Shown one piece after another: positions 1-43,391 of a stretch of 43,391 nucleotides of DNA. Each line of letters starts with the position of its first letter. The first letter of the stretch is position 1. The notes under the pieces were generated by a model. It made no database searches and was not told the origin of the DNA. It saw only the letters and a list, made by a program, of their open reading frames with translations. Both the position numbers and the translations under genes were made by a program. The DNA is taken from positions 1 to 43,391 of the forward strand of contig JAZGHU010000037.1 of assembly GCA_036481345.1 (NCBI GenBank), written 5' to 3'. Origin of the DNA: Candidatus Woesearchaeota archaeon. Lineage in GTDB: Archaea; Nanobdellota; Nanobdellia; Woesearchaeales; WJKL01.

Positions 1-1110
1 GCACTTAGCATAGCTGCTCCTGGTAATGGCACTATTCCAGCAGGGGCATGGGCAGCAGATGGTTCTTATATTATCAATCCAGAAAGAATTGAATTTACTA
101 GAAAGACTGCAAAATATATTAAACAGCTTGTAGAAACAAATACTAGACCAAGTGACATAATGACAAGAAATAGCGTTGATAATGCAATTATTGCTGAAAA
201 TGCATTTGGAGGTTCAACTAATTTAGGATTACATATGGTGGCTATAGCTAATGAATTAGGATTTGATGAGTATGATATTGGAAAAGTTGGTGAATTATCA
301 CAACAAACTCCAAACATTTGTAAAGTAGCACCATCAAGACCAGAAGTTCATATGGAACATCTGTATAAAGTAGGTGGAGTAAGTACTATTCTAAAAGAGC
401 TTTATCGAGCAAACCTTCTTAATGGAGATGAAATGACTATTACAGGAAAAACTGTGATAGAAAATATAGCTGATGCTCCTGTCCCAGATGGAGATGTGAT
501 TAGGGCAGTTGAAGATTCTTTTTCTGAAACAGGAGGATTAGCGGTTCTTTATGGAAACATTGCTCCAAAAGGAAGTGTTGTAAAAGCAGCAGGCGTTGCT
601 CAAGAAATGATGGAATTTGAAGGAACGGCAAAAGTATATGAATCACAAAAGCAAGCTTATGATGCAATTCTTGCAGATGAAGTTAAGGATGGACATGTTG
701 TTGTCATAACATATGAAGGCCCAAAAGGAGGACCAGGAATGCAGGAAATGTTGTCGCCAACATCTGCTATTGTGGGAGCAGAATTAACAAGAGTAGCATT
801 AATTACTGATGGAAGATTCTCAGGAGGAACTACAGGACCTTGTATTGGACATATAGCTCCAGAGGCAGCACAAAGAGGCCCAATTGCAGCGATTAGAGAA
901 GGAGATATAATTAGATATAGTGTATCAAATGGAACTCTTGATCTTTTAAACAGCGATGGACAAATAATGAGTGAAGGAGAAATACAAGAAAGATTGAAAG
1001 ACGTACCTGAATTCACACCAAAGGTAAAAGGAGGATGGTTAGCAAGATATTCCTTCTTTGTTGGTGGAGCAGAAACAGGAGCTGTTTTAAGAAATCCATA
1101 TAAAAGTTAA
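1..1110 (+). CDS. ilvD: Dihydroxy-acid dehydratase (IlvD/Edd family), C-terminal ~369 aa; 5' end lies outside the window
   Basis: Frame 1 is open from nt 1 (ALSIAAPGNGTIPAG...), upstream of the Met at 160 used by the ORF track. Family motifs GGSTNLGLHMVAIA, YEGPKGGPGMQEML, ITDGRFSGGTTGPCIGHIAPEA. Stop TAA at 1108-1110. Confidence 0.9.
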   Translation, partial: ALSIAAPGNGTIPAGAWAADGSYIINPERIEFTRKTAKYIKQLVETNTRPSDIMTRNSVDNAIIAENAFGGSTNLGLHMVAIANELGFDEYDIGKVGELSQQTPNICKVAPSRPEVHMEHLYKVGGVSTILKELYRANLLNGDEMTITGKTVIENIADAPVPDGDVIRAVEDSFSETGGLAVLYGNIAPKGSVVKAAGVAQEMMEFEGTAKVYESQKQAYDAILADEVKDGHVVVITYEGPKGGPGMQEMLSPTSAIVGAELTRVALITDGRFSGGTTGPCIGHIAPEAAQRGPIAAIREGDIIRYSVSNGTLDLLNSDGQIMSEGEIQERLKDVPEFTPKVKGGWLARYSFFVGGAETGAVLRNPYKS

Positions 1111-1135
1111 TTATTTTTTTCTTAATTTTTAATAG
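1111..1135 (+). terminator. Oligo-T tracts directly after the ilvD stop (archaeal-type termination signal)
   Basis: T7 run at 1114-1120 and T5 run at 1126-1130 immediately downstream of the stop codon. Confidence 0.4.
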
Positions 1136-1144
1136 AAATTAGAA

Positions 1145-1197
1145 GGTGGTGCTGGAACCTTAGAGCGATCAACCCCTAGATTTTGCAGACCACCACC
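1145..1197. other. GC-rich inverted repeat in an AT-rich spacer; possible small structured RNA or hairpin
   Basis: GGTGGTG (1145-1151) is complementary to CACCACC (1191-1197). Inner CTG/CAG pairing and a ~30-nt interior. No tRNA T-loop or C/D boxes recognised. Confidence 0.2.
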
Positions 1198-1313
1198 CCT
1201 CGTGAATAAGTATGTTTTTCAAGTATTTAATTGTTTCTTTTATAGAGCATATATTTGTAATTTTAACAAAATTTATATAGTAGAAAGAGACAATTATAGT
1301 ATTGATTTGAGGT

Positions 1314-2741
1314 GTGAAGATGAAAAAAACAATAATTATACTACTATCTCTGCTTTTACTTAGTTTAGCAGCTGTTTCTGCTGAAGATTTTGAATATAGC
1401 ATAACTTCAATAAGAAGTGAGATTGATTCAGGAGAGGCTGCCCAATTCCTTCTTACTGTAAATAATAACTTAAATACAATTAGAGAGTTTAGAATTTACT
1501 CTCCAGACATTGAATGGGATGTTCCAACAGTAGATATAAAAGTATATGCTGATGGAGAAACAAACCATAAAATTATACTCACACCTTCAAAATATGTTGA
1601 ACCTGGGAAGATATATGGAATTAAGATTAATGTTAAAGATCTAAGCACAGATGAAGTTGTTCACACTGAAATTGTAGAAGTAAATGTAAGAAGCAGTGAC
1701 AAAGCAGTTAGTGCTTACAGACCTTCCATAAGAGTGACTATTGATATGCTATCAACTGTTGATCCAAGTAAACAAGTTGATATCAAGATAAAATTAGAAA
1801 ACCAAAATCTTCTTGATTTGTCAAATTTGTCATTGAAGATTTCAAGTGATGCTGATGGATTTGAGACAGAACAAAATGTCAAGCTAATTCCTCTTGGAAA
1901 AAAGATTGTTGAACTGAATTATAATATCAATCCATTACAACAGCCAGGAGACTACAAATTAACATTTGAACTTTGGCAAGGTGGAGAAATCGCCGAAAGA
2001 ATCGTCAAGCCCATTGTAATACAAAGCATATCTTCTTCTTTTAAAGTAGATGAAACAACAAGCTCAGTATTTTTCAAAACAAAGACAACACAGACAGTAA
2101 CAAGCACTTCAAATACAGATGCTATTTATATCACAAAAGTTCCTACTACGTTTATTAAAAGACTGTTTACTTCAACTAATGTTAAAGCAGACACTGTAAA
2201 AGAAGATGGACAAAAATATTATACTGTTCAAGCTTCATTCCAGCCAGGAGAAGTAAAAGAAGTTGAGATTGTTGTGAGCTATAGGATAATAGTCTATATT
2301 ATATTATTAGCATTGATATTGTTATCAATACACTATAAATATCGAAGTCCATTGGCAATAAGGAAAGTTATTTCTGATGTTAATACAAAAGAAGGTGGAA
2401 TCTCAGAATTAAAAGTAACTCTTGAACTGACAAGCGATGCTAAGAACACAATCAAGAAAGCTACTATCACAGACTATGTCCCTAACATAGCTAATATCTC
2501 AAAAGAATTTGGAGAAGGCACTTTAAAGCCAAGCAGAGTCTTCAGACATAAAACAAAAGGAATGGTACTGAAGTGGGATATAGAAAACATTGCTCCTGGA
2601 GAAGACAGACTGATGAGCTACACAGTAAAATCTAAATTAAGCATAATTGGAACATTCAAAATACCAAGAGCAAAAGTCAGCTTTAAGAAAAAAGGAAAAG
2701 AGATAATTGGTTACTCTAACACAGCAGGGGTTAGTACCTAG
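1314..2741 (+). CDS. Hypothetical secreted, membrane-anchored protein (signal peptide, Ig-like/NEW3-CARDB-like ectodomain, one internal TM helix, DUF11-like C-terminal domain)
   Basis: ORF track 475 aa. The likelier start is ATG 1320, preceded by GAGGTG at 1309-1314. Hydrophobic N-terminus MKKTIIILLSLLLLSLAAVSA. TM segment IIVYIILLALILLSIHY. No specific family recognised. Confidence 0.7.
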   Translation: MKMKKTIIILLSLLLLSLAAVSAEDFEYSITSIRSEIDSGEAAQFLLTVNNNLNTIREFRIYSPDIEWDVPTVDIKVYADGETNHKIILTPSKYVEPGKIYGIKINVKDLSTDEVVHTEIVEVNVRSSDKAVSAYRPSIRVTIDMLSTVDPSKQVDIKIKLENQNLLDLSNLSLKISSDADGFETEQNVKLIPLGKKIVELNYNINPLQQPGDYKLTFELWQGGEIAERIVKPIVIQSISSSFKVDETTSSVFFKTKTTQTVTSTSNTDAIYITKVPTTFIKRLFTSTNVKADTVKEDGQKYYTVQASFQPGEVKEVEIVVSYRIIVYIILLALILLSIHYKYRSPLAIRKVISDVNTKEGGISELKVTLELTSDAKNTIKKATITDYVPNIANISKEFGEGTLKPSRVFRHKTKGMVLKWDIENIAPGEDRLMSYTVKSKLSIIGTFKIPRAKVSFKKKGKEIIGYSNTAGVST

Positions 2742-2831
2742 GGGTTTCACCCTATAGATACCCGTGGACAATTAGTACTATCTCGTTTTACTCGATAATA
2801 CAAACGGGCCTATTCTTATATTTTCCACAAC

Positions 2832-2840
2832 TTTTATATA
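2832..2840 (+). promoter_or_regulatory. TATA-like box upstream of tRNA-Tyr
   Basis: TTTTATATA ends 26 nt before tRNA position 1 (2866), which is typical archaeal TATA-to-start spacing. Confidence 0.4.
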
Positions 2841-2865
2841 TGGTTCTTTTATTTTATTTATTTAG

Positions 2866-2992
2866 CCCCGTCTAGCTCAACGGTAGAGTGTTCGGCTGTA
2901 GATAAAATCACTTATCTGATGTGCAATTTTGCTATGATGATGATAAGTTAGCTGATCCCGAAAGGTTGCTGGTTCAAATCCGGCGGCGGGGA
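2866..2992 (+). tRNA. tRNA-Tyr (anticodon GTA) with a ~55-nt intron at or next to the canonical 37/38 site
   Basis: Hand fold: acceptor CCCCGTC/GGCGGGG with the archaeal/eukaryal Tyr identity pair C1:G72, discriminator A. D arm GCTC-AACGGTA-GAGT. Anticodon stem TTCGG (2891-2895)/CCGAA (2958-2962), loop CTGTAG(A) with GTA at 2898-2900. T arm GCTGG-TTCAAAT-CCGGC. No encoded CCA. Exact intron junction is ambiguous by 1 nt. Confidence 0.85.
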
Positions 2993-3015
2993 TTTATTCT
3001 TAAAAATCAGTAACA

Positions 3016-3092
3016 TTTATACAAAGTTTGGCAAAAAAAAGCCAAACGTGTATAAAGGTCCGAAATTTCCTTAAAATTTCGATACCTTTATA
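3016..3092. other. Two abutting long imperfect hairpins/palindromes sharing a TATAAA segment, downstream of tRNA-Tyr
   Basis: Hairpin A 3016-3056: TTTATACAAAGTTTGGC-A8-GCCAAACGTGTATAAA (15 bp with one internal loop). Hairpin B 3051-3092: TATAAAGGTCCGAAATTT-ccta-AAATTTCGATACCTTTATA (17 bp with one internal loop). The right arm of B reads ACCTTTATAAA (BRE/TATA-like) on the + strand. Confidence 0.45.
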
Positions 3093-3204
3093 AATTACGA
3101 AAAAATTCAAGCCCTATGCCTAATTCATCTTTCTATAGACAAAAGAAGCTTAAACAAGCTTTAATTTTCATATAGAAGATAAACTAGGCTACTATGAGCA
3201 ACGT

Positions 3205-3355
3205 GCCTCGGTAGTGTAGCTCGGCCTAGCACGAAGCCCTGTCGAAATGGCTAATAATCCCAGAGGTGCATTAGCCTTTACAAAAAGGCTTCAACTCGGG
3301 TTCAAATTGGTTGGAAGGTCAAAAGCCTTCTGCAATGGAAGTCCCGACCGGGGCG
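3205..3355 (+). tRNA. tRNA-Asp (anticodon GTC) interrupted by two introns (41 nt after position 37; 35 nt in the T-loop/T-stem junction)
   Basis: Acceptor GCCTCGG/CCGGGGC, discriminator G. D arm GTGT-AGCTCGGCCTA-GCAC. Anticodon stem AAGCC (3234-3238)/GGCTT (3287-3291), loop CTGTCG..A with GTC at 3241-3243. T stem TCGGG (3296-3300), loop TTCAAAT (3301-3307); the pairing strand CCCGA only occurs at 3343-3347. Exons alone give a 75-nt tRNA very like archaeal tRNA-Asp. Confidence 0.78.
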
Positions 3356-3357
3356 TA

Positions 3358-3479
3358 GGGCCGGTAGCTCAGCCTGGTAGAGCACTTGACTTTTATGGGT
3401 GACGCCATAAATTCACAAGTGAATTTAATGTCACCGCAAAGCAATCAAGTGGTCGCGAGTTCGAATCTCGTCCGGCCCA
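3358..3479 (+). tRNA. tRNA-Lys (anticodon TTT) with a 48-nt intron at the canonical 37/38 site
   Basis: Acceptor GGGCCGG/CCGGCCC plus A. D arm GCTC-AGCCTGGTA-GAGC. Anticodon stem CTTGA (3385-3389)/TCAAG (3445-3449), loop CTTTTA..A with TTT at 3392-3394. T arm GCGAG-TTCGAAT-CTCGT. Intron 3396-3443 forms a nested stem (GGTGAC..GTCACC, AAATTCAC..GTGAATTT). Starts 2 nt after tRNA-Asp. Confidence 0.88.
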
Positions 3480-3483
3480 TTCA

Positions 3484-3504
3484 ACATATATCAAATCCAC
3501 GTGG
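3484..3504 (+). promoter_or_regulatory. Putative rpoH-operon promoter: TATA-like ACATATAT, then CAAATCCAC and palindrome CCACGTGG
   Basis: Only 40 nt separate the tRNA-Lys end (3479) from the rpoH ATG (3520). An AT-rich TATA-like element sits ~30 nt upstream of the ATG. CAAATCCAC (3492-3500) recurs upstream of rps12. Confidence 0.35.
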
Positions 3505-3519
3505 GGAAAAAAAGTAAAA

Positions 3520-3771
3520 ATGGCAAAAAGAAAAATTAAAATAGTGATAAAGAAGCACATCCTAATGCCAAAACACATTAAGTTGTCTGTAAAGGAAAGA
3601 GCTGTTTTATTCGAAAACTATCATATTTCTGTTAAAGAGCTACCTAAAATAATGAAAGATGACCCTGCTATTGTAAGTTTACATGCAAAAGAAGGAGATG
3701 TTATCAAGATAGTTAGGCAAAGTCCTACTGCTGGAGAAATTGAATTTTATAGAGGAGTTATAAGTGAATAA
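3520..3771 (+). CDS. rpoH: DNA-directed RNA polymerase subunit H (Rpb5 C-terminal domain homologue)
   Basis: 83 aa. HILMPKHIKLS..., PKIMKDDPAIV, GDVIKIVRQSPTAGE..FYRGV is typical RpoH. First gene of the conserved archaeal RNAP operon. Confidence 0.9.
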   Translation: MAKRKIKIVIKKHILMPKHIKLSVKERAVLFENYHISVKELPKIMKDDPAIVSLHAKEGDVIKIVRQSPTAGEIEFYRGVISE

Positions 3772-5251
3772 ACATCAAATATTGATTAAAAAATATTTTG
3801 AAGAACAAAGCTTTGTAGATTCAACAATAGAATCTTTTAATAATTTTATAGAAAATGAACTTCAGCGAATTGTAAATGAAAACAAAGAAGTTGAACCAAC
3901 AATTATCCCGCCTGATGTTGATGAATTTAAGATAAGATTTGATAAGATATGGGTCACTAAACCAGAAATAACAGAAGCTGATGGAAGCAAGAGAGCAGTA
4001 TATCCAACTGAAGCAAGACTTAGAAAAATTTCTTATTCTGCTCCGATGTATATTGAAGTTTCAGCACACATCAACGGAGTGCAAAGAGAATCATTTACAA
4101 CAATGATTGGCAGTTTACCTATCATGTTAAAAAGCAAATTTTGTCATCTACACGGATTAAAGAGGGACGAATTAATTGAAAAAGGAGAAGACCCTAATGA
4201 TCCTGGAGGATATTTTATTATTAATGGAACAGAGAAAGTATTGATTAATGTTGAGGATCTTGCTGCAAACAAACTATTGGTTGAAAAAGCTTCTACAGGT
4301 CCTTCAGAATATATTGGAAAGCTGTTCTCTGAAAAAGGAGCATTCAAGATTCCACATATATTTGAAAAATCAAAAACAGGAGCAATCTATCTTTCATTTA
4401 CAAGAGTGAAGAGAGTCCCAATAATCATGATAATCAAGGCCTTGGGATTGATAAAAGACGAAGAGATAATGAAGGCTGTTTCTGAAGACAAACAATATGA
4501 TGATATTATTGTCAATTTATATGAATATACTGATATTAAATCTGATGAGGATGCAATGGACAGAGTTGCAAAGAAAATAGGTATAACTCAAGCAAGAGAA
4601 ATAAGATTAGAAAGGATGAATGAGATAGTTGATAAATATCTAATGCCCCATCTTGGAATTGAAAAAGAAGACAGGATGTTTAAAGCATATAATCTATGTA
4701 AATTACTAAAGAAATTTGTTGATGTATCAAATGGAAATTTGCCAACAGATGATAAAGATCACTATATGAACAAAAAATTAAAATTAAGTGGCGATTTACT
4801 GGCAGACTTAGTAAGAATGAATCTTAAAGTTCTTATTGGAGATCTGTTATATAATTTCCAGAGAATTGTAAAAAGAGGAAAGTTTCCTTCAATTAAAGTT
4901 ATAATCAGAGAAAAACTGCTTACATCAAGAATATACAGCAGCATGGCAACAGGATCATGGGTTGGCGGAAGAAAAGGTATCTCACAAAGAATCCAAAGAT
5001 TGAATTTCTTAGATACAATGAGCCATCTGCAAAGAGTTGTAAGCCCATTATCTGCTTCTCAGGAAAACTTTGAAGCAAGAGAACTACATGCTACTCATTT
5101 AGGAAGATTATGCCCAATCGAAACTCCAGAAGGAACTAATATTGGATTGAGAAAGAACCTATCTTTATTATGCAAGACATCTCATGAATCAGATGAAGAA
5201 GAATTAATTAAAAAAATTCAAAATTTAGGAGCAAATATTATTACAAAATGA
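3764..5251 (+). CDS. rpoB2: DNA-directed RNA polymerase subunit B'' (N-terminal half of split RpoB)
   Basis: 495 aa. DPGGYFIINGTEKVLI, HATHLGRLCPIETPEGTNIGL. GTG start overlaps the rpoH stop by 8 nt. Confidence 0.95.
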   Translation: MNKHQILIKKYFEEQSFVDSTIESFNNFIENELQRIVNENKEVEPTIIPPDVDEFKIRFDKIWVTKPEITEADGSKRAVYPTEARLRKISYSAPMYIEVSAHINGVQRESFTTMIGSLPIMLKSKFCHLHGLKRDELIEKGEDPNDPGGYFIINGTEKVLINVEDLAANKLLVEKASTGPSEYIGKLFSEKGAFKIPHIFEKSKTGAIYLSFTRVKRVPIIMIIKALGLIKDEEIMKAVSEDKQYDDIIVNLYEYTDIKSDEDAMDRVAKKIGITQAREIRLERMNEIVDKYLMPHLGIEKEDRMFKAYNLCKLLKKFVDVSNGNLPTDDKDHYMNKKLKLSGDLLADLVRMNLKVLIGDLLYNFQRIVKRGKFPSIKVIIREKLLTSRIYSSMATGSWVGGRKGISQRIQRLNFLDTMSHLQRVVSPLSASQENFEARELHATHLGRLCPIETPEGTNIGLRKNLSLLCKTSHESDEEELIKKIQNLGANIITK

Positions 5252-7050
5252 TTGAACTATACTTGAATGGAAAATTTATAGGAAATGTTGAAGACCCTAT
5301 TTTATTTATTGAACAATTCAAGAGTGAAAGAAGAAAAGGAAATATTTCAGCTAATAATAATGTCAATTATGATGAAAAAGCAGAAACAGTAAAGATTGAA
5401 AGCGGAAAAGGAAGAGCAAGAAGACCTTTGATCATTGTTAAGGACGGAATTCCAATGCTTACTGAAAAACATGTTAAGCAGTTGGAAAAAGGAGAATTGA
5501 GCTGGAGTGATCTTTTGCATCAAGGAGTAATTGAATTTTTAGATGCAGGTGAAGAAGAAAATACTCTTATTGCTTTTTCTGAAAAAGAGTTGAGAACAGA
5601 ACACACTCACCTTGAAATAACTCCAATGGACATGTTTGGATTATGTACATCATTAGTGCCTTTTGCAAACCATACTCCACCAGCAAGAGTTAACATGGGA
5701 AGTAAGAATCAGAAGCAAGCTTTAGGATTCTATGCTGCAAACTATCTTGTAAGGATGGACATGGATGTTAATTTATTACATAGCCCGCAAGTCCCTATTG
5801 TTAGAACAATCATGCATGATATTTATGGAGATGAACACCATCCTACTGGACAAAATATTATTGTTGCAGTGATGAGTTATGATGGTTATAATATGGAAGA
5901 CGCAATTGTTATCAACAAATCTTCAATTGAAAGAGGCTTTGGAAGAAGTTCTTATTATAGGCCTTCAATTACTGAAGAATTAAGATACAGTGGAGGATTA
6001 GTTGACGAAATCAGCATTCCAGATAAAGATGTTAAAGGTTATAAAACTGAACAAGATTATAGATTATTGGAAAAAGATGGAATTATTTATCCTGAAGCAA
6101 AGATTGCAGAAGGAGATGTTATAATTGGAAAAACCTCACCACCAAGATTCTTAAGCTCATTAGATGAATATAATCTAGCAGCTGCAACAAGAAGAGAAAG
6201 CTCTGTATCAGTTAGTCATGGAGAGCAAGGTGTTGTTGACTTTGTATTGATAACTGAAAATGAAGAAGGAAATAAATTAATACAAGTAAGAGTTCGTGAT
6301 CAAAGGGTTCCTGAAATTGGAGATAAGTTTACTTCAAGACACGGACAGAAAGGAGTTATTGGATTAATTGTTCCAGAATCAGATATGCCATTTACTACAG
6401 ATGGAGTAAGCCCTGATTTGATTTTCAGTCCTCATGGTATTCCTTCTCGTATGACAATTTCACATATGATTGAATTATTAGGTGGAAAAGTTGGAGCTTT
6501 AAGTGGAAGATATATTGATGGAACAGCATTCCATTCTGAAAAAGAAGAAGATTTGAGAAAAGAATTATTATCATTAGGCTTTAGAGAAGATGGATTAGAA
6601 ACATTGTATAATGGAAGGACAGGAGAGGCATACAAAGCAAGAATATTTGTTGGAAATATGTATTATTTGAAATTAAAACATATGGTTGCTAACAAAATCC
6701 ATGCTAGAGCAAGAGGCCCTATACAGCTATTGACAAGACAACCAACAGAAGGAAGAGCAAAAGAAGGGGGCCTTAGATTAGGAGAGATGGAGAAGGATAC
6801 TTTTGTTGCACATGGTGCTTCATTATTATTAAAAGAAAGATTTGATGCAGACAAGACAATGGTTCCTGTTTGCGAACAATGCGGATTAATTGCAATATAT
6901 GATGCTCATAAAAATAAAAGCTATTGTCCAATATGCGGAGATAATGTAGAAATAACAAATGTTGAAATAAGTTATGCATTTAAACTAATATTAGATGAGT
7001 TTAAATCACTATGTGTATATCCTAAATTAGGACTTACTTATAAATACTAA
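5248..7050 (+). CDS. rpoB1: DNA-directed RNA polymerase subunit B' (C-terminal half of split RpoB)
   Basis: 600 aa. GDKFTSRHGQKGV, SPDLIFSPHGIPSRMTI, GGLRLGEMEKD, C-terminal Zn ribbon CEQCG...CPICG. ATGA start/stop overlap with rpoB2 at 5248-5251. Confidence 0.95.
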   Translation: MIELYLNGKFIGNVEDPILFIEQFKSERRKGNISANNNVNYDEKAETVKIESGKGRARRPLIIVKDGIPMLTEKHVKQLEKGELSWSDLLHQGVIEFLDAGEEENTLIAFSEKELRTEHTHLEITPMDMFGLCTSLVPFANHTPPARVNMGSKNQKQALGFYAANYLVRMDMDVNLLHSPQVPIVRTIMHDIYGDEHHPTGQNIIVAVMSYDGYNMEDAIVINKSSIERGFGRSSYYRPSITEELRYSGGLVDEISIPDKDVKGYKTEQDYRLLEKDGIIYPEAKIAEGDVIIGKTSPPRFLSSLDEYNLAAATRRESSVSVSHGEQGVVDFVLITENEEGNKLIQVRVRDQRVPEIGDKFTSRHGQKGVIGLIVPESDMPFTTDGVSPDLIFSPHGIPSRMTISHMIELLGGKVGALSGRYIDGTAFHSEKEEDLRKELLSLGFREDGLETLYNGRTGEAYKARIFVGNMYYLKLKHMVANKIHARARGPIQLLTRQPTEGRAKEGGLRLGEMEKDTFVAHGASLLLKERFDADKTMVPVCEQCGLIAIYDAHKNKSYCPICGDNVEITNVEISYAFKLILDEFKSLCVYPKLGLTYKY

Positions 7051-7060
7051 CAAAAATAAA

Positions 7061-9661
7061 ATGGCAGAAGATATAGGAATTCCACAAGAATATGTGTACA
7101 AAAAAGTAGAGAATATCGTATTTGGAGTAGCGAGTCCTCAATTAATCAAGAAGATGGCTACTGCAAAAGTTGTAACTCCTGAACTTTATGATAAAGAAGG
7201 TTATCCTGTTGACGGTGGATTAATGGACATTAGATTAGGTGTTATTGATCCTGGATTAAGATGTAAAACTTGCGGAAGCAAGCTAAAAGAATGTATTGGG
7301 CATTTTGGTTATATTGAATTAGCAAGGCCTGTTGTACATATAAGTTTTGTTGGAGTTGTTCTTGACTTATTAAGAAGTACTTGCAAAGAATGTGGAAAGA
7401 TATTGATCCCAGAAGACAAGATTAGCAAATACAGAGCAAAAATGGACAAAGCAGAGCATGAAGGCGGATTAGAAGGGAGAAGAGCTGCAATAAAAGAAGT
7501 TATTGCACATATGAAAACAATAAACAAATGTCCTTATTGTAAAGCAAGACAAGGAAAAGTTGCAATAGAAAAACCAACAACTTTTGTTGAAAATGAGAAA
7601 AAGATAAGTCCTATTGAAGTAAGAACAAGATTAGAGAAAATCCCAGATGATGATTTAGAAATATTTGGATTAAAAACAGGATATGTAAGGCCTGAATGGA
7701 TGGTTCTTACAGTAATGCCGATTCCTCCTGTAACGATGAGACCTTCTATCACACTTGAATCTGGAGAAAGAAGTGAAGATGACTTAACACACAAGTTAGG
7801 AGATATTGTAAGAATTAATCAAAGATTATTTGAAAATATCAATGCAGGAGCTCCAGAAATCATTATCGAAGATTTATGGGACTTGCTGCAGTATCATATT
7901 ACTACATTCTTTGACAATAATGTTGCGCAGTTGCCGCCAGCTAGGCATAGATCTGGACAACCTTTGAAGACAATAACTGAAAGAATCAAAAGTAAGGAAG
8001 GAAGAATCAGGCACAACCTTGCTGGAAAGAGAACTAACTTCTCAGCTAGAACAGTTATCAGTCCTGATCCAATGATAGAATTGAATGAAGTTGGTGTTCC
8101 GATGGTTATTTCTACAAAGCTGACTGTTCCTGAAAGAGTGACTGAATGGAATATGAAATATTTGAAGAAATTTGTAAAGAATGGCCCTGCGAAATATCCA
8201 GGAGCAAATTATATTGTAAGGCCTGATGGAAAGAAAAAGAAAATAACTGATGAAACTCAAGAAGCTTTACTTGAAGAATTAGAACCAGGATTTATTGTTG
8301 AAAGACATTTGAGAGATGGAGATATTGCTATTTTCAATAGACAACCTTCCTTGCACAGAATGAGCATGATGTGCCACAGAGTAAGAGTATTAGAAGGAAG
8401 AACATTCAGATTAAACCCAGCTGTCTGCCACCCATATAACGCTGATTTTGATGGAGATGAGATGAACCTGCATATTCCTCAAACAGAGGAAGCAAGATTA
8501 GAAGCAGAAATTTTAATGGAAGTTCAAACACAGCTTATTTCTCCAAGATATGGATTAAGTGTTATTGGCTGTGTACAAGATGCTATCTCTGGAAATTATT
8601 TATTAACAAGGGGAGCTGAATTAAGAAAATCAGAAGCAATTGATCTGTTATTAAGATTAGGAGTAAGTGACTTCTCAAATCTGCCTAACAAAGATGTTAT
8701 AAGTGGAAGAGATGTTTTTTCATGTATTCTTCCAGAAGATTTTAGCTTTAAAGGAAAATCAAGAGGAACTGATGAGAATGGAGAGAGGGAAGTTGTGATT
8801 AAGAAGGGTAAGCTGATAAAAGGAGTTATGGACAGAGATAATTTAGGAGAAGGTGCAGGATTGATGCTAAGAAATATTCATAAAAGATATGGTCAGAATA
8901 AAGCTATAAAGATTCTTGGAAAGATATTCAAATTAGGAATAGTTTATTTATCTAGAGTAGGATTTACAGCTGCTCTATCTGACACTGATCTGCCAGATCC
9001 AGCTAGAGTAAAGATAAGAGAGATATTGAATAAAGCTGAAGATGATGTTAATAATTTGATTAATCTATATCATCAAGGCAAACTGGAAATTTTCCCAGGA
9101 AGAACTGCTGAAGAAACTTTAGAATTAAAGATCTTAGAATTATTAAATAAAGCTAGAAACGGAACAGGACAAGTTGTTGCAGAACATCTGAATAAAAACA
9201 CTGGAAGTTCTGTTATGAGTGACTCAGGATCCAGAGGAGGACCTCTTAACTTAGCTCAGATGGCTGCTTGCGTTGGTCAGCAGGCTATGAGAGGAAAAAG
9301 AATTGAGAAAGGTTATCTAGGAAGAACTTTATCTAGCTTTAAGAAAGGTGATTTAAGTTCAAATGCAAGAGGATTTATCAGAGATGGCTATAAAAGCGGA
9401 TTAACTCCTTATGAATTCTTCTTTGGAGCTATAACAGGAAGAGATTCATTAATGGATACTGCATTAAGAACACCTAAATCTGGTTATCTCTATAGAAGAT
9501 TAGCTAACGCAATGCAGGACTTAAAAGTTGAATATGATGATACTGTAAGAGATGCCTCAGGAAAGATTGTACAATTCAGATATGGAGAAGATTCTATTGA
9601 TGTTTCAAAATCAGAAAATGGAACATTGAATATTAAAAGAATAATTGATAGTGTGAAATAA
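7061..9661 (+). CDS. rpoA1: DNA-directed RNA polymerase subunit A'
   Basis: 866 aa. N-terminal Zn motif CKTCGSKLKECIGHFGYIEL, catalytic NADFDGDEMNLH, RHRSGQPLKT. Confidence 0.95.
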   Translation: MAEDIGIPQEYVYKKVENIVFGVASPQLIKKMATAKVVTPELYDKEGYPVDGGLMDIRLGVIDPGLRCKTCGSKLKECIGHFGYIELARPVVHISFVGVVLDLLRSTCKECGKILIPEDKISKYRAKMDKAEHEGGLEGRRAAIKEVIAHMKTINKCPYCKARQGKVAIEKPTTFVENEKKISPIEVRTRLEKIPDDDLEIFGLKTGYVRPEWMVLTVMPIPPVTMRPSITLESGERSEDDLTHKLGDIVRINQRLFENINAGAPEIIIEDLWDLLQYHITTFFDNNVAQLPPARHRSGQPLKTITERIKSKEGRIRHNLAGKRTNFSARTVISPDPMIELNEVGVPMVISTKLTVPERVTEWNMKYLKKFVKNGPAKYPGANYIVRPDGKKKKITDETQEALLEELEPGFIVERHLRDGDIAIFNRQPSLHRMSMMCHRVRVLEGRTFRLNPAVCHPYNADFDGDEMNLHIPQTEEARLEAEILMEVQTQLISPRYGLSVIGCVQDAISGNYLLTRGAELRKSEAIDLLLRLGVSDFSNLPNKDVISGRDVFSCILPEDFSFKGKSRGTDENGEREVVIKKGKLIKGVMDRDNLGEGAGLMLRNIHKRYGQNKAIKILGKIFKLGIVYLSRVGFTAALSDTDLPDPARVKIREILNKAEDDVNNLINLYHQGKLEIFPGRTAEETLELKILELLNKARNGTGQVVAEHLNKNTGSSVMSDSGSRGGPLNLAQMAACVGQQAMRGKRIEKGYLGRTLSSFKKGDLSSNARGFIRDGYKSGLTPYEFFFGAITGRDSLMDTALRTPKSGYLYRRLANAMQDLKVEYDDTVRDASGKIVQFRYGEDSIDVSKSENGTLNIKRIIDSVK

Positions 9662-10789
9662 ATGGTTAAAGAATATAATAAATACAAAGGAAAATTGCCT
9701 GAAAATGTCTTGGAAGAAGTAAAAGAACTTACAAAAGGTATGGGAGAGGCTAAGATAAATAAGATATTGAAAGAAGTGTATAAAGAATACAAGAAAACCA
9801 AAGTAGAACCAGGAGAATCTGTTGGAGTGATCAGTGCTGAATCTATTGGCGAACCTGGAACTCAGATGACATTGAACACATTCCATTTTGCAGGAGTAGC
9901 TGAGATGAATGTTACAGTGGGCCTTCCTAGAATTATTGAGATATTAGATGGGAGAAAGAAGATTAAGACCCCTATGATGGAGATTTTCCTTAAAAAACCA
10001 TGGAGCACTGGAAAGAATATAAGATATCTTGCTTTATCTATTAAAGAAACAACAATAAAAGATATTCTTGTAGACTTGTCTGTTAGTATTGTTGATTCTA
10101 AGATGGAGTTAAAATTAAATGACGAAAAAATGAAAGAGATTGGAATAAATCCTAGTCAAGTGACTGTTGCTTTAGGAAAACAGCTTAAAGGAACTTCAAT
10201 AAAGAAAAAAGATGATTTGATTATTATAAAGCAAAAGGGAAAAGAAGGTAGTTTTGGAGATGTATATAAGATAAAAGAAAAAATCAAGAAGGTTTATGTT
10301 AAAGGTGTAAAGGGAATTACACAAGTTCTGCCTGTTAAGAGAAATGATGAATTTATTATAATCACTGCTGGAAGCAATCTAAATGATATACTTCCATTAA
10401 AAGAAGTTGATGAAACAAGAACTGTAACTAATGATGTTTATGAAACAGCTGATATTCTTGGAGTCGAAGCTGCAAGGCAGGTTATTATCAATGAAGTAAA
10501 TAAGGTTATTGAAGCTCAAGGATTGAATGTTGATCTTCGTCATGTTATGCTAGTAGCAGATACAATGTGCTTTGGAGGAGAAGTTAAAGGAATAACAAGA
10601 TATGGTATTGTAAGCAAAAAAGCTTCTGTTTTAGCTAGAGCTTCTTTTGAAACTCCAATCAAACATATAATCAATGCTGCTCTTGTTGGAGAAGTAGATG
10701 AATTAAATTCAGTAGTAGAAAATGTAATGCTTAACCAGCCTGTTCCAGTTGGAACTGGATTGCCTGGATTGATAACAAAGGTGAAATAA
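9662..10789 (+). CDS. rpoA2: DNA-directed RNA polymerase subunit A''
   Basis: 375 aa. [31 protein letters not shown] directly abuts the rpoA1 stop. Confidence 0.95.
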
Positions 10790-11056
10790 ATGGTTGCAAT
10801 AGATGATGTTAAAAAAGTTATAAAAGAAGGAAAAGCTGTAATCGGAACAAAAGAAGTTTTAAAGAAGTTGAAGTTAGGTAAGATTTCAAAAGTGTTTGTA
10901 ACAATTAATTGTCCTGCTGATGTCAAGAAAAGTGTTAAATATTATGCTGAATTGGCTAAGGCAGAGGTTGTTCAATTAAAACAACCAAATGATGAGTTGG
11001 GAACAGTTTGTAAGAAACCGTTTTCTATTTCTTTATTAGGCGTTAAGGTGCAATAA
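10790..11056 (+). CDS. rpl30e: Ribosomal protein eL30 (L30e)
   Basis: 88 aa. GKAVIGTKEVLKKLKLGKISKVFVTINCP...ELGTVCKKPFSISLLGV. Conserved position after rpoA2. Confidence 0.9.
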   Translation: MVAIDDVKKVIKEGKAVIGTKEVLKKLKLGKISKVFVTINCPADVKKSVKYYAELAKAEVVQLKQPNDELGTVCKKPFSISLLGVKVQ

Positions 11057-11057
11057 G

Positions 11058-11477
11058 TTGGGAGTTAAGATTAAATTTGATATTAATATCATGAAGTTTA
11101 TTTCTCTTTTTGAGAAAATTACTAGAGTTAATGCAAAAGATTGTTTTAAACAAGATACAAGACTTGTTTTTATTGTTCCAGAAGGAAAAGCAGGCATGGC
11201 TGTTGGCAAAAAAGGCATGAATATTAAGAAGCTTGAAAATTTGCTTAAGAAGAAAATAAAGATCGTTGAATATGATGATGATGTGATTGAGTTTGTTAAG
11301 AATGTCATCCATCCATTAGGTGCAAGAGAGATTGCAGAAGATGAAGGAACAGTTACTATAACTCCTCCCGATAGCCAGACAAGAGGTTATTTGATTGGAA
11401 GAGAAGCTGTAAATTTAAGAGGTTTTGAAGAGATAGTCAAAAGATATTTTGATATAAAAGAAATCAAGGTTATATAG
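11058..11477 (+). CDS. nusA: Archaeal NusA-like termination factor (two KH domains)
   Basis: 139 aa, TTG start in the track. KH GxxG-type motif VGKKGMNIKKLE. Conserved position between rpl30e and rps12. Confidence 0.85.
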   Translation: MGVKIKFDINIMKFISLFEKITRVNAKDCFKQDTRLVFIVPEGKAGMAVGKKGMNIKKLENLLKKKIKIVEYDDDVIEFVKNVIHPLGAREIAEDEGTVTITPPDSQTRGYLIGREAVNLRGFEEIVKRYFDIKEIKVI

Positions 11478-11515
11478 TGGATTACGAAACCTTTTTAAAG
11501 GTCCTACAAATCCAC
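11478..11515 (+). promoter_or_regulatory. Nested palindrome with central TATA-like TTTTTAAA upstream of rps12
   Basis: GTGGATT (11478-11484)...AATCCAC (11509-11515) enclose ACCTTT-TT-AAAGGT (11489-11502). The TATA-like centre lies ~35 nt upstream of ATG 11532. CAAATCCAC at 11507-11515. Confidence 0.4.
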
Positions 11516-11531
11516 AATACTATTATTAACA

Positions 11532-11969
11532 ATGGCAAAAAAAGCAAGAGGCTTATCAGCTACAAGAAGATTGAAGAAAAGAGGAATTTCAAATAGATGG
11601 CACTCTAGTAAATATAAGAAAAGAACTCTTGGATTAAAGAAAAAAGCTGATCCATTGGAAGGAAGTTCTCAGGCAAAAGGTATTGTTTTAGAAAAAGTGC
11701 AGTTAGAAGCAAAACAGCCAAACTCTGCTATGAGAAAATGTGTTAGAGTTCAATTAGTTAAGAATGGAAAACAAGTTACTGCTTTCGCCCCAGGAGATGG
11801 AGCAATTAAATTGATTGATGAGCACGATGAAGTTGTTATTGAATGTATTGGTGGAAAGATGGGCAGAGCTAAAGGAGACATTCCAGGAGTTAGATGGTGT
11901 GTTATCAAAGTTAATGATCAAAGTTTAACAGCATTATTACATAATAAGATAGAGAAAGCAAGAAAATGA
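11532..11969 (+). CDS. rps12: Ribosomal protein uS12
   Basis: 145 aa. [35 protein letters not shown]. Confidence 0.95.
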
Positions 11970-12015
11970 AATTTTTAAATAAAAATTCCAGTGTTAAAAT
12001 CGGAGATTTGAACAA

Positions 12016-12609
12016 ATGATTAAAGCATTTGATAGATGGGATACAGAAGGCATCAAGGTTAAAGATAAAGGCCTTGTTGATTATATTACATTAGCTCCAA
12101 AAATTGTTCCTAGAACAGGAGCAAGGTATGCTGGAGAAAGATTCCACAAATCAAGAATTTTTATTATTGAAAGATTGATAAATAAAGTTATGGTTCCTGG
12201 ACATAAATCCAAGAAGCATTTCAAATCAAGTTCTCATATTACTGGAAAAGCTTCAAAGGCATATAAAATTGTTGAGAACGCTCTTGCAAAGATTGAATCA
12301 CTGACAAAAGAAAATCCTATTGCTGTCTTTGTTCAAGCTTTGGAAAATGCTTCTCCAAGAGAAGAGATTATAACAATTGAGTATGGTGGAGCAAGATACC
12401 CAAAAGCAGTTGAATGTGCACCGCAAAGAAGAATAGATATTGCATTGAGATTCTTTACACAAGGAGCTTATCAAAAATCATTCAACACAAAGAAATCAAT
12501 TGAAGACTGCTTAGCAGATGAAATTCTAAATGCTTACAGGTTAAGTAATAATTCTGCAGCTATTTCCAAAAAGTTGGAATTGGAAAGGCAAGCTGATGCT
12601 TCTCGTTAG
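12016..12609 (+). CDS. rps7: Ribosomal protein uS7
   Basis: 197 aa. archaeal S7 pattern (ERLINKVM..., IEYGGARYPKAVECAPQRRIDIALR). Follows rps12. Confidence 0.92.
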   Translation: MIKAFDRWDTEGIKVKDKGLVDYITLAPKIVPRTGARYAGERFHKSRIFIIERLINKVMVPGHKSKKHFKSSSHITGKASKAYKIVENALAKIESLTKENPIAVFVQALENASPREEIITIEYGGARYPKAVECAPQRRIDIALRFFTQGAYQKSFNTKKSIEDCLADEILNAYRLSNNSAAISKKLELERQADASR

Positions 12610-12629
12610 AGAAGTCTGTTGAACTTGTT
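12610..12629 (+). repeat. Copy 1 of an exact 20-nt intergenic repeat AGAAGTCTGTTGAACTTGTT (palindromic core TTGAAC-TT-GTTCAA)
   Basis: Begins at the first nt after the rps7 stop. Identical 20-mer at 24125-24144. Also flanked by AGAAGT (12610-12615)/ACTTCT (12637-12642). Confidence 0.8.
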
Positions 12630-12650
12630 CAATTTTACTTCTAGATAAGC

Positions 12651-12658
12651 TTTATAAA
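12651..12658 (+). promoter_or_regulatory. TATA box TTTATAAA for aroA (leaderless-type spacing)
   Basis: Ends 21 nt upstream of ATG 12680. Preceded by the purine-containing BRE-like AAGC. Confidence 0.45.
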
Positions 12659-12679
12659 TTAAGTTCTAATGGCAGACAT

Positions 12680-13921
12680 ATGAATAAAATAAAGATACCT
12701 GGATCAAAAAGCTATACAAATAGGGCTTTGGTTTGCGCAGCATTAGCTGAAGGAGAGTCTATTATAGAAAATCCTTCTGTTTGTGATGATACAATAGCAA
12801 TGGTTGATGCATTGTCTCAGTTAGGAGCAGATATCCAGTATGATGGGAATTTTATTGTAAATGGTGGCAGGCTGCATCCATCTAAGGATGACATTGATGT
12901 TGGTGCTGCTGGAACTACAATGAGATTTTTGACTGGTTTGTGCAGTATCATTCAGGGTGAACATAGAATTTATGGAACCTCAAGAATGCATGAAAGACCT
13001 TTGGAAGACTTGACTAATGCTTTAAGCCTGATTACAAAAGGTTCAATCAATCTTGAAAGTGTAAATAAGGATGGAAAAAGATGCCCTCCTATAACTATAT
13101 ACACTAATGGGTTAACTGGTGGAGAAACTTTCATAAAAGTTGATTCAAGCAGCCAACATCTAACTTCTTTATCAATGGCAGGCCCATATGCTGATAAGGA
13201 TATGATTATTCATACTATTGGAGAGCCTGTTGAAGAACCATATACTAATATGACAATAGAGACAATGGGAGAGTTTGGAGTAAGTGTTGAAAAAGAAGGA
13301 CGTAAATATATAATCAAGGCTGGCCAAAGATATCAGCCAATTAATTATGATGTTGAATCTGATGCCAGTGGTGGAATAACTGTTATGGCTGTTCCTGCAA
13401 TTACTGGAGGAGAATTATCTGTAGGAGAATTTAGAGAAGATTCTAAACAAGGAGATCTGGAATTTACAAAGATTCTTGAAATGATGGGCTGCAATGTAAA
13501 AAGAGATGGAAGTTATATTGATGTTAAAGGACCTTATAAATTAAAAGCTGTTGATGTTGACATGAAAGACATGCCTGATGTTGTTCCAACTTTAGCTGTT
13601 TTAGCAGCAGCAGCAGATGGAAAAACAACAATAAATAATATTGGAAACTTAAGAATGAAAGAATGCGATAGGATTGAAGCATTGGAGCAGGAGTTAACAA
13701 AAACAGGCATTAGAGTAGAATCTACTGAAGATAGTTTAACTATCTATGGGGGCAATCCACATGGGGCTGAAATAGATGTACATGATGATCATAGAATAGC
13801 TATGAATTTTTATATTTTAGGATTAATAGTTCCTGGAATCAAGATAAATGATATGGATTGTGTAAAAAAATCATTTCCTAATTATTATGAGTTAGTAGAT
13901 GGATTAAAGTATGGTCGGTAG
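12680..13921 (+). CDS. aroA: 3-phosphoshikimate 1-carboxyvinyltransferase (EPSP synthase)
   Basis: 413 aa. KIPGSKSYTNRALVCAALAEGES, GAAGTTMRFL, LRMKECDRI, DDHRIAM. Confidence 0.9.
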   Translation: MNKIKIPGSKSYTNRALVCAALAEGESIIENPSVCDDTIAMVDALSQLGADIQYDGNFIVNGGRLHPSKDDIDVGAAGTTMRFLTGLCSIIQGEHRIYGTSRMHERPLEDLTNALSLITKGSINLESVNKDGKRCPPITIYTNGLTGGETFIKVDSSSQHLTSLSMAGPYADKDMIIHTIGEPVEEPYTNMTIETMGEFGVSVEKEGRKYIIKAGQRYQPINYDVESDASGGITVMAVPAITGGELSVGEFREDSKQGDLEFTKILEMMGCNVKRDGSYIDVKGPYKLKAVDVDMKDMPDVVPTLAVLAAAADGKTTINNIGNLRMKECDRIEALEQELTKTGIRVESTEDSLTIYGGNPHGAEIDVHDDHRIAMNFYILGLIVPGIKINDMDCVKKSFPNYYELVDGLKYGR

Positions 13922-13932
13922 AGCCGTCCAAG

Positions 13933-13974
13933 TATAAAGGTTCGTTTTCTCTAAATGAAAACGTAACCTTTATA
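13933..13974. promoter_or_regulatory. 17-bp-stem palindrome TATAAAGGTTCGTTTTC...GAAAACGTAACCTTTATA; likely aroA terminator hairpin and/or secE promoter (ACCTTTATAAA on +)
   Basis: Hand pairing 13933-13949 with 13957-13974 (one bulged T). Outer arms are identical to those of hairpin B at 3051-3092. Confidence 0.45.
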
Positions 13975-14044
13975 AACATCCTATATACATATACATTAAC
14001 TGCTTCTAAAAATCAAACAAGAGGTAGTTGAAAACAATAAAAAA

Positions 14045-14248
14045 ATGGACTTTCAACAACAAGAGGAAAAACCTTCAGCTTTAAGGAAGATGAAGAGGTT
14101 TGGAAAGGAGTGTTTAAGAGTTTTAAAAGTAACAAAAAAACCAGATAAAGAGGAATATCTTACAATTGTTAAAGTTTCAGGAATAGGGATTTTAGTCATT
14201 GGACTGGTTGGATTCCTGATTCAGATGATAAAACAATTGCTACTATAA
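14045..14248 (+). CDS. secE: Preprotein translocase subunit SecE (Sec61-gamma)
   Basis: 67 aa. Basic N-terminus, single C-terminal TM VSGIGILVIGLVGFLIQMI. Conserved position upstream of spt5. Confidence 0.85.
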   Translation: MDFQQQEEKPSALRKMKRFGKECLRVLKVTKKPDKEEYLTIVKVSGIGILVIGLVGFLIQMIKQLLL

Positions 14249-14250
14249 AA

Positions 14251-15165
14251 ATGGAAACAGAAGAAAAACAAGAAAGTAAAAAAGAAGATACTCAGAAGAA
14301 ATCTGACTCTTCACAACCTAAGATTTACGGTTTAAGAACTACAGCTAACAGAGAAGATCAGGTTATGGATTTTGTTGGCTCAAATGCTGAGAAAAAAGGC
14401 TACAAAGTTTACTCAATAATCAGAACTCATGGAATGAGGGGTTATATTTTCCTAGAAGCTGCTTCAAAACAAGATGCAGAACAAGCAGCTTTCAATATAC
14501 CATATGCAAGAGGAATTCTATCAAAAGAGATTGCTTATGAAGAAATAGAACATATGCTTGAAATGGTTAAAGTAGAAATGAATATCATGAAAAATGATAT
14601 TGTTGAAATCATATCTGGCCCATTCAAGAGAGAACATGCAAAAGTTACTAGAATAGACAAAGTAAAAGAAGAAGTTGTTGTTGAATTACTAGAAGCTGCT
14701 GTTCCAATCCCAATCACAGTTAAGATGGATTCTGTTAAAGTCATCAGAAGGGAGACAGAAGAAGGTGACGAAGAGCCTGAAGAAGAATCAGTTGCAATTC
14801 CTTCTCCTAAAGCTAAAGGATCTCCTGTCAAGTTTGCTGATGAGGAAGTTGAAGAGTTAAAAATGCCCGGTACAGAAAAAGAAATTGATATAGATGACAT
14901 TGAAGATGAAGAAAAAGAAGAAGAAAGCGGACTTCCATTAGGTTTAAAAATCAAGGTTAAGAAATCTAAAAAGAAAGAAGAAAAGTCTGAAGAAGAGACA
15001 GAAGAAGAAGCTGTTGAAAAAGTAAAAAAAGCAGTGGAAAAGGCTGAAGAAAAGCCTAAAAAGAAAGAACCTTCTCCTGAAACAAAGAAGATGATGAAAG
15101 AAGCTGAAGAAGAAGCAGAAGAGAAAATTGAAGAAGAACTAAAAGAAGAAGAGAAAAGTGAATAA
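14251..15165 (+). CDS. spt5: Transcription elongation factor Spt5 (archaeal NusG), NGN + KOW, with a ~140-aa Glu/Lys-rich C-terminal extension
   Basis: 304 aa. NGN region IYGLRTTANREDQVMDFV...GYIFLEA. KOW region NDIVEIISGPFKREHAKVTRID. Low-complexity E/K tail from about nt 14750 onward. Confidence 0.88.
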   Translation: METEEKQESKKEDTQKKSDSSQPKIYGLRTTANREDQVMDFVGSNAEKKGYKVYSIIRTHGMRGYIFLEAASKQDAEQAAFNIPYARGILSKEIAYEEIEHMLEMVKVEMNIMKNDIVEIISGPFKREHAKVTRIDKVKEEVVVELLEAAVPIPITVKMDSVKVIRRETEEGDEEPEEESVAIPSPKAKGSPVKFADEEVEELKMPGTEKEIDIDDIEDEEKEEESGLPLGLKIKVKKSKKKEEKSEEETEEEAVEKVKKAVEKAEEKPKKKEPSPETKKMMKEAEEEAEEKIEEELKEEEKSE

Positions 15166-15167
15166 AG

Positions 15168-15950
15168 ATGGCAAAAGAAACAATTGAACAATTAGTAGAA
15201 GGCGGAAAAGCAACTGCAGCTCCACCATTAGGCCCTGCATTAGGACCAATGGGTGTAAATATAGGAGAAGTTGTTGCAGAAATCAATAAAAAAACAGAAT
15301 CATTCAAAGGAATGCAAGTTCCTGTTAAAGTTGTTATAGATACTGATACTAAAGAATTTGAAATAAGCGTGGGAACACCACCTGCTTCTGCATTAATCAA
15401 AAAAGAAGCTCATATTGAAAAAGGATCTGGAAATCCAAAAGCAGACAAGATTGCAGATCTATTAATTGAACAGATAATTAAGATTGCTAAGATGAAAGAA
15501 GGAGATCTTCTGGGCAAGACACTAAAAGATAAAGTAAAAGAAATTATTGGAACATGTAATTCTATGGGTGTTATGGTAGAAGGTCAAGCAGGATATAAAG
15601 CAATCAAACTTGTTAATGAAGGCAAATTTGATAAAGAGATCAAAGCAGAGAAGACAGAATTATCAGCAGAAGAGATGAAAAAGCTAGAAGAAGAAAGAAA
15701 GAAACTTGCTGTTGAGATTGAAAAGAGAAGATCAGAATACGAAAAAGTTGCTAAGGAAATCATTAACAAGATGGCTGGCAAAGATAGGGGAGATATTAAA
15801 GCTAAGTTGAAAGAAGCTAAGATTCCAGCAGCAATAATTGCTGAATTAATGCCAACAGAAGGAGTTGCTCCAGCAGAAGGTGTAGCGCCAGCTGAAGGCG
15901 CTCCAGCAGAGGAAGCTAAAGAAGCTCCAGCTGAAGAAACTAAAGAATAA
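15168..15950 (+). CDS. rpl11: Ribosomal protein uL11 with a ~100-aa C-terminal extension (coiled-coil segment plus Ala/Pro/Glu repeats)
   Basis: 260 aa. GGKATAAPPLGPALGPMGVNIGEVV is the L11 signature. Tail: EKTELSAEEMKKLEEERKKLAVEIEKRRSEYEK...EGVAPAEGVAPAEGAPAEEAKEAPAEETKE. Confidence 0.9.
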   Translation: MAKETIEQLVEGGKATAAPPLGPALGPMGVNIGEVVAEINKKTESFKGMQVPVKVVIDTDTKEFEISVGTPPASALIKKEAHIEKGSGNPKADKIADLLIEQIIKIAKMKEGDLLGKTLKDKVKEIIGTCNSMGVMVEGQAGYKAIKLVNEGKFDKEIKAEKTELSAEEMKKLEEERKKLAVEIEKRRSEYEKVAKEIINKMAGKDRGDIKAKLKEAKIPAAIIAELMPTEGVAPAEGVAPAEGAPAEEAKEAPAEETKE

Positions 15951-15955
15951 TTAAA

Positions 15956-16210
15956 TTATTTTTTCTTTACTTTTTTACTTTTCCTTTTTTCAAGTTCAGT
16001 AAGTTTTGACAATTCTTTAAGTTCTGATTTATTCAAAGAAGTCAGTGCTTTTATCAGCTTTGACATTGTTGTCTCTAATTTTCTTGATCTTCTTGTAAGA
16101 TAAGTTATCAAAATAAGTACAACAGTAATCTCCAGAACAAGGATTATAACAATAACTCCAAGCAATAATATCAGTTCAATAAGTGGTATTTCAAATCCAA
16201 ACACATACAT
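15956..16210 (-). CDS. Small membrane protein (N-terminal TM helix, basic coiled C-terminus)
   Basis: 84 aa ORF. LILLLGVIVIILVLEITVVLILITY. GAGGTTGA Shine-Dalgarno-like sequence ~6 nt upstream of the ATG. Last gene of the minus-strand island. Confidence 0.55.
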   Translation of the reverse strand: MYVFGFEIPLIELILLLGVIVIILVLEITVVLILITYLTRRSRKLETTMSKLIKALTSLNKSELKELSKLTELEKRKSKKVKKK

Positions 16211-16272
16211 TTTTTATCAACCTCTTCTTTTTATTTTTAATCTTTTAATATGTATATAAAAGTTTCTTTTAT

Positions 16273-18936
16273 TTAACTGCATCTATCTGCAATCAATTGT
16301 TGCAGAGCATCTTGATTCTTTTCATCTAAGCTTCTAGTGTCAGTCAAATCAAAATCACTTGTTCTTTTTTCAACTAATTCTGTGTCGTCATACAAAGCAT
16401 ATTCTAATTCATAATCATTGACAAACTTATCAACATATTCATATTGATATGCAAACATTACTGTTTCTCCTGCTTTGATAAGATACGGACCATAAACTTC
16501 TTCTGTAGAGCTTACTTTTGATTTAAACATTGATCCAAAGAATCCTCTGAAGAAGGAAGAAGATGGAACATAATCTTCATCAGCTTCTAGATTCATGCTA
16601 AGTTCAATAGTATATTCTTTGTCTATATTATGTGTATTAGATATAAGGAAATAGATATCAAATAGGGATTCATTATCTCTTTTATCAATAACAACTGCAA
16701 AAGTCTCTCCATTCAGATCAACAGGGATTGCTCTGCTGTATAAAACATCATCTCCAGATGTAACTTTTAATCTTAATGTTTCAGCATCGTTTGTAGATAG
16801 TGGTCTTAAAAATCCAAGACCAATATCAACTACATCTCCTGGATTTATTGTATCTCTGATTATTGGATCTGAAACTGTCCATTGTGTTGCTCTTGGATCA
16901 TCTACAACACTACTTGCAGACCACCCTAATAAATCATCAAAACCCCAACCAAATAATCTACCTGTGTGAGCTACATTAGGTATTTCCTGCAATGCAGGAG
17001 CTACAATCTCAAATGTAACATTATGAAATACTTTATCTCCTGTATTTACAAAGCTAAAGCATAGTGCTTCGTCTTCAACAGTGACAGCAACATCTGCTTC
17101 CTGAACTTCTTCAATAATTACTTCTTCAGCTTGTACAACTTCTACAGAGCTTCCGCCTCCGCTTGTTACAATAACTGCAGGTGCTTCTAAAATAGTCATA
17201 ACACTACTATATTCATGATCAACATAATCAGAACCATTAAAAGACCCAGTTCTGCACATCCAAGTGCTGTTAACAACAGTTTCTGAACTAGTTAAAGTAT
17301 TGATATCAACTTCAACTCCTGCTGTTTGCCCAGCTAGACTAAATCCATCAATACTATATCTTAATAATCTATAATCTCCAGAAGAATTACTTCCAATAAT
17401 ATTTGGATCATCATTGCTGTCAAAATCTATATCAATTAAATCATCATCATTTGATCTATTATATTCAAAATGCCATTCTTGACTTCCATATGAATTATAT
17501 TTAACAGCTAATCCTTTCGTGGAATTTGATCCCACAACAATAATATCATCATTACTATCCATATTCATTCCATTAATACTCCCAGAAGTCATACTAAATG
17601 TCTTGTTCCACAATAAAGTTCCAGATGAATTTAATTTAAGAGTCCATATATCAGAATCTGAACTACCGCTAACAATCACATCATCATTACTATCATTCTC
17701 AACATTAGTTGCAGATTCTGTTCCTCCATTATCTAAAGTTAAATTCCAAAGATTAGTTCCAGATGAATTAAACTTCATAATAAAATAATCTCCACTCTTT
17801 GATCCAACAGCATAGTAATTATTATTGCTATCTGCAGCCACATCACTCAAAGTAGGAACCGGTCCGGTATCAAAATCATTTAATAAAGCACCAGCAGAAC
17901 TATATTTCCTTACAACATAATCACTATCAGTTCCAGATACAATAATATCATCATTACTATCAACAGCAACTGCACCATATCCTGAAGGAGGCCCGGCAGG
18001 AGCTACAACATTCCAAATTGTAGACCCATTATTTGGATAAAGTTTCCTAATCCAATATTTGTCATTTCCGCCGCCATCTTCTATAGCTCCAACTACAATT
18101 ACATTGCCGCTGCTATCAACAGCTACATCTCCTGCAGCATCACCAAATCCTGCAGGATCATAAGTAACATTCCAAAGATGATTTCCAGAAGAATCATATT
18201 TTCCAACCCAAGCATCATCTTGAGCAGCAGGATAACTTAAACTGCCCACAATAAATATATCATCATTACTACCTACAGCAATAGCACTTAAACTGACATT
18301 CTCCTGAACATCTGCCTCTAGATCCAAACTTCTAACCAAACTTCCATTCTCAAACCAATATCCATCATAAGTTAAACTTGCTCCATTTGTATCAGTTGCA
18401 TTTGCACTACAGATAAGATTATCAGTAGTTATATTAGCTCCAGTTGAAGATCTTAATTTAACATTAATTGTTTCAACAACAACTGAAACATCACTTACAA
18501 CAACAATATCTGTTAAATTTAATGTGTCATATCCTGTCTTATTGCAGCTTACATTCCAATCATATGTTCCAGATGTGTTAAAGCTTCTATTGTATTCATA
18601 CAATCCAGAGATTTCAGTCATATTATCCCATAAACTAGTATCATTAAACCAGATTGTACAATTAGCTCCTGTAAGTTCATCAGTTGAATTTGTATAATTA
18701 GCATAAAAATTAATTGTTTCATTTTCATACTTAATAACAGTATCTGTTGTATCCCAAATAGTCAAGTTTGTTTGATTTCCACTAGCATTTCCCCCGCCAT
18801 AAACAGGAGCTCCTGTTATGCCCCTATAATCATTCAAAATAAATATAGCTAAAACTAATACAATTGTCAATAATACTGCTGTTCCTGTTCCTAATTCAGT
18901 TTTTTTATTTCTCTTTAGCATCTCTCCACTCCTCAA
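16273..18936 (-). CDS. Large surface protein: N-terminal membrane anchor, sequon-rich Ig-like region, SBBP-type beta-propeller repeats, unknown C-terminal domain
   Basis: 887 aa. TM GTAVLLTIVLVLAIFIL. About 7 repeats of the pattern Y/F-x-S-S-G-x-x-x-W-N ... D-S-N-D-D-I-I-V-x-G (KYDSSGNHLWNV, VDSSGNVIVVG, FNSSGTNLWNL, LNSSGTLLWNK, YNSYGSQEWHF). Start overlaps the upstream gene by 32 nt. Confidence 0.8.
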   Translation of the reverse strand: MRSGEMLKRNKKTELGTGTAVLLTIVLVLAIFILNDYRGITGAPVYGGGNASGNQTNLTIWDTTDTVIKYENETINFYANYTNSTDELTGANCTIWFNDTSLWDNMTEISGLYEYNRSFNTSGTYDWNVSCNKTGYDTLNLTDIVVVSDVSVVVETINVKLRSSTGANITTDNLICSANATDTNGASLTYDGYWFENGSLVRSLDLEADVQENVSLSAIAVGSNDDIFIVGSLSYPAAQDDAWVGKYDSSGNHLWNVTYDPAGFGDAAGDVAVDSSGNVIVVGAIEDGGGNDKYWIRKLYPNNGSTIWNVVAPAGPPSGYGAVAVDSNDDIIVSGTDSDYVVRKYSSAGALLNDFDTGPVPTLSDVAADSNNNYYAVGSKSGDYFIMKFNSSGTNLWNLTLDNGGTESATNVENDSNDDVIVSGSSDSDIWTLKLNSSGTLLWNKTFSMTSGSINGMNMDSNDDIIVVGSNSTKGLAVKYNSYGSQEWHFEYNRSNDDDLIDIDFDSNDDPNIIGSNSSGDYRLLRYSIDGFSLAGQTAGVEVDINTLTSSETVVNSTWMCRTGSFNGSDYVDHEYSSVMTILEAPAVIVTSGGGSSVEVVQAEEVIIEEVQEADVAVTVEDEALCFSFVNTGDKVFHNVTFEIVAPALQEIPNVAHTGRLFGWGFDDLLGWSASSVVDDPRATQWTVSDPIIRDTINPGDVVDIGLGFLRPLSTNDAETLRLKVTSGDDVLYSRAIPVDLNGETFAVVIDKRDNESLFDIYFLISNTHNIDKEYTIELSMNLEADEDYVPSSSFFRGFFGSMFKSKVSSTEEVYGPYLIKAGETVMFAYQYEYVDKFVNDYELEYALYDDTELVEKRTSDFDLTDTRSLDEKNQDALQQLIADRCS

Positions 18937-21900
18937 ATTCTATTATAAGATAAGTTGCAATCAAACCTAATTGAAATACAAACATAAATTTAGATAAACT
19001 GTATACTATAACAAATAATAATAAACTTATAATACTTGTTGAAAACATCCATAATAATGCTCTTTTTTTATGAACTCCTTTTTCTTTAGAATAATGCTTT
19101 GCTAAAACAACAAAAAATACAAGACTAGCTAATAACATCCCATACCATAATAAGAATGGAATCTCGCCTATCTTTGCCTGCATTGGACTTTCTAATCTTA
19201 CTTTCACAGCCCCACAAGGTCTGCAAGGTCCTCCGCAATCAACACCTTCTTCTCCTCTATTTTTGACTCCATCAGAACAGGAAGGAACAACTAATTCTTT
19301 TATTTCTTCTTCAGGCTTTTGTAGAATAATATCTGGATAATCGCTTCCTCCACCTCCTCCGCCAGAAGAGCCTCCATTCGGACAAGCACCGCAATCAGCA
19401 GAACAACTTGTACAATCTTCCCATGAGTCGCATGATTGATTGTCAGAATCTGCATCAATACCACAGGAATCATTAATAGATGTTGTCTTGGAAGCAAATT
19501 TGGTGTCATATCCAGATAATACAGTTACATTGATTTCAGTTGAATTTGTTAATGCCTTTGCTTCCATTATGAAATTAACAATTATTGACTCATTAATTAA
19601 GAGTGTGGAAATATTATAAGGATTTGCTGAAGATATATCAAAATAAGTTGAATCATAGCCAAGCGTGACTATGATATCATTTGCATTTTCTGTTCCATTA
19701 TTGCTTATATTAACTGCAGCCACTATGGTCTGACCAATATAGATTTGGCTGATATTTATTGTTGAGACTTGTAAAACCTCAAATCCCCTGAGAATATCTA
19801 CCTGTGGATTTGTTGATTGCTGGTTTTGTGTTGGGTCTGCAGCATAAGAAAGTGAAGTGGCAACAGTAACATGCTTGTTTTGAATCGCATTATAGTTAGG
19901 AGTAAGGTTAAATGAGATAATTTCATTGCTATCTTCAGATATATTGACTACAATGTAATCAACACTGTTATTTGTAAAGGCAATTGATGGAGCCCAGGTT
20001 ATGTTCAAGACAACATTATCTGCTTTAGTTCCTAGATTGGTTACATTAGCATAAACAGTTATATTGCTTCCATTAAGAACGCCAACTGTATCACCAAATT
20101 CCTGTAAATTAGGGTAGCTTGGAGTAATAACATTATCCTGCAGCACTAGATAAGGTGTACTTGGCTCAAATCCTGATATATTGCAAGCACCAACTGGGTC
20201 ATTATCACATACTCCTGTAACCTTTGTTTGTTTATATCCTGTGCTAATAACAGTTATATTCCATACTTGATACTTGATATAAGAAAGGCACAATGCTGGT
20301 AACCATGGATTAGTGCAGTTTGTTACGTTTCCAATATTTTGAACCAAAGAGCTTGTTGTGTTTAAACTATTGCTTAATTTTAATGTTAAGTTTAGATTTT
20401 GTGCTGTTTCATTGCCTATGTTTGATATTGTAGTATTCAAAATAAACCATTCCCCCACATTAACAGTACTTATGGCGGGAATAGAAGTAAGAGAATAATC
20501 CATTCCAGGGGATGATAGTGTATAGATTTCAATCGTATGGTCATTTGTAACATTTTCTGAGAAATCAACTGTTTGCGTAGCTGTAACATTCCCTAAGAAC
20601 CCAGGGATAGTTGCATAAGCATCTAAATCATAATAACCAGTAACATTCGGGAAAGTAATTGTATATGGCCAATGCACTTTCAAAGATGAATTTGAAGAAA
20701 GCGAATAGTTTACATGACCATTGATTGTTAGATTAAATGAATCAATGCCATTTCCATTGTTTGCATTTGACGGCGGTGTTGTAGTAAGAATCAAGCTTAT
20801 GTTTCTTGTCTGATTTCCTTTGTTTGTTAATTTAATTATTTTATAATTATAGGAAGGGAGTAATGGTGTGTCATGGATAGAGGTAGGATAACGATTCTTT
20901 AATCCCTCCAATCCATTATAAGACAAAAAGTCTACATCAATTAAATCAGTGATTGGGGACAGTACGTTAATCACTTTCTGGTCTTTATTATCATTAGGGT
21001 CTGAATCCACAGAGCCAGCAGCTTCAATTGCTAATGTTCTAAATCCACTGTCATTTACACCAGGAGTCCAGTTAAATTCAATTTCAATTGTTGCAAATCC
21101 AGAAATATTAAAATACCTAATTTCTTTTTGTATATTATCCACAGTAAAGTTCGCAATCATGTTCTTTAACAGTCCAGAATCCTGATTAGTTATATTAGCT
21201 TTTACAGATATATTATCTCCTGCAGTAAATGTAGTTGTAGTAGGAGAAATCAGAACAAGTTCCATGTCACCAAAAGTGAAATCATCATCACCATCCAAAG
21301 GATCAGAGCCTCTTGTAACCTCCTGGCCGTCATTAACTCCTCCATCGTCAGTATCTGGATTCGTAGGACTTGTGTTGTGTGTATTTACCTCTGCTCCATC
21401 AGTTAGTCCATCATCATCAGAATCAGAATCATTTGGATTAGTGTTATTACCATATTCCTGGCCATCACTTAACCCATCACTGTCTGAATCTGAATTATTA
21501 GGGTCTGTTATATTTCCATCTATTCCTGGAACAACTTCTTCATAGTCTGTTAATCCATCACTGTCTGCATCGCAAGTAGTGCAATAACATAAAGATTTGT
21601 CATAAACACATAAACTTTCATCAACACAGCCATCTTGTATTCCATTGCAGTCAGCACATGCACACCCTTCTCCTGGATCACATGTTCCATTTGCTGAGCC
21701 AATACATCCTTGATCTGCTCCGTCTGTACTGCTGCAATTAGAAGAGCATGAACCATCAGTACATAATGTTGTTCCAGCAGCACAAGGAGGACAAGTTAAT
21801 CCTTCATCAATCAGATTGTCACAATCATTATCCTGGCCATCACAAACCTCTGTAGCTCCTGGATAAGTTGTATTATCTGCGTCATTACAATCATTATCAC

Positions 21901-23830
21901 ATTCAGTATCATAATTATCTCCATCATTATCAGTTATACTGGTAGTATTTGAACAATATGACGGGCAAGTTCCTGGATTATTACAGGTATAAATATAATA
22001 TGTTCCTGATATACAATTATTATTTCCGCATTGGACATTATTAGTGCAGGCAATTGGCAATCCTTCATCTATAAATGCATTACAATTTTCATCTAATCCA
22101 TTGCATATTTCTGTTGCTCCTGGATTTATTGATGCATCTGAGTCATTACAATCACTATCACACTGGATATCATATCCGTCATTATCACTATCAGTTATAT
22201 TTGTGGTATTTGAACAATATGATGAGCAAGTTCCTGGATTATTACAATTAAAAGAATAATATGTTCCTAATGCACAGCCATTGCTTCCGCATTGGATATC
22301 ATTAGTGCAGGCAACTGCCAGTCCTTCATCTTCCTGTCCATTACAGTTGTCATCTACATCATTGCATATTTCTGATGTTCCTGGACTGATTGATGCATCA
22401 TTATCATTACAGTCTGTATTGTCTGAAACATATCCTCCTGGTTGAATGCAAACTGTTTGGCTGACAGAAGCATTTCCATAGGTATCTGAATCAAGATCTT
22501 GATAATAAGTAGAGGTTGGAACTTCGTCAACATTTCCATCACAATTGTTGTCTAAATTATCGCAGCTTGTTTCTGGATTTTCATAATTAGCAACACCTGC
22601 GTAATTATCTGACCAGCTTCCACTGCAAGACTGTGTGCTTCCAGAACAAACTCCTGCTTGTTTTGAATTTAGGGGGGCTGCTTCTCCAGAGCCATCTGTT
22701 GTTAGGGCATTACAATCATTATCCTGGCCATCACAGACTTCTGTAGCTCCTGGATTTATTGAAGAATTTGAATCATTGCAGTCTACAGTACCACAGCCTA
22801 TTCCACTTGCATTATAACCATCACCATCACCATCAATGCAAAGTAAACTAACTGTATAATCACTGCTTTTTGGAGTTGCATCAGTTCCATTTGTATCATT
22901 AGCATAAACAGTATAATCCACCAAGCCTGTTTCTGCTGAAGTATTATGGTTTAATGTCCAAATATCACCAACATTCTCTAAGATTGTATAATTTATTCCA
23001 TTAATCTCAACCCAAACAGAATCAACAGTAATATCACTAGTTACATTAGCTGTTATTGTGATATTTTGTGATTGAGTTACAGGATCCGGATTATCTGTGA
23101 TTGAATTAATAATGATCATCCCTGGTTCTGGTATTTCTGGAAGAAGCTCCTGCAAGCCATAATGAAGAATATCAACCTGCACTTCAACATCTCCATCAAT
23201 CTCAAATATAAGATCATACTCTATCTGATTTGTTTCAACTAAATAACATGAATCTTTGCAACTATAATTAAACTCAAATACAGATGTTTGATTATCACAT
23301 ACTGTTTGATTTGTTTGATTATAAGCAATGCAATCATCCTCATCATCGTCATCATCATCGCCATCACATTCGTCATCATCACATTCGTCGTCATCATCAT
23401 CTCCACAGCCATCTCCTGGCGGTTCAGGTGGTGTTTCATTTCCATCACAAGATGCATTTCCCACACTTCCTTCAACAACCAAGAGTTTTCCCATGCCATC
23501 TCTATAAGAAATATTGAAATTTCCACTTCCATTTGCTCTTCCAGTTAATCTAATATAATTCAGATTAAACAATTCAGGATGTTCATCCAAGCTCCAATTA
23601 ATCTCTTGAGATTCATTTATTGATAAATCCATATCCTGGCTATAATCAGTTAGATTTCCTAGTACAACTTGTCCTGTAATGGTTGGCCTAATAAAGAAAA
23701 GACTAATTGTAAGTATAACAAAGGCAAGCAAGAAAATGAAACTTGGTGATGTTCTTTCTAGATGAGTGAAAGCTTTTTTTATCTTACTGAAATAAAGATT
23801 CGCAGTCCTCCATCTATCTTGATTTATCAT
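18905..23830 (-). CDS. Giant surface protein (1641 aa): N-terminal anchor, poly-Asp/Cys cluster, Cys-rich DxDxDG-type metal-binding motif repeats, TSP3-type Ca-binding repeats, CARDB/NEW3-like domains, Cys-knot and 3 C-terminal TM helices
   Basis: GCGDDDDDECDDDECDGDDDDDDEDDC. Repeats of the form DCNDSDASINPGATEICNGLDENCN. DSDSDGLSDGQE...DSDDDGLTDGAE...DTDDGGVNDGQE. C-terminus GGSSGGGGGGSD...CSDGVKNRGEEGVDCGGPCRPC followed by hydrophobic helices. Confidence 0.85.
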   Translation of the reverse strand: MINQDRWRTANLYFSKIKKAFTHLERTSPSFIFLLAFVILTISLFFIRPTITGQVVLGNLTDYSQDMDLSINESQEINWSLDEHPELFNLNYIRLTGRANGSGNFNISYRDGMGKLLVVEGSVGNASCDGNETPPEPPGDGCGDDDDDECDDDECDGDDDDDDEDDCIAYNQTNQTVCDNQTSVFEFNYSCKDSCYLVETNQIEYDLIFEIDGDVEVQVDILHYGLQELLPEIPEPGMIIINSITDNPDPVTQSQNITITANVTSDITVDSVWVEINGINYTILENVGDIWTLNHNTSAETGLVDYTVYANDTNGTDATPKSSDYTVSLLCIDGDGDGYNASGIGCGTVDCNDSNSSINPGATEVCDGQDNDCNALTTDGSGEAAPLNSKQAGVCSGSTQSCSGSWSDNYAGVANYENPETSCDNLDNNCDGNVDEVPTSTYYQDLDSDTYGNASVSQTVCIQPGGYVSDNTDCNDNDASISPGTSEICNDVDDNCNGQEDEGLAVACTNDIQCGSNGCALGTYYSFNCNNPGTCSSYCSNTTNITDSDNDGYDIQCDSDCNDSDASINPGATEICNGLDENCNAFIDEGLPIACTNNVQCGNNNCISGTYYIYTCNNPGTCPSYCSNTTSITDNDGDNYDTECDNDCNDADNTTYPGATEVCDGQDNDCDNLIDEGLTCPPCAAGTTLCTDGSCSSNCSSTDGADQGCIGSANGTCDPGEGCACADCNGIQDGCVDESLCVYDKSLCYCTTCDADSDGLTDYEEVVPGIDGNITDPNNSDSDSDGLSDGQEYGNNTNPNDSDSDDDGLTDGAEVNTHNTSPTNPDTDDGGVNDGQEVTRGSDPLDGDDDFTFGDMELVLISPTTTTFTAGDNISVKANITNQDSGLLKNMIANFTVDNIQKEIRYFNISGFATIEIEFNWTPGVNDSGFRTLAIEAAGSVDSDPNDNKDQKVINVLSPITDLIDVDFLSYNGLEGLKNRYPTSIHDTPLLPSYNYKIIKLTNKGNQTRNISLILTTTPPSNANNGNGIDSFNLTINGHVNYSLSSNSSLKVHWPYTITFPNVTGYYDLDAYATIPGFLGNVTATQTVDFSENVTNDHTIEIYTLSSPGMDYSLTSIPAISTVNVGEWFILNTTISNIGNETAQNLNLTLKLSNSLNTTSSLVQNIGNVTNCTNPWLPALCLSYIKYQVWNITVISTGYKQTKVTGVCDNDPVGACNISGFEPSTPYLVLQDNVITPSYPNLQEFGDTVGVLNGSNITVYANVTNLGTKADNVVLNITWAPSIAFTNNSVDYIVVNISEDSNEIISFNLTPNYNAIQNKHVTVATSLSYAADPTQNQQSTNPQVDILRGFEVLQVSTINISQIYIGQTIVAAVNISNNGTENANDIIVTLGYDSTYFDISSANPYNISTLLINESIIVNFIMEAKALTNSTEINVTVLSGYDTKFASKTTSINDSCGIDADSDNQSCDSWEDCTSCSADCGACPNGGSSGGGGGGSDYPDIILQKPEEEIKELVVPSCSDGVKNRGEEGVDCGGPCRPCGAVKVRLESPMQAKIGEIPFLLWYGMLLASLVFFVVLAKHYSKEKGVHKKRALLWMFSTSIISLLLFVIVYSLSKFMFVFQLGLIATYLIIEFEEWRDAKEK

Positions 23831-24102
23831 TTCTTAACAAGCACCTCTTTTTTATCATATTTACATTCCCAGAATTGCAGAAATTCTTCTACTTCTTTTG
23901 CAAACTTTGAAGAAACAAGCATAACAGCCCTTCCCAGCTGTTCAATTTTATATTGTTTTACAATCCCACTTTTGCCATCTCTTCCCTTCATGGCATAGTA
24001 GAATCTTATCTTGTCTTTTTTCAGCAGATGTTGAGTAGAATAACTAAATAAAAACTTAGAATCATACTTCTTTTTGTCTATTACTACTTCTTTTTTAACC
24101 AT
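23827..24102 (-). CDS. Hypothetical 91-aa protein, translationally coupled to the 1641-aa gene
   Basis: ORF track. ATGA stop/start overlap at 23827-23830. No family recognised (KIRFYYAMKGRDGKSGIV...). Confidence 0.6.
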   Translation of the reverse strand: MVKKEVVIDKKKYDSKFLFSYSTQHLLKKDKIRFYYAMKGRDGKSGIVKQYKIEQLGRAVMLVSSKFAKEVEEFLQFWECKYDKKEVLVKK

Positions 24103-24124
24103 TATTTCAACATCAGGATAAAAA

Positions 24125-24144
24125 AGAAGTCTGTTGAACTTGTT
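24125..24144 (+). repeat. Copy 2 of the exact 20-nt repeat AGAAGTCTGTTGAACTTGTT
   Basis: Identical to 12610-12629. Lies 23-42 nt upstream of the minus-strand ATG at 24102, so it is transcribed there, if at all, as the reverse complement. Confidence 0.8.
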
Positions 24145-24306
24145 TCAACAATACCTCTTTTCCCACACTATATACCTTATGTTAAATAAGTTAACAAGTT
24201 TAGTATATAAATGTTTCTATGTTATATAGGTTAACAGAGAATAAGACGAGAGAAATTTTTCAAGAAGAAATCCTTATTCTATCATATAACCTTATTTTTA
24301 AGGTTT

Positions 24307-24417
24307 TTAAGGACTTACAACAGTTGCTGATGTTATAGACGGGCCAAAATTCAACAGGAGGTAAACTCCAAAAATAATAATGGCAATAACAACACCATAC
24401 AGTATTGTTTTTTTCAT
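24307..24417 (-). CDS. Possible 36-aa single-TM micro-protein
   Basis: Hand translation MKKTILYGVVIAIIIFGVYLLLNFGPSITSATVVSP-stop. Below the ORF-track cut-off. No further support. Confidence 0.3.
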   Translation of the reverse strand: MKKTILYGVVIAIIIFGVYLLLNFGPSITSATVVSP

Positions 24418-24490
24418 TTTTATTTAAGTATAAAACAACATACTTTACATCTTTATATTATTTTCTCTTCTGAAAGAGAAAAAAGTATAT

Positions 24491-27388
24491 TTAGGAAAGC
24501 GCTTCTATCAATTTCTTTTGTAATGCCTTTTTCTCTTCTTCAACTCTAGTTCTCTCTGCTGCAATAATCTGTTTTGTCTGCTCTTCCATCTTCTTTTTTC
24601 TTTGCACAGCTTCTTCCATCTTCTGCGCCAATATCTTCTTTGCTTTTACTAACTCTCCATTTTCTTTTATAACATGTCCTAGCTTTTCTTCAGCATTTAC
24701 TTTTTCTTCAGCAATTGATTTCTCTGCCTGCTCTTTCTCTTTCCTTAATAGCTCTTCTAATTGTGTTCTTTCATTTGCAAGCAATTCTTCTGTCTGCTTT
24801 TTCTCTTTTTCAAGCATTTCCTCTACTCTTTCTTTTTCAGCATTGATCTCTTCTTCTGCTGTCTTTCTTTCCTTAAGGATATTTTTCTCAGCATCTAGCT
24901 TCTCTTTTCTTAATCTTCTTTGTTCTTCAGCCAATGCAATATTCTGGTTCTTAGCTCTTTCTAATCTTGCTTCTAATTGTTTTTTCAGGTTTTCAGCTTT
25001 CAATCTCTCTTTCTGAAGTGCTAATTCTGTTTTTGCTTTTTCAGCATTGATTGCTTTTTCAGCATTCAACAGTTTCTTATTCAGCTGTTCTTCTGTCTGT
25101 ATTTTTTCTTTTTCTAGTCCTGATTTTTCTTTTTCCAATCCTAATTTCTCTTGTTTAATCACTGCCAACTCTTCTTCTGCCTGTTTTTTGTACCCTTCTG
25201 TCCTCTGCAGTTCAAAATCCCTTGCATCAGTCTCTATCTTTAATTTGCTCAACTCACCAGTTAATTTATTTTTATATGATTCTAGTTTTTCTTTTTCAGC
25301 TTTGATATCCTGTTCTAATCTTTCTTTTTCCTGTCTTAATGATTCCTCTGTGTCTCTTTTTTCTTTTTCAATAGCATATTTCTCATCTCTTGCTCTTCTT
25401 AACTCCTCTTCAATCTGTTTTTTATAGTCATCTATCTTCTGCAGTTCAAAGTTTTTAGTGACATTCTCCTGCTGAACATCTCTTAGTTCTTCTGCTAGCT
25501 TGTTTTTATAATCTTCAATCCGCAATCTTTCTTCTATAATTGCTTTTCTAGCTGTTTCTTTTTCCTGTTTCAATAATTCTTCTGTCTGCTTTTTCTGTTC
25601 AAATAACATATGTTCAACTGCTTCCTGCTGCTGTGCAATATCTTCTTCAGCTCTTCTTCTCTCTCCTTCAATTTTGTTCTCTACATCTAATTTTTCTTGC
25701 TGCAATGATCTCTTTTCTCCTAACAATACATTATTTTGCTGCATAAATTGTTTTAATTCTGATTCCAGCTGTTTTTTGTAATCCTCTGCTCTTAATTTCT
25801 CTTCCTGGACAACCCTTTCTGTTTGTTCTTTTTCTTTTTCCAGCAATTCTTCTGTCTGCTCTTTCTCTTTCCTTAACAGCTCTACTAATTGGACTCTTTC
25901 ATTTACAAGCAATTCTTCTGTCTGCTTTTTCTCTTTTTCAAGCATTTCAGCTACTCTTTCTTTTTCAGCATTGATCTCCTCTTCTGCTTTCTTTCTTTCC
26001 TCAAGGATCTTTTTCTCAGCATCCAGCTTCTCTTCTCTTGTTTTTCTTTGCTCTGCTGAAATCAATTGTTTTGTTTTTTCTTGCTCTTCTTTGATCTGCT
26101 GTCCTGCCCTGTTTCTTTCTTCAACAAGATTGTTTCCAATCTCTAATTTCTCTTTTTCTAATCTATCTATCTCTTCAGCTAATCCTACTTTTTGATTTTC
26201 AATCTCATCTAATTTTGCCTGAGAATCTATCTGGATATTTTCTACATTGGCTTTTTCCTGTTCCAGAAGCAGCTCTGCCTTATCTACTTCCACTCGCATC
26301 AATCTCTCCATCTCTATCCTGTCTTTCCTAACTTCTTCCTGCATCTTTGCTCTTTCATCATCTATCTGCTTCATCTTTTTCTCAATCTCTTCTGTTAATT
26401 TCTTTTTCCCTGATTCTATTGTCCCTTTATGAGATTCGAGAAGAGTATTTGCAGTAGATTTTTCCTGTGCAGCTTCTATTTTTCTCTTTTCAGCAGAATT
26501 CATATGTTGCTGTACTTTTTCCTTGATCTCCTTGATCCTTGCCAGATCATTATCCATTGCAGCTTGTTTATCTTTTAAGCTCTGTTTTTCTCCTTCATAT
26601 ATCTGTATTGTCTTGTCTGCAATCTGCCTGAAGTTTTCTGTTTCCTGTGTCTGTTTATCTAGAGAAGTTTTTAATTCTCCATTCTTATTCTCTAAATTGC
26701 TGACAATTGACCTTAATCTTGCTGATTCTATCGCAACAGTTTTGTTGGAATCTTTGATGCCTTTATGCTCAATGTCTTTATTTTTCAGAAGCTTTTCATA
26801 TTCCTTCTTTTGCTGCTGAAGTTGTCTTGCTAATTGTATTGTATTATTTTTATGTGCTTTTTCTAATGCAATTTTCTCATTCTTGATTGCATTTAATTCC
26901 TCTTCCTTCTCCTTTTTATATTCCTCTGCTTGCATCAAGTATGAATGCTGAGCCTCATGCTCCTGTCTTACAATAACCAACTGCTTTGCAATCTTATCCT
27001 TGTATTGCCTTATCTTGGATGCCTCTAATTCAAGATTTTTTCTTGCTTTTTCAAGCATTGGCTTTTGTTTTCTTAGGTGATTTAATTCTATCAAGAGCTC
27101 TTTTTCATGCAATCTTTTATTTTCCAAAGCTTTTCTTCTGGTACTGCTTTTTCTCTTGTAATGCTGGGCTTTTCTCTGCGCTTTTCTAACAGCCTCTCTA
27201 TCAGAAGGCACTCTTCTAGGTATTTGTTTAGAGCTTACGCTAGGTTGAGGAGTTGGGATTGGTTTTTGTACCTGTTGTTTATCTGCTATCTTTGTTAACA
27301 AGTCTAGCTTCTTGTTGACATTTTGCTCTAACAAGTCTAGCTTTTGCTGTTCCTCCTTTATTGTTTTGTTTATGTCAAACAATCCCAT
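24491..27388 (-). CDS. 965-aa Glu/Lys-rich coiled-coil protein, no TM or signal peptide; internal duplications
   Basis: Heptad-like E/K/L/Q composition throughout. Pro-rich linker QKPIPTPQPS near the N-terminus. ATG lies 1 nt after the stop of the 3601-aa gene. Confidence 0.8.
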   Translation of the reverse strand: MGLFDINKTIKEEQQKLDLLEQNVNKKLDLLTKIADKQQVQKPIPTPQPSVSSKQIPRRVPSDREAVRKAQRKAQHYKRKSSTRRKALENKRLHEKELLIELNHLRKQKPMLEKARKNLELEASKIRQYKDKIAKQLVIVRQEHEAQHSYLMQAEEYKKEKEEELNAIKNEKIALEKAHKNNTIQLARQLQQQKKEYEKLLKNKDIEHKGIKDSNKTVAIESARLRSIVSNLENKNGELKTSLDKQTQETENFRQIADKTIQIYEGEKQSLKDKQAAMDNDLARIKEIKEKVQQHMNSAEKRKIEAAQEKSTANTLLESHKGTIESGKKKLTEEIEKKMKQIDDERAKMQEEVRKDRIEMERLMRVEVDKAELLLEQEKANVENIQIDSQAKLDEIENQKVGLAEEIDRLEKEKLEIGNNLVEERNRAGQQIKEEQEKTKQLISAEQRKTREEKLDAEKKILEERKKAEEEINAEKERVAEMLEKEKKQTEELLVNERVQLVELLRKEKEQTEELLEKEKEQTERVVQEEKLRAEDYKKQLESELKQFMQQNNVLLGEKRSLQQEKLDVENKIEGERRRAEEDIAQQQEAVEHMLFEQKKQTEELLKQEKETARKAIIEERLRIEDYKNKLAEELRDVQQENVTKNFELQKIDDYKKQIEEELRRARDEKYAIEKEKRDTEESLRQEKERLEQDIKAEKEKLESYKNKLTGELSKLKIETDARDFELQRTEGYKKQAEEELAVIKQEKLGLEKEKSGLEKEKIQTEEQLNKKLLNAEKAINAEKAKTELALQKERLKAENLKKQLEARLERAKNQNIALAEEQRRLRKEKLDAEKNILKERKTAEEEINAEKERVEEMLEKEKKQTEELLANERTQLEELLRKEKEQAEKSIAEEKVNAEEKLGHVIKENGELVKAKKILAQKMEEAVQRKKKMEEQTKQIIAAERTRVEEEKKALQKKLIEALS
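24728..24910 (-). repeat. Intragenic direct repeat, copy A (~183 bp)
   Basis: Roughly 90% identical by eye to 25857-26040, including a 43-nt exact run caagcaattcttctgtctgctttttctctttttcaagcatttc. Encodes LDAEKNILKERKTAEEEINAEKERVEEMLEKEKKQTEELL... Confidence 0.85.
25857..26040 (-). repeat. Intragenic direct repeat, copy B (~183 bp)
   Basis: Partner of 24728-24910. Encodes LDAEKKILEERKKAEEEINAEKERVAEMLEKEKKQTEELL... Confidence 0.85.
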
Positions 27389-27389
27389 T

Positions 27390-30300
27390 TTATGTTCCTC
27401 CTTTTTTTAGATAAACTTCATCTATCTTATCATCAATTTCTTGATTCATACGTTCAAGTTTTACTCTTCTTAATCTTAATCTTGCTAAGGCTGTGAGCTC
27501 ATATCCATAGTACGCGCCTGCACCAAGTAAACTCAAGACCAGGATAGCTAATATACTTACACCAATTCCTGTCCAAGGAATCTTGATATCTCCGATAGAG
27601 ATAACAGTGGCTCCTGTTGGTCCTACTACTGATATGATTGTTGCTGCATTTGCATAAGCATTTTTGATTAGATTTCTTGCATAATCAAATCTGCCAAATG
27701 CTATATTTTCTTCTGCTTTCTCAAGTGACTCTTTTAATTCATCAAGCAGTTCTTCTGCTTCTCCTGTTGCTAATCCTTCTTCTTTTAACTCGCTAATCTT
27801 ATTCTCTAATTGGATTACTTTATTTTCAAGTGTGATTACATCTTTTTTCAGATTAGCTGGAATCTGTTTTATTGCTATAATGCATCTTAACCAGCTTTCT
27901 CCAATGCCATCTCCATCGCAATCATAACCACAATCTACTATGCATTCCTGGAATCTTTCTTTTGTTTCAGTTGAACTGCATATGTTATCTCCACAAACAA
28001 CTTCTTCAGCAGCCCCAGTTCCTCCTGTTGATCCTCCTGTTGATCCTCCTTCATCTGATGGTGCAGTTACTTCAAAGCTTGATGTAGCATTGGCAGTAGC
28101 TGTTGGCCACACTATTTCAGAGGATAAATAATAAGTTCCTGTTCCACTAGGTGCTGTTAATGTTACACTTGTAGTTAATGATGAATTCCTGCCAACATAA
28201 ACAGTCCTTATATCAATATCATAGACAGTTCCGTCTGCATCCTTAATCGTTGTTGTCAGCCATCTGTCTTCAGCAATCTCTGGATTTTGATTGATCAACT
28301 CAATCTCTGCTGTAATAGTATTTCCTTGCTCTACTGAACTTGGAATGCTTGTAATAATAACATCAAATGGTCCTCCATAACCAGGGATTGTAATGCTTGG
28401 CTGATTAGAGTAGGATATATCTCCACTTGCTGAAGCCCTTGTCTTGACAAATGTCTCAGTATGTGTCTGAGGATTCTTCTGTATTATTATGTAAGCGCTT
28501 GTCTGCCATGACTCTCCTTCTGTCAGATTTATCTGTGTATCTAATTCAATATCAGTATCAGTAACTTCAATATCTTCTAAATCAATCTCTCCTGAATTAA
28601 CTACCTCAATCACAATCTGATAAGTTACATTTGTTGTTGTTTGATTCTGATAGATCAGGTTCTTGATCAAAGTCAATTGATTCAATGTTTCATTTTCTGG
28701 GATAACAATTAATGGCTGATTAGATTCAGCAAACAAACTATTATCATAAACAGCATCATAACCACTAACATTTGATTTATTTAGAGTAACAGTATAAGCA
28801 TCACTTCCTCTTGTATAAGTTAAGAGATAACTTCTAGTAACTGTTTCTGTTATTATATTGCCTAATTCCCATGTTTGACTAGCATCTTGGTCAGTCAAAT
28901 TAGTTGATTCTGAAGTTCCTCTTAAATTAGTCAATATATTAGAGATATTATACACAATTGTAGTATCATTTAAGCTTTGGACAGTTGGCAATTTATACAG
29001 AGTTAGCTCAGCTTCTTGGTTATCTGCTAACAAGAACATTGTGCTATTTGTAAATGTTCCACTATGATAATAAGTTTTTGAAGCATTAATTCTTACATCA
29101 TAATAATTAGGTCTTTGCATACCTTCTGTATTCATAGTGCAATTATAATATCCACCACCTAGATCAGTTGTATTAGTGCAGGTATAGGAGTATGTATCAT
29201 AGATAGGTTCAAAAGTTATTGTTGCTCCTCCTATTGCATTGCTTAATTCATCATAAACATAACCTTGGAAAGATATATCTAATCCTTCATAAAATATCAC
29301 AGGAGGTGCTTCATTAGGCAATAGCGAATAAGCACTTAATGTTCCATAAACAGTTGTTGTAATATTTATCTCAGTTGAAACACTTGTATCACTGTTTGAA
29401 GTTGCTGTTATATTAACAACATACTCTCCTACTGTATCATCATCTGTTACAGTAAGAGTTACATTTTGATTTTCATCAACTCCAAGACTTACTGAAGTCT
29501 GATTTAACACAGCTGTTGAAGCAGAGTTTATATTGTTCAGAGTTAAATTATAAGTATCTGCTCCTGTTCCCTCATTTGTTATTGTAATTGTATATACTGC
29601 ATTTACACTTCTGTCTGTATCTTGATCAGCTGGATATGTTACTGACACTCCTCTGGTGTCATTTACAATTATATTTCTTATTTCACTGAATGAACTGTTT
29701 TGATATGAATCTCCTGCTTTAACTTTCCAATAATTGTTTTGTAATTGGTTTGGAGTTAAGGTTAAGGTTGTCCAGTTGTAACTTGTTGCTGTTCCATTAT
29801 AGATCAGTGTTGTTGGATCTGCATTTGTGTCTCCATATACATAATAAGTAATTGTATCATTATCTAAATCACTTGATGTATACCACAATAACATTGTTGT
29901 TCCTGTAGTTGTTATGTTATCTGAAGGAGATAACAATGTAGGTGTAGCAGGAATATTATTTCCTAACTCATGAGTTTCAGGAGTTGTATTTACTGTTTCC
30001 ATGCTGTCATTACATACAATATACATTTCAATTGTATCAAGAGGAGTATATCCATCTGCTTCTGAGATTGTTGCTGTCTTTGTAGTTGTTCCAGTCATTG
30101 CCTTATTATCATAACCACCAGTCTCTCTATGATATAATATACAACTTATATTCTGGCTTGAATCAGCATCAGTTGGACTGACTGAGACATCAAAAGAATG
30201 TCCATTATAATCAACATAACTTAATGAGCCAATACTTATTAGATTATTAATGAAAACTTGAGTTGTTCTTACATCTTGAGTATTATTTGCTCCATCTACT

Positions 30301-33300
30301 GAATAATATTTCAGATAATTAGTTCCTCTTATATCAAACTGCACTGTATCCAGGTCATCAATCAGAGTTTCTGCTGAACATGTATTTGTGGTATCATTGC
30401 AATAATAAGTTGTGATTAGTGTTGCATTTGGAAGGTCTTCTTCATGTATTGTTACATCGTGTCCTGGCAGTTTTATATAACCATCATAATCATCATAGGT
30501 TGTTGGAACTGTCCAATCTACTCCAAAGCTTACATCAATATTCTGTCCAGTTGTCTGCTCATTTCCATATTGATCCTGGCATGAGATATAATAAGTAGTG
30601 CTTGCAACTTGTGCTACATCTCCAAGATTACAATTAATACTTCCATTTGAAACACTGCAATCATTACTCATGCTGCTATAAACTACATCTGATGTTCCCC
30701 ATCTGCACTGTGCTCCTGTTTCTGTTGTAGCTGCTAATATTGTTTGTGAATTATTTGATGTATCCCAATATGGCGCACTAGTATCACCATCTACAGATAC
30801 TATGTTTGAATCTGGAGCAGTTAAATCAATTGTAAAGCTTACACTTGTTGAATTCACATTTCCATAACTATCATTAGCCCATGCATAGATTGTATGTCCT
30901 CCTTCAGAGAAATTCCTATATAAAGATGAAGTGTAAGTCTCATTACCTGATCCACTATTAAACCAAACATCAGTTGCTCCTGCTGAAGATATATTAATCA
31001 ATACATTAACACCGTAAGTTGTAGCTTGCGGACTAATAATCCACATATCTGGAACACCATCATAATCACACACTAATGTCTGATTATCATAACTTCCATT
31101 ATCAATACTACAATCAGAACCTAATCCAGTAACTACACAACATGTTGCATAATTATTATCCACATAATAATTATTTAACCTGTCAGATGAATTACAGCTT
31201 GTGTTAGTTGGTCCTTGTATATCTTCAGTACAATAATCACAGCTAAATGTTTGATTAGCAGGAGGATTATTATCTGATTCTAATCCTGTTATAGCATAAC
31301 AATCATTTGTATCATTATACCATTGTGTTTTATTATCTGCTGTATTACAAGAAGTATTGATTGCTGTCCAGCTTGGTGTACAATAATCACAAGCAGAAGA
31401 TTGGTATTCCCAATAAGTATTATTATTTCCTGAATTCCATAAGTCTGAACCTAATCCAGTTACTGCATAACATGTGTTATAATTTTCATCATATTCTATT
31501 CTGCTTCTGTTTTGATCTTTTGTATCATTCAAATAACATGCACTTGAATCCTGCCAGCCTGTCCAAGTTGTGTTGACAACTGAATAACTGCAATAGTTGC
31601 ATCCAACTGCCTGATACTCATAATATGTTGAATTTGCTGCACAACTGTATAAATCATATTGTGTTAAATTTCTTTCCTGCTCTGTCGTATCATTAACTAA
31701 ACAAACGCTTGTATTATACCATGCTGTCCAAGATGTATTCAGATAGCTTGGACCCACTAATTGATATTCATAATAAGTAGTGTTTCCAATCTCTCCACAA
31801 CTATTATTATCATACTGAGTTCTTTCTCTACTCTGATTCATCTCATCTCCACTACAGCTTAGATTGCTCCAACTGCTCCAACTAGTGTTGATCATATTTG
31901 GTGTACAATAATCACAAGCAGCTGCTTGATATTCATAGTAAGTTGTATTTCCAACCTCTCCGCAATAATTATTATCATACTGTGTTAAATTCCTTTCTTG
32001 GTCTACTGTATCATTAACATAACACGCACTAGTATTATACCAAGAAGTCCATGATGTATTTGTTAAGCTTGGAGTACAGAAATCACAGAAACTTGTATTC
32101 TGGTATTCAACAAATGTTGAATTTGATGCACAACTATAATCATCATATTGAGTTAGGTTTCTTGTCTGATTCATTGTATCACTTGGCAGACAAGTAATAT
32201 TCAACCAGCTTGTCCATGAAGTATTCAGATAACTTGGACCTACTAATTGATATTCATAATAAGTTGTATTTCCAATCTCTCCACAACTATTATTATCATA
32301 TTGTGTTCTTTCTCTGCTTTGATTCATCTCATCTCCACTACAGCTTACATTACTCCAACCACTCCATGAAGTATTCACCATATTAGGAGTACAATAATCA
32401 CAACTTCCAGCTTGATATTCATAATAAGTTGTATTGCCAACCTCTCCACAACTATTTGAATCATATTGTGTTCTATTTCTTTCTTGATCTATTGTATCAT
32501 TCACATAACACGCACTAGTATTATACCAACTTGTCCATGAAGTATTTGTTAAAGATGGTGTACAATAATCACAGAATGTTACATTTTGGTATTCAATATA
32601 AGTTGTATTTCCAACCTCTCCGCAATAGTTCTGATCATACTGTGTTCTATTCCTGGTCTGGTTCATTGTATCACTCGGCAGACAGCTAATATTCAACCAT
32701 GATGTCCATGAAGTGTTTGCTAAACTAGGTGTACAATAATCACAGAAACTTACATTCTGATATTCATAATAAGTTGTATTTGCTGCACATGAATAATCAT
32801 CATACTGTGTTAAATTCCTAGTCTGGTTCATTGTATCTGATACTAAACAAGATATATTTAACCAACCACTCCAACTAGTATTCAGATAAGTTGGACCAAC
32901 TAATTGATATTCATAGAATGTACTATTGCCAATTTCTCCGCAACTATTATCATCATACTGAGTTAATTCTCTACTCTGGTTCATTTCATCTCCACTACAA
33001 GTTAGATTACTCCAACCACTCCATGAAGTATTTACCATATTTGGTGTACAATAATCACAAGCAGCTGCTTGATATTCGTAATAAGTTGTGTTGCTAACTT
33101 CTCCACAATAATTAGTATCATATTGTGTTAAGTTTCTAGTTTGATCAATTGTGTCATTTACATAACAAGCACTTGTATTATACCAACTTGTCCATGAAGT
33201 ATTTGTTAAAGATGGTGTACAATAATCACAGAAACTCACATTCTGATATTCAATATAAGTTGTATTAGATGCACAACTATATTCATCATATTGTGTTAAA

Positions 33301-36300
33301 TTTCTTGTCTGATTCATTGTATCGCTTGCTAGGCAGGAGATATTAAGCCATGAAGTCCAAGAAGTATTTTGATAATTTGGACCCACTAATTGATATTCAA
33401 AGAATGTTGTATTTGCTCCACCACATTCATTCTGGTCATATTGTGTTAAATTCCTGCTTTGATTCATTTGACTTCCAGCACAAGTGAAATTAATCCAAGC
33501 TGTCCAAGAAGTATTTGTTAGACTTACATTGCAAGGCGGCCCATGACTGATAGTCAAATTAGAACCTTTTGTAAAGTAAGAAGAGTAAGTATTGGTGCCA
33601 CTAATGTCTATTGCTCTTGCTCTTAAATCAATTCCTGTTTGCTCTGCCAGAGCAGTAGTATTCCAAGTAAAGGCAGCAGTCTCAGTATGATTTCCAATAT
33701 TACTCCAACCACTTCCACTAATAGTAATGAAAACATTTGTGTAATTTATTTCATCTGCAACTGAACCATTGTGGTCCATGTACCGGCCCATTATTCTTAG
33801 ATCCTGGTTTGCTTGAGTCTGCCATGCAGTTAGAATACTTGCATCTGTTGTAGATAATGAGAAATTATAATTTGTTGTATCAAGTCCAGTTCCTGTATAT
33901 GTTGCAGGCAGGCTGAAATTGCCTATTTCAATAAACTCGCTTCCATTGTACACTTCAAGCCATAAGTCAGGATCATTTGTTCCTTGGTCAACAGAAGCTG
34001 AAGGATTATAAGAATCAACTTCAACCTTTATAGTGATATTATTTATACTGTTCTGGTCTGAGGATACATCTGTATAATCTGTATAAGTTGTATTTGTTTC
34101 ATTTGAAGCTCCTCCTCCACCAGCAGATACTGTTATGTTGTCCAATGATGCATCACCTTGATAACCAGATGCATGCACATGCCTAAATCTAAGCCCATAA
34201 TCGTTTGCAGGGGATTGTGCGTCTAAATCAATAGTTACTTCTTTCCAATCAGAAGTCTCTGCTGTTTGATCTCCATCTTGACCTACCTGAGACCATAGTG
34301 AAGTCCAGCTACCAGAGGCATTCCATTCAAGGTATAGTGTTCCAAGCGCAGACCCATACATATGATACCAGAAAGTTATACTTGAATCACTACTATCTTT
34401 ATCCAAAACAAATGCTGATTCAGTACTACAATCTGTTCCTTCACATTCAGTTCCAGTAGAAGTTTCTGTAAAGATAAAATTATTACCGCCAGTTACAGTC
34501 CCACCAACCGAACCCCCAGAAGGACCAGTGGTACCAGAAGGGGTTGTAGCTGCACAAGTCCAAAAATTAGTATTATCAGAAGTCCAATTAAGGACATCAT
34601 TATTATAATTTGCACACGATTCATCGTCAAAATTTATTGTATATGTTGCGGCTTCACCAGCACCACCTTCTACTGCCATGCTCACATCAGTTCCATCACT
34701 AGCTGATGTTGAACTTGATAAACTTGCTTCAATCACATAAGTGATATTATCTCCATCAGCATCTGTTGAACCAGATGCATTCAGGTCCACAGAAGTATCA
34801 ACTGTAATATTGCAATTATTGCTTCCATCACAAGTTATGTTTGTTGGTGTTGTTGGAGCAGTGTTTGGGATCTGTTCAGCTCCAAAAGTTACTAAACTTC
34901 CTTGATTAACAACAATCTGATAAGTCATATTTGTCCAATCAGCAGAACGAGGGGTATCGGAAACACGAATTTCATCAAGATTACCTGTGAAGTATCCTGG
35001 ACCTGATGCTGCATTAGCTCCAATACCTAACCACCAATCACCGGGCCATTGTTTATCCTGTGTTGCACTATTTTGTTCTACACCATCAACATAACCCCTT
35101 ACTGTGTTATCTGCATTATCAAATGTCATCACCACGTGATACCAATTATTCAAACTGTATGTTGTTCCTAAACCCAGTGTATAATGTGAGCCACCATAAT
35201 AACCCACATTAATTGTATTTGTGCCTACAAATGACATTAAAACAGCGTGCCAACCTGATGATGGAGTTTGTTGCCCTTGTTCAGCAAATACTACACCAGC
35301 AGCAGTTGGATAAATCCATGCTTCTAATGTAAAACTTGCCGGTGTAGTAGTTATATCCCTATATATATAATCATTTGAGCCATCAAAATCCAAAGAACCA
35401 TCAACCTTTCCATCTTCTTGGTCGCCTGAAGTCATAGAACCAGCAGATGTAGCATTATTGTTATTTGTGCTATCTTTCATCTGTGGTGCAGTATCAGATG
35501 GATCTTCGTCCATGTGTTGAACCATCTTATAATTACTATCCCAAACACCAGCTGGATTTTCTCCTGAACTTACTGCTGTATCATTCTTATAATAAACAGA
35601 AATTACTGTTCCTGCAGAAGGAAGAGAAGGTATTCTTGCCCATATATGTGCACTACTTCCGTCCGAACTTTCTATCTCATAATCCATTAAACTTCCACCA
35701 TCTCCACAAGAAGCATTGTAGAATCTTAAATCAACATAATCTGGCTGCATATCTGAATCATATGTTAAATTGATATAGGCTGGGAAGTTTGTAAGTGTTG
35801 AAGTACCTGCATTGCCTATAGTTATATCCATACATCTGTCAAAGGTTGCATTTGCCCATTCTCCAAATCCAGGATCTTCTGGTGTTAAAGTAAATGTATA
35901 ATCTTGTCCAGGAACCAATCCAGTCTTGAATAATACCCAATCTCCAAAGCAAGTTTGTGTACTAAAGTTCCAATCTTTACATTTATACAATTCAGTTCCT
36001 TTTGCAGTTACTGTAACAGTTGCATTTGTAAAGTTAAGATTAGTTGGATCAATAGCATATACTTCTACATAATTAGTTCCTTCTTCAGGAACATCATCTA
36101 TCCTAATGTCATCAACAAAATCCTCATAAATTTCCATGTCTTTGTATTCAACAGATTTAACAGGATGTTTTTCTAATTTAACTTTAACATTATATTCTCC
36201 TTCTTCAACTAGTTTATTCTTTTCTCCTTTTACTTTTTTATCTTTGACCTCTTCAGTCAAACTATCTATTAATTCAATCTCTGCAACAATAGTAGTATCT

Positions 36301-38195
36301 TTACTATCTTTAACTTCTGCTCCTAAATTTATCTCTTCAGCAACACCAAATTCAAATGCTTCAGTATGTTCTCCAACTAAGATTCTAAATCTCTTATTAT
36401 TCCAATTATTAACAATAAGAGTTACATTCTCTCCTGCAGTTGAAACATTTTGACTCAGTTCATAATCTACTCTTCCTTTTACAAATAGTGGAATAGATTC
36501 AACAGAATCATGATGGAATACAACAGTCAATGTATCTGTTATATTGTCATGCACAACAGAATCAATTACAGCATCATAGCTTGGATCTTCTTTTATCTTT
36601 GTATAGAATCCTTCAAGCACTGTTTCATTAAACTCTTCAGATAGATTATGCAATACATAATCAACTTTGTTAATCTCCAGCACTCCAGAATCTAATTCAA
36701 ATACAACTTTATAATCAGTATCACCCAATCCAGGAGGTAATATACATGTCTCTGAACAAACAGTTGAGAAATCAATCTCCTTAATCTCCACAGCTTTATC
36801 AGGATCAAACACAACAGTCTTTGAATTGATTATCAAAGTTGTTTCATCTTTAATCCTTACTCTAACTCTTCTCTTTGTATCATCAGAATAACTAAAGTGT
36901 GTTTGTATTACAACTTCCTGTTCTCCTACATCAAGTATTTTCTCCTCAGCTATCTCCAAAACATAAGGCTCTTCATATCCTTCAACATCTAATACTAGAT
37001 AACCAATACCAACAGACTGATTTTCCTTATTATCAATAGTAAGAACAACTTCATTTATTGTTCCCCATGATTTCTTCAACACATGATGGAACTCAACATC
37101 CTTAATCTTAACATGTTTATATTTCTCTAATGGTACAATATCTTCTATTAGCTCTTCTTCAACAACAGGTTCTTCTGTAATGTTGACTTCTTCAACAGGC
37201 TCTTCTATGATATCTACTTCCTCTGTAATATTAGTTTCTTCTTCTGTTACATTATCAACAACATCAGTGACATTAACTTCTTCAGTTGCATTGTCCACAG
37301 TAATGTTTGTTATAGTTATGTTATCAGTAATATTTACATCTTCAGTTAGGTTAATCTCAGTAGTGTTTATTTCTTCAGACACATTGGTCTCTTCAGTTAA
37401 ATTAATCTCTTCTGTGATGTTCACTTCTTCTGTAATGTTAACTTCTTCAGTAACATTAACTTCTTCAGTAATGTTTACTTCCTCTTCAATCTCTTCTGTG
37501 ATATTCTCTTCAACTACTTCTTCCACTTCCTCCCCAATAATTTCTTCCGCTTCAATTTCCTCTGTAACCTCAACTGCCCCTTCAACTTCCTCTTCAAGAA
37601 TTTCCTCTCCTTCCTGCTCAAGTTCTTCATCTTCTTCTACTTCCTCAACAACTTCTTCCTCATACACCTCCTCTTCCTGCTCTTCAACTTCAGTTATTTC
37701 ATAATCTGGCTCAGCTTCTTCAGGCATTGGTTCTTCTTCAATAAACAATCCAGTTATTCCAGACAAATCTTCCTTAGCAATTGTTTCTTCATCCAAGATT
37801 AAGAATCTGTTTCCATTATCATCTTCAAGATAAGCTTTAACTGTTCCATTGCCAACATAACTTCCACTCAATCTAAACGTTCTCAGATCAAATGCTTCCA
37901 AATCTTCATCTATATTAAATCCATATTCTGCATCTGCATCCATTGTCCAGCTAACATTTTTTTCATAAGCCAATAAACCCTCTTGAGATAAGAAGTATCC
38001 TGTAATTCCAGGAGCTAAGAAATATATTGCTGTCATCAATAACATGATTACAAAGAATACTATGAAAGCAGGAGATTTAATAAAACTCATTAAAGGCTTT
38101 TTCTTTCCACTAAATATTGGTTTAATGTTCAATCCATTGAATGCTGGAGCTGCCTTAAAGCTTCTATTTCCTTTGATTTTTATTTTATTTTGCAT
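27390..38195 (-). CDS. Giant surface protein (3601 aa): N-terminal anchor, acidic NxTEE stalk, DUF2341-like + LamG-like + MAM-like domains, ~13-15 Cys/Trp-rich tandem modules, many Ig/FN3/CARDB-like domains, Cys-knot, coiled coil, C-terminal TM anchor
   Basis: Uninterrupted 10.8-kb ORF. TM FIVFFVIMLLMTAIYFLAP. LDFDGSNDYI...FTLEAWIYP...WYHVVMTFD (LamG_3-like). MDITIGNAGTSTLTNFPAYINL...IWARIPSLP (DUF2341-like). ITFWYHMYGSALGTLYLEW...GDASLDNITV (MAM-like). C-terminal IGVSILAILVLSLLGAGAYYGY. Confidence 0.9.
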   Translation of the reverse strand: MQNKIKIKGNRSFKAAPAFNGLNIKPIFSGKKKPLMSFIKSPAFIVFFVIMLLMTAIYFLAPGITGYFLSQEGLLAYEKNVSWTMDADAEYGFNIDEDLEAFDLRTFRLSGSYVGNGTVKAYLEDDNGNRFLILDEETIAKEDLSGITGLFIEEEPMPEEAEPDYEITEVEEQEEEVYEEEVVEEVEEDEELEQEGEEILEEEVEGAVEVTEEIEAEEIIGEEVEEVVEENITEEIEEEVNITEEVNVTEEVNITEEVNITEEINLTEETNVSEEINTTEINLTEDVNITDNITITNITVDNATEEVNVTDVVDNVTEEETNITEEVDIIEEPVEEVNITEEPVVEEELIEDIVPLEKYKHVKIKDVEFHHVLKKSWGTINEVVLTIDNKENQSVGIGYLVLDVEGYEEPYVLEIAEEKILDVGEQEVVIQTHFSYSDDTKRRVRVRIKDETTLIINSKTVVFDPDKAVEIKEIDFSTVCSETCILPPGLGDTDYKVVFELDSGVLEINKVDYVLHNLSEEFNETVLEGFYTKIKEDPSYDAVIDSVVHDNITDTLTVVFHHDSVESIPLFVKGRVDYELSQNVSTAGENVTLIVNNWNNKRFRILVGEHTEAFEFGVAEEINLGAEVKDSKDTTIVAEIELIDSLTEEVKDKKVKGEKNKLVEEGEYNVKVKLEKHPVKSVEYKDMEIYEDFVDDIRIDDVPEEGTNYVEVYAIDPTNLNFTNATVTVTAKGTELYKCKDWNFSTQTCFGDWVLFKTGLVPGQDYTFTLTPEDPGFGEWANATFDRCMDITIGNAGTSTLTNFPAYINLTYDSDMQPDYVDLRFYNASCGDGGSLMDYEIESSDGSSAHIWARIPSLPSAGTVISVYYKNDTAVSSGENPAGVWDSNYKMVQHMDEDPSDTAPQMKDSTNNNNATSAGSMTSGDQEDGKVDGSLDFDGSNDYIYRDITTTPASFTLEAWIYPTAAGVVFAEQGQQTPSSGWHAVLMSFVGTNTINVGYYGGSHYTLGLGTTYSLNNWYHVVMTFDNADNTVRGYVDGVEQNSATQDKQWPGDWWLGIGANAASGPGYFTGNLDEIRVSDTPRSADWTNMTYQIVVNQGSLVTFGAEQIPNTAPTTPTNITCDGSNNCNITVDTSVDLNASGSTDADGDNITYVIEASLSSSTSASDGTDVSMAVEGGAGEAATYTINFDDESCANYNNDVLNWTSDNTNFWTCAATTPSGTTGPSGGSVGGTVTGGNNFIFTETSTGTECEGTDCSTESAFVLDKDSSDSSITFWYHMYGSALGTLYLEWNASGSWTSLWSQVGQDGDQTAETSDWKEVTIDLDAQSPANDYGLRFRHVHASGYQGDASLDNITVSAGGGGASNETNTTYTDYTDVSSDQNSINNITIKVEVDSYNPSASVDQGTNDPDLWLEVYNGSEFIEIGNFSLPATYTGTGLDTTNYNFSLSTTDASILTAWQTQANQDLRIMGRYMDHNGSVADEINYTNVFITISGSGWSNIGNHTETAAFTWNTTALAEQTGIDLRARAIDISGTNTYSSYFTKGSNLTISHGPPCNVSLTNTSWTAWINFTCAGSQMNQSRNLTQYDQNECGGANTTFFEYQLVGPNYQNTSWTSWLNISCLASDTMNQTRNLTQYDEYSCASNTTYIEYQNVSFCDYCTPSLTNTSWTSWYNTSACYVNDTIDQTRNLTQYDTNYCGEVSNTTYYEYQAAACDYCTPNMVNTSWSGWSNLTCSGDEMNQSRELTQYDDNSCGEIGNSTFYEYQLVGPTYLNTSWSGWLNISCLVSDTMNQTRNLTQYDDYSCAANTTYYEYQNVSFCDYCTPSLANTSWTSWLNISCLPSDTMNQTRNRTQYDQNYCGEVGNTTYIEYQNVTFCDYCTPSLTNTSWTSWYNTSACYVNDTIDQERNRTQYDSNSCGEVGNTTYYEYQAGSCDYCTPNMVNTSWSGWSNVSCSGDEMNQSRERTQYDNNSCGEIGNTTYYEYQLVGPSYLNTSWTSWLNITCLPSDTMNQTRNLTQYDDYSCASNSTFVEYQNTSFCDFCTPSLTNTSWTSWYNTSACYVNDTVDQERNLTQYDNNYCGEVGNTTYYEYQAAACDYCTPNMINTSWSSWSNLSCSGDEMNQSRERTQYDNNSCGEIGNTTYYEYQLVGPSYLNTSWTAWYNTSVCLVNDTTEQERNLTQYDLYSCAANSTYYEYQAVGCNYCSYSVVNTTWTGWQDSSACYLNDTKDQNRSRIEYDENYNTCYAVTGLGSDLWNSGNNNTYWEYQSSACDYCTPSWTAINTSCNTADNKTQWYNDTNDCYAITGLESDNNPPANQTFSCDYCTEDIQGPTNTSCNSSDRLNNYYVDNNYATCCVVTGLGSDCSIDNGSYDNQTLVCDYDGVPDMWIISPQATTYGVNVLINISSAGATDVWFNSGSGNETYTSSLYRNFSEGGHTIYAWANDSYGNVNSTSVSFTIDLTAPDSNIVSVDGDTSAPYWDTSNNSQTILAATTETGAQCRWGTSDVVYSSMSNDCSVSNGSINCNLGDVAQVASTTYYISCQDQYGNEQTTGQNIDVSFGVDWTVPTTYDDYDGYIKLPGHDVTIHEEDLPNATLITTYYCNDTTNTCSAETLIDDLDTVQFDIRGTNYLKYYSVDGANNTQDVRTTQVFINNLISIGSLSYVDYNGHSFDVSVSPTDADSSQNISCILYHRETGGYDNKAMTGTTTKTATISEADGYTPLDTIEMYIVCNDSMETVNTTPETHELGNNIPATPTLLSPSDNITTTGTTMLLWYTSSDLDNDTITYYVYGDTNADPTTLIYNGTATSYNWTTLTLTPNQLQNNYWKVKAGDSYQNSSFSEIRNIIVNDTRGVSVTYPADQDTDRSVNAVYTITITNEGTGADTYNLTLNNINSASTAVLNQTSVSLGVDENQNVTLTVTDDDTVGEYVVNITATSNSDTSVSTEINITTTVYGTLSAYSLLPNEAPPVIFYEGLDISFQGYVYDELSNAIGGATITFEPIYDTYSYTCTNTTDLGGGYYNCTMNTEGMQRPNYYDVRINASKTYYHSGTFTNSTMFLLADNQEAELTLYKLPTVQSLNDTTIVYNISNILTNLRGTSESTNLTDQDASQTWELGNIITETVTRSYLLTYTRGSDAYTVTLNKSNVSGYDAVYDNSLFAESNQPLIVIPENETLNQLTLIKNLIYQNQTTTNVTYQIVIEVVNSGEIDLEDIEVTDTDIELDTQINLTEGESWQTSAYIIIQKNPQTHTETFVKTRASASGDISYSNQPSITIPGYGGPFDVIITSIPSSVEQGNTITAEIELINQNPEIAEDRWLTTTIKDADGTVYDIDIRTVYVGRNSSLTTSVTLTAPSGTGTYYLSSEIVWPTATANATSSFEVTAPSDEGGSTGGSTGGTGAAEEVVCGDNICSSTETKERFQECIVDCGYDCDGDGIGESWLRCIIAIKQIPANLKKDVITLENKVIQLENKISELKEEGLATGEAEELLDELKESLEKAEENIAFGRFDYARNLIKNAYANAATIISVVGPTGATVISIGDIKIPWTGIGVSILAILVLSLLGAGAYYGYELTALARLRLRRVKLERMNQEIDDKIDEVYLKKGGT
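31070..33536 (-). repeat. In-frame tandem array of ~13-15 Cys/Trp-rich modules (~50-57 aa each) with a 3-module super-repeat
   Basis: Consensus CDYCTPSLTNTSWTSWYNTSACYVNDTIDQxRNLTQYDxNYCGEVGNTTYYEYQ. Modules with and without the CDYCTP prefix alternate. The last 3 modules are degenerate. Confidence 0.9.
37170..37510 (-). repeat. Imperfect 18-bp (6-aa) tandem repeats encoding N-[IVL]-T-E-E-[VI]
   Basis: Protein reads ENITEEIEEEVNITEEVNVTEEVNITEEVNITEEINLTEETNVSEEINTTEINLTEDVNITDNITITNITVDNATEEVNVTD... The + strand shows repeated gtaaYRttaacttcttca units. Confidence 0.8.
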
Positions 38196-38721
38196 TCTTT
38201 TTCATTGCACGATTATAGACAGTCCATATTGTCCTTTCATTTCTTTGCAGTAATTCACCAATTTTATGATAAGAAAGTTTGAAATTTTCTTTGAGATAAA
38301 CAACAACAGCTTCAAGCAGACTTAATTTTGTCCTCAAAGCAGAAACAGGGATGTTATATTCAGTTTCAGCAGGAGGAATAACATCAGAATATTTTTTCAT
38401 TGCATTTTTATGAGCCTGCCACACTGTCTTTCTATCCCTTCCAAGCATCTTTGCAATCTTTGTAAAATCAATATCCAAATTTTCTTTAAGATATTTAACA
38501 GTTGTTTCCAAGGGACTAAGTTTTTTAATAAAAACAGTGCAAGGGATCATAATATCTTCTTGGATAAAGTTCAAGACATCTGTTGTAGAAATATGATACT
38601 TTTTTTTCAGTCGTTTTAATAAGATCTTAAAAACAGCAAAATCTTCATCTTGATAAAGTTTAGAACTATCAAATTCTCTAGATTTCTGTGTAAAACCCGC
38701 TCTAATGCCTCTCTTTTTCAT
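38185..38721 (-). CDS. Tandem-duplicated helix-turn-helix (sigma-70 region 4 / LuxR-like) DNA-binding protein
   Basis: 178 aa with two similar halves: LSPLETTVKYLKENLDIDFTKIAKMLGRDRKTVWQAHKNAMKK and LSLLEAVVVYLKENFKLSYHKIGELLQRNERTIWTVYNRAMKK. Stop overlaps the start of the 3601-aa gene by 11 nt. Confidence 0.7.
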   Translation of the reverse strand: MKKRGIRAGFTQKSREFDSSKLYQDEDFAVFKILLKRLKKKYHISTTDVLNFIQEDIMIPCTVFIKKLSPLETTVKYLKENLDIDFTKIAKMLGRDRKTVWQAHKNAMKKYSDVIPPAETEYNIPVSALRTKLSLLEAVVVYLKENFKLSYHKIGELLQRNERTIWTVYNRAMKKNAK

Positions 38722-38734
38722 TACTTTTACTGTA

Positions 38735-39029
38735 ATTTAAGTATAATTATCTATATATGTAAGTAATGACTATATAAATATTATTGTTTTTTAGTACATA
38801 TGTAAGATATATGCCTATTAATGTAAGTAATAATAACCTTAAATGTAAGTAACAAATATACAAAATAAGATACTCTCTCTTTATATGTAAGTATTTAGAA
38901 CTTTAATGTCAGTATTGATATCCATATATTGTATCATATTATGTAAGTATTTAGCTCTCTATATGTAAGTATATACTTCCCTATACTTCCATATATGTAC
39001 AAAAGCATAGAAATATTTATATATAAGTA
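38735..39029 (+). repeat. Phased array of ~10 direct copies of ATGTAAGTA in the divergent intergenic region (iteron/operator-like)
   Basis: Exact copies start at 38757, 38821, 38843, 38885, 38941, 38963. Variants start at 38735 (ATTTAAGTA), 38800 (ATGTAAGAT), 38906 (ATGTCAGTA), 39021 (ATATAAGTA). Spacings are 22, 43, 21, 22, 42, 21, 35, 22, 58 nt. All copies are on the same strand. Confidence 0.8.
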
Positions 39030-39045
39030 TACACATTTGTATACT
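39026..39045. promoter_or_regulatory. Palindromic operator-like site AGTATACA-catt-TGTATACT immediately upstream of the RHH ORF
   Basis: Perfect 8-bp arms (39026-33 / 39038-45), ending 2 nt before ATG 39048. Overlaps TATA-like ATATTTATATATAAG (39013-39027). Confidence 0.5.
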
Positions 39046-39047
39046 CA

Positions 39048-39203
39048 ATGAGTAAAAATGAGCAGAGTGATAAGCAAAAAGTAACTTTAAGCATAGATTC
39101 TAAAACTTATAAACAATTTCAAGACCATTGCGAAGAAAACGCAATAATGCTTTCTAAAAAAATAGAATTATTCATGAAAAAAGAATTAGAGGAGACTAAG
39201 TGA
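39048..39203 (+). CDS. 51-aa ribbon-helix-helix (CopG/Arc/MetJ-like) protein, not in the ORF track
   Basis: Hand translation MSKNEQSDKQKVTLSIDSKTYKQFQDHCEENAIMLSKKIELFMKKELEETK. Pattern of a beta-strand (KVTLSID) plus two short helices. Size typical of RHH repressors. Confidence 0.55.
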   Translation: MSKNEQSDKQKVTLSIDSKTYKQFQDHCEENAIMLSKKIELFMKKELEETK

Positions 39204-39234
39204 TACTTACGAACAAAGTGAGGAAGGTTTGGAA

Positions 39235-42200
39235 ATGAAATTTCCAAAAAAGAAAAAAGGCGTTTGGATTAAGACAGCAATCATCTTAGCTCTTGCTTTA
39301 TTAGCCTCAAGTTTAGTTTCTGCTGAGACTGCAAACCTCACATCAGCAATTTATAGCGGAGGAGATAAACTTTCAGATGTTTCAGCAAAAGATGATTCTT
39401 ATTTCTTAGCAGACATGAAAGATGTTGCTAAGGGATTCTACTTAAATTTCTCATCAGATCTAACTAATGGTTCAACATTGAATGTCTTTGCTAAACAAAC
39501 TACAGGAATCACAATAGGAATATATGCACAATCAGACACATCAGGAACAACTCCTCTTGGAACATTTTCAATAACTTCTGGAACAGGAGATTGGTATAAT
39601 ACAACTTTAGATATTTCAACTCCAACAAATGGAATCTGGTTAGGAGAAGGAACTGGCTCTGGACAGAATCCTAAAGATGAATTTGATTTCTTTAGTGCCA
39701 CAATCCCTTCAGCATGTACTGCAAACTTAACAAATACCTCTTGGTCATCATGGACAAATATAACTTGCTTAGCAAACGACACAATGAATCAATCTAGAAA
39801 CTTAACTCAATATGATGCTAATGTTTGTGGAGGAGCTAATACAACATTTACAGAATATAGAGCAACAGAATTCTGTGATTATTGTACTCCTTCATTAACA
39901 AACACATCTTGGACATCATGGTATAATACAAGCAGCTGTTATGCAAATGACACTATAGACCAAGAGAGGAATCTTACTGAATATGATGGCAATTATTGTG
40001 GAGAAGTTAGCAATAGCACTTACTTTGAATATCAGACAGCTGCATGTGATTATTGCACACCCAACTTAATTAATACGTCTACAGCCTGGACTAATATTTC
40101 CTGCCTTGTATCAGATTTGATGAATCAAACAAGAAATACAACTCAGTATGACAATAATTACTGCGGAGAAATAGCAAACCAGACTTTTGTAGAATATCAA
40201 GCAACAGAATTCTGTGATTATTGCACTCCAAGTTTAATAAATACCTCTTGGACAGAGTGGTATAATTTAACAGGGTGTCAAGCTAATGATACAGTTCTGC
40301 AGGAAAGAAACTTAACTCAGTATGATTCAAATAGTTGTGGAGAAGTTGCTAATACAACATTTACAGAACAGCAATCTGTAGCATGTGATTATTGCACCCC
40401 CTCATTAACAAATACATCATGGAATTCATGGTTAAATATTAGTTGCTTGTCAGATGATACTATGAACCAAAGTAGAAATCTGACTCAATATGATACAAAT
40501 AGTTGTGGAGAAATTGCTAATCAAACATTCATAGAATACAGGAATACAGAAGCATGTGATTATTGCACACCTTCATTAACAAACACATCCTGGAGCAGTT
40601 GGAATAATATATCCTGTCTATCAGACAATACTATGAACCAGTCTAGAAACTTAACACAATATGATTCAAATAGTTGTGGAGAGATTGCTAATCAAACTTT
40701 TACAGAGTATCAAAATATAGAAGCATGTGATTATTGTACTCCTAATTTATTGAATACATCATGGACAGCGTGGTATAATTTAACAGGATGTCAAGCAAAT
40801 GATACTGTTCTGCAGGAAAGAAACTTGACTCAATACGATAGTAATGTTTGTGGAGAATTTGCTAATCAGACATTCACTGAGCAGCAATCTGCAGCTTGCA
40901 TTTATCAAGTGAATATTAATGAAACAGTTGAAGATGCTTCAAGCAATCCAATAAATACAACAATAATCATAATTGATGAATCTGATAATTCAACAGTATA
41001 TAATCAAACAGCCAATTCCCACAACTTAAATGTAGATCATAATAAAGAATACACAATTAGAATTGTCCCTCAAAACAATAAAATAAAAGAAATTGAATTC
41101 ACTAATGTAAATATAACAGAACCATTAAATCAGATTATAGACATAGATAATCCAGCAGATAACCAAGGCTATATTGATCTTTATGCAATCAATCCATTGA
41201 TTAACTTAAGTCCAGGACAAACATTTACAGTTACAGTTACAGCATCTGCAACTTCAAATGTTCTTTACAAATGTGTTGATTGGAATTTCACATCAAGAAC
41301 ATGTGAAGGAACTTGGATATTGTCTAAAATAATCAACCCAGGACAAGATTACATTATAACTTTAAACAGCACAGACCCAGGATTTGGAGAAGATAATATT
41401 ACTGCGAACCTTACTTCAGCAATACATGTTGGATCTGATGTACTTAGCTTCTTAATTTCAAAAGATGACAATTATTATTCAGCAGATGTGAAAGATGCTA
41501 GTAAGAAACTTTATCTTAACTTCACTCATAATATAACTAATCAAAGTATATTGAAAATTTATGCTAAACAAGTTAATGGAATTACAGTAGGGATATATGC
41601 ACAATCAGATACATTAGGAACAACTCCTTTAGGAAATTTTACAGTAACTTCTGGAACAGGAGATTGGTATAATATAACCTTAGATTTATCCACAGAGACA
41701 AATGCAATCTGGTTTGGAGAAGGAACAGGTTCAGGAACAGATCCAAAAGAAGAATTTGATTATGTCTATGTAGAGATATTCATCGCAAATAGCCTGCCTA
41801 ACTCAACAACCCCAATAATAACACCTGCAACAGCATATACCAATAACAACTTAAATTGTACATTTACAGTAACAGATGAGGATAATGACAGTTTAAGTGT
41901 TAATTACACTTGGTATAATGGCTCAACTCTAGTAATAACAGGAACAATGAATGTAACAAATGGAACTCTGACTTCAATAAGTTTAGGAAGTGCAAATACT
42001 TCAAAAGGAGAAACATGGAATTGCTCAATTATTCCATTTGATGGTATAGCTTATGGAATAGAAAAAAGCATAACAAAAACAATTCAAAACTCTTTACCAA
42101 CATCCCCTATAATAGATTTACTTCCAAACAATCCAAATGCAGATCAAGATTTAGTAGCATCAATAACTTCATCAAGTTCAGATTTAGATAATGATACAAT

Positions 42201-43391
42201 TACTTATTCATATGAATGGTATAAAAATAATATATTACAACCAGGATTAACAACAAATACAATATCACATGTATTAACTACAGCAGGAGAAATATGGAAA
42301 GCAGTTGTAACTCCTAATGATGGAGAATCAGATGGCGCAACAGGAGAAGATAATGAAACAATAGTAGGAGTTCCACCTCAAACATCTAATATTAAATTAA
42401 TGTCTCCAATCAATCATTATATAATAACCTCTTCAACAACTGTTACATTCAACTATAATGTATCAAATAATGTTACAAATTGTTCATTGGTAATAAATGG
42501 AACAGTGGATCAAACAAATACTAACATAACTCCAAATACAACAGAAACCTTCACAAAAACTTTAGCAAATGGAGATTATAATTGGTCAGTAGAATGTACC
42601 AATCCAGATAATTCAACAAACAGCTCAATAACCTGGGACTTCACATTAGATTATACTGCTCCTGTAAAGAAAAGTGGTGGAGGAGGAGGAAGCTCTTCTG
42701 CTCCAGTTATAGTAGAAGAATGTTTAGAAAGCTGGACATGCACATCTTGGTCTGATTGTGCTAATGATCAACAGACCAGATTATGCTTTGACTTTAATGA
42801 ATGCGGAACAGAAACATTAAAGCCAGAAGAGATTAGATCTTGTGAAGCTAATCAGAATAATGGAGATGGGCTGGCTGAAAATGAAACAAAAGGTTCTGGA
42901 ATACCTTCTATAACAGGAGAAGCTATCAAGGTTCTGCCATATAAGGGACCTAATCCATATTACTTACTGCCAACAATCTTGTTATTGATAATATTCATAA
43001 CACTGACTGCTCTCAAGAAATCACATCTATCTAAAACTAAAAAGAAAGTGATAACTACACTTCATATAACTTTGGCTAGTCTTATATTGATATTATTTGT
43101 ATCATCTTTTATCAAGAACCTGCCAATAGGAGCACACATAGCAGAGATAACTGAAACAGCAAATGTTCCTATGAAGACAATAATAATAGTTATAGTAGGG
43201 GTGGCTTTTGCTATGGCTGCTTTATCAGCAACTCTTCTTTTTGTAGAAAAGAATAAAATCATGAATATTCTGAAGAAACGAAATAGTGGAAAGAGAAAAA
43301 GGAAAGAGATAAAAAAGATGGAAGCAAAAAAAGTAAAACCAAAGAAAATCAAGCCGAGATTAGAACACCATAAAATAAAGATGGATATGAT
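39235..43391 (+). CDS. Giant surface protein, >1385 aa, 3' end outside the window; paralogous to the 3601-aa protein
   Basis: Frame 1 is open from ATG 39235 (GAGG at 39220-39223) to the window end, checked by hand translation; absent from the ORF track because no stop is reached. Signal peptide MKFPKKKKGVWIKTAIILALALLASSLVSA. Seven CDYCTP...W..W modules. Duplicated ~125-aa N-domain. GGGGGSSS linker, Cys-knot ECLESWTCTSWSDCANDQQTRLC, then TM helices. Confidence 0.88.
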   Translation, partial: MKFPKKKKGVWIKTAIILALALLASSLVSAETANLTSAIYSGGDKLSDVSAKDDSYFLADMKDVAKGFYLNFSSDLTNGSTLNVFAKQTTGITIGIYAQSDTSGTTPLGTFSITSGTGDWYNTTLDISTPTNGIWLGEGTGSGQNPKDEFDFFSATIPSACTANLTNTSWSSWTNITCLANDTMNQSRNLTQYDANVCGGANTTFTEYRATEFCDYCTPSLTNTSWTSWYNTSSCYANDTIDQERNLTEYDGNYCGEVSNSTYFEYQTAACDYCTPNLINTSTAWTNISCLVSDLMNQTRNTTQYDNNYCGEIANQTFVEYQATEFCDYCTPSLINTSWTEWYNLTGCQANDTVLQERNLTQYDSNSCGEVANTTFTEQQSVACDYCTPSLTNTSWNSWLNISCLSDDTMNQSRNLTQYDTNSCGEIANQTFIEYRNTEACDYCTPSLTNTSWSSWNNISCLSDNTMNQSRNLTQYDSNSCGEIANQTFTEYQNIEACDYCTPNLLNTSWTAWYNLTGCQANDTVLQERNLTQYDSNVCGEFANQTFTEQQSAACIYQVNINETVEDASSNPINTTIIIIDESDNSTVYNQTANSHNLNVDHNKEYTIRIVPQNNKIKEIEFTNVNITEPLNQIIDIDNPADNQGYIDLYAINPLINLSPGQTFTVTVTASATSNVLYKCVDWNFTSRTCEGTWILSKIINPGQDYIITLNSTDPGFGEDNITANLTSAIHVGSDVLSFLISKDDNYYSADVKDASKKLYLNFTHNITNQSILKIYAKQVNGITVGIYAQSDTLGTTPLGNFTVTSGTGDWYNITLDLSTETNAIWFGEGTGSGTDPKEEFDYVYVEIFIANSLPNSTTPIITPATAYTNNNLNCTFTVTDEDNDSLSVNYTWYNGSTLVITGTMNVTNGTLTSISLGSANTSKGETWNCSIIPFDGIAYGIEKSITKTIQNSLPTSPIIDLLPNNPNADQDLVASITSSSSDLDNDTITYSYEWYKNNILQPGLTTNTISHVLTTAGEIWKAVVTPNDGESDGATGEDNETIVGVPPQTSNIKLMSPINHYIITSSTTVTFNYNVSNNVTNCSLVINGTVDQTNTNITPNTTETFTKTLANGDYNWSVECTNPDNSTNSSITWDFTLDYTAPVKKSGGGGGSSSAPVIVEECLESWTCTSWSDCANDQQTRLCFDFNECGTETLKPEEIRSCEANQNNGDGLAENETKGSGIPSITGEAIKVLPYKGPNPYYLLPTILLLIIFITLTALKKSHLSKTKKKVITTLHITLASLILILFVSSFIKNLPIGAHIAEITETANVPMKTIIIVIVGVAFAMAALSATLLFVEKNKIMNILKKRNSGKRKRKEIKKMEAKKVKPKKIKPRLEHHKIKMDM
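39715..40895 (+). repeat. Seven in-frame tandem Cys/Trp-rich modules (~56 aa, ~168 bp), same family as 31070-33536 but on the opposite strand
   Basis: For example CDYCTPSLTNTSWTSWYNTSSCYANDTIDQERNLTEYDGNYCGEVSNSTYFEYQTAA. Shares exact DNA runs with the minus-strand array, such as aattattgtggagaagttagcaa. Confidence 0.9.

Follow-up and report, generated by a model that had tools for sequence, protein, structure and literature searches.

The stretch of DNA analysed here (the window; 43391 nucleotides, 33% GC, in keeping with an AT-rich archaeal host, as the earlier note had said) carries what we read, with moderate confidence, as an island of cell-surface genes from a Woesearchaeota-type (DPANN) archaeon, organised as three autonomous leader-giant cassettes. 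Every cassette begins with a small cytoplasmic leader gene, which is followed by one or more closely spaced or overlapping genes for large surface proteins. On our reading of the sequence, each has its own BRE/TATA promoter and a different operator motif, three in all.

Cassette A, minus strand: g178 (tandem sigma-r4/LuxR-type HTH), g3601, g965 (coiled coil)
Cassette B, plus strand: g51 (RHH-like), gEnd (giant of >1385 aa)
Cassette C, minus strand: g91 (ferredoxin-fold), g1641, g887, g84

The earlier note had listed nine ORFs, and we reproduced all of their overlaps and spacings exactly. Its proposal of one co-regulated unit gives way to three cassettes, each with a BRE/TATA promoter of its own and an operator unlike the other two. 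Likewise, the single long minus-strand transcript that it envisaged is not supported, a predicted cassette C promoter lying within the gene string and a T-run 3' of the g965 stop; the separate promoters and this T-run would point to three cassettes rather than a single transcript.

Shared features of the giant proteins

The four large proteins together account for 22.5 kb, or 52% of the window, which agrees with the earlier estimate of about half. An N-terminal hydrophobic segment was found in all four, and the C-terminal TM anchors expected in three of them were also confirmed: a single segment at the C-terminus of g3601, about three each in g1641 and gEnd, and none in g887. The four giants contain 3.6-5.6 N-glycosylation sequons per 100 aa, 2.3-2.7 times the expectation from their composition, whereas ten cytoplasmic proteins encoded in the window contain 0-1.0. 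This density marks the giants as predicted extracellular glycoproteins.

That each giant is an extracellular mosaic of adhesion-type modules was borne out in part. The proteins are membrane-anchored and sequon-rich, but Pfam modules above threshold were found in two of the four. Labels were split by the family threshold and sub-threshold matches were listed separately. Checked domain by domain in this way, LamG, DUF2341, MAM and MopE were retained (four types above threshold), three types (TSP3_bac, CARDB and the SBBP/delta-60 beta-propeller) matched below threshold in the profile searches, and NEW3 was not found by Pfam in the large proteins. Adhesion-type domains are also found in enzymes and envelope proteins, and the adhesin role is a candidate one. 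Comparison with relatives, including L011 and L094, indicated that modules are shuffled among paralogues and among genomes; even among close relatives, giant size, paralogue number and module shuffling vary widely.

Cassette A and its operator array

38185..38721, minus strand: g178, 178-aa tandem HTH protein with two sigma-70-region-4/LuxR-type units, the leader
27390..38195, minus strand: g3601, 3601-aa surface glycoprotein
29167..29183, within g3601: 17-nt overlap of two contigs in GCA_044343285.1
24491..27388, minus strand: g965, 965-aa cytoplasmic coiled-coil protein
38735..39029, plus strand: operator array between the divergent promoters, ATGTAAGTA (= TACTTACAT in the g178 sense)
38757, 38821, 38843, 38885, 38941 and 38963, plus strand: six exact copies of ATGTAAGTA
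38735, 38800, 38906 and 39021: about four near copies of ATGTAAGTA
About 38974-38997: two inverted ATACTTCC variants
38771..38778, minus strand: TATA box TTTATATA of the g178-g3601-g965 unit, as read from the sequence

The leader g178 matches HTH_23 (31.7 bits) and Sigma70_r4_2 (28.6 bits) above the Pfam thresholds. Its AF2 model (pLDDT 82) has two HTH units of three helices each, and the top Foldseek matches are sigma factors, sigma region 4 and RcsB. We found 84 homologues and 296 genome loci of this family, all in Woesearchaeota/Nanoarchaeota-type MAGs.

The g178 gene overlaps g3601 by 11 nt. The giant starts with about 40 cytoplasmic residues, a TM segment, PGITG and an N-domain (58-152), followed by an acidic sequon-rich spacer, an Ig-like region, DUF2341 (819-884), LamG (938-1086) and MAM (1188-1357) domains. 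These domains (Laminin_G_3 at E 1.4e-20, DUF2341 and MAM, all above threshold) appeared only on a segment-wise Pfam scan, the whole-protein scan having given nothing. Thirteen Cys-rich repeats of 50-57 aa follow (1555-2260), with degenerate copies to about 2380, and then an Ig/CARDB-like region, a Cys knot, a coiled-coil stalk, a TM segment (about 3540-3565) and a cytoplasmic tail of about 35 aa. The protein carries 4.67 sequons per 100 aa; homologues are a 3143-aa protein in L011 and another protein in L094.

After the g3601 stop, a gap of 1 nt leads to g965, which has no TM segment or signal peptide and gave no match in Pfam and no PDB sequence match. Its N-terminus (MGLFD...LDLLEQNVNKKLDLL) is conserved, and orthologues lie directly 3' of the orthologous giant in L011 (N-terminus 58% identical) and L094 (992 aa, 41% over 783 columns). 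The synteny of the HTH-giant-coiled-coil triplet, suggested earlier as a check, is thus kept in both relatives.

Ahead of g178 lies a phased array of about nine TACTTACAT repeats, spaced mostly by 21-22 or 42-43 nt. All six exact ATGTAAGTA copies of the window fall in the divergent spacer; 0.66 copies were expected, and none of 100 shuffles reached six. Arrays of the TACTTACAT motif were also found upstream of HTH orthologues in L003, L007, L008, L011, L012 and L018, and the motif is kept although the flanking DNA diverges. ACTTACA shows 36-fold enrichment in the regions upstream of 80 HTH genes, and its orientation is biased (124 sense versus 3 antisense). Distant HTH homologues have uneven motif counts, with none in 29 of the 78 loci with upstream sequence. 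The order TATA - TTACTTACAT - TATACTTAAAT - ATG is shared with L008 and L011. Since a single operator copy sits between the TATA box and the start codon of cassette A, repression by g178 is suggested.

Cassette B

39016..39044, plus strand: promoter/operator, TATA TTTATATA (39016-39023) and palindrome GTATAC-N6-GTATAC (39027-39044)
39048..39203, plus strand: g51, 51-aa RHH-like protein, the leader
39235..43391, plus strand: gEnd, surface protein of >1385 aa, its ORF cut by the window end

The palindrome ends 3 nt ahead of the g51 ATG, and the transcript is therefore probably leaderless. Both palindrome and TATA box are conserved in L007 and L008. A strand-helix-helix sequence pattern suggests that g51 is RHH-like, as does its sole Pfam match, to DUF6364 (17.6 bits, below threshold); a PDB sequence search gave no match. 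Orthologues of g51 (64-78% identity) immediately precede giants in L007, L008 and L011.

The gEnd ORF starts at ATG 39235 with the Shine-Dalgarno sequence GAGGAAGG ahead of it. Its product consists of a Sec-type signal peptide, a duplicated module of about 130 aa, some 6-7 Cys-rich repeats, an Ig-like region, an SITG motif, three TM segments and a basic tail. The Cys-rich repeat is common to g3601 (about 60% aa identity), the sequon density is 5.56 per 100 aa, and no Pfam domain was found above threshold. Orthologues of 1387-2097 aa are present in L007, L008 and L011; as that of L007 has 1387 aa, gEnd is nearly complete.

Cassette C

24180..24236, minus strand: promoter with TGTTAACCTATATAACA (24236-24220), TATA and TGTTAACTTATTTAACA (24196-24180)
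24211-24204, minus strand: TATA TTTATATA with BRE-like AGAAACA
24307..24417, minus strand: unannotated 36-aa ORF MKKTILYGVVIAIIIFGVYLLLNFGPSITSATVVSP, as read from the sequence
23827..24102, minus strand: g91, 91-aa basic protein with ferredoxin-like fold, the leader
18905..23830, minus strand: g1641, 1641-aa surface protein
16273..18936, minus strand: g887, 887 aa from TTG 18936, secreted or N-anchored
15956..16210, minus strand: g84, 84 aa with N-terminal TM segment and basic coiled-coil cytoplasmic tail, the last gene

A gap of 388 nt separates g965 from g91. The 36-aa ORF in this gap would encode a TM segment and, after it, an SIT motif similar to the TM-ITG signature. TGTTAAC..TTAACA sites flank the TATA box of the cassette, and the bipartite motif around TATA recurs upstream of g91 homologues (TGTTAA in 51 of 75, TTAACA in 52 of 75), with GTTAAC 16-fold enriched upstream of the 75. 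The 170 homologues of g91 are 57-77% identical and have 24 invariant columns. No Pfam family matched g91; its AF2 model (pLDDT 91.8) is beta-alpha-beta-beta-alpha-beta, and a PDB fold search gave no significant match. As modelled, the protein is without a recognised DNA-binding fold, and the cassette C operator may belong to another factor. Of 67 metagenome loci, 54 show g91 coupled to a gene whose product has a TM segment or a signal peptide.

The g91 stop and g1641 start overlap as ATGA. The g1641 protein has a TM segment with PTITG after it, and its N-domain is related to the one in g3601; there are also an acidic Cys/Asp stretch, 5-6 MopE metal-binding motifs (residues about 350-650) and three C-terminal TM segments. 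Cu-binding_MopE (E 6e-34) scored above threshold, TSP3 and CARDB below it; sequons number 4.33 per 100 aa, and Cys makes up 4.3%. From TTG 18936, g887 overlaps g1641 by 32 nt, and from the alternative ATG 18921 (NCBI annotation, 882 aa) by 17 nt. RGITG follows its TM segment; a beta-propeller of the SBBP/delta-60 type scored below threshold, and the protein is without a C-terminal anchor. Over its last 250 aa it shares 37% identity with the C-terminus of the 1766-aa giant of L094, where a g84 orthologue (53%) occupies the same position. Few recognisable orthologues of g887, g1641 and g84 were found beyond L094.

Conservation in related genomes

Coupling, operators and gene order were seen again in dozens of Woesearchaeales contigs. 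The divergent RHH-giant/HTH-giant pair is present in L007, L008-10 and L011, orthologues of both leader genes lie about 1.2 kb apart in L018, and the complete minus-strand gene order is also found in L094. Among 76 genome loci, the HTH stop overlaps the next start in 68, and the downstream product has a TM segment in 67 and TM-x-ITG in 47. The view that the small DNA-binding-type genes are dedicated partners of the giants is upheld, as their coupling and operator motifs recur across many Woesearchaeales genomes.

Alternative explanations

The HTH and surface proteins could instead be a transmembrane signalling pair, comparable to the ECF sigma/anti-sigma pairs of bacteria (SigI/RsgI, for example). 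The cytoplasmic N-terminus of the co-translated partner would hold the tandem HTH protein at the membrane until the ectodomain contacts a ligand or another cell, or the partner is cut near the TM-ITG site; once released, the HTH protein would act on the TACTTACAT arrays. We consider this unlikely, although several observations favour it. The gene overlapped by the HTH gene in those 68 loci codes for a membrane protein with a single pass and N-in topology; in HTH-coupled partners the median start of the TM segment is residue 83, leaving a long cytoplasmic N-region, versus 4 in g91-coupled ones (p = 8e-10); and 37 HTH-coupled partners have a conserved helical domain of about 95 aa before TM-P.ITG, regardless of ectodomain size (187 to >2495 aa). 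Fold and HMM searches match g178 best to sigma factors and sigma/anti-sigma complexes. However, g3601 has only some 40 cytoplasmic residues before its TM segment, without the conserved W..YY domain; g178 is without a sigma-2 domain, anti-sigma HMMs gave no match, and gene overlap is equally usual for ordinary autoregulators. To our knowledge, sigma factors are absent from Archaea, which also counts against a sigma/anti-sigma reading.

It is quite unlikely that the giants are ordinary S-layer or canopy constituents, likened to tetrabrachion-type stalked S-layer proteins, with leader genes that merely tune envelope synthesis. The N-terminal signal or anchor, the C-terminal TM anchor, the extracellular coiled-coil stalk of g3601 and the very high sequon density would all suit such proteins, as would the conservation of the loci beside housekeeping genes and, in relatives, beside ParA-like and SpoIIM genes. 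Yet S-layer HMMs did not match in profile searches of the window proteins, proteins of 1.4-3.6 thousand residues that carry LamG, MAM and MopE modules would be unusual lattice formers, and the variable size, paralogue number and module shuffling among close relatives fit interaction proteins better. That the 3601-aa ORF is a chimera from joining two contigs, a concern raised in the earlier note, is highly improbable. GCA_044343285.1 does split the region into two contigs whose overlap lies inside g3601 near repeated modules, but the repeats are 2.4 kb from the junction, the reading frame is unbroken across it, and the same proteins are recorded on a contig of 43391 bp. Homologues that each lie on a single contig of an independent assembly, in L011 (54%, residues 1554-3600) and L094 (67%, residues 2433-3598), are colinear across the join (about residues 3004-3010). 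A mobile element, provirus or polymorphic-toxin locus is scarcely credible: the island is mosaic, and mobile elements and toxin-antitoxin systems often contain small HTH, RHH and Cas2/VapD-like folds, but profile searches detected no integrase, transposase, capsid or toxin domains, IMG/VR held no relatives of g178 or g91, and the GC content matches that of the flanking housekeeping genes. Moreover, the giants end in membrane anchors rather than toxin domains, and the inverted repeats are only 72-83% identical.

Proposed regulation and function

Under the favoured leader-giant cassette reading, we propose that each leader protein would bind its own operator and autoregulate its cassette. The phased TACTTACAT array would be bound by g178; its upstream copies lie on one helix face, an arrangement suited to cooperative binding of a protein with two HTH units. 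The GTATAC palindrome over the transcription start would be bound by g51, and the TGTTAAC..TTAACA sites around the TATA box by g91 or by a factor acting with it. The giants would be inserted through the N-terminal hydrophobic segment, mostly held by C-terminal TM anchors, and could act as adhesins towards another cell or a polymer surface, presenting their LamG, MAM, DUF2341, MopE, propeller and Cys-repeat modules at a distance of tens of nanometres from the membrane. As suggested by adjacency, g965 and g84 may build a coiled-coil layer in the cytoplasm and engage the short tails of the giants there.

Giant surface proteins of DPANN archaea are already known, while the cassette logic, the operators, the TM-ITG N-terminal module and the g91 family appear to be undescribed. 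The recurrence of the layout in relatives suggests an attachment or envelope system under tight regulation, and adhesion to a host would be its candidate role.

Organization of the island into three cassettes

We showed by sequence analysis that the island is built of three cassettes, in each of which a small leader gene precedes membrane-anchored mosaic surface proteins predicted to be glycosylated, and that the coupling, gene order and cis motifs of these cassettes are conserved. A mechanical ORF list and translations reproduced all the ORF coordinates, overlaps and gaps described in the earlier note. The genes of cassettes A, B and C are located as follows.

38185-38721, minus strand: g178, 178-aa tandem HTH protein and leader of cassette A, overlapping g3601 by 11 nt
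27390-38195, minus strand: g3601, 3601-aa giant, with its stop 1 nt before the g965 start
24491-27388, minus strand: g965, 965-aa coiled coil, followed by a 388-nt gap
39048-39203, plus strand: g51, 51-aa RHH-like protein and leader of cassette B, preceding the truncated giant
39235 (ATG) to beyond the window end, plus strand: gEnd, truncated giant of >1385 aa
23827-24102, minus strand: g91, 91-aa ferredoxin-fold protein and leader of cassette C, with an ATGA overlap with g1641
18905-23830, minus strand: g1641, 1641-aa giant, followed by the giant g887
15956-16210, minus strand: g84, 84-aa TM protein, after g887

The 32-nt overlap reported for g887 holds if a TTG start is used; the ATG annotated by NCBI gives a protein of 882 aa and an overlap of 17 nt. 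The four large genes were said to take up about half of the window, and they occupy 52% of it. All four products have an N-terminal hydrophobic segment, and three have C-terminal TM segments as claimed (one in g3601, about three each in g1641 and gEnd, none in g887). GC content is 31-38% across the whole window, both ends of which are contig ends.

The same note read the island as one co-regulated surface machine and proposed to look for a single long minus-strand transcript. We reject the single-operon reading because the cassettes have separate BRE/TATA promoters and distinct conserved candidate operators, and because a T-run lies after the g965 stop. As judged from these predicted elements, the island is three cassettes, with one promoter and one conserved motif per leader, and is not one operon.

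The divergent spacer of cassette A is 326 nt long and has six exact copies of ATGTAAGTA (TACTTACAT when read in the g178 sense), alongside about four near copies. No exact copy is found elsewhere in the 43 kb (0.66 expected), and six copies were never reached in 100 shuffles. The copies are in a single orientation and are spaced mostly by 21-22 or 42-43 nt, which would place them on one face of the helix; one of them is downstream of the g178 TATA box (38771-38778) and upstream of the start codon. Arrays of TACTTACAT are also found upstream of HTH orthologues with 57-74% protein identity, where the flanking DNA has diverged. Across 80 genome loci, ACTTACA reaches 3.65 copies per kb in the 450-nt region ahead of the HTH gene versus 0.10 elsewhere, and 124 of the upstream copies are in the sense orientation versus 3 antisense.

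The promoter of cassette B has TTTATATA (39016-39023) followed by GTATAC-N6-GTATAC (39027-39044), 3 nt ahead of the g51 ATG; the g51 promoter thus contains a palindromic candidate operator in the stretch from the TATA box to the ATG. This layout is kept in the related loci L007 and L008. In cassette C, TGTTAACCTATATAACA and TGTTAACTTATTTAACA are located on either side of a consensus BRE/TATA (24180-24236) in the 388-nt gap. GTTAAC is 16-fold enriched upstream of 75 metagenomic g91 homologues, and TGTTAA or TTAACA is found in about 51-52 of these 75 upstream regions, in a bipartite position around the TATA box as in the window.

Domains, repeats and localization of the giant surface proteins

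Whole-protein Pfam scans of the giants were near-empty and missed LamG, DUF2341 and MAM, so that segment-wise scans were needed. These scans identified in g3601 a DUF2341 domain at residues ~819-884 (26.4 bits vs a cut-off of 23.4), Laminin_G_3 at residues 938-1086 (74.4 bits, E 1.4e-20, above the gathering score) and MAM at residues 1188-1357 (46.7 bits vs a cut-off of 26.4, E 4e-12). Cu-binding_MopE matched g1641 in five stretches (116.3 bits, E 6e-34, above the gathering score; 2 + 4 in segment scans). The LamG, DUF2341, MAM and Cys-rich metal-binding modules previously listed for the giants were therefore confirmed. The TSP3, CARDB and beta-propeller modules are plausible, with matches below threshold: TSP3_bac scored 19.5 bits vs a cut-off of 25, CARDB 20.5 vs 22.7, and the propeller of g887 38.9 vs 76.5 (delta_60_rpt) and 37.7 vs 400 (Lepto_SBBP). 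NEW3, also on that list, was not found in Pfam scans of the giants, and HMM scans of gEnd gave no domain above threshold. To describe each giant as a mosaic of these modules was an overstatement, as domains above threshold are given for g3601 and g1641 only. Sequence comparison shows that the giants are mosaics whose modules are swapped between paralogues and between genomes.

A Cys-containing repeat of 50-57 aa (NTSW..W...C...MNQ.RN.TQYD...CG...N.T..EYQ...CDYCTP) is present in 13 clear copies in g3601 and in about 6-7 copies in gEnd, the latter having ~60% amino-acid identity with those of g3601. Pfam yields for this repeat only spurious matches of the CxxC type (Fer2_2, zf-U1). The two arrays, at 31056-33533 (minus strand) in g3601 and 39730-40860 (plus strand) in gEnd, are inverted relative to each other. 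We rejected an inversion or phase-variation switch between them because the arms have a nucleotide identity of just 72-83%.

N-X-S/T sequons occur at 3.6-5.6 per 100 residues in the four giants, which is 2.3-2.7 times the composition-based expectation, and at 0-1.0 per 100 residues in ten cytoplasmic proteins of the window. The Lys+Arg content of the giants is just 3.5-5.7%. Composition is the strongest evidence for where the giants reside; taken together with the membrane anchors, sequon density and composition mark the four giants as predicted extracellular N-glycoproteins. From a Cys knot, the C-terminal end of g3601 continues through an extracellular coiled-coil stalk (~90 residues) and a single TM segment to a cytoplasmic tail (~35 residues). 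The C-termini of the giants are TM segments with basic tails, with no PGF/PEF motif as archaeosortase signal.

Could the largest of these proteins be an artefact of assembly? In GCA_044343285.1, the same DNA is split into two contigs of 29183 and 14225 bp that overlap by 17 nt (29167-29183) inside g3601, so that the giant ORF could have been a chimera of two joined contigs. We consider this extremely improbable. The reading frame of g3601 is unbroken over the join, which corresponds to residues ~3004-3010, and two alignments bridge it: a 3143-aa orthologue on one contig of another assembly (L011) is colinear with residues 1554-3600 at 54% identity, and the giant from L094, a third assembly, matches residues 2433-3598 with 67% identity. 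Moreover, the protein database has the 43391-bp contig on record for these proteins.

The main conventional alternative to a role in adhesion is that the giants are constituents of the envelope or S-layer. The features by which S-layer glycoproteins are recognized, namely an N-terminal signal, a C-terminal anchor and dense N-glycosylation sequons, were all found; HMM scans gave zero matches to S-layer domains. Tetrabrachion of Staphylothermus marinus is a stalked archaeal S-layer protein and, like g3601, has a C-terminal TM anchor after an extracellular coiled-coil stalk and heavy N-glycosylation potential. In contrast to tetrabrachion, the stalk of g3601 has just ~90 residues, no lattice domain was recognized, and there are many variable paralogues.

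Distribution and conserved gene order

There are 84 database homologues of g178, and all the named ones are from Candidatus Woesearchaeota. A scan of one genome per GTDB species gave 296 g178 loci, of which the best 80 are all from Woesearchaeota, Nanoarchaeota, Nanoarchaeia or Pacearchaeota MAGs. Some TPA bins titled 'uncultured Methanosarcinales' are among the loci, and we take this as a mislabel. A virus or mobile-element origin was rejected, as g178 and g91 have no relatives in IMG/VR and no mobility genes were detected.

The divergent arrangement, in which a 51-54-aa g51 orthologue and its giant face a tandem HTH gene and its giant, recurs in L007, L008-L010 and L011; in L018, the g51 and HTH orthologues are both present, ~1.2 kb apart. 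Synteny of the HTH-giant-coiled-coil triplet, proposed earlier as a check, was found in L011, where an ORF 3 nt past the giant begins MGLFNMKEDIEQEQKKLDMLEQN, 58% identical to the N-terminus of g965. L094 repeats the whole minus-strand order of the window. There, a giant whose C-terminal part shares 67% identity with g3601 is followed by a 992-aa coiled-coil protein (41% identity to g965 across 783 columns) and a 92-aa protein (73% identity to g91); next come a 1766-aa giant with a C-terminus like that of g887 (37% identity) and a g84 orthologue (53% identity). This 1766-aa giant has the TM-ITG signature, an ITG-type motif directly after the N-terminal TM helix.

In relatives, the g51-side giant is followed on its 3' side by a gene set (L007 3538-5389, L008 729-2670, L011 1481-3380, L003 18129-18935) that encodes a ~205-aa TM-ITG N-domain protein, a ParA/CbiA-type ATPase of 268-270 aa, a ~140-aa protein (137-143 aa) and a membrane protein of the SpoIIM family. 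The ParA/SpoIIM gene set probably sits just beyond window position 43391, and it may belong to the same system as the giants. In several genomes (L003 10886-11485, L007 15305-15832 and L012/P0037), two or more tandem-HTH paralogues share one locus. A separate large gene follows each paralogue, and some paralogues have TACTTACA-type arrays of their own, which makes the cassette a repeated building block.

Leader proteins and the coiled-coil partner

Alignment shows that g178 is a duplicated HTH in which both repeats follow IP...F...LS.LE..VKYLKE...L.Y..IA.LL.R..RTIW..Y..A.KK. Two Pfam families match above threshold, HTH_23 (31.7 bits, cut-off 24.6) and Sigma70_r4_2 (28.6 bits, cut-off 25.7), and DUF134 and PRK04217 match weakly. 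In the AF2 model, residues 58-177 have pLDDT >90 and fold into a compact helical HTH that can be superposed on sigma region 4, with a target-normalised TM-score of 0.66 and an rmsd of 1.2 Å over 48 columns to 1rio_H; identity to the LuxR-type domain of RcsB is 43% over 46 columns. The best fold matches are bacterial sigma factors, PhyR, sigma/anti-sigma complexes, isolated sigma region 4 and RcsB; none of the matches in the fold searches with g178 or g91 reached E <= 1e-3. We conclude that g178 belongs to the sigma-70 region 4/LuxR-type HTH superfamily. That it is itself a sigma factor was rejected, since it lacks Sigma70_r2, its best NCBIfam sigma models score 36 bits vs cut-offs of 271-323, and the RNA polymerase of the host is archaeal.

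The g91 family has 170 homologues of ~90 aa with 57-77% identity, 24 invariant columns and the core HLLKKDKIRFYYALKGRDGKSG; zero Pfam families matched g91. Its model (pLDDT 91.8) has a beta-alpha-beta-beta-alpha-beta fold. Since its fold matches (UreE-C, PII-like, Cas2, VapD) are all non-significant at E >= 0.05, the assignment stops at 'ferredoxin-like'. The third leader, g51, fits the RHH pattern, its sole Pfam match being DUF6364 below threshold (17.6 bits vs a cut-off of 27.3). PDB sequence searches with g51 and g965 were empty. A PspA/Vipp1-like reading of the g965 N-terminus (MGLFD) found no HMM support and was dropped.

Coupling of leaders to surface-protein genes

In 68 of the 76 genome loci with enough sequence, the next gene starts within the end of the HTH gene or right at its stop, the overlap usually being 4, 8, 11, 14 or 17 nt. 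The downstream products range from 187 to >3300 aa; a TM segment is present in the N-terminal 200 residues of 67 of the 76, and 47 of the 76 have a (K/R)P.ITG(F/L/Y)-type motif directly after the helix. Similarly, in 54 of 67 metagenome loci the g91 homologue is joined, most often through an ATGA overlap, to a gene encoding a TM or signal-peptide protein; these proteins reach >2600 aa.

Three proteins of the window have the TM-ITG signature: g3601 (PGITGY, plus SGITGL after its N-domain), g1641 (PTITGQ) and g887 (RGITGA). No enrichment factor is claimed because the background control was contaminated by paralogues of the same family, and we found no link between the signature and any described sorting signal. 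In the 388-nt gap, an unannotated 36-aa ORF (24307-24417, minus strand) encodes a TM helix followed by GPSITS, resembling the TM-ITG of the giants; the ORF may be a gene remnant or encode a small membrane protein. An ordinary homologue search with g3601 residues 1-160 returned nothing, and the family of the N-domain that comes after the motif (residues 58-152) emerged by exhaustive HMMER, which found just 65 representative relatives in 1.84 billion cluster representatives, nearly always N-terminal in proteins of 116-5659 aa.

The partners of the two leaders differ at their N-termini: the TM segment starts at a median residue of 83 in HTH partners versus 4 in g91 partners (Mann-Whitney p = 8e-10), so that HTH partners usually have a long cytoplasmic N-region and g91 partners do not. 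In 37 HTH partners, this region contains a shared, conserved helical domain of ~95 aa (..L.R.I..C..K......GLI....Y..KL...L..R.P.QWI.YYD..I..Y) before TM-P.ITG, present irrespective of ectodomain size. Such proteins are encoded downstream of tandem-HTH genes in L013-L092 (e.g. L022 10452-10850 and L040 1370-1770).

Flanking housekeeping region

The first 15.9 kb of the window are archaeal housekeeping genes, including ilvD, split RpoB''/B' and RpoA'/A'', S7, aroA, Spt5 and L11. The EPSP synthase gene aroA (12680-13921, plus strand) is located between the S12/S7 and the SecE-like/Spt5/L11 genes, a position where EF-2 and EF-1alpha are usual in archaeal operons. The presence of aroA and ilvD suggests an organism less reduced than many DPANN. 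A 475-aa ORF (1314-2741, plus strand) located between ilvD and the tRNAs matches PF00928 (adaptor-complex medium-subunit, mu-homology) at E 2e-6 and 27.7 bits vs a cut-off of 31.6; this match is odd in an archaeon and may be spurious. Rfam identified two tRNA genes on the plus strand, at 2866-2992 (127 nt, 60.4 bits) and 3358-3479 (122 nt, 50.2 bits), both long enough for introns; ARAGORN reported zero tRNA in the window. Next to the island, Spt5 (14251-15165, plus strand) is unusually long at 304 aa, with 27% Asp+Glu. Adjoining the island, L11 (15168-15950, plus strand) is also unusually long (260 aa); its Pfam domains stop at residue 137, and a 24-nt tandem repeat (15900-15947) lies within its C-terminal extension. 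The window and the two NCBI contigs of GCA_044343285.1 differ at five positions (4 + 1 mismatches), and the exact L11 protein of the window, absent from the record, is an example.

Discussion

How DPANN archaea recognize and hold other cells is a central open question, and to our knowledge the Woesearchaeota have no cultured representative. We propose that each leader would autoregulate its own cassette at its own candidate operator, which would keep these genes, whose expression is very costly, under tight control. As adhesins or contact proteins, the giants would display their LamG, MAM, DUF2341, MopE, propeller and Cys-repeat modules at a great distance from the membrane, and module shuffling would diversify their specificity. 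g965 (~140 nm long by our estimate, if it is one continuous coiled coil) and g84 would together build a layer on the cytoplasmic side, engaging the short tails of the giants.

The arrangement of the HTH pairs resembles that of the bacterial ECF sigma/single-pass anti-sigma pairs, of which SigI/RsgI, whose RsgI-type anti-sigma has carbohydrate-binding ectodomains, is one. The hallmark of ECF anti-sigma factors is a cytoplasmic domain of ~80-90 aa before a single TM segment. In both systems, the gene of a region-4-type DNA-binding protein is directly upstream of, and overlaps, that of an N-in single-pass membrane protein; the HTH partner has a ~95-aa cytoplasmic helical domain and a variable ectodomain; and the locus looks autoregulated. 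Unlike in the ECF pairs, the host is an archaeon and the promoter is of the TBP/TFB type; g178 contains two HTH units that resemble region 4, lacks a sigma-2 domain and scores far below sigma cut-offs; the candidate operators are phased direct repeats and not -35/-10 elements; and the ectodomains reach >3000 aa.

The match of the layout to this architecture suggests that the partner may act as a tether for the HTH protein. That Woesearchaeales couple surface contact to expression through an archaeal counterpart of sigma/anti-sigma is, in our opinion, rather unlikely. If they do, the tandem HTH protein may be co-translated with a surface protein, which can be giant and whose cytoplasmic N-terminus may keep it tethered; engagement of the ectodomain or cleavage at TM-P.ITG may free the HTH protein for the phased TACTTACAT arrays; and the g91 family may serve surface genes of this kind as another class of leader factor, unrelated to the first. 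The tethering idea is weaker for the window itself, because g3601 has only ~40 residues before its TM segment, with zero anti-sigma HMM matches, and lacks the ~95-aa domain.

SPEARE giants reportedly have serine-protease and restriction-endonuclease domains within the giant. Since whole-protein and segment scans of the window giants found neither of these, nor lytic-transglycosylase domains, the window giants are not SPEARE members. Large extracellular proteins, some with LamG, are an established theme in DPANN, including Woese- and Pacearchaeota (PMC8204110), and an island of giant adhesin-like proteins is thus a known kind of feature. Other examples are SPEARE of Ca. Nanohaloarchaeum antarcticus (PMC6642349) and the LamG giants of Ca. 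Nanohalobium constans (PMC7443923). The window giants share with the DPANN giants their very large size, secretion or anchoring, multi-domain build, big coding share, assumed role in host contact and LamG-type modules. They differ in the leader cassettes, the TACTTACAT arrays and bipartite GTTAAC candidate operators, the g91 family, the TM-ITG module and the conserved coiled-coil partner, of which our literature searches found no description.

Among archaeal DNA-binding regulators, Tfx and DUF134 are of the same sigma-r4/LuxR-type HTH class as g178 (surveyed in PMC5413776); in contrast to them, the HTH unit of g178 is tandem-duplicated within one 178-aa protein, and the g178 family is found in Woesearchaeales-type genomes only and is fixed upstream of membrane or surface-protein genes. 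In bacteria, Giant1-5 of Apilactobacillus kunkeei form a run of consecutive giant surface-protein genes (PMC12863079). As in the island, several neighbouring genes encode extracellular products that run to thousands of residues, take up a considerable part of a small genome and have repeat-rich, shuffled architectures; the island differs in being archaeal, in its TM anchors in place of cell-wall sorting and in having a leader regulator per unit.

The locus supplies a lineage-wide regulator family with the candidate operator TACTTACAT in 21-22-nt phase, a very conserved 90-aa second leader family with its own bipartite candidate operator around the TATA box, a shared N-terminal TM-ITG candidate export or processing signature, and a conserved cytoplasmic coiled-coil partner. 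These could be used to spot surface or attachment regulons in metagenomes, to predict co-expressed giant genes and to design binding and heterologous-expression experiments. If surface contact is coupled to expression as considered here, the island would be a contact-sensing attachment organ, not a passive coat, and membrane tethering of the HTH protein, if it holds, would be a new mode of archaeal transmembrane signalling.

Follow-up and report, generated by a model that had tools for sequence, protein, structure and literature searches.

A helically phased array of 17-bp sites as a candidate operator of a double helix-turn-helix regulator and its giant surface-protein operon in a woesearchaeal genome

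The spacer between two divergent giant-protein operons of a Woesearchaeota-type archaeon carries an array of short directional repeats that is kept in related genomes, and we infer, with a probability of about 0.7, that these repeats are the cognate sites of the 178-aa double helix-turn-helix (HTH) protein encoded beside them. This assignment comes from comparing sequences across many loci, where the array accompanies the HTH gene and one half of each site varies together with one recognition helix of the protein. The first-pass annotation of this DNA had proposed a multi-site operator in a divergent promoter region, with the emphasis on the 51-aa ribbon-helix-helix (RHH) protein encoded on the other side of the spacer; a conserved, helically phased control element is what we find as well, but the RHH protein is not supported as its binder.

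The array and the operons around it

The window, meaning the whole 43,391-bp stretch analyzed, derives from the chromosome of a Woesearchaeota-type (DPANN) archaeon and includes an rpoB/rpoA/NusA/S12/S7 cluster; Rfam identifies two tRNAs in it and has no match in the spacer. The ORF-free spacer (38722-39047) separates the gene of the 178-aa regulator (38185..38721, minus strand) from that of the 51-aa probable RHH protein (39048..39203, plus strand). On the minus strand, the regulator gene is followed by that of a 3601-aa membrane-anchored giant protein (27390..38195), the presumed regulated cargo, which overlaps the regulator stop by 11 nt and encodes hydrophobic segments at the N- and C-terminus of a protein without any Pfam match; a 965-aa ORF (24491-27388, minus strand) abuts the end of the 3601-aa gene, with 1 nt between them. 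On the plus strand, the RHH gene is the leader of the other giant-protein operon, whose surface-protein ORF (39235..43391) has many N-glycosylation sequons, spans at least 1385 aa and extends past the window.

Searching both strands of the window, we found six exact copies of the 9-mer ATGTAAGTA, all on the plus strand and all within 215 bp (38757-38971, with starts at 38757, 38821, 38843, 38885, 38941 and 38963), and no further exact copy on either strand; by chance, about 0.5 per strand would be expected in the whole window and about 0.005 in the 326-bp spacer at the spacer's own composition. Four degenerate copies start at 38735 (ATTTAAGTA), 38800 (ATGTAAGAT, two mismatches), 38906 (ATGTCAGTA) and 39021 (ATATAAGTA). 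Our recount agrees with the first-pass description of six exact and four near-exact repeats in a single orientation, separated by 22, 43, 21, 22, 42, 21, 35, 22 and 58 nt. That most copies face one side of the helix is true for those from 38735 to 38906, which share a phase of 0.92-0.11 of a 10.6-bp turn, but not for the 38941/38963 pair, which is turned by about 0.4 turn relative to the others. A TATACTTCC pair (38972-38980 and 38982-38990) and a TACTTAC at 39204-39210 are also present as previously described, although the pair, along with the 39021 "variant", drops out of the array, as both belong to a set of RHH-type boxes with a 10-bp period.

On the plus strand, each of the six exact copies has a C 6 nt 5' of its 9-mer, equivalent to a G at position 14 (G14) when read on the HTH strand, and none of the degenerate copies has this G, indicating that the real repeat unit is 17 bp long. 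It is bipartite, consisting of the invariant TACTTACA (box A) and a second box (box B) centered on G14.

For the HTH operon, a TATA box is predicted from the sequence at 38771..38778 (TTTATATA, minus strand), preceded by an A-rich BRE-like stretch, and the usual archaeal TATA-to-start distance would place the transcription start near 38748 (minus strand); promoters and starts throughout are predicted from consensus only. The first of the six 17-bp sites, all of which read on the minus strand, is S1 (TACTTACATATATAGAT, 38749..38765), a promoter-proximal candidate operator located 5 nt past the TATA box and spanning about -17 to -1 of the predicted start. An overlap of repeats with the HTH-operon promoter had been reported previously, and S1 is the one site to which it applies; its position is kept in the syntenic relatives L002, L003 and L006 and in most distant loci. 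Moving away from the HTH gene are S2 (TACTTACATTAATAGGC, 38813..38829), S3 (TACTTACATTTAAGGTT, 38835..38851, 22 bp from S2), S4 (TACTTACATATAAAGAG, 38877..38893), S5 (TACTTACATAATATGAT, 38933..38949) and S6 (TACTTACATATAGAGAG, 38955..38971, 22 bp from S5), the last being closest to the RHH promoter, with its edge 44 bp away from the RHH TATA box.

Three degenerate half-sites on the same strand accompany the full sites. That at 38735..38743 (TACTTAAAT) is without G14, lies in what is predicted to be the 5' leader of the HTH mRNA, 22 bp downstream from S1, and is kept as ACTTAAAT or ACTTATAT in L002, L003 and L006; that at 38800..38808 (ATCTTACAT) has the same phase as S1-S4, and that at 38906..38914 (TACTGACAT) is 21 bp from S4. 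A possible extra HTH-type site on the plus strand, TACTTACGAACAAAGTG (39204..39220), has box A and G14 and is found between the RHH stop and the giant-ORF start, oriented along transcription; about 27 nt starting at its ACTTAC are identical in L006.

As anticipated for relatives that keep the flanking genes, the array is present in L002, L003 and L006, whose HTH proteins are 82, 74 and 66% identical to that of the window, while the spacer has otherwise diverged. In L003, a 140-aa gene is inserted between the array and the RHH gene, and the array survives.

The double-HTH family and its co-variation with the array sites

The proposed array binder has two tandem HTH units of the sigma-70-region-4/LuxR type, at about residues 57-112 and 122-178, behind an N-terminal helical segment. 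The two halves are 44% identical (E 2e-16), and the 178-aa protein matches Pfam HTH_23 (31.7 bits, cut-off 24.6) and Sigma70_r4_2 (28.6 bits, cut-off 25.7), most strongly over residues 132-175 and more weakly in the first unit. The AF2 model has a block-mean pLDDT of at least 90 for residues 61-178; Foldseek aligns it with 1rio_H, sigma region 4 on DNA (rmsd 1.2 Å, 48 columns, prob 0.99), as well as with 8jzt_A (SigF region 4, rmsd 1.5) and RcsB C-terminal domains, and its whole-query E-values are weak (0.02 or above) because a single unit aligns. Each unit is thus predicted, from profile matches and the model, to be a three-helix HTH of the sigma-70 region 4/LuxR type. Among solved structures, Foldseek returned no match to the whole protein (best whole-protein TM-score about 0.25), a PDB sequence search with the family profile gave no meaningful match, and no AraC-type HTH domain (Pfam HTH_18 / HTH_AraC) was detected in the protein at E<=0.1.

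The family comprises 177 loci among species-representative genomes and is unannotated except for an automatic "sigma-24" label in one source. Full-text literature searches on DPANN/Woesearchaeota surface proteins and regulators turned up no account of the family or the motif, and the family is not covered by a paper on archaeal LuxR solos. No relatives were found on IMG/VR viral contigs, leaving a viral origin unsupported. At the great majority of family loci, the HTH gene is followed within a few nt by a large ORF, usually with an overlap of 4-11 nt, and at more than 20 loci this downstream ORF exceeds 1300 aa and extends beyond the locus end. Several genomes have two or more HTH loci (L010/L053, L011/L013, L046/L086, L070/L084).

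Linkage between array and HTH gene is evident across the family. Counting TACTTAC on the HTH strand over 82 loci gives 173 occurrences in the 600 bp upstream of the gene (3.7 per kb) versus 47 elsewhere (0.09 per kb), with only 11 upstream occurrences in the reverse orientation, and the three top-ranking upstream 7-mers are ACTTACA, TACTTAC and CTTACAT, with TATA words behind them. The core reaches 7.8 per kb upstream versus 0.63 per kb in the other non-coding DNA of the same loci. When 83 loci from different species were compared, at least one site was present in 61, at least two in 47 and at least four in 27; the exact core word is missing in 22, some of which are truncated or have coding DNA upstream and others of which have variant or inverted sites. 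Distances between adjacent sites peak at 21-22, 32, 42, 53 and 63-64 bp, with none at 10-11 bp, and just 2 of 145 fall below 20 bp (12 and 16 bp), the smallest otherwise being 20-22 bp. The best-fitting period is 10.5 bp (R 0.63 vs a null maximum of 0.29 in 2000 simulations). In 44 of the 61 loci, a site follows the end of a TATA-like octamer at a distance of 3-6 nt. Such co-occurrence with the gene, at a fixed position and orientation relative to its promoter, is a feature of autoregulatory operators. G14 is less uniform, being present in 98 of 178 family sites versus all six of the window.

Specificity residues that co-vary with site bases are another such feature, and are also found here. 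The recognition helix of the second unit (HTH2) belongs to class WTV in all 62 loci compared, 56 of which have TACTTACA as box A. For the first unit (HTH1), the helix class is associated with the sequence of box B: WQA, as in the KTVWQAHKN helix of the window protein, with A.AGA, WHI/WHT with AAyGTAT, WTT with TAwGTA, and AVT/AVS with TATAT, while HTH1 helices of class WTV, the same as HTH2, go with TGTAAGTA, the inverted box A. Sites are near-perfect palindromes where the HTH1 and HTH2 helices are alike; seven palindromic sites are present at locus L080. In permutation tests, the association of HTH1 class with box B has p <=4e-4 at positions 11, 13, 14 and 15, a significance that is inflated by relatives, as kinship is ignored.

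A proposed mechanism and alternative readings

We propose that the 178-aa protein, a single chain of duplicated HTH units, acts as a covalently linked pseudo-dimer, with one molecule occupying each 17-bp pseudo-palindromic site. Its invariant C-terminal HTH would read the invariant half TACTTACA (ATGTAAGTA on the plus strand), and its diverged N-terminal HTH would read the weaker half, one helical turn off, which here is A.AGA with G14. As the two halves differ, every site is directional, and all array sites share the direction of the HTH gene. Occupancy of S1, between the TATA box and the predicted start, would block RNA polymerase recruitment, resulting in negative autoregulation and in repression of the co-transcribed giant surface-protein genes. 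Upstream, five full sites and the half-sites follow on one helix face, spaced by 21-22 bp or by higher multiples of 10.5 bp; these probably load more molecules in side-by-side contact, possibly mediated by the N-terminal helices, and such contacts would render S1 occupancy cooperative and switch-like. The outermost pair, S5/S6, may also affect the divergent RHH operon.

That operon appears to have an operator of its own. A small-ORF operon control module (38974..39029, plus strand), kept in L002, L003 and L006, comprises two TACTTCC boxes (38974-38980 and 38984-38990), GAAATA (39010-39015), a TATA box (TTTATATA, 39016-39023) and TAAGTA (39024-39029); the predicted transcription start is near 39046 (plus strand). 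Measured from the TATA start, TAYWTC boxes in 63 RHH-family promoters have maxima at -16, -26, -36 and -46, and inverted GAWRTA boxes at +8 (18 of 63), -6, -12 and -22. Contiguous sub-sites at a period of about 10 bp are thus seen in the boxes at 38974-39029 and not in the ATGTAAGTA array, and it is through these TAYWTC/GAWRTA boxes that the RHH operon is probably autoregulated by the 51-aa protein. The tentative assignment of that protein to the RHH fold draws on its family: DUF6364 matches 37 of 39 members at E<=0.01, with the window protein at 17.6 bits, under the 27.3 cut-off, while RepB-RCR_reg matches 8 of 39 (best E 5.5e-6) and CcdA 1 of 39. Its best PDB sequence match is SvtR, the SIRV1 protein 56B (2kel), at a weak E of 2.2; an AF2 model of the monomer is one long helix and uninformative on an RHH dimer, and exact look-up in the contig index gave no match, the gene being uncalled there.

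The reading first put forward, in which RHH dimers bind cooperatively to the direct repeats and control both divergent operons, now seems very improbable to us. In its favor, the RHH gene adjoins the array and belongs to a very conserved family with an invariant KVTLS strand, an AAGTA/TACTT core is common to the RHH-type boxes and the array, and some RHH promoters have 16-bp palindromes (TACTTCTATGTAAGTA) of which GTAAGTA makes up one half. The array nevertheless accompanies the HTH gene in dozens of loci without an RHH gene: tblastn finds none within up to 4 kb on that side at about 55 HTH loci with an upstream array, and places an RHH gene near only 6 of 83 HTH loci. Conversely, 78 of 80 RHH loci are without an HTH gene within about 3 kb and have other boxes instead, and the core 7-mers upstream of these 80 loci never number above three and are absent from 56. 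The 10-bp period of the TAYWTC/GAWRTA boxes is also foreign to an array whose sites so rarely lie less than 20 bp apart, and box B follows the HTH1 helix, yet RHH proteins hardly vary across their family. About one-quarter of RHH promoters contain a single GTAAGTA or TACTTAC word; we rejected, as the main explanation, the idea that GTAAGTA in RHH promoters points to binding of the array by the RHH protein, because there the word is half of a 16-bp palindrome of the TACTTC...GAAGTA type, with a different spacing to its partner. Some cross-binding between the RHH protein and the array is conceivable, as the RHH half-site AAGTA/TACTT contains the core of box A.

If the double-HTH protein is the binder, its sign of action is less certain, and we lean only slightly towards repression over activation or a dual role, on the grounds that S1 lies downstream of the TATA box, while the other five, upstream of the promoter, would fit an activator or a dual regulator just as well. 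The phased upstream sites might instead serve as an enhancer-like platform for TBP/TFB recruitment at the HTH/giant operon, the divergent RHH operon or both, with S1 merely limiting output, a scheme that we consider unlikely. Archaeal activators bind upstream of the BRE/TATA, as do five of the six full sites, transcribing giant genes over a 22-kb run may call for strong induction, and S5/S6 are 44 bp from the RHH TATA box. Against this, the sole family-conserved position is that of the site just 3-6 nt downstream of the TATA box, the usual place for an archaeal repressor, and conservation across the family does not extend to the divergent neighbor of the HTH gene, so that control of a second operon cannot be a general role. 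It is hardly credible that the repeats are a replication or segregation element (iterons, ORB-like boxes or a centromere), or a special core-promoter element for the basal machinery. Unidirectional, helically phased short repeats do resemble iterons and parC-type centromeres, and one copy sits at a fixed distance from a TATA box, as would a promoter element. The window is chromosomal, however, no initiator domain (Orc1/Cdc6 or Rep) turned up in the window ORFs scanned, some genomes have more than one HTH locus, no HTH relative was found on IMG/VR viral contigs, and 173 of 184 upstream matches face the HTH gene, with one site locked to the TATA box. Also against these readings are the lack of a TATA box at most copies and the co-variation between box B and an HTH-protein helix.

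A broader scenario, which we regard as a long shot, is that each giant surface-protein operon of these episymbiotic archaea is headed by its own small DNA-binding leader gene, that the HTH family has diversified one head together with its half-site such that paralogues own private operators sharing TACTTACA, and that the phased arrays are cooperative and bistable. Three candidate leader genes are present in the window: the double-HTH gene, the RHH gene and a 91-aa ORF at 23827-24102. If true, a cell could express its giant adhesins singly or in a variegated manner, an archaeal, transcription factor-based counterpart of surface-antigen choice.

Significance and relation to known systems

DPANN archaea, Woesearchaeota among them, are uncultured organisms with very small genomes and a presumed host-attached lifestyle. 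Their giant surface proteins are prime candidates for host contact; the literature searched yielded nothing on how these proteins are controlled. The locus described here offers a widespread regulator family, a 17-bp recognition code and a natural series of helix/half-site pairs, and may exemplify how a homodimeric HTH became a single-chain pseudo-dimer in which one head and its half-site then co-evolved. The family could help in studying and designing DNA-recognition specificity, and the motif in finding regulated giant-gene operons in metagenomes.

The fold of both units is that of the LuxR/GerE/NarL HTH and of sigma-70 region 4, which act as homodimers on inverted repeats or as the sigma-factor part on the -35 box. 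The 178-aa protein differs from these in that it fuses two copies, carries neither a receiver nor a ligand domain, and has half-sites that diverged along with one helix. In MarA, SoxS and Rob (AraC-XylS family, asymmetric marbox), as in the protein proposed here, one chain places two HTHs in successive major grooves of a single site of about 17-20 bp, whose direction with respect to the promoter is important. Proteins of the MarA type act as activators, in contact with bacterial RNA polymerase. They are bacterial and have the AraC fold, whereas the archaeal 178-aa protein has sigma-region-4/LuxR-like units, and the resemblance is functional only; also unlike MarA, it retains a recognizable duplication (44% identity), would act as a pseudo-dimer on a pseudo-palindrome, and has its sites in phased arrays.

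Ribbon-helix-helix operators and centromeres (omega heptads, ParR/parC, ParG, CopG, Arc/Mnt, SvtR of SIRV1) likewise consist of short repeats beside a small RHH gene, and the TAYWTC/GAWRTA boxes at 38974-39029 fit this pattern, with their 10-bp period over the RHH gene's own promoter. The ATGTAAGTA array departs from it, as it is unlinked to the RHH gene across genomes and is built of 17-bp sites rarely less than 20 bp apart. Multi-operator autoregulators are known among archaea, for example Ss-LrpB of Sulfolobus with three regularly spaced boxes and MDR1 of Archaeoglobus with three operators, and repressors of the LrpA, Phr and TrmB types bind downstream of the TATA box. The system proposed here would share with these autoregulators several sites in its own control region, repression between TATA box and start, and cooperative filling of one helix face. 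They differ in being Lrp/AsnC, DtxR or TrmB winged-helix dimers that bind palindromes, typically at one to three sites, and in having no known link to giant surface-protein operons.

The array and its gene setting

The ATGTAAGTA array in the spacer between the divergent HTH and RHH operons (38722-39047) is predicted, from its sequence, to be a transcription-factor operator array of an uncharacterised regulator family. Six exact copies lie on the plus strand at 38757, 38821, 38843, 38885, 38941 and 38963, with no further exact copy on either strand of the 43 kb window and about 0.005 chance copies expected from the spacer's own composition. Near-copies occur at 38735, 38800, 38906 and 39021, and the copy spacings reported in the first-pass annotation were correct on recheck. 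Its proposal was that most copies face the same side of the DNA. Those from 38735 to 38906 share one helical phase; the pair at 38941 and 38963 is rotated by about 0.4 turn. The same annotation named similar motif density elsewhere and loss of the repeats in relatives as refuting its reading; both comparisons instead favor a real element.

The window is archaeal chromosomal DNA, AT-rich (33% G+C), encoding split rpoB, rpoA', rpoA'', NusA, S12, S7, Spt5 and L11; upstream of the rpoB cluster are two tRNA genes of 122-127 nt (2866-2992 and 3358-3479), presumably intron-bearing. Homologues of the array-flanking genes are labeled Candidatus Woesearchaeota, Nanoarchaeota or Nanoarchaeia. The right half is occupied by very large genes encoding membrane-anchored proteins. 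The HTH gene (178 aa, 38185-38721, minus strand) overlaps the start of a 3601-aa ORF by 11 nt, beyond which the minus strand also holds ORFs of 965, 1641 and 887 aa, and on the plus strand the 51-aa ORF of the probable RHH protein (39048-39203) is followed by one of at least 1385 aa, which continues past the window's edge. Five Cu-binding_MopE motifs (E 6e-34) and a CARDB-like domain in the 1641-aa protein, along with beta-propeller-like matches in the 887-aa protein (18905-23830, minus strand), are consistent with these proteins being secreted or surface-located. A third small-leader-plus-giant-gene unit is found at 23827-24290 on the minus strand, where the stop of a 91-aa ORF (23827-24102) with no Pfam match overlaps the ATG of the 1641-aa ORF. 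A TTTATATA box flanked by two GTTAAC-containing repeats lies ahead of the 91-aa ORF, and ORF and repeats may form another regulator/operator pair on the same theme.

Association of the sites with the HTH gene

The array is kept in three syntenic loci, where HTH identity to the window protein is 82, 74 and 66%, while the remaining spacer sequence has drifted. All three share the order giant gene, small ORF, spacer, HTH gene, second giant gene; in one of the homologous loci, L003, an inserted 140-aa gene now separates the array from the small ORF, leaving the array with the HTH gene and a TACTTCC/TATA block with the small ORF. An HTH-alignment scan, with one genome per species, yielded 177 loci, 80 of which were examined. 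Across 82 loci, the 600 bp upstream of the HTH gene contain 173 copies of TACTTAC on the HTH strand and the other 522 kb contain 47, with 11 upstream occurrences of the core in the opposite orientation; its density is 7.8 per kb upstream versus 0.63 per kb in other non-coding DNA of the same loci. The most frequent upstream 7-mers are ACTTACA, TACTTAC and CTTACAT, with TATA-box words ranking below. At least one site is present in 61 of 83 loci, at least two in 47 and at least four in 27; of the 22 loci without the exact core word, several have coding sequence ahead of the HTH gene, or sites that are variant or inverted. In four such loci (L026, L027, L028, L040), the 60 nt preceding the HTH start contain TACATATATAATAAGTA-type sites immediately downstream of the TATA box, the same pseudo-palindrome in reversed orientation with TACTTAT replacing TACTTAC. 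The array core tracks the HTH gene across loci.

Alignment of 178 sites gives the family motif (A)TACTTACAT and, beyond it, a conserved G at +14. Each unit is therefore bipartite and 17 bp long: box A takes up positions 0-7 and box B about 11-16, with one helical turn between the two centers. All six exact window copies have this G and no degenerate copy does. Spacings of adjacent sites in the family peak at 21-22, 32, 42, 53 and 63-64 bp, with none of 10-11 bp, and overlap is almost absent (2 of 145 spacings below 17 bp). A period of 10.5 bp fits best (R 0.63; the highest value in 2000 random sets was 0.29) and persists with the window's own clade left out, such sharp spacings indicating sites set on one helix face. 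A canonical archaeal TATA octamer with an A-rich BRE-like stretch before it lies just ahead of a site in 44 of 61 loci, its end 3-6 nt (mode 5) from that site. In the window, the HTH gene's TATA box TTTATATA (38778-38771, minus strand) is followed by S1, one of six full sites (38765-38749, minus strand). Given the usual archaeal TATA-to-start distance, transcription is predicted to begin near 38748, and S1 would span about -17 to -1 relative to that start.

In the HTH protein, an N-terminal helical segment is followed by two repeated units that are 44% identical, each made up of a strand and three helices. The recognition helix of unit 2 is near-invariant (R-[ND]-[DE]-R-T-I-W-T-V-Y-x-R; class WTV in 62 of 62 loci), as is box A (TACTTACA in 56 of 62), whereas that of unit 1 (HTH1) is variable and box B changes along with it. 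The window's class, KT[VI]WQA[HY], goes with box B A.AGA, RNIWH[IT]Y with AAyGTAT, RTIWTT with TAwGTA, and IALAV[TS]Y with TATAT, lacking the G. Where HTH1 reads RTIWTVYNR, as in unit 2 (L080, L063, L038), box B is TGTAAGTA, an inverted copy of box A, and sites are true palindromes; all seven in L080 are (T/C)ACTTAC-N3-GTAAGTA or -GTAGGT. More broadly, loci with both helices alike (L080 at about 3520-4000, L063, L038, L051) have perfect or near-perfect TACTTAC-N3-GTAAGTA palindromes, a state that appears ancestral for the double-HTH system. By permutation at the locus level, ignoring shared ancestry, helix and box B are associated at positions 11, 13, 14 and 15 (p <=4e-4). In three of four genomes with two HTH loci (L010/L053, L011/L013, L046/L086, L070/L084), the paired loci differ in HTH1 class, suggesting that half-sites there are paralogue-specific. 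The simplest reading of these sequence patterns is that the HTH protein is a single-chain pseudo-dimer predicted to bind a pseudo-palindrome, with co-evolution between one head and one half-site, so that every site has a direction.

A separate module at the probable RHH gene

Across genomes the array does not follow the RHH gene: an RHH gene is near the HTH gene in only 6 of 83 HTH loci (tblastn), and an HTH gene lies within 3 kb at only 2 of 80 metagenome RHH loci. RHH promoters also have boxes of their own, TAYWTC at -16, -26, -36 and -46 and inverted GAWRTA at +8, -6, -12 and -22 from the TATA start, often pairing as 16-bp palindromes such as TATTTCTATAGAAATA. The spacer thus holds two adjoining modules, which the first-pass annotation had merged. 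Both the TATACTTCC pair and the 39021 variant are part of the RHH module, whose boxes in the window (TACTTCC at 38974 and 38984, GAAATA at 39010, TAAGTA at 39024) surround a TATA box at 39016-39023. As this TATA box is 32 nt before the ATG, a near-leaderless mRNA is predicted. Because both box sets share a TACTT core, limited cross-talk between them is possible.

The 51-aa protein family is highly conserved, with an invariant KVTLS motif and weak but consistent matches to the RHH families DUF6364, RepB-RCR_reg and CcdA; its best PDB match, also weak, is SvtR, an archaeal viral RHH regulator, and the monomer structure model was uninformative. In seven metagenome loci (L107, L114, L120, L139, L145, L158, L162), an RHH-like segment sits in an open frame of >1000 codons, and these may be RHH/giant-protein fusions or frame artefacts. 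One RHH locus, L087, has an array of GTTAAATAGGTTAAC-like repeats, comparable to the GTTAAC-containing repeats ahead of the 91-aa ORF.

Proposed regulation and related systems

Repression from a position between TATA box and start is the usual logic of archaeal repressors, and occupancy of S1 would similarly block polymerase recruitment, repressing both the regulator gene itself and the giant genes translationally coupled to it. The upstream sites, mostly 21-22-bp pairs on one face, would raise local occupancy via side-by-side contacts, producing a cooperative switch. That they instead act as activator or dual-role elements is a serious alternative. The HTH protein may also act within the RHH operon, via a candidate site, TACTTACGAACAAAGTG (39204-39220, plus strand), that lies after the RHH stop and before the giant ORF begins; it has the box A and position-14 G of HTH-type sites and is oriented with transcription. 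About 27 nt from its ACTTAC onward are identical in L006, including a ribosome-binding-like stretch, GAGGAAGG.

Foldseek returned no solved structure matching the whole HTH protein, and a PDB sequence search found no relative. In the literature searched, we did not find the combination of a fused double unit, a co-evolving half-site, unidirectional phased arrays and frequent association with giant surface-protein operons in DPANN archaea. Taken singly, each HTH unit resembles sigma-70 region 4 and LuxR-type domains in both profile and structure comparisons, a likeness of fold. The nearest functional analogues are MarA, SoxS and Rob, two-HTH monomers that bind asymmetric sites, together with Ss-LrpB and MDR1, archaeal autoregulators with several phased operators.
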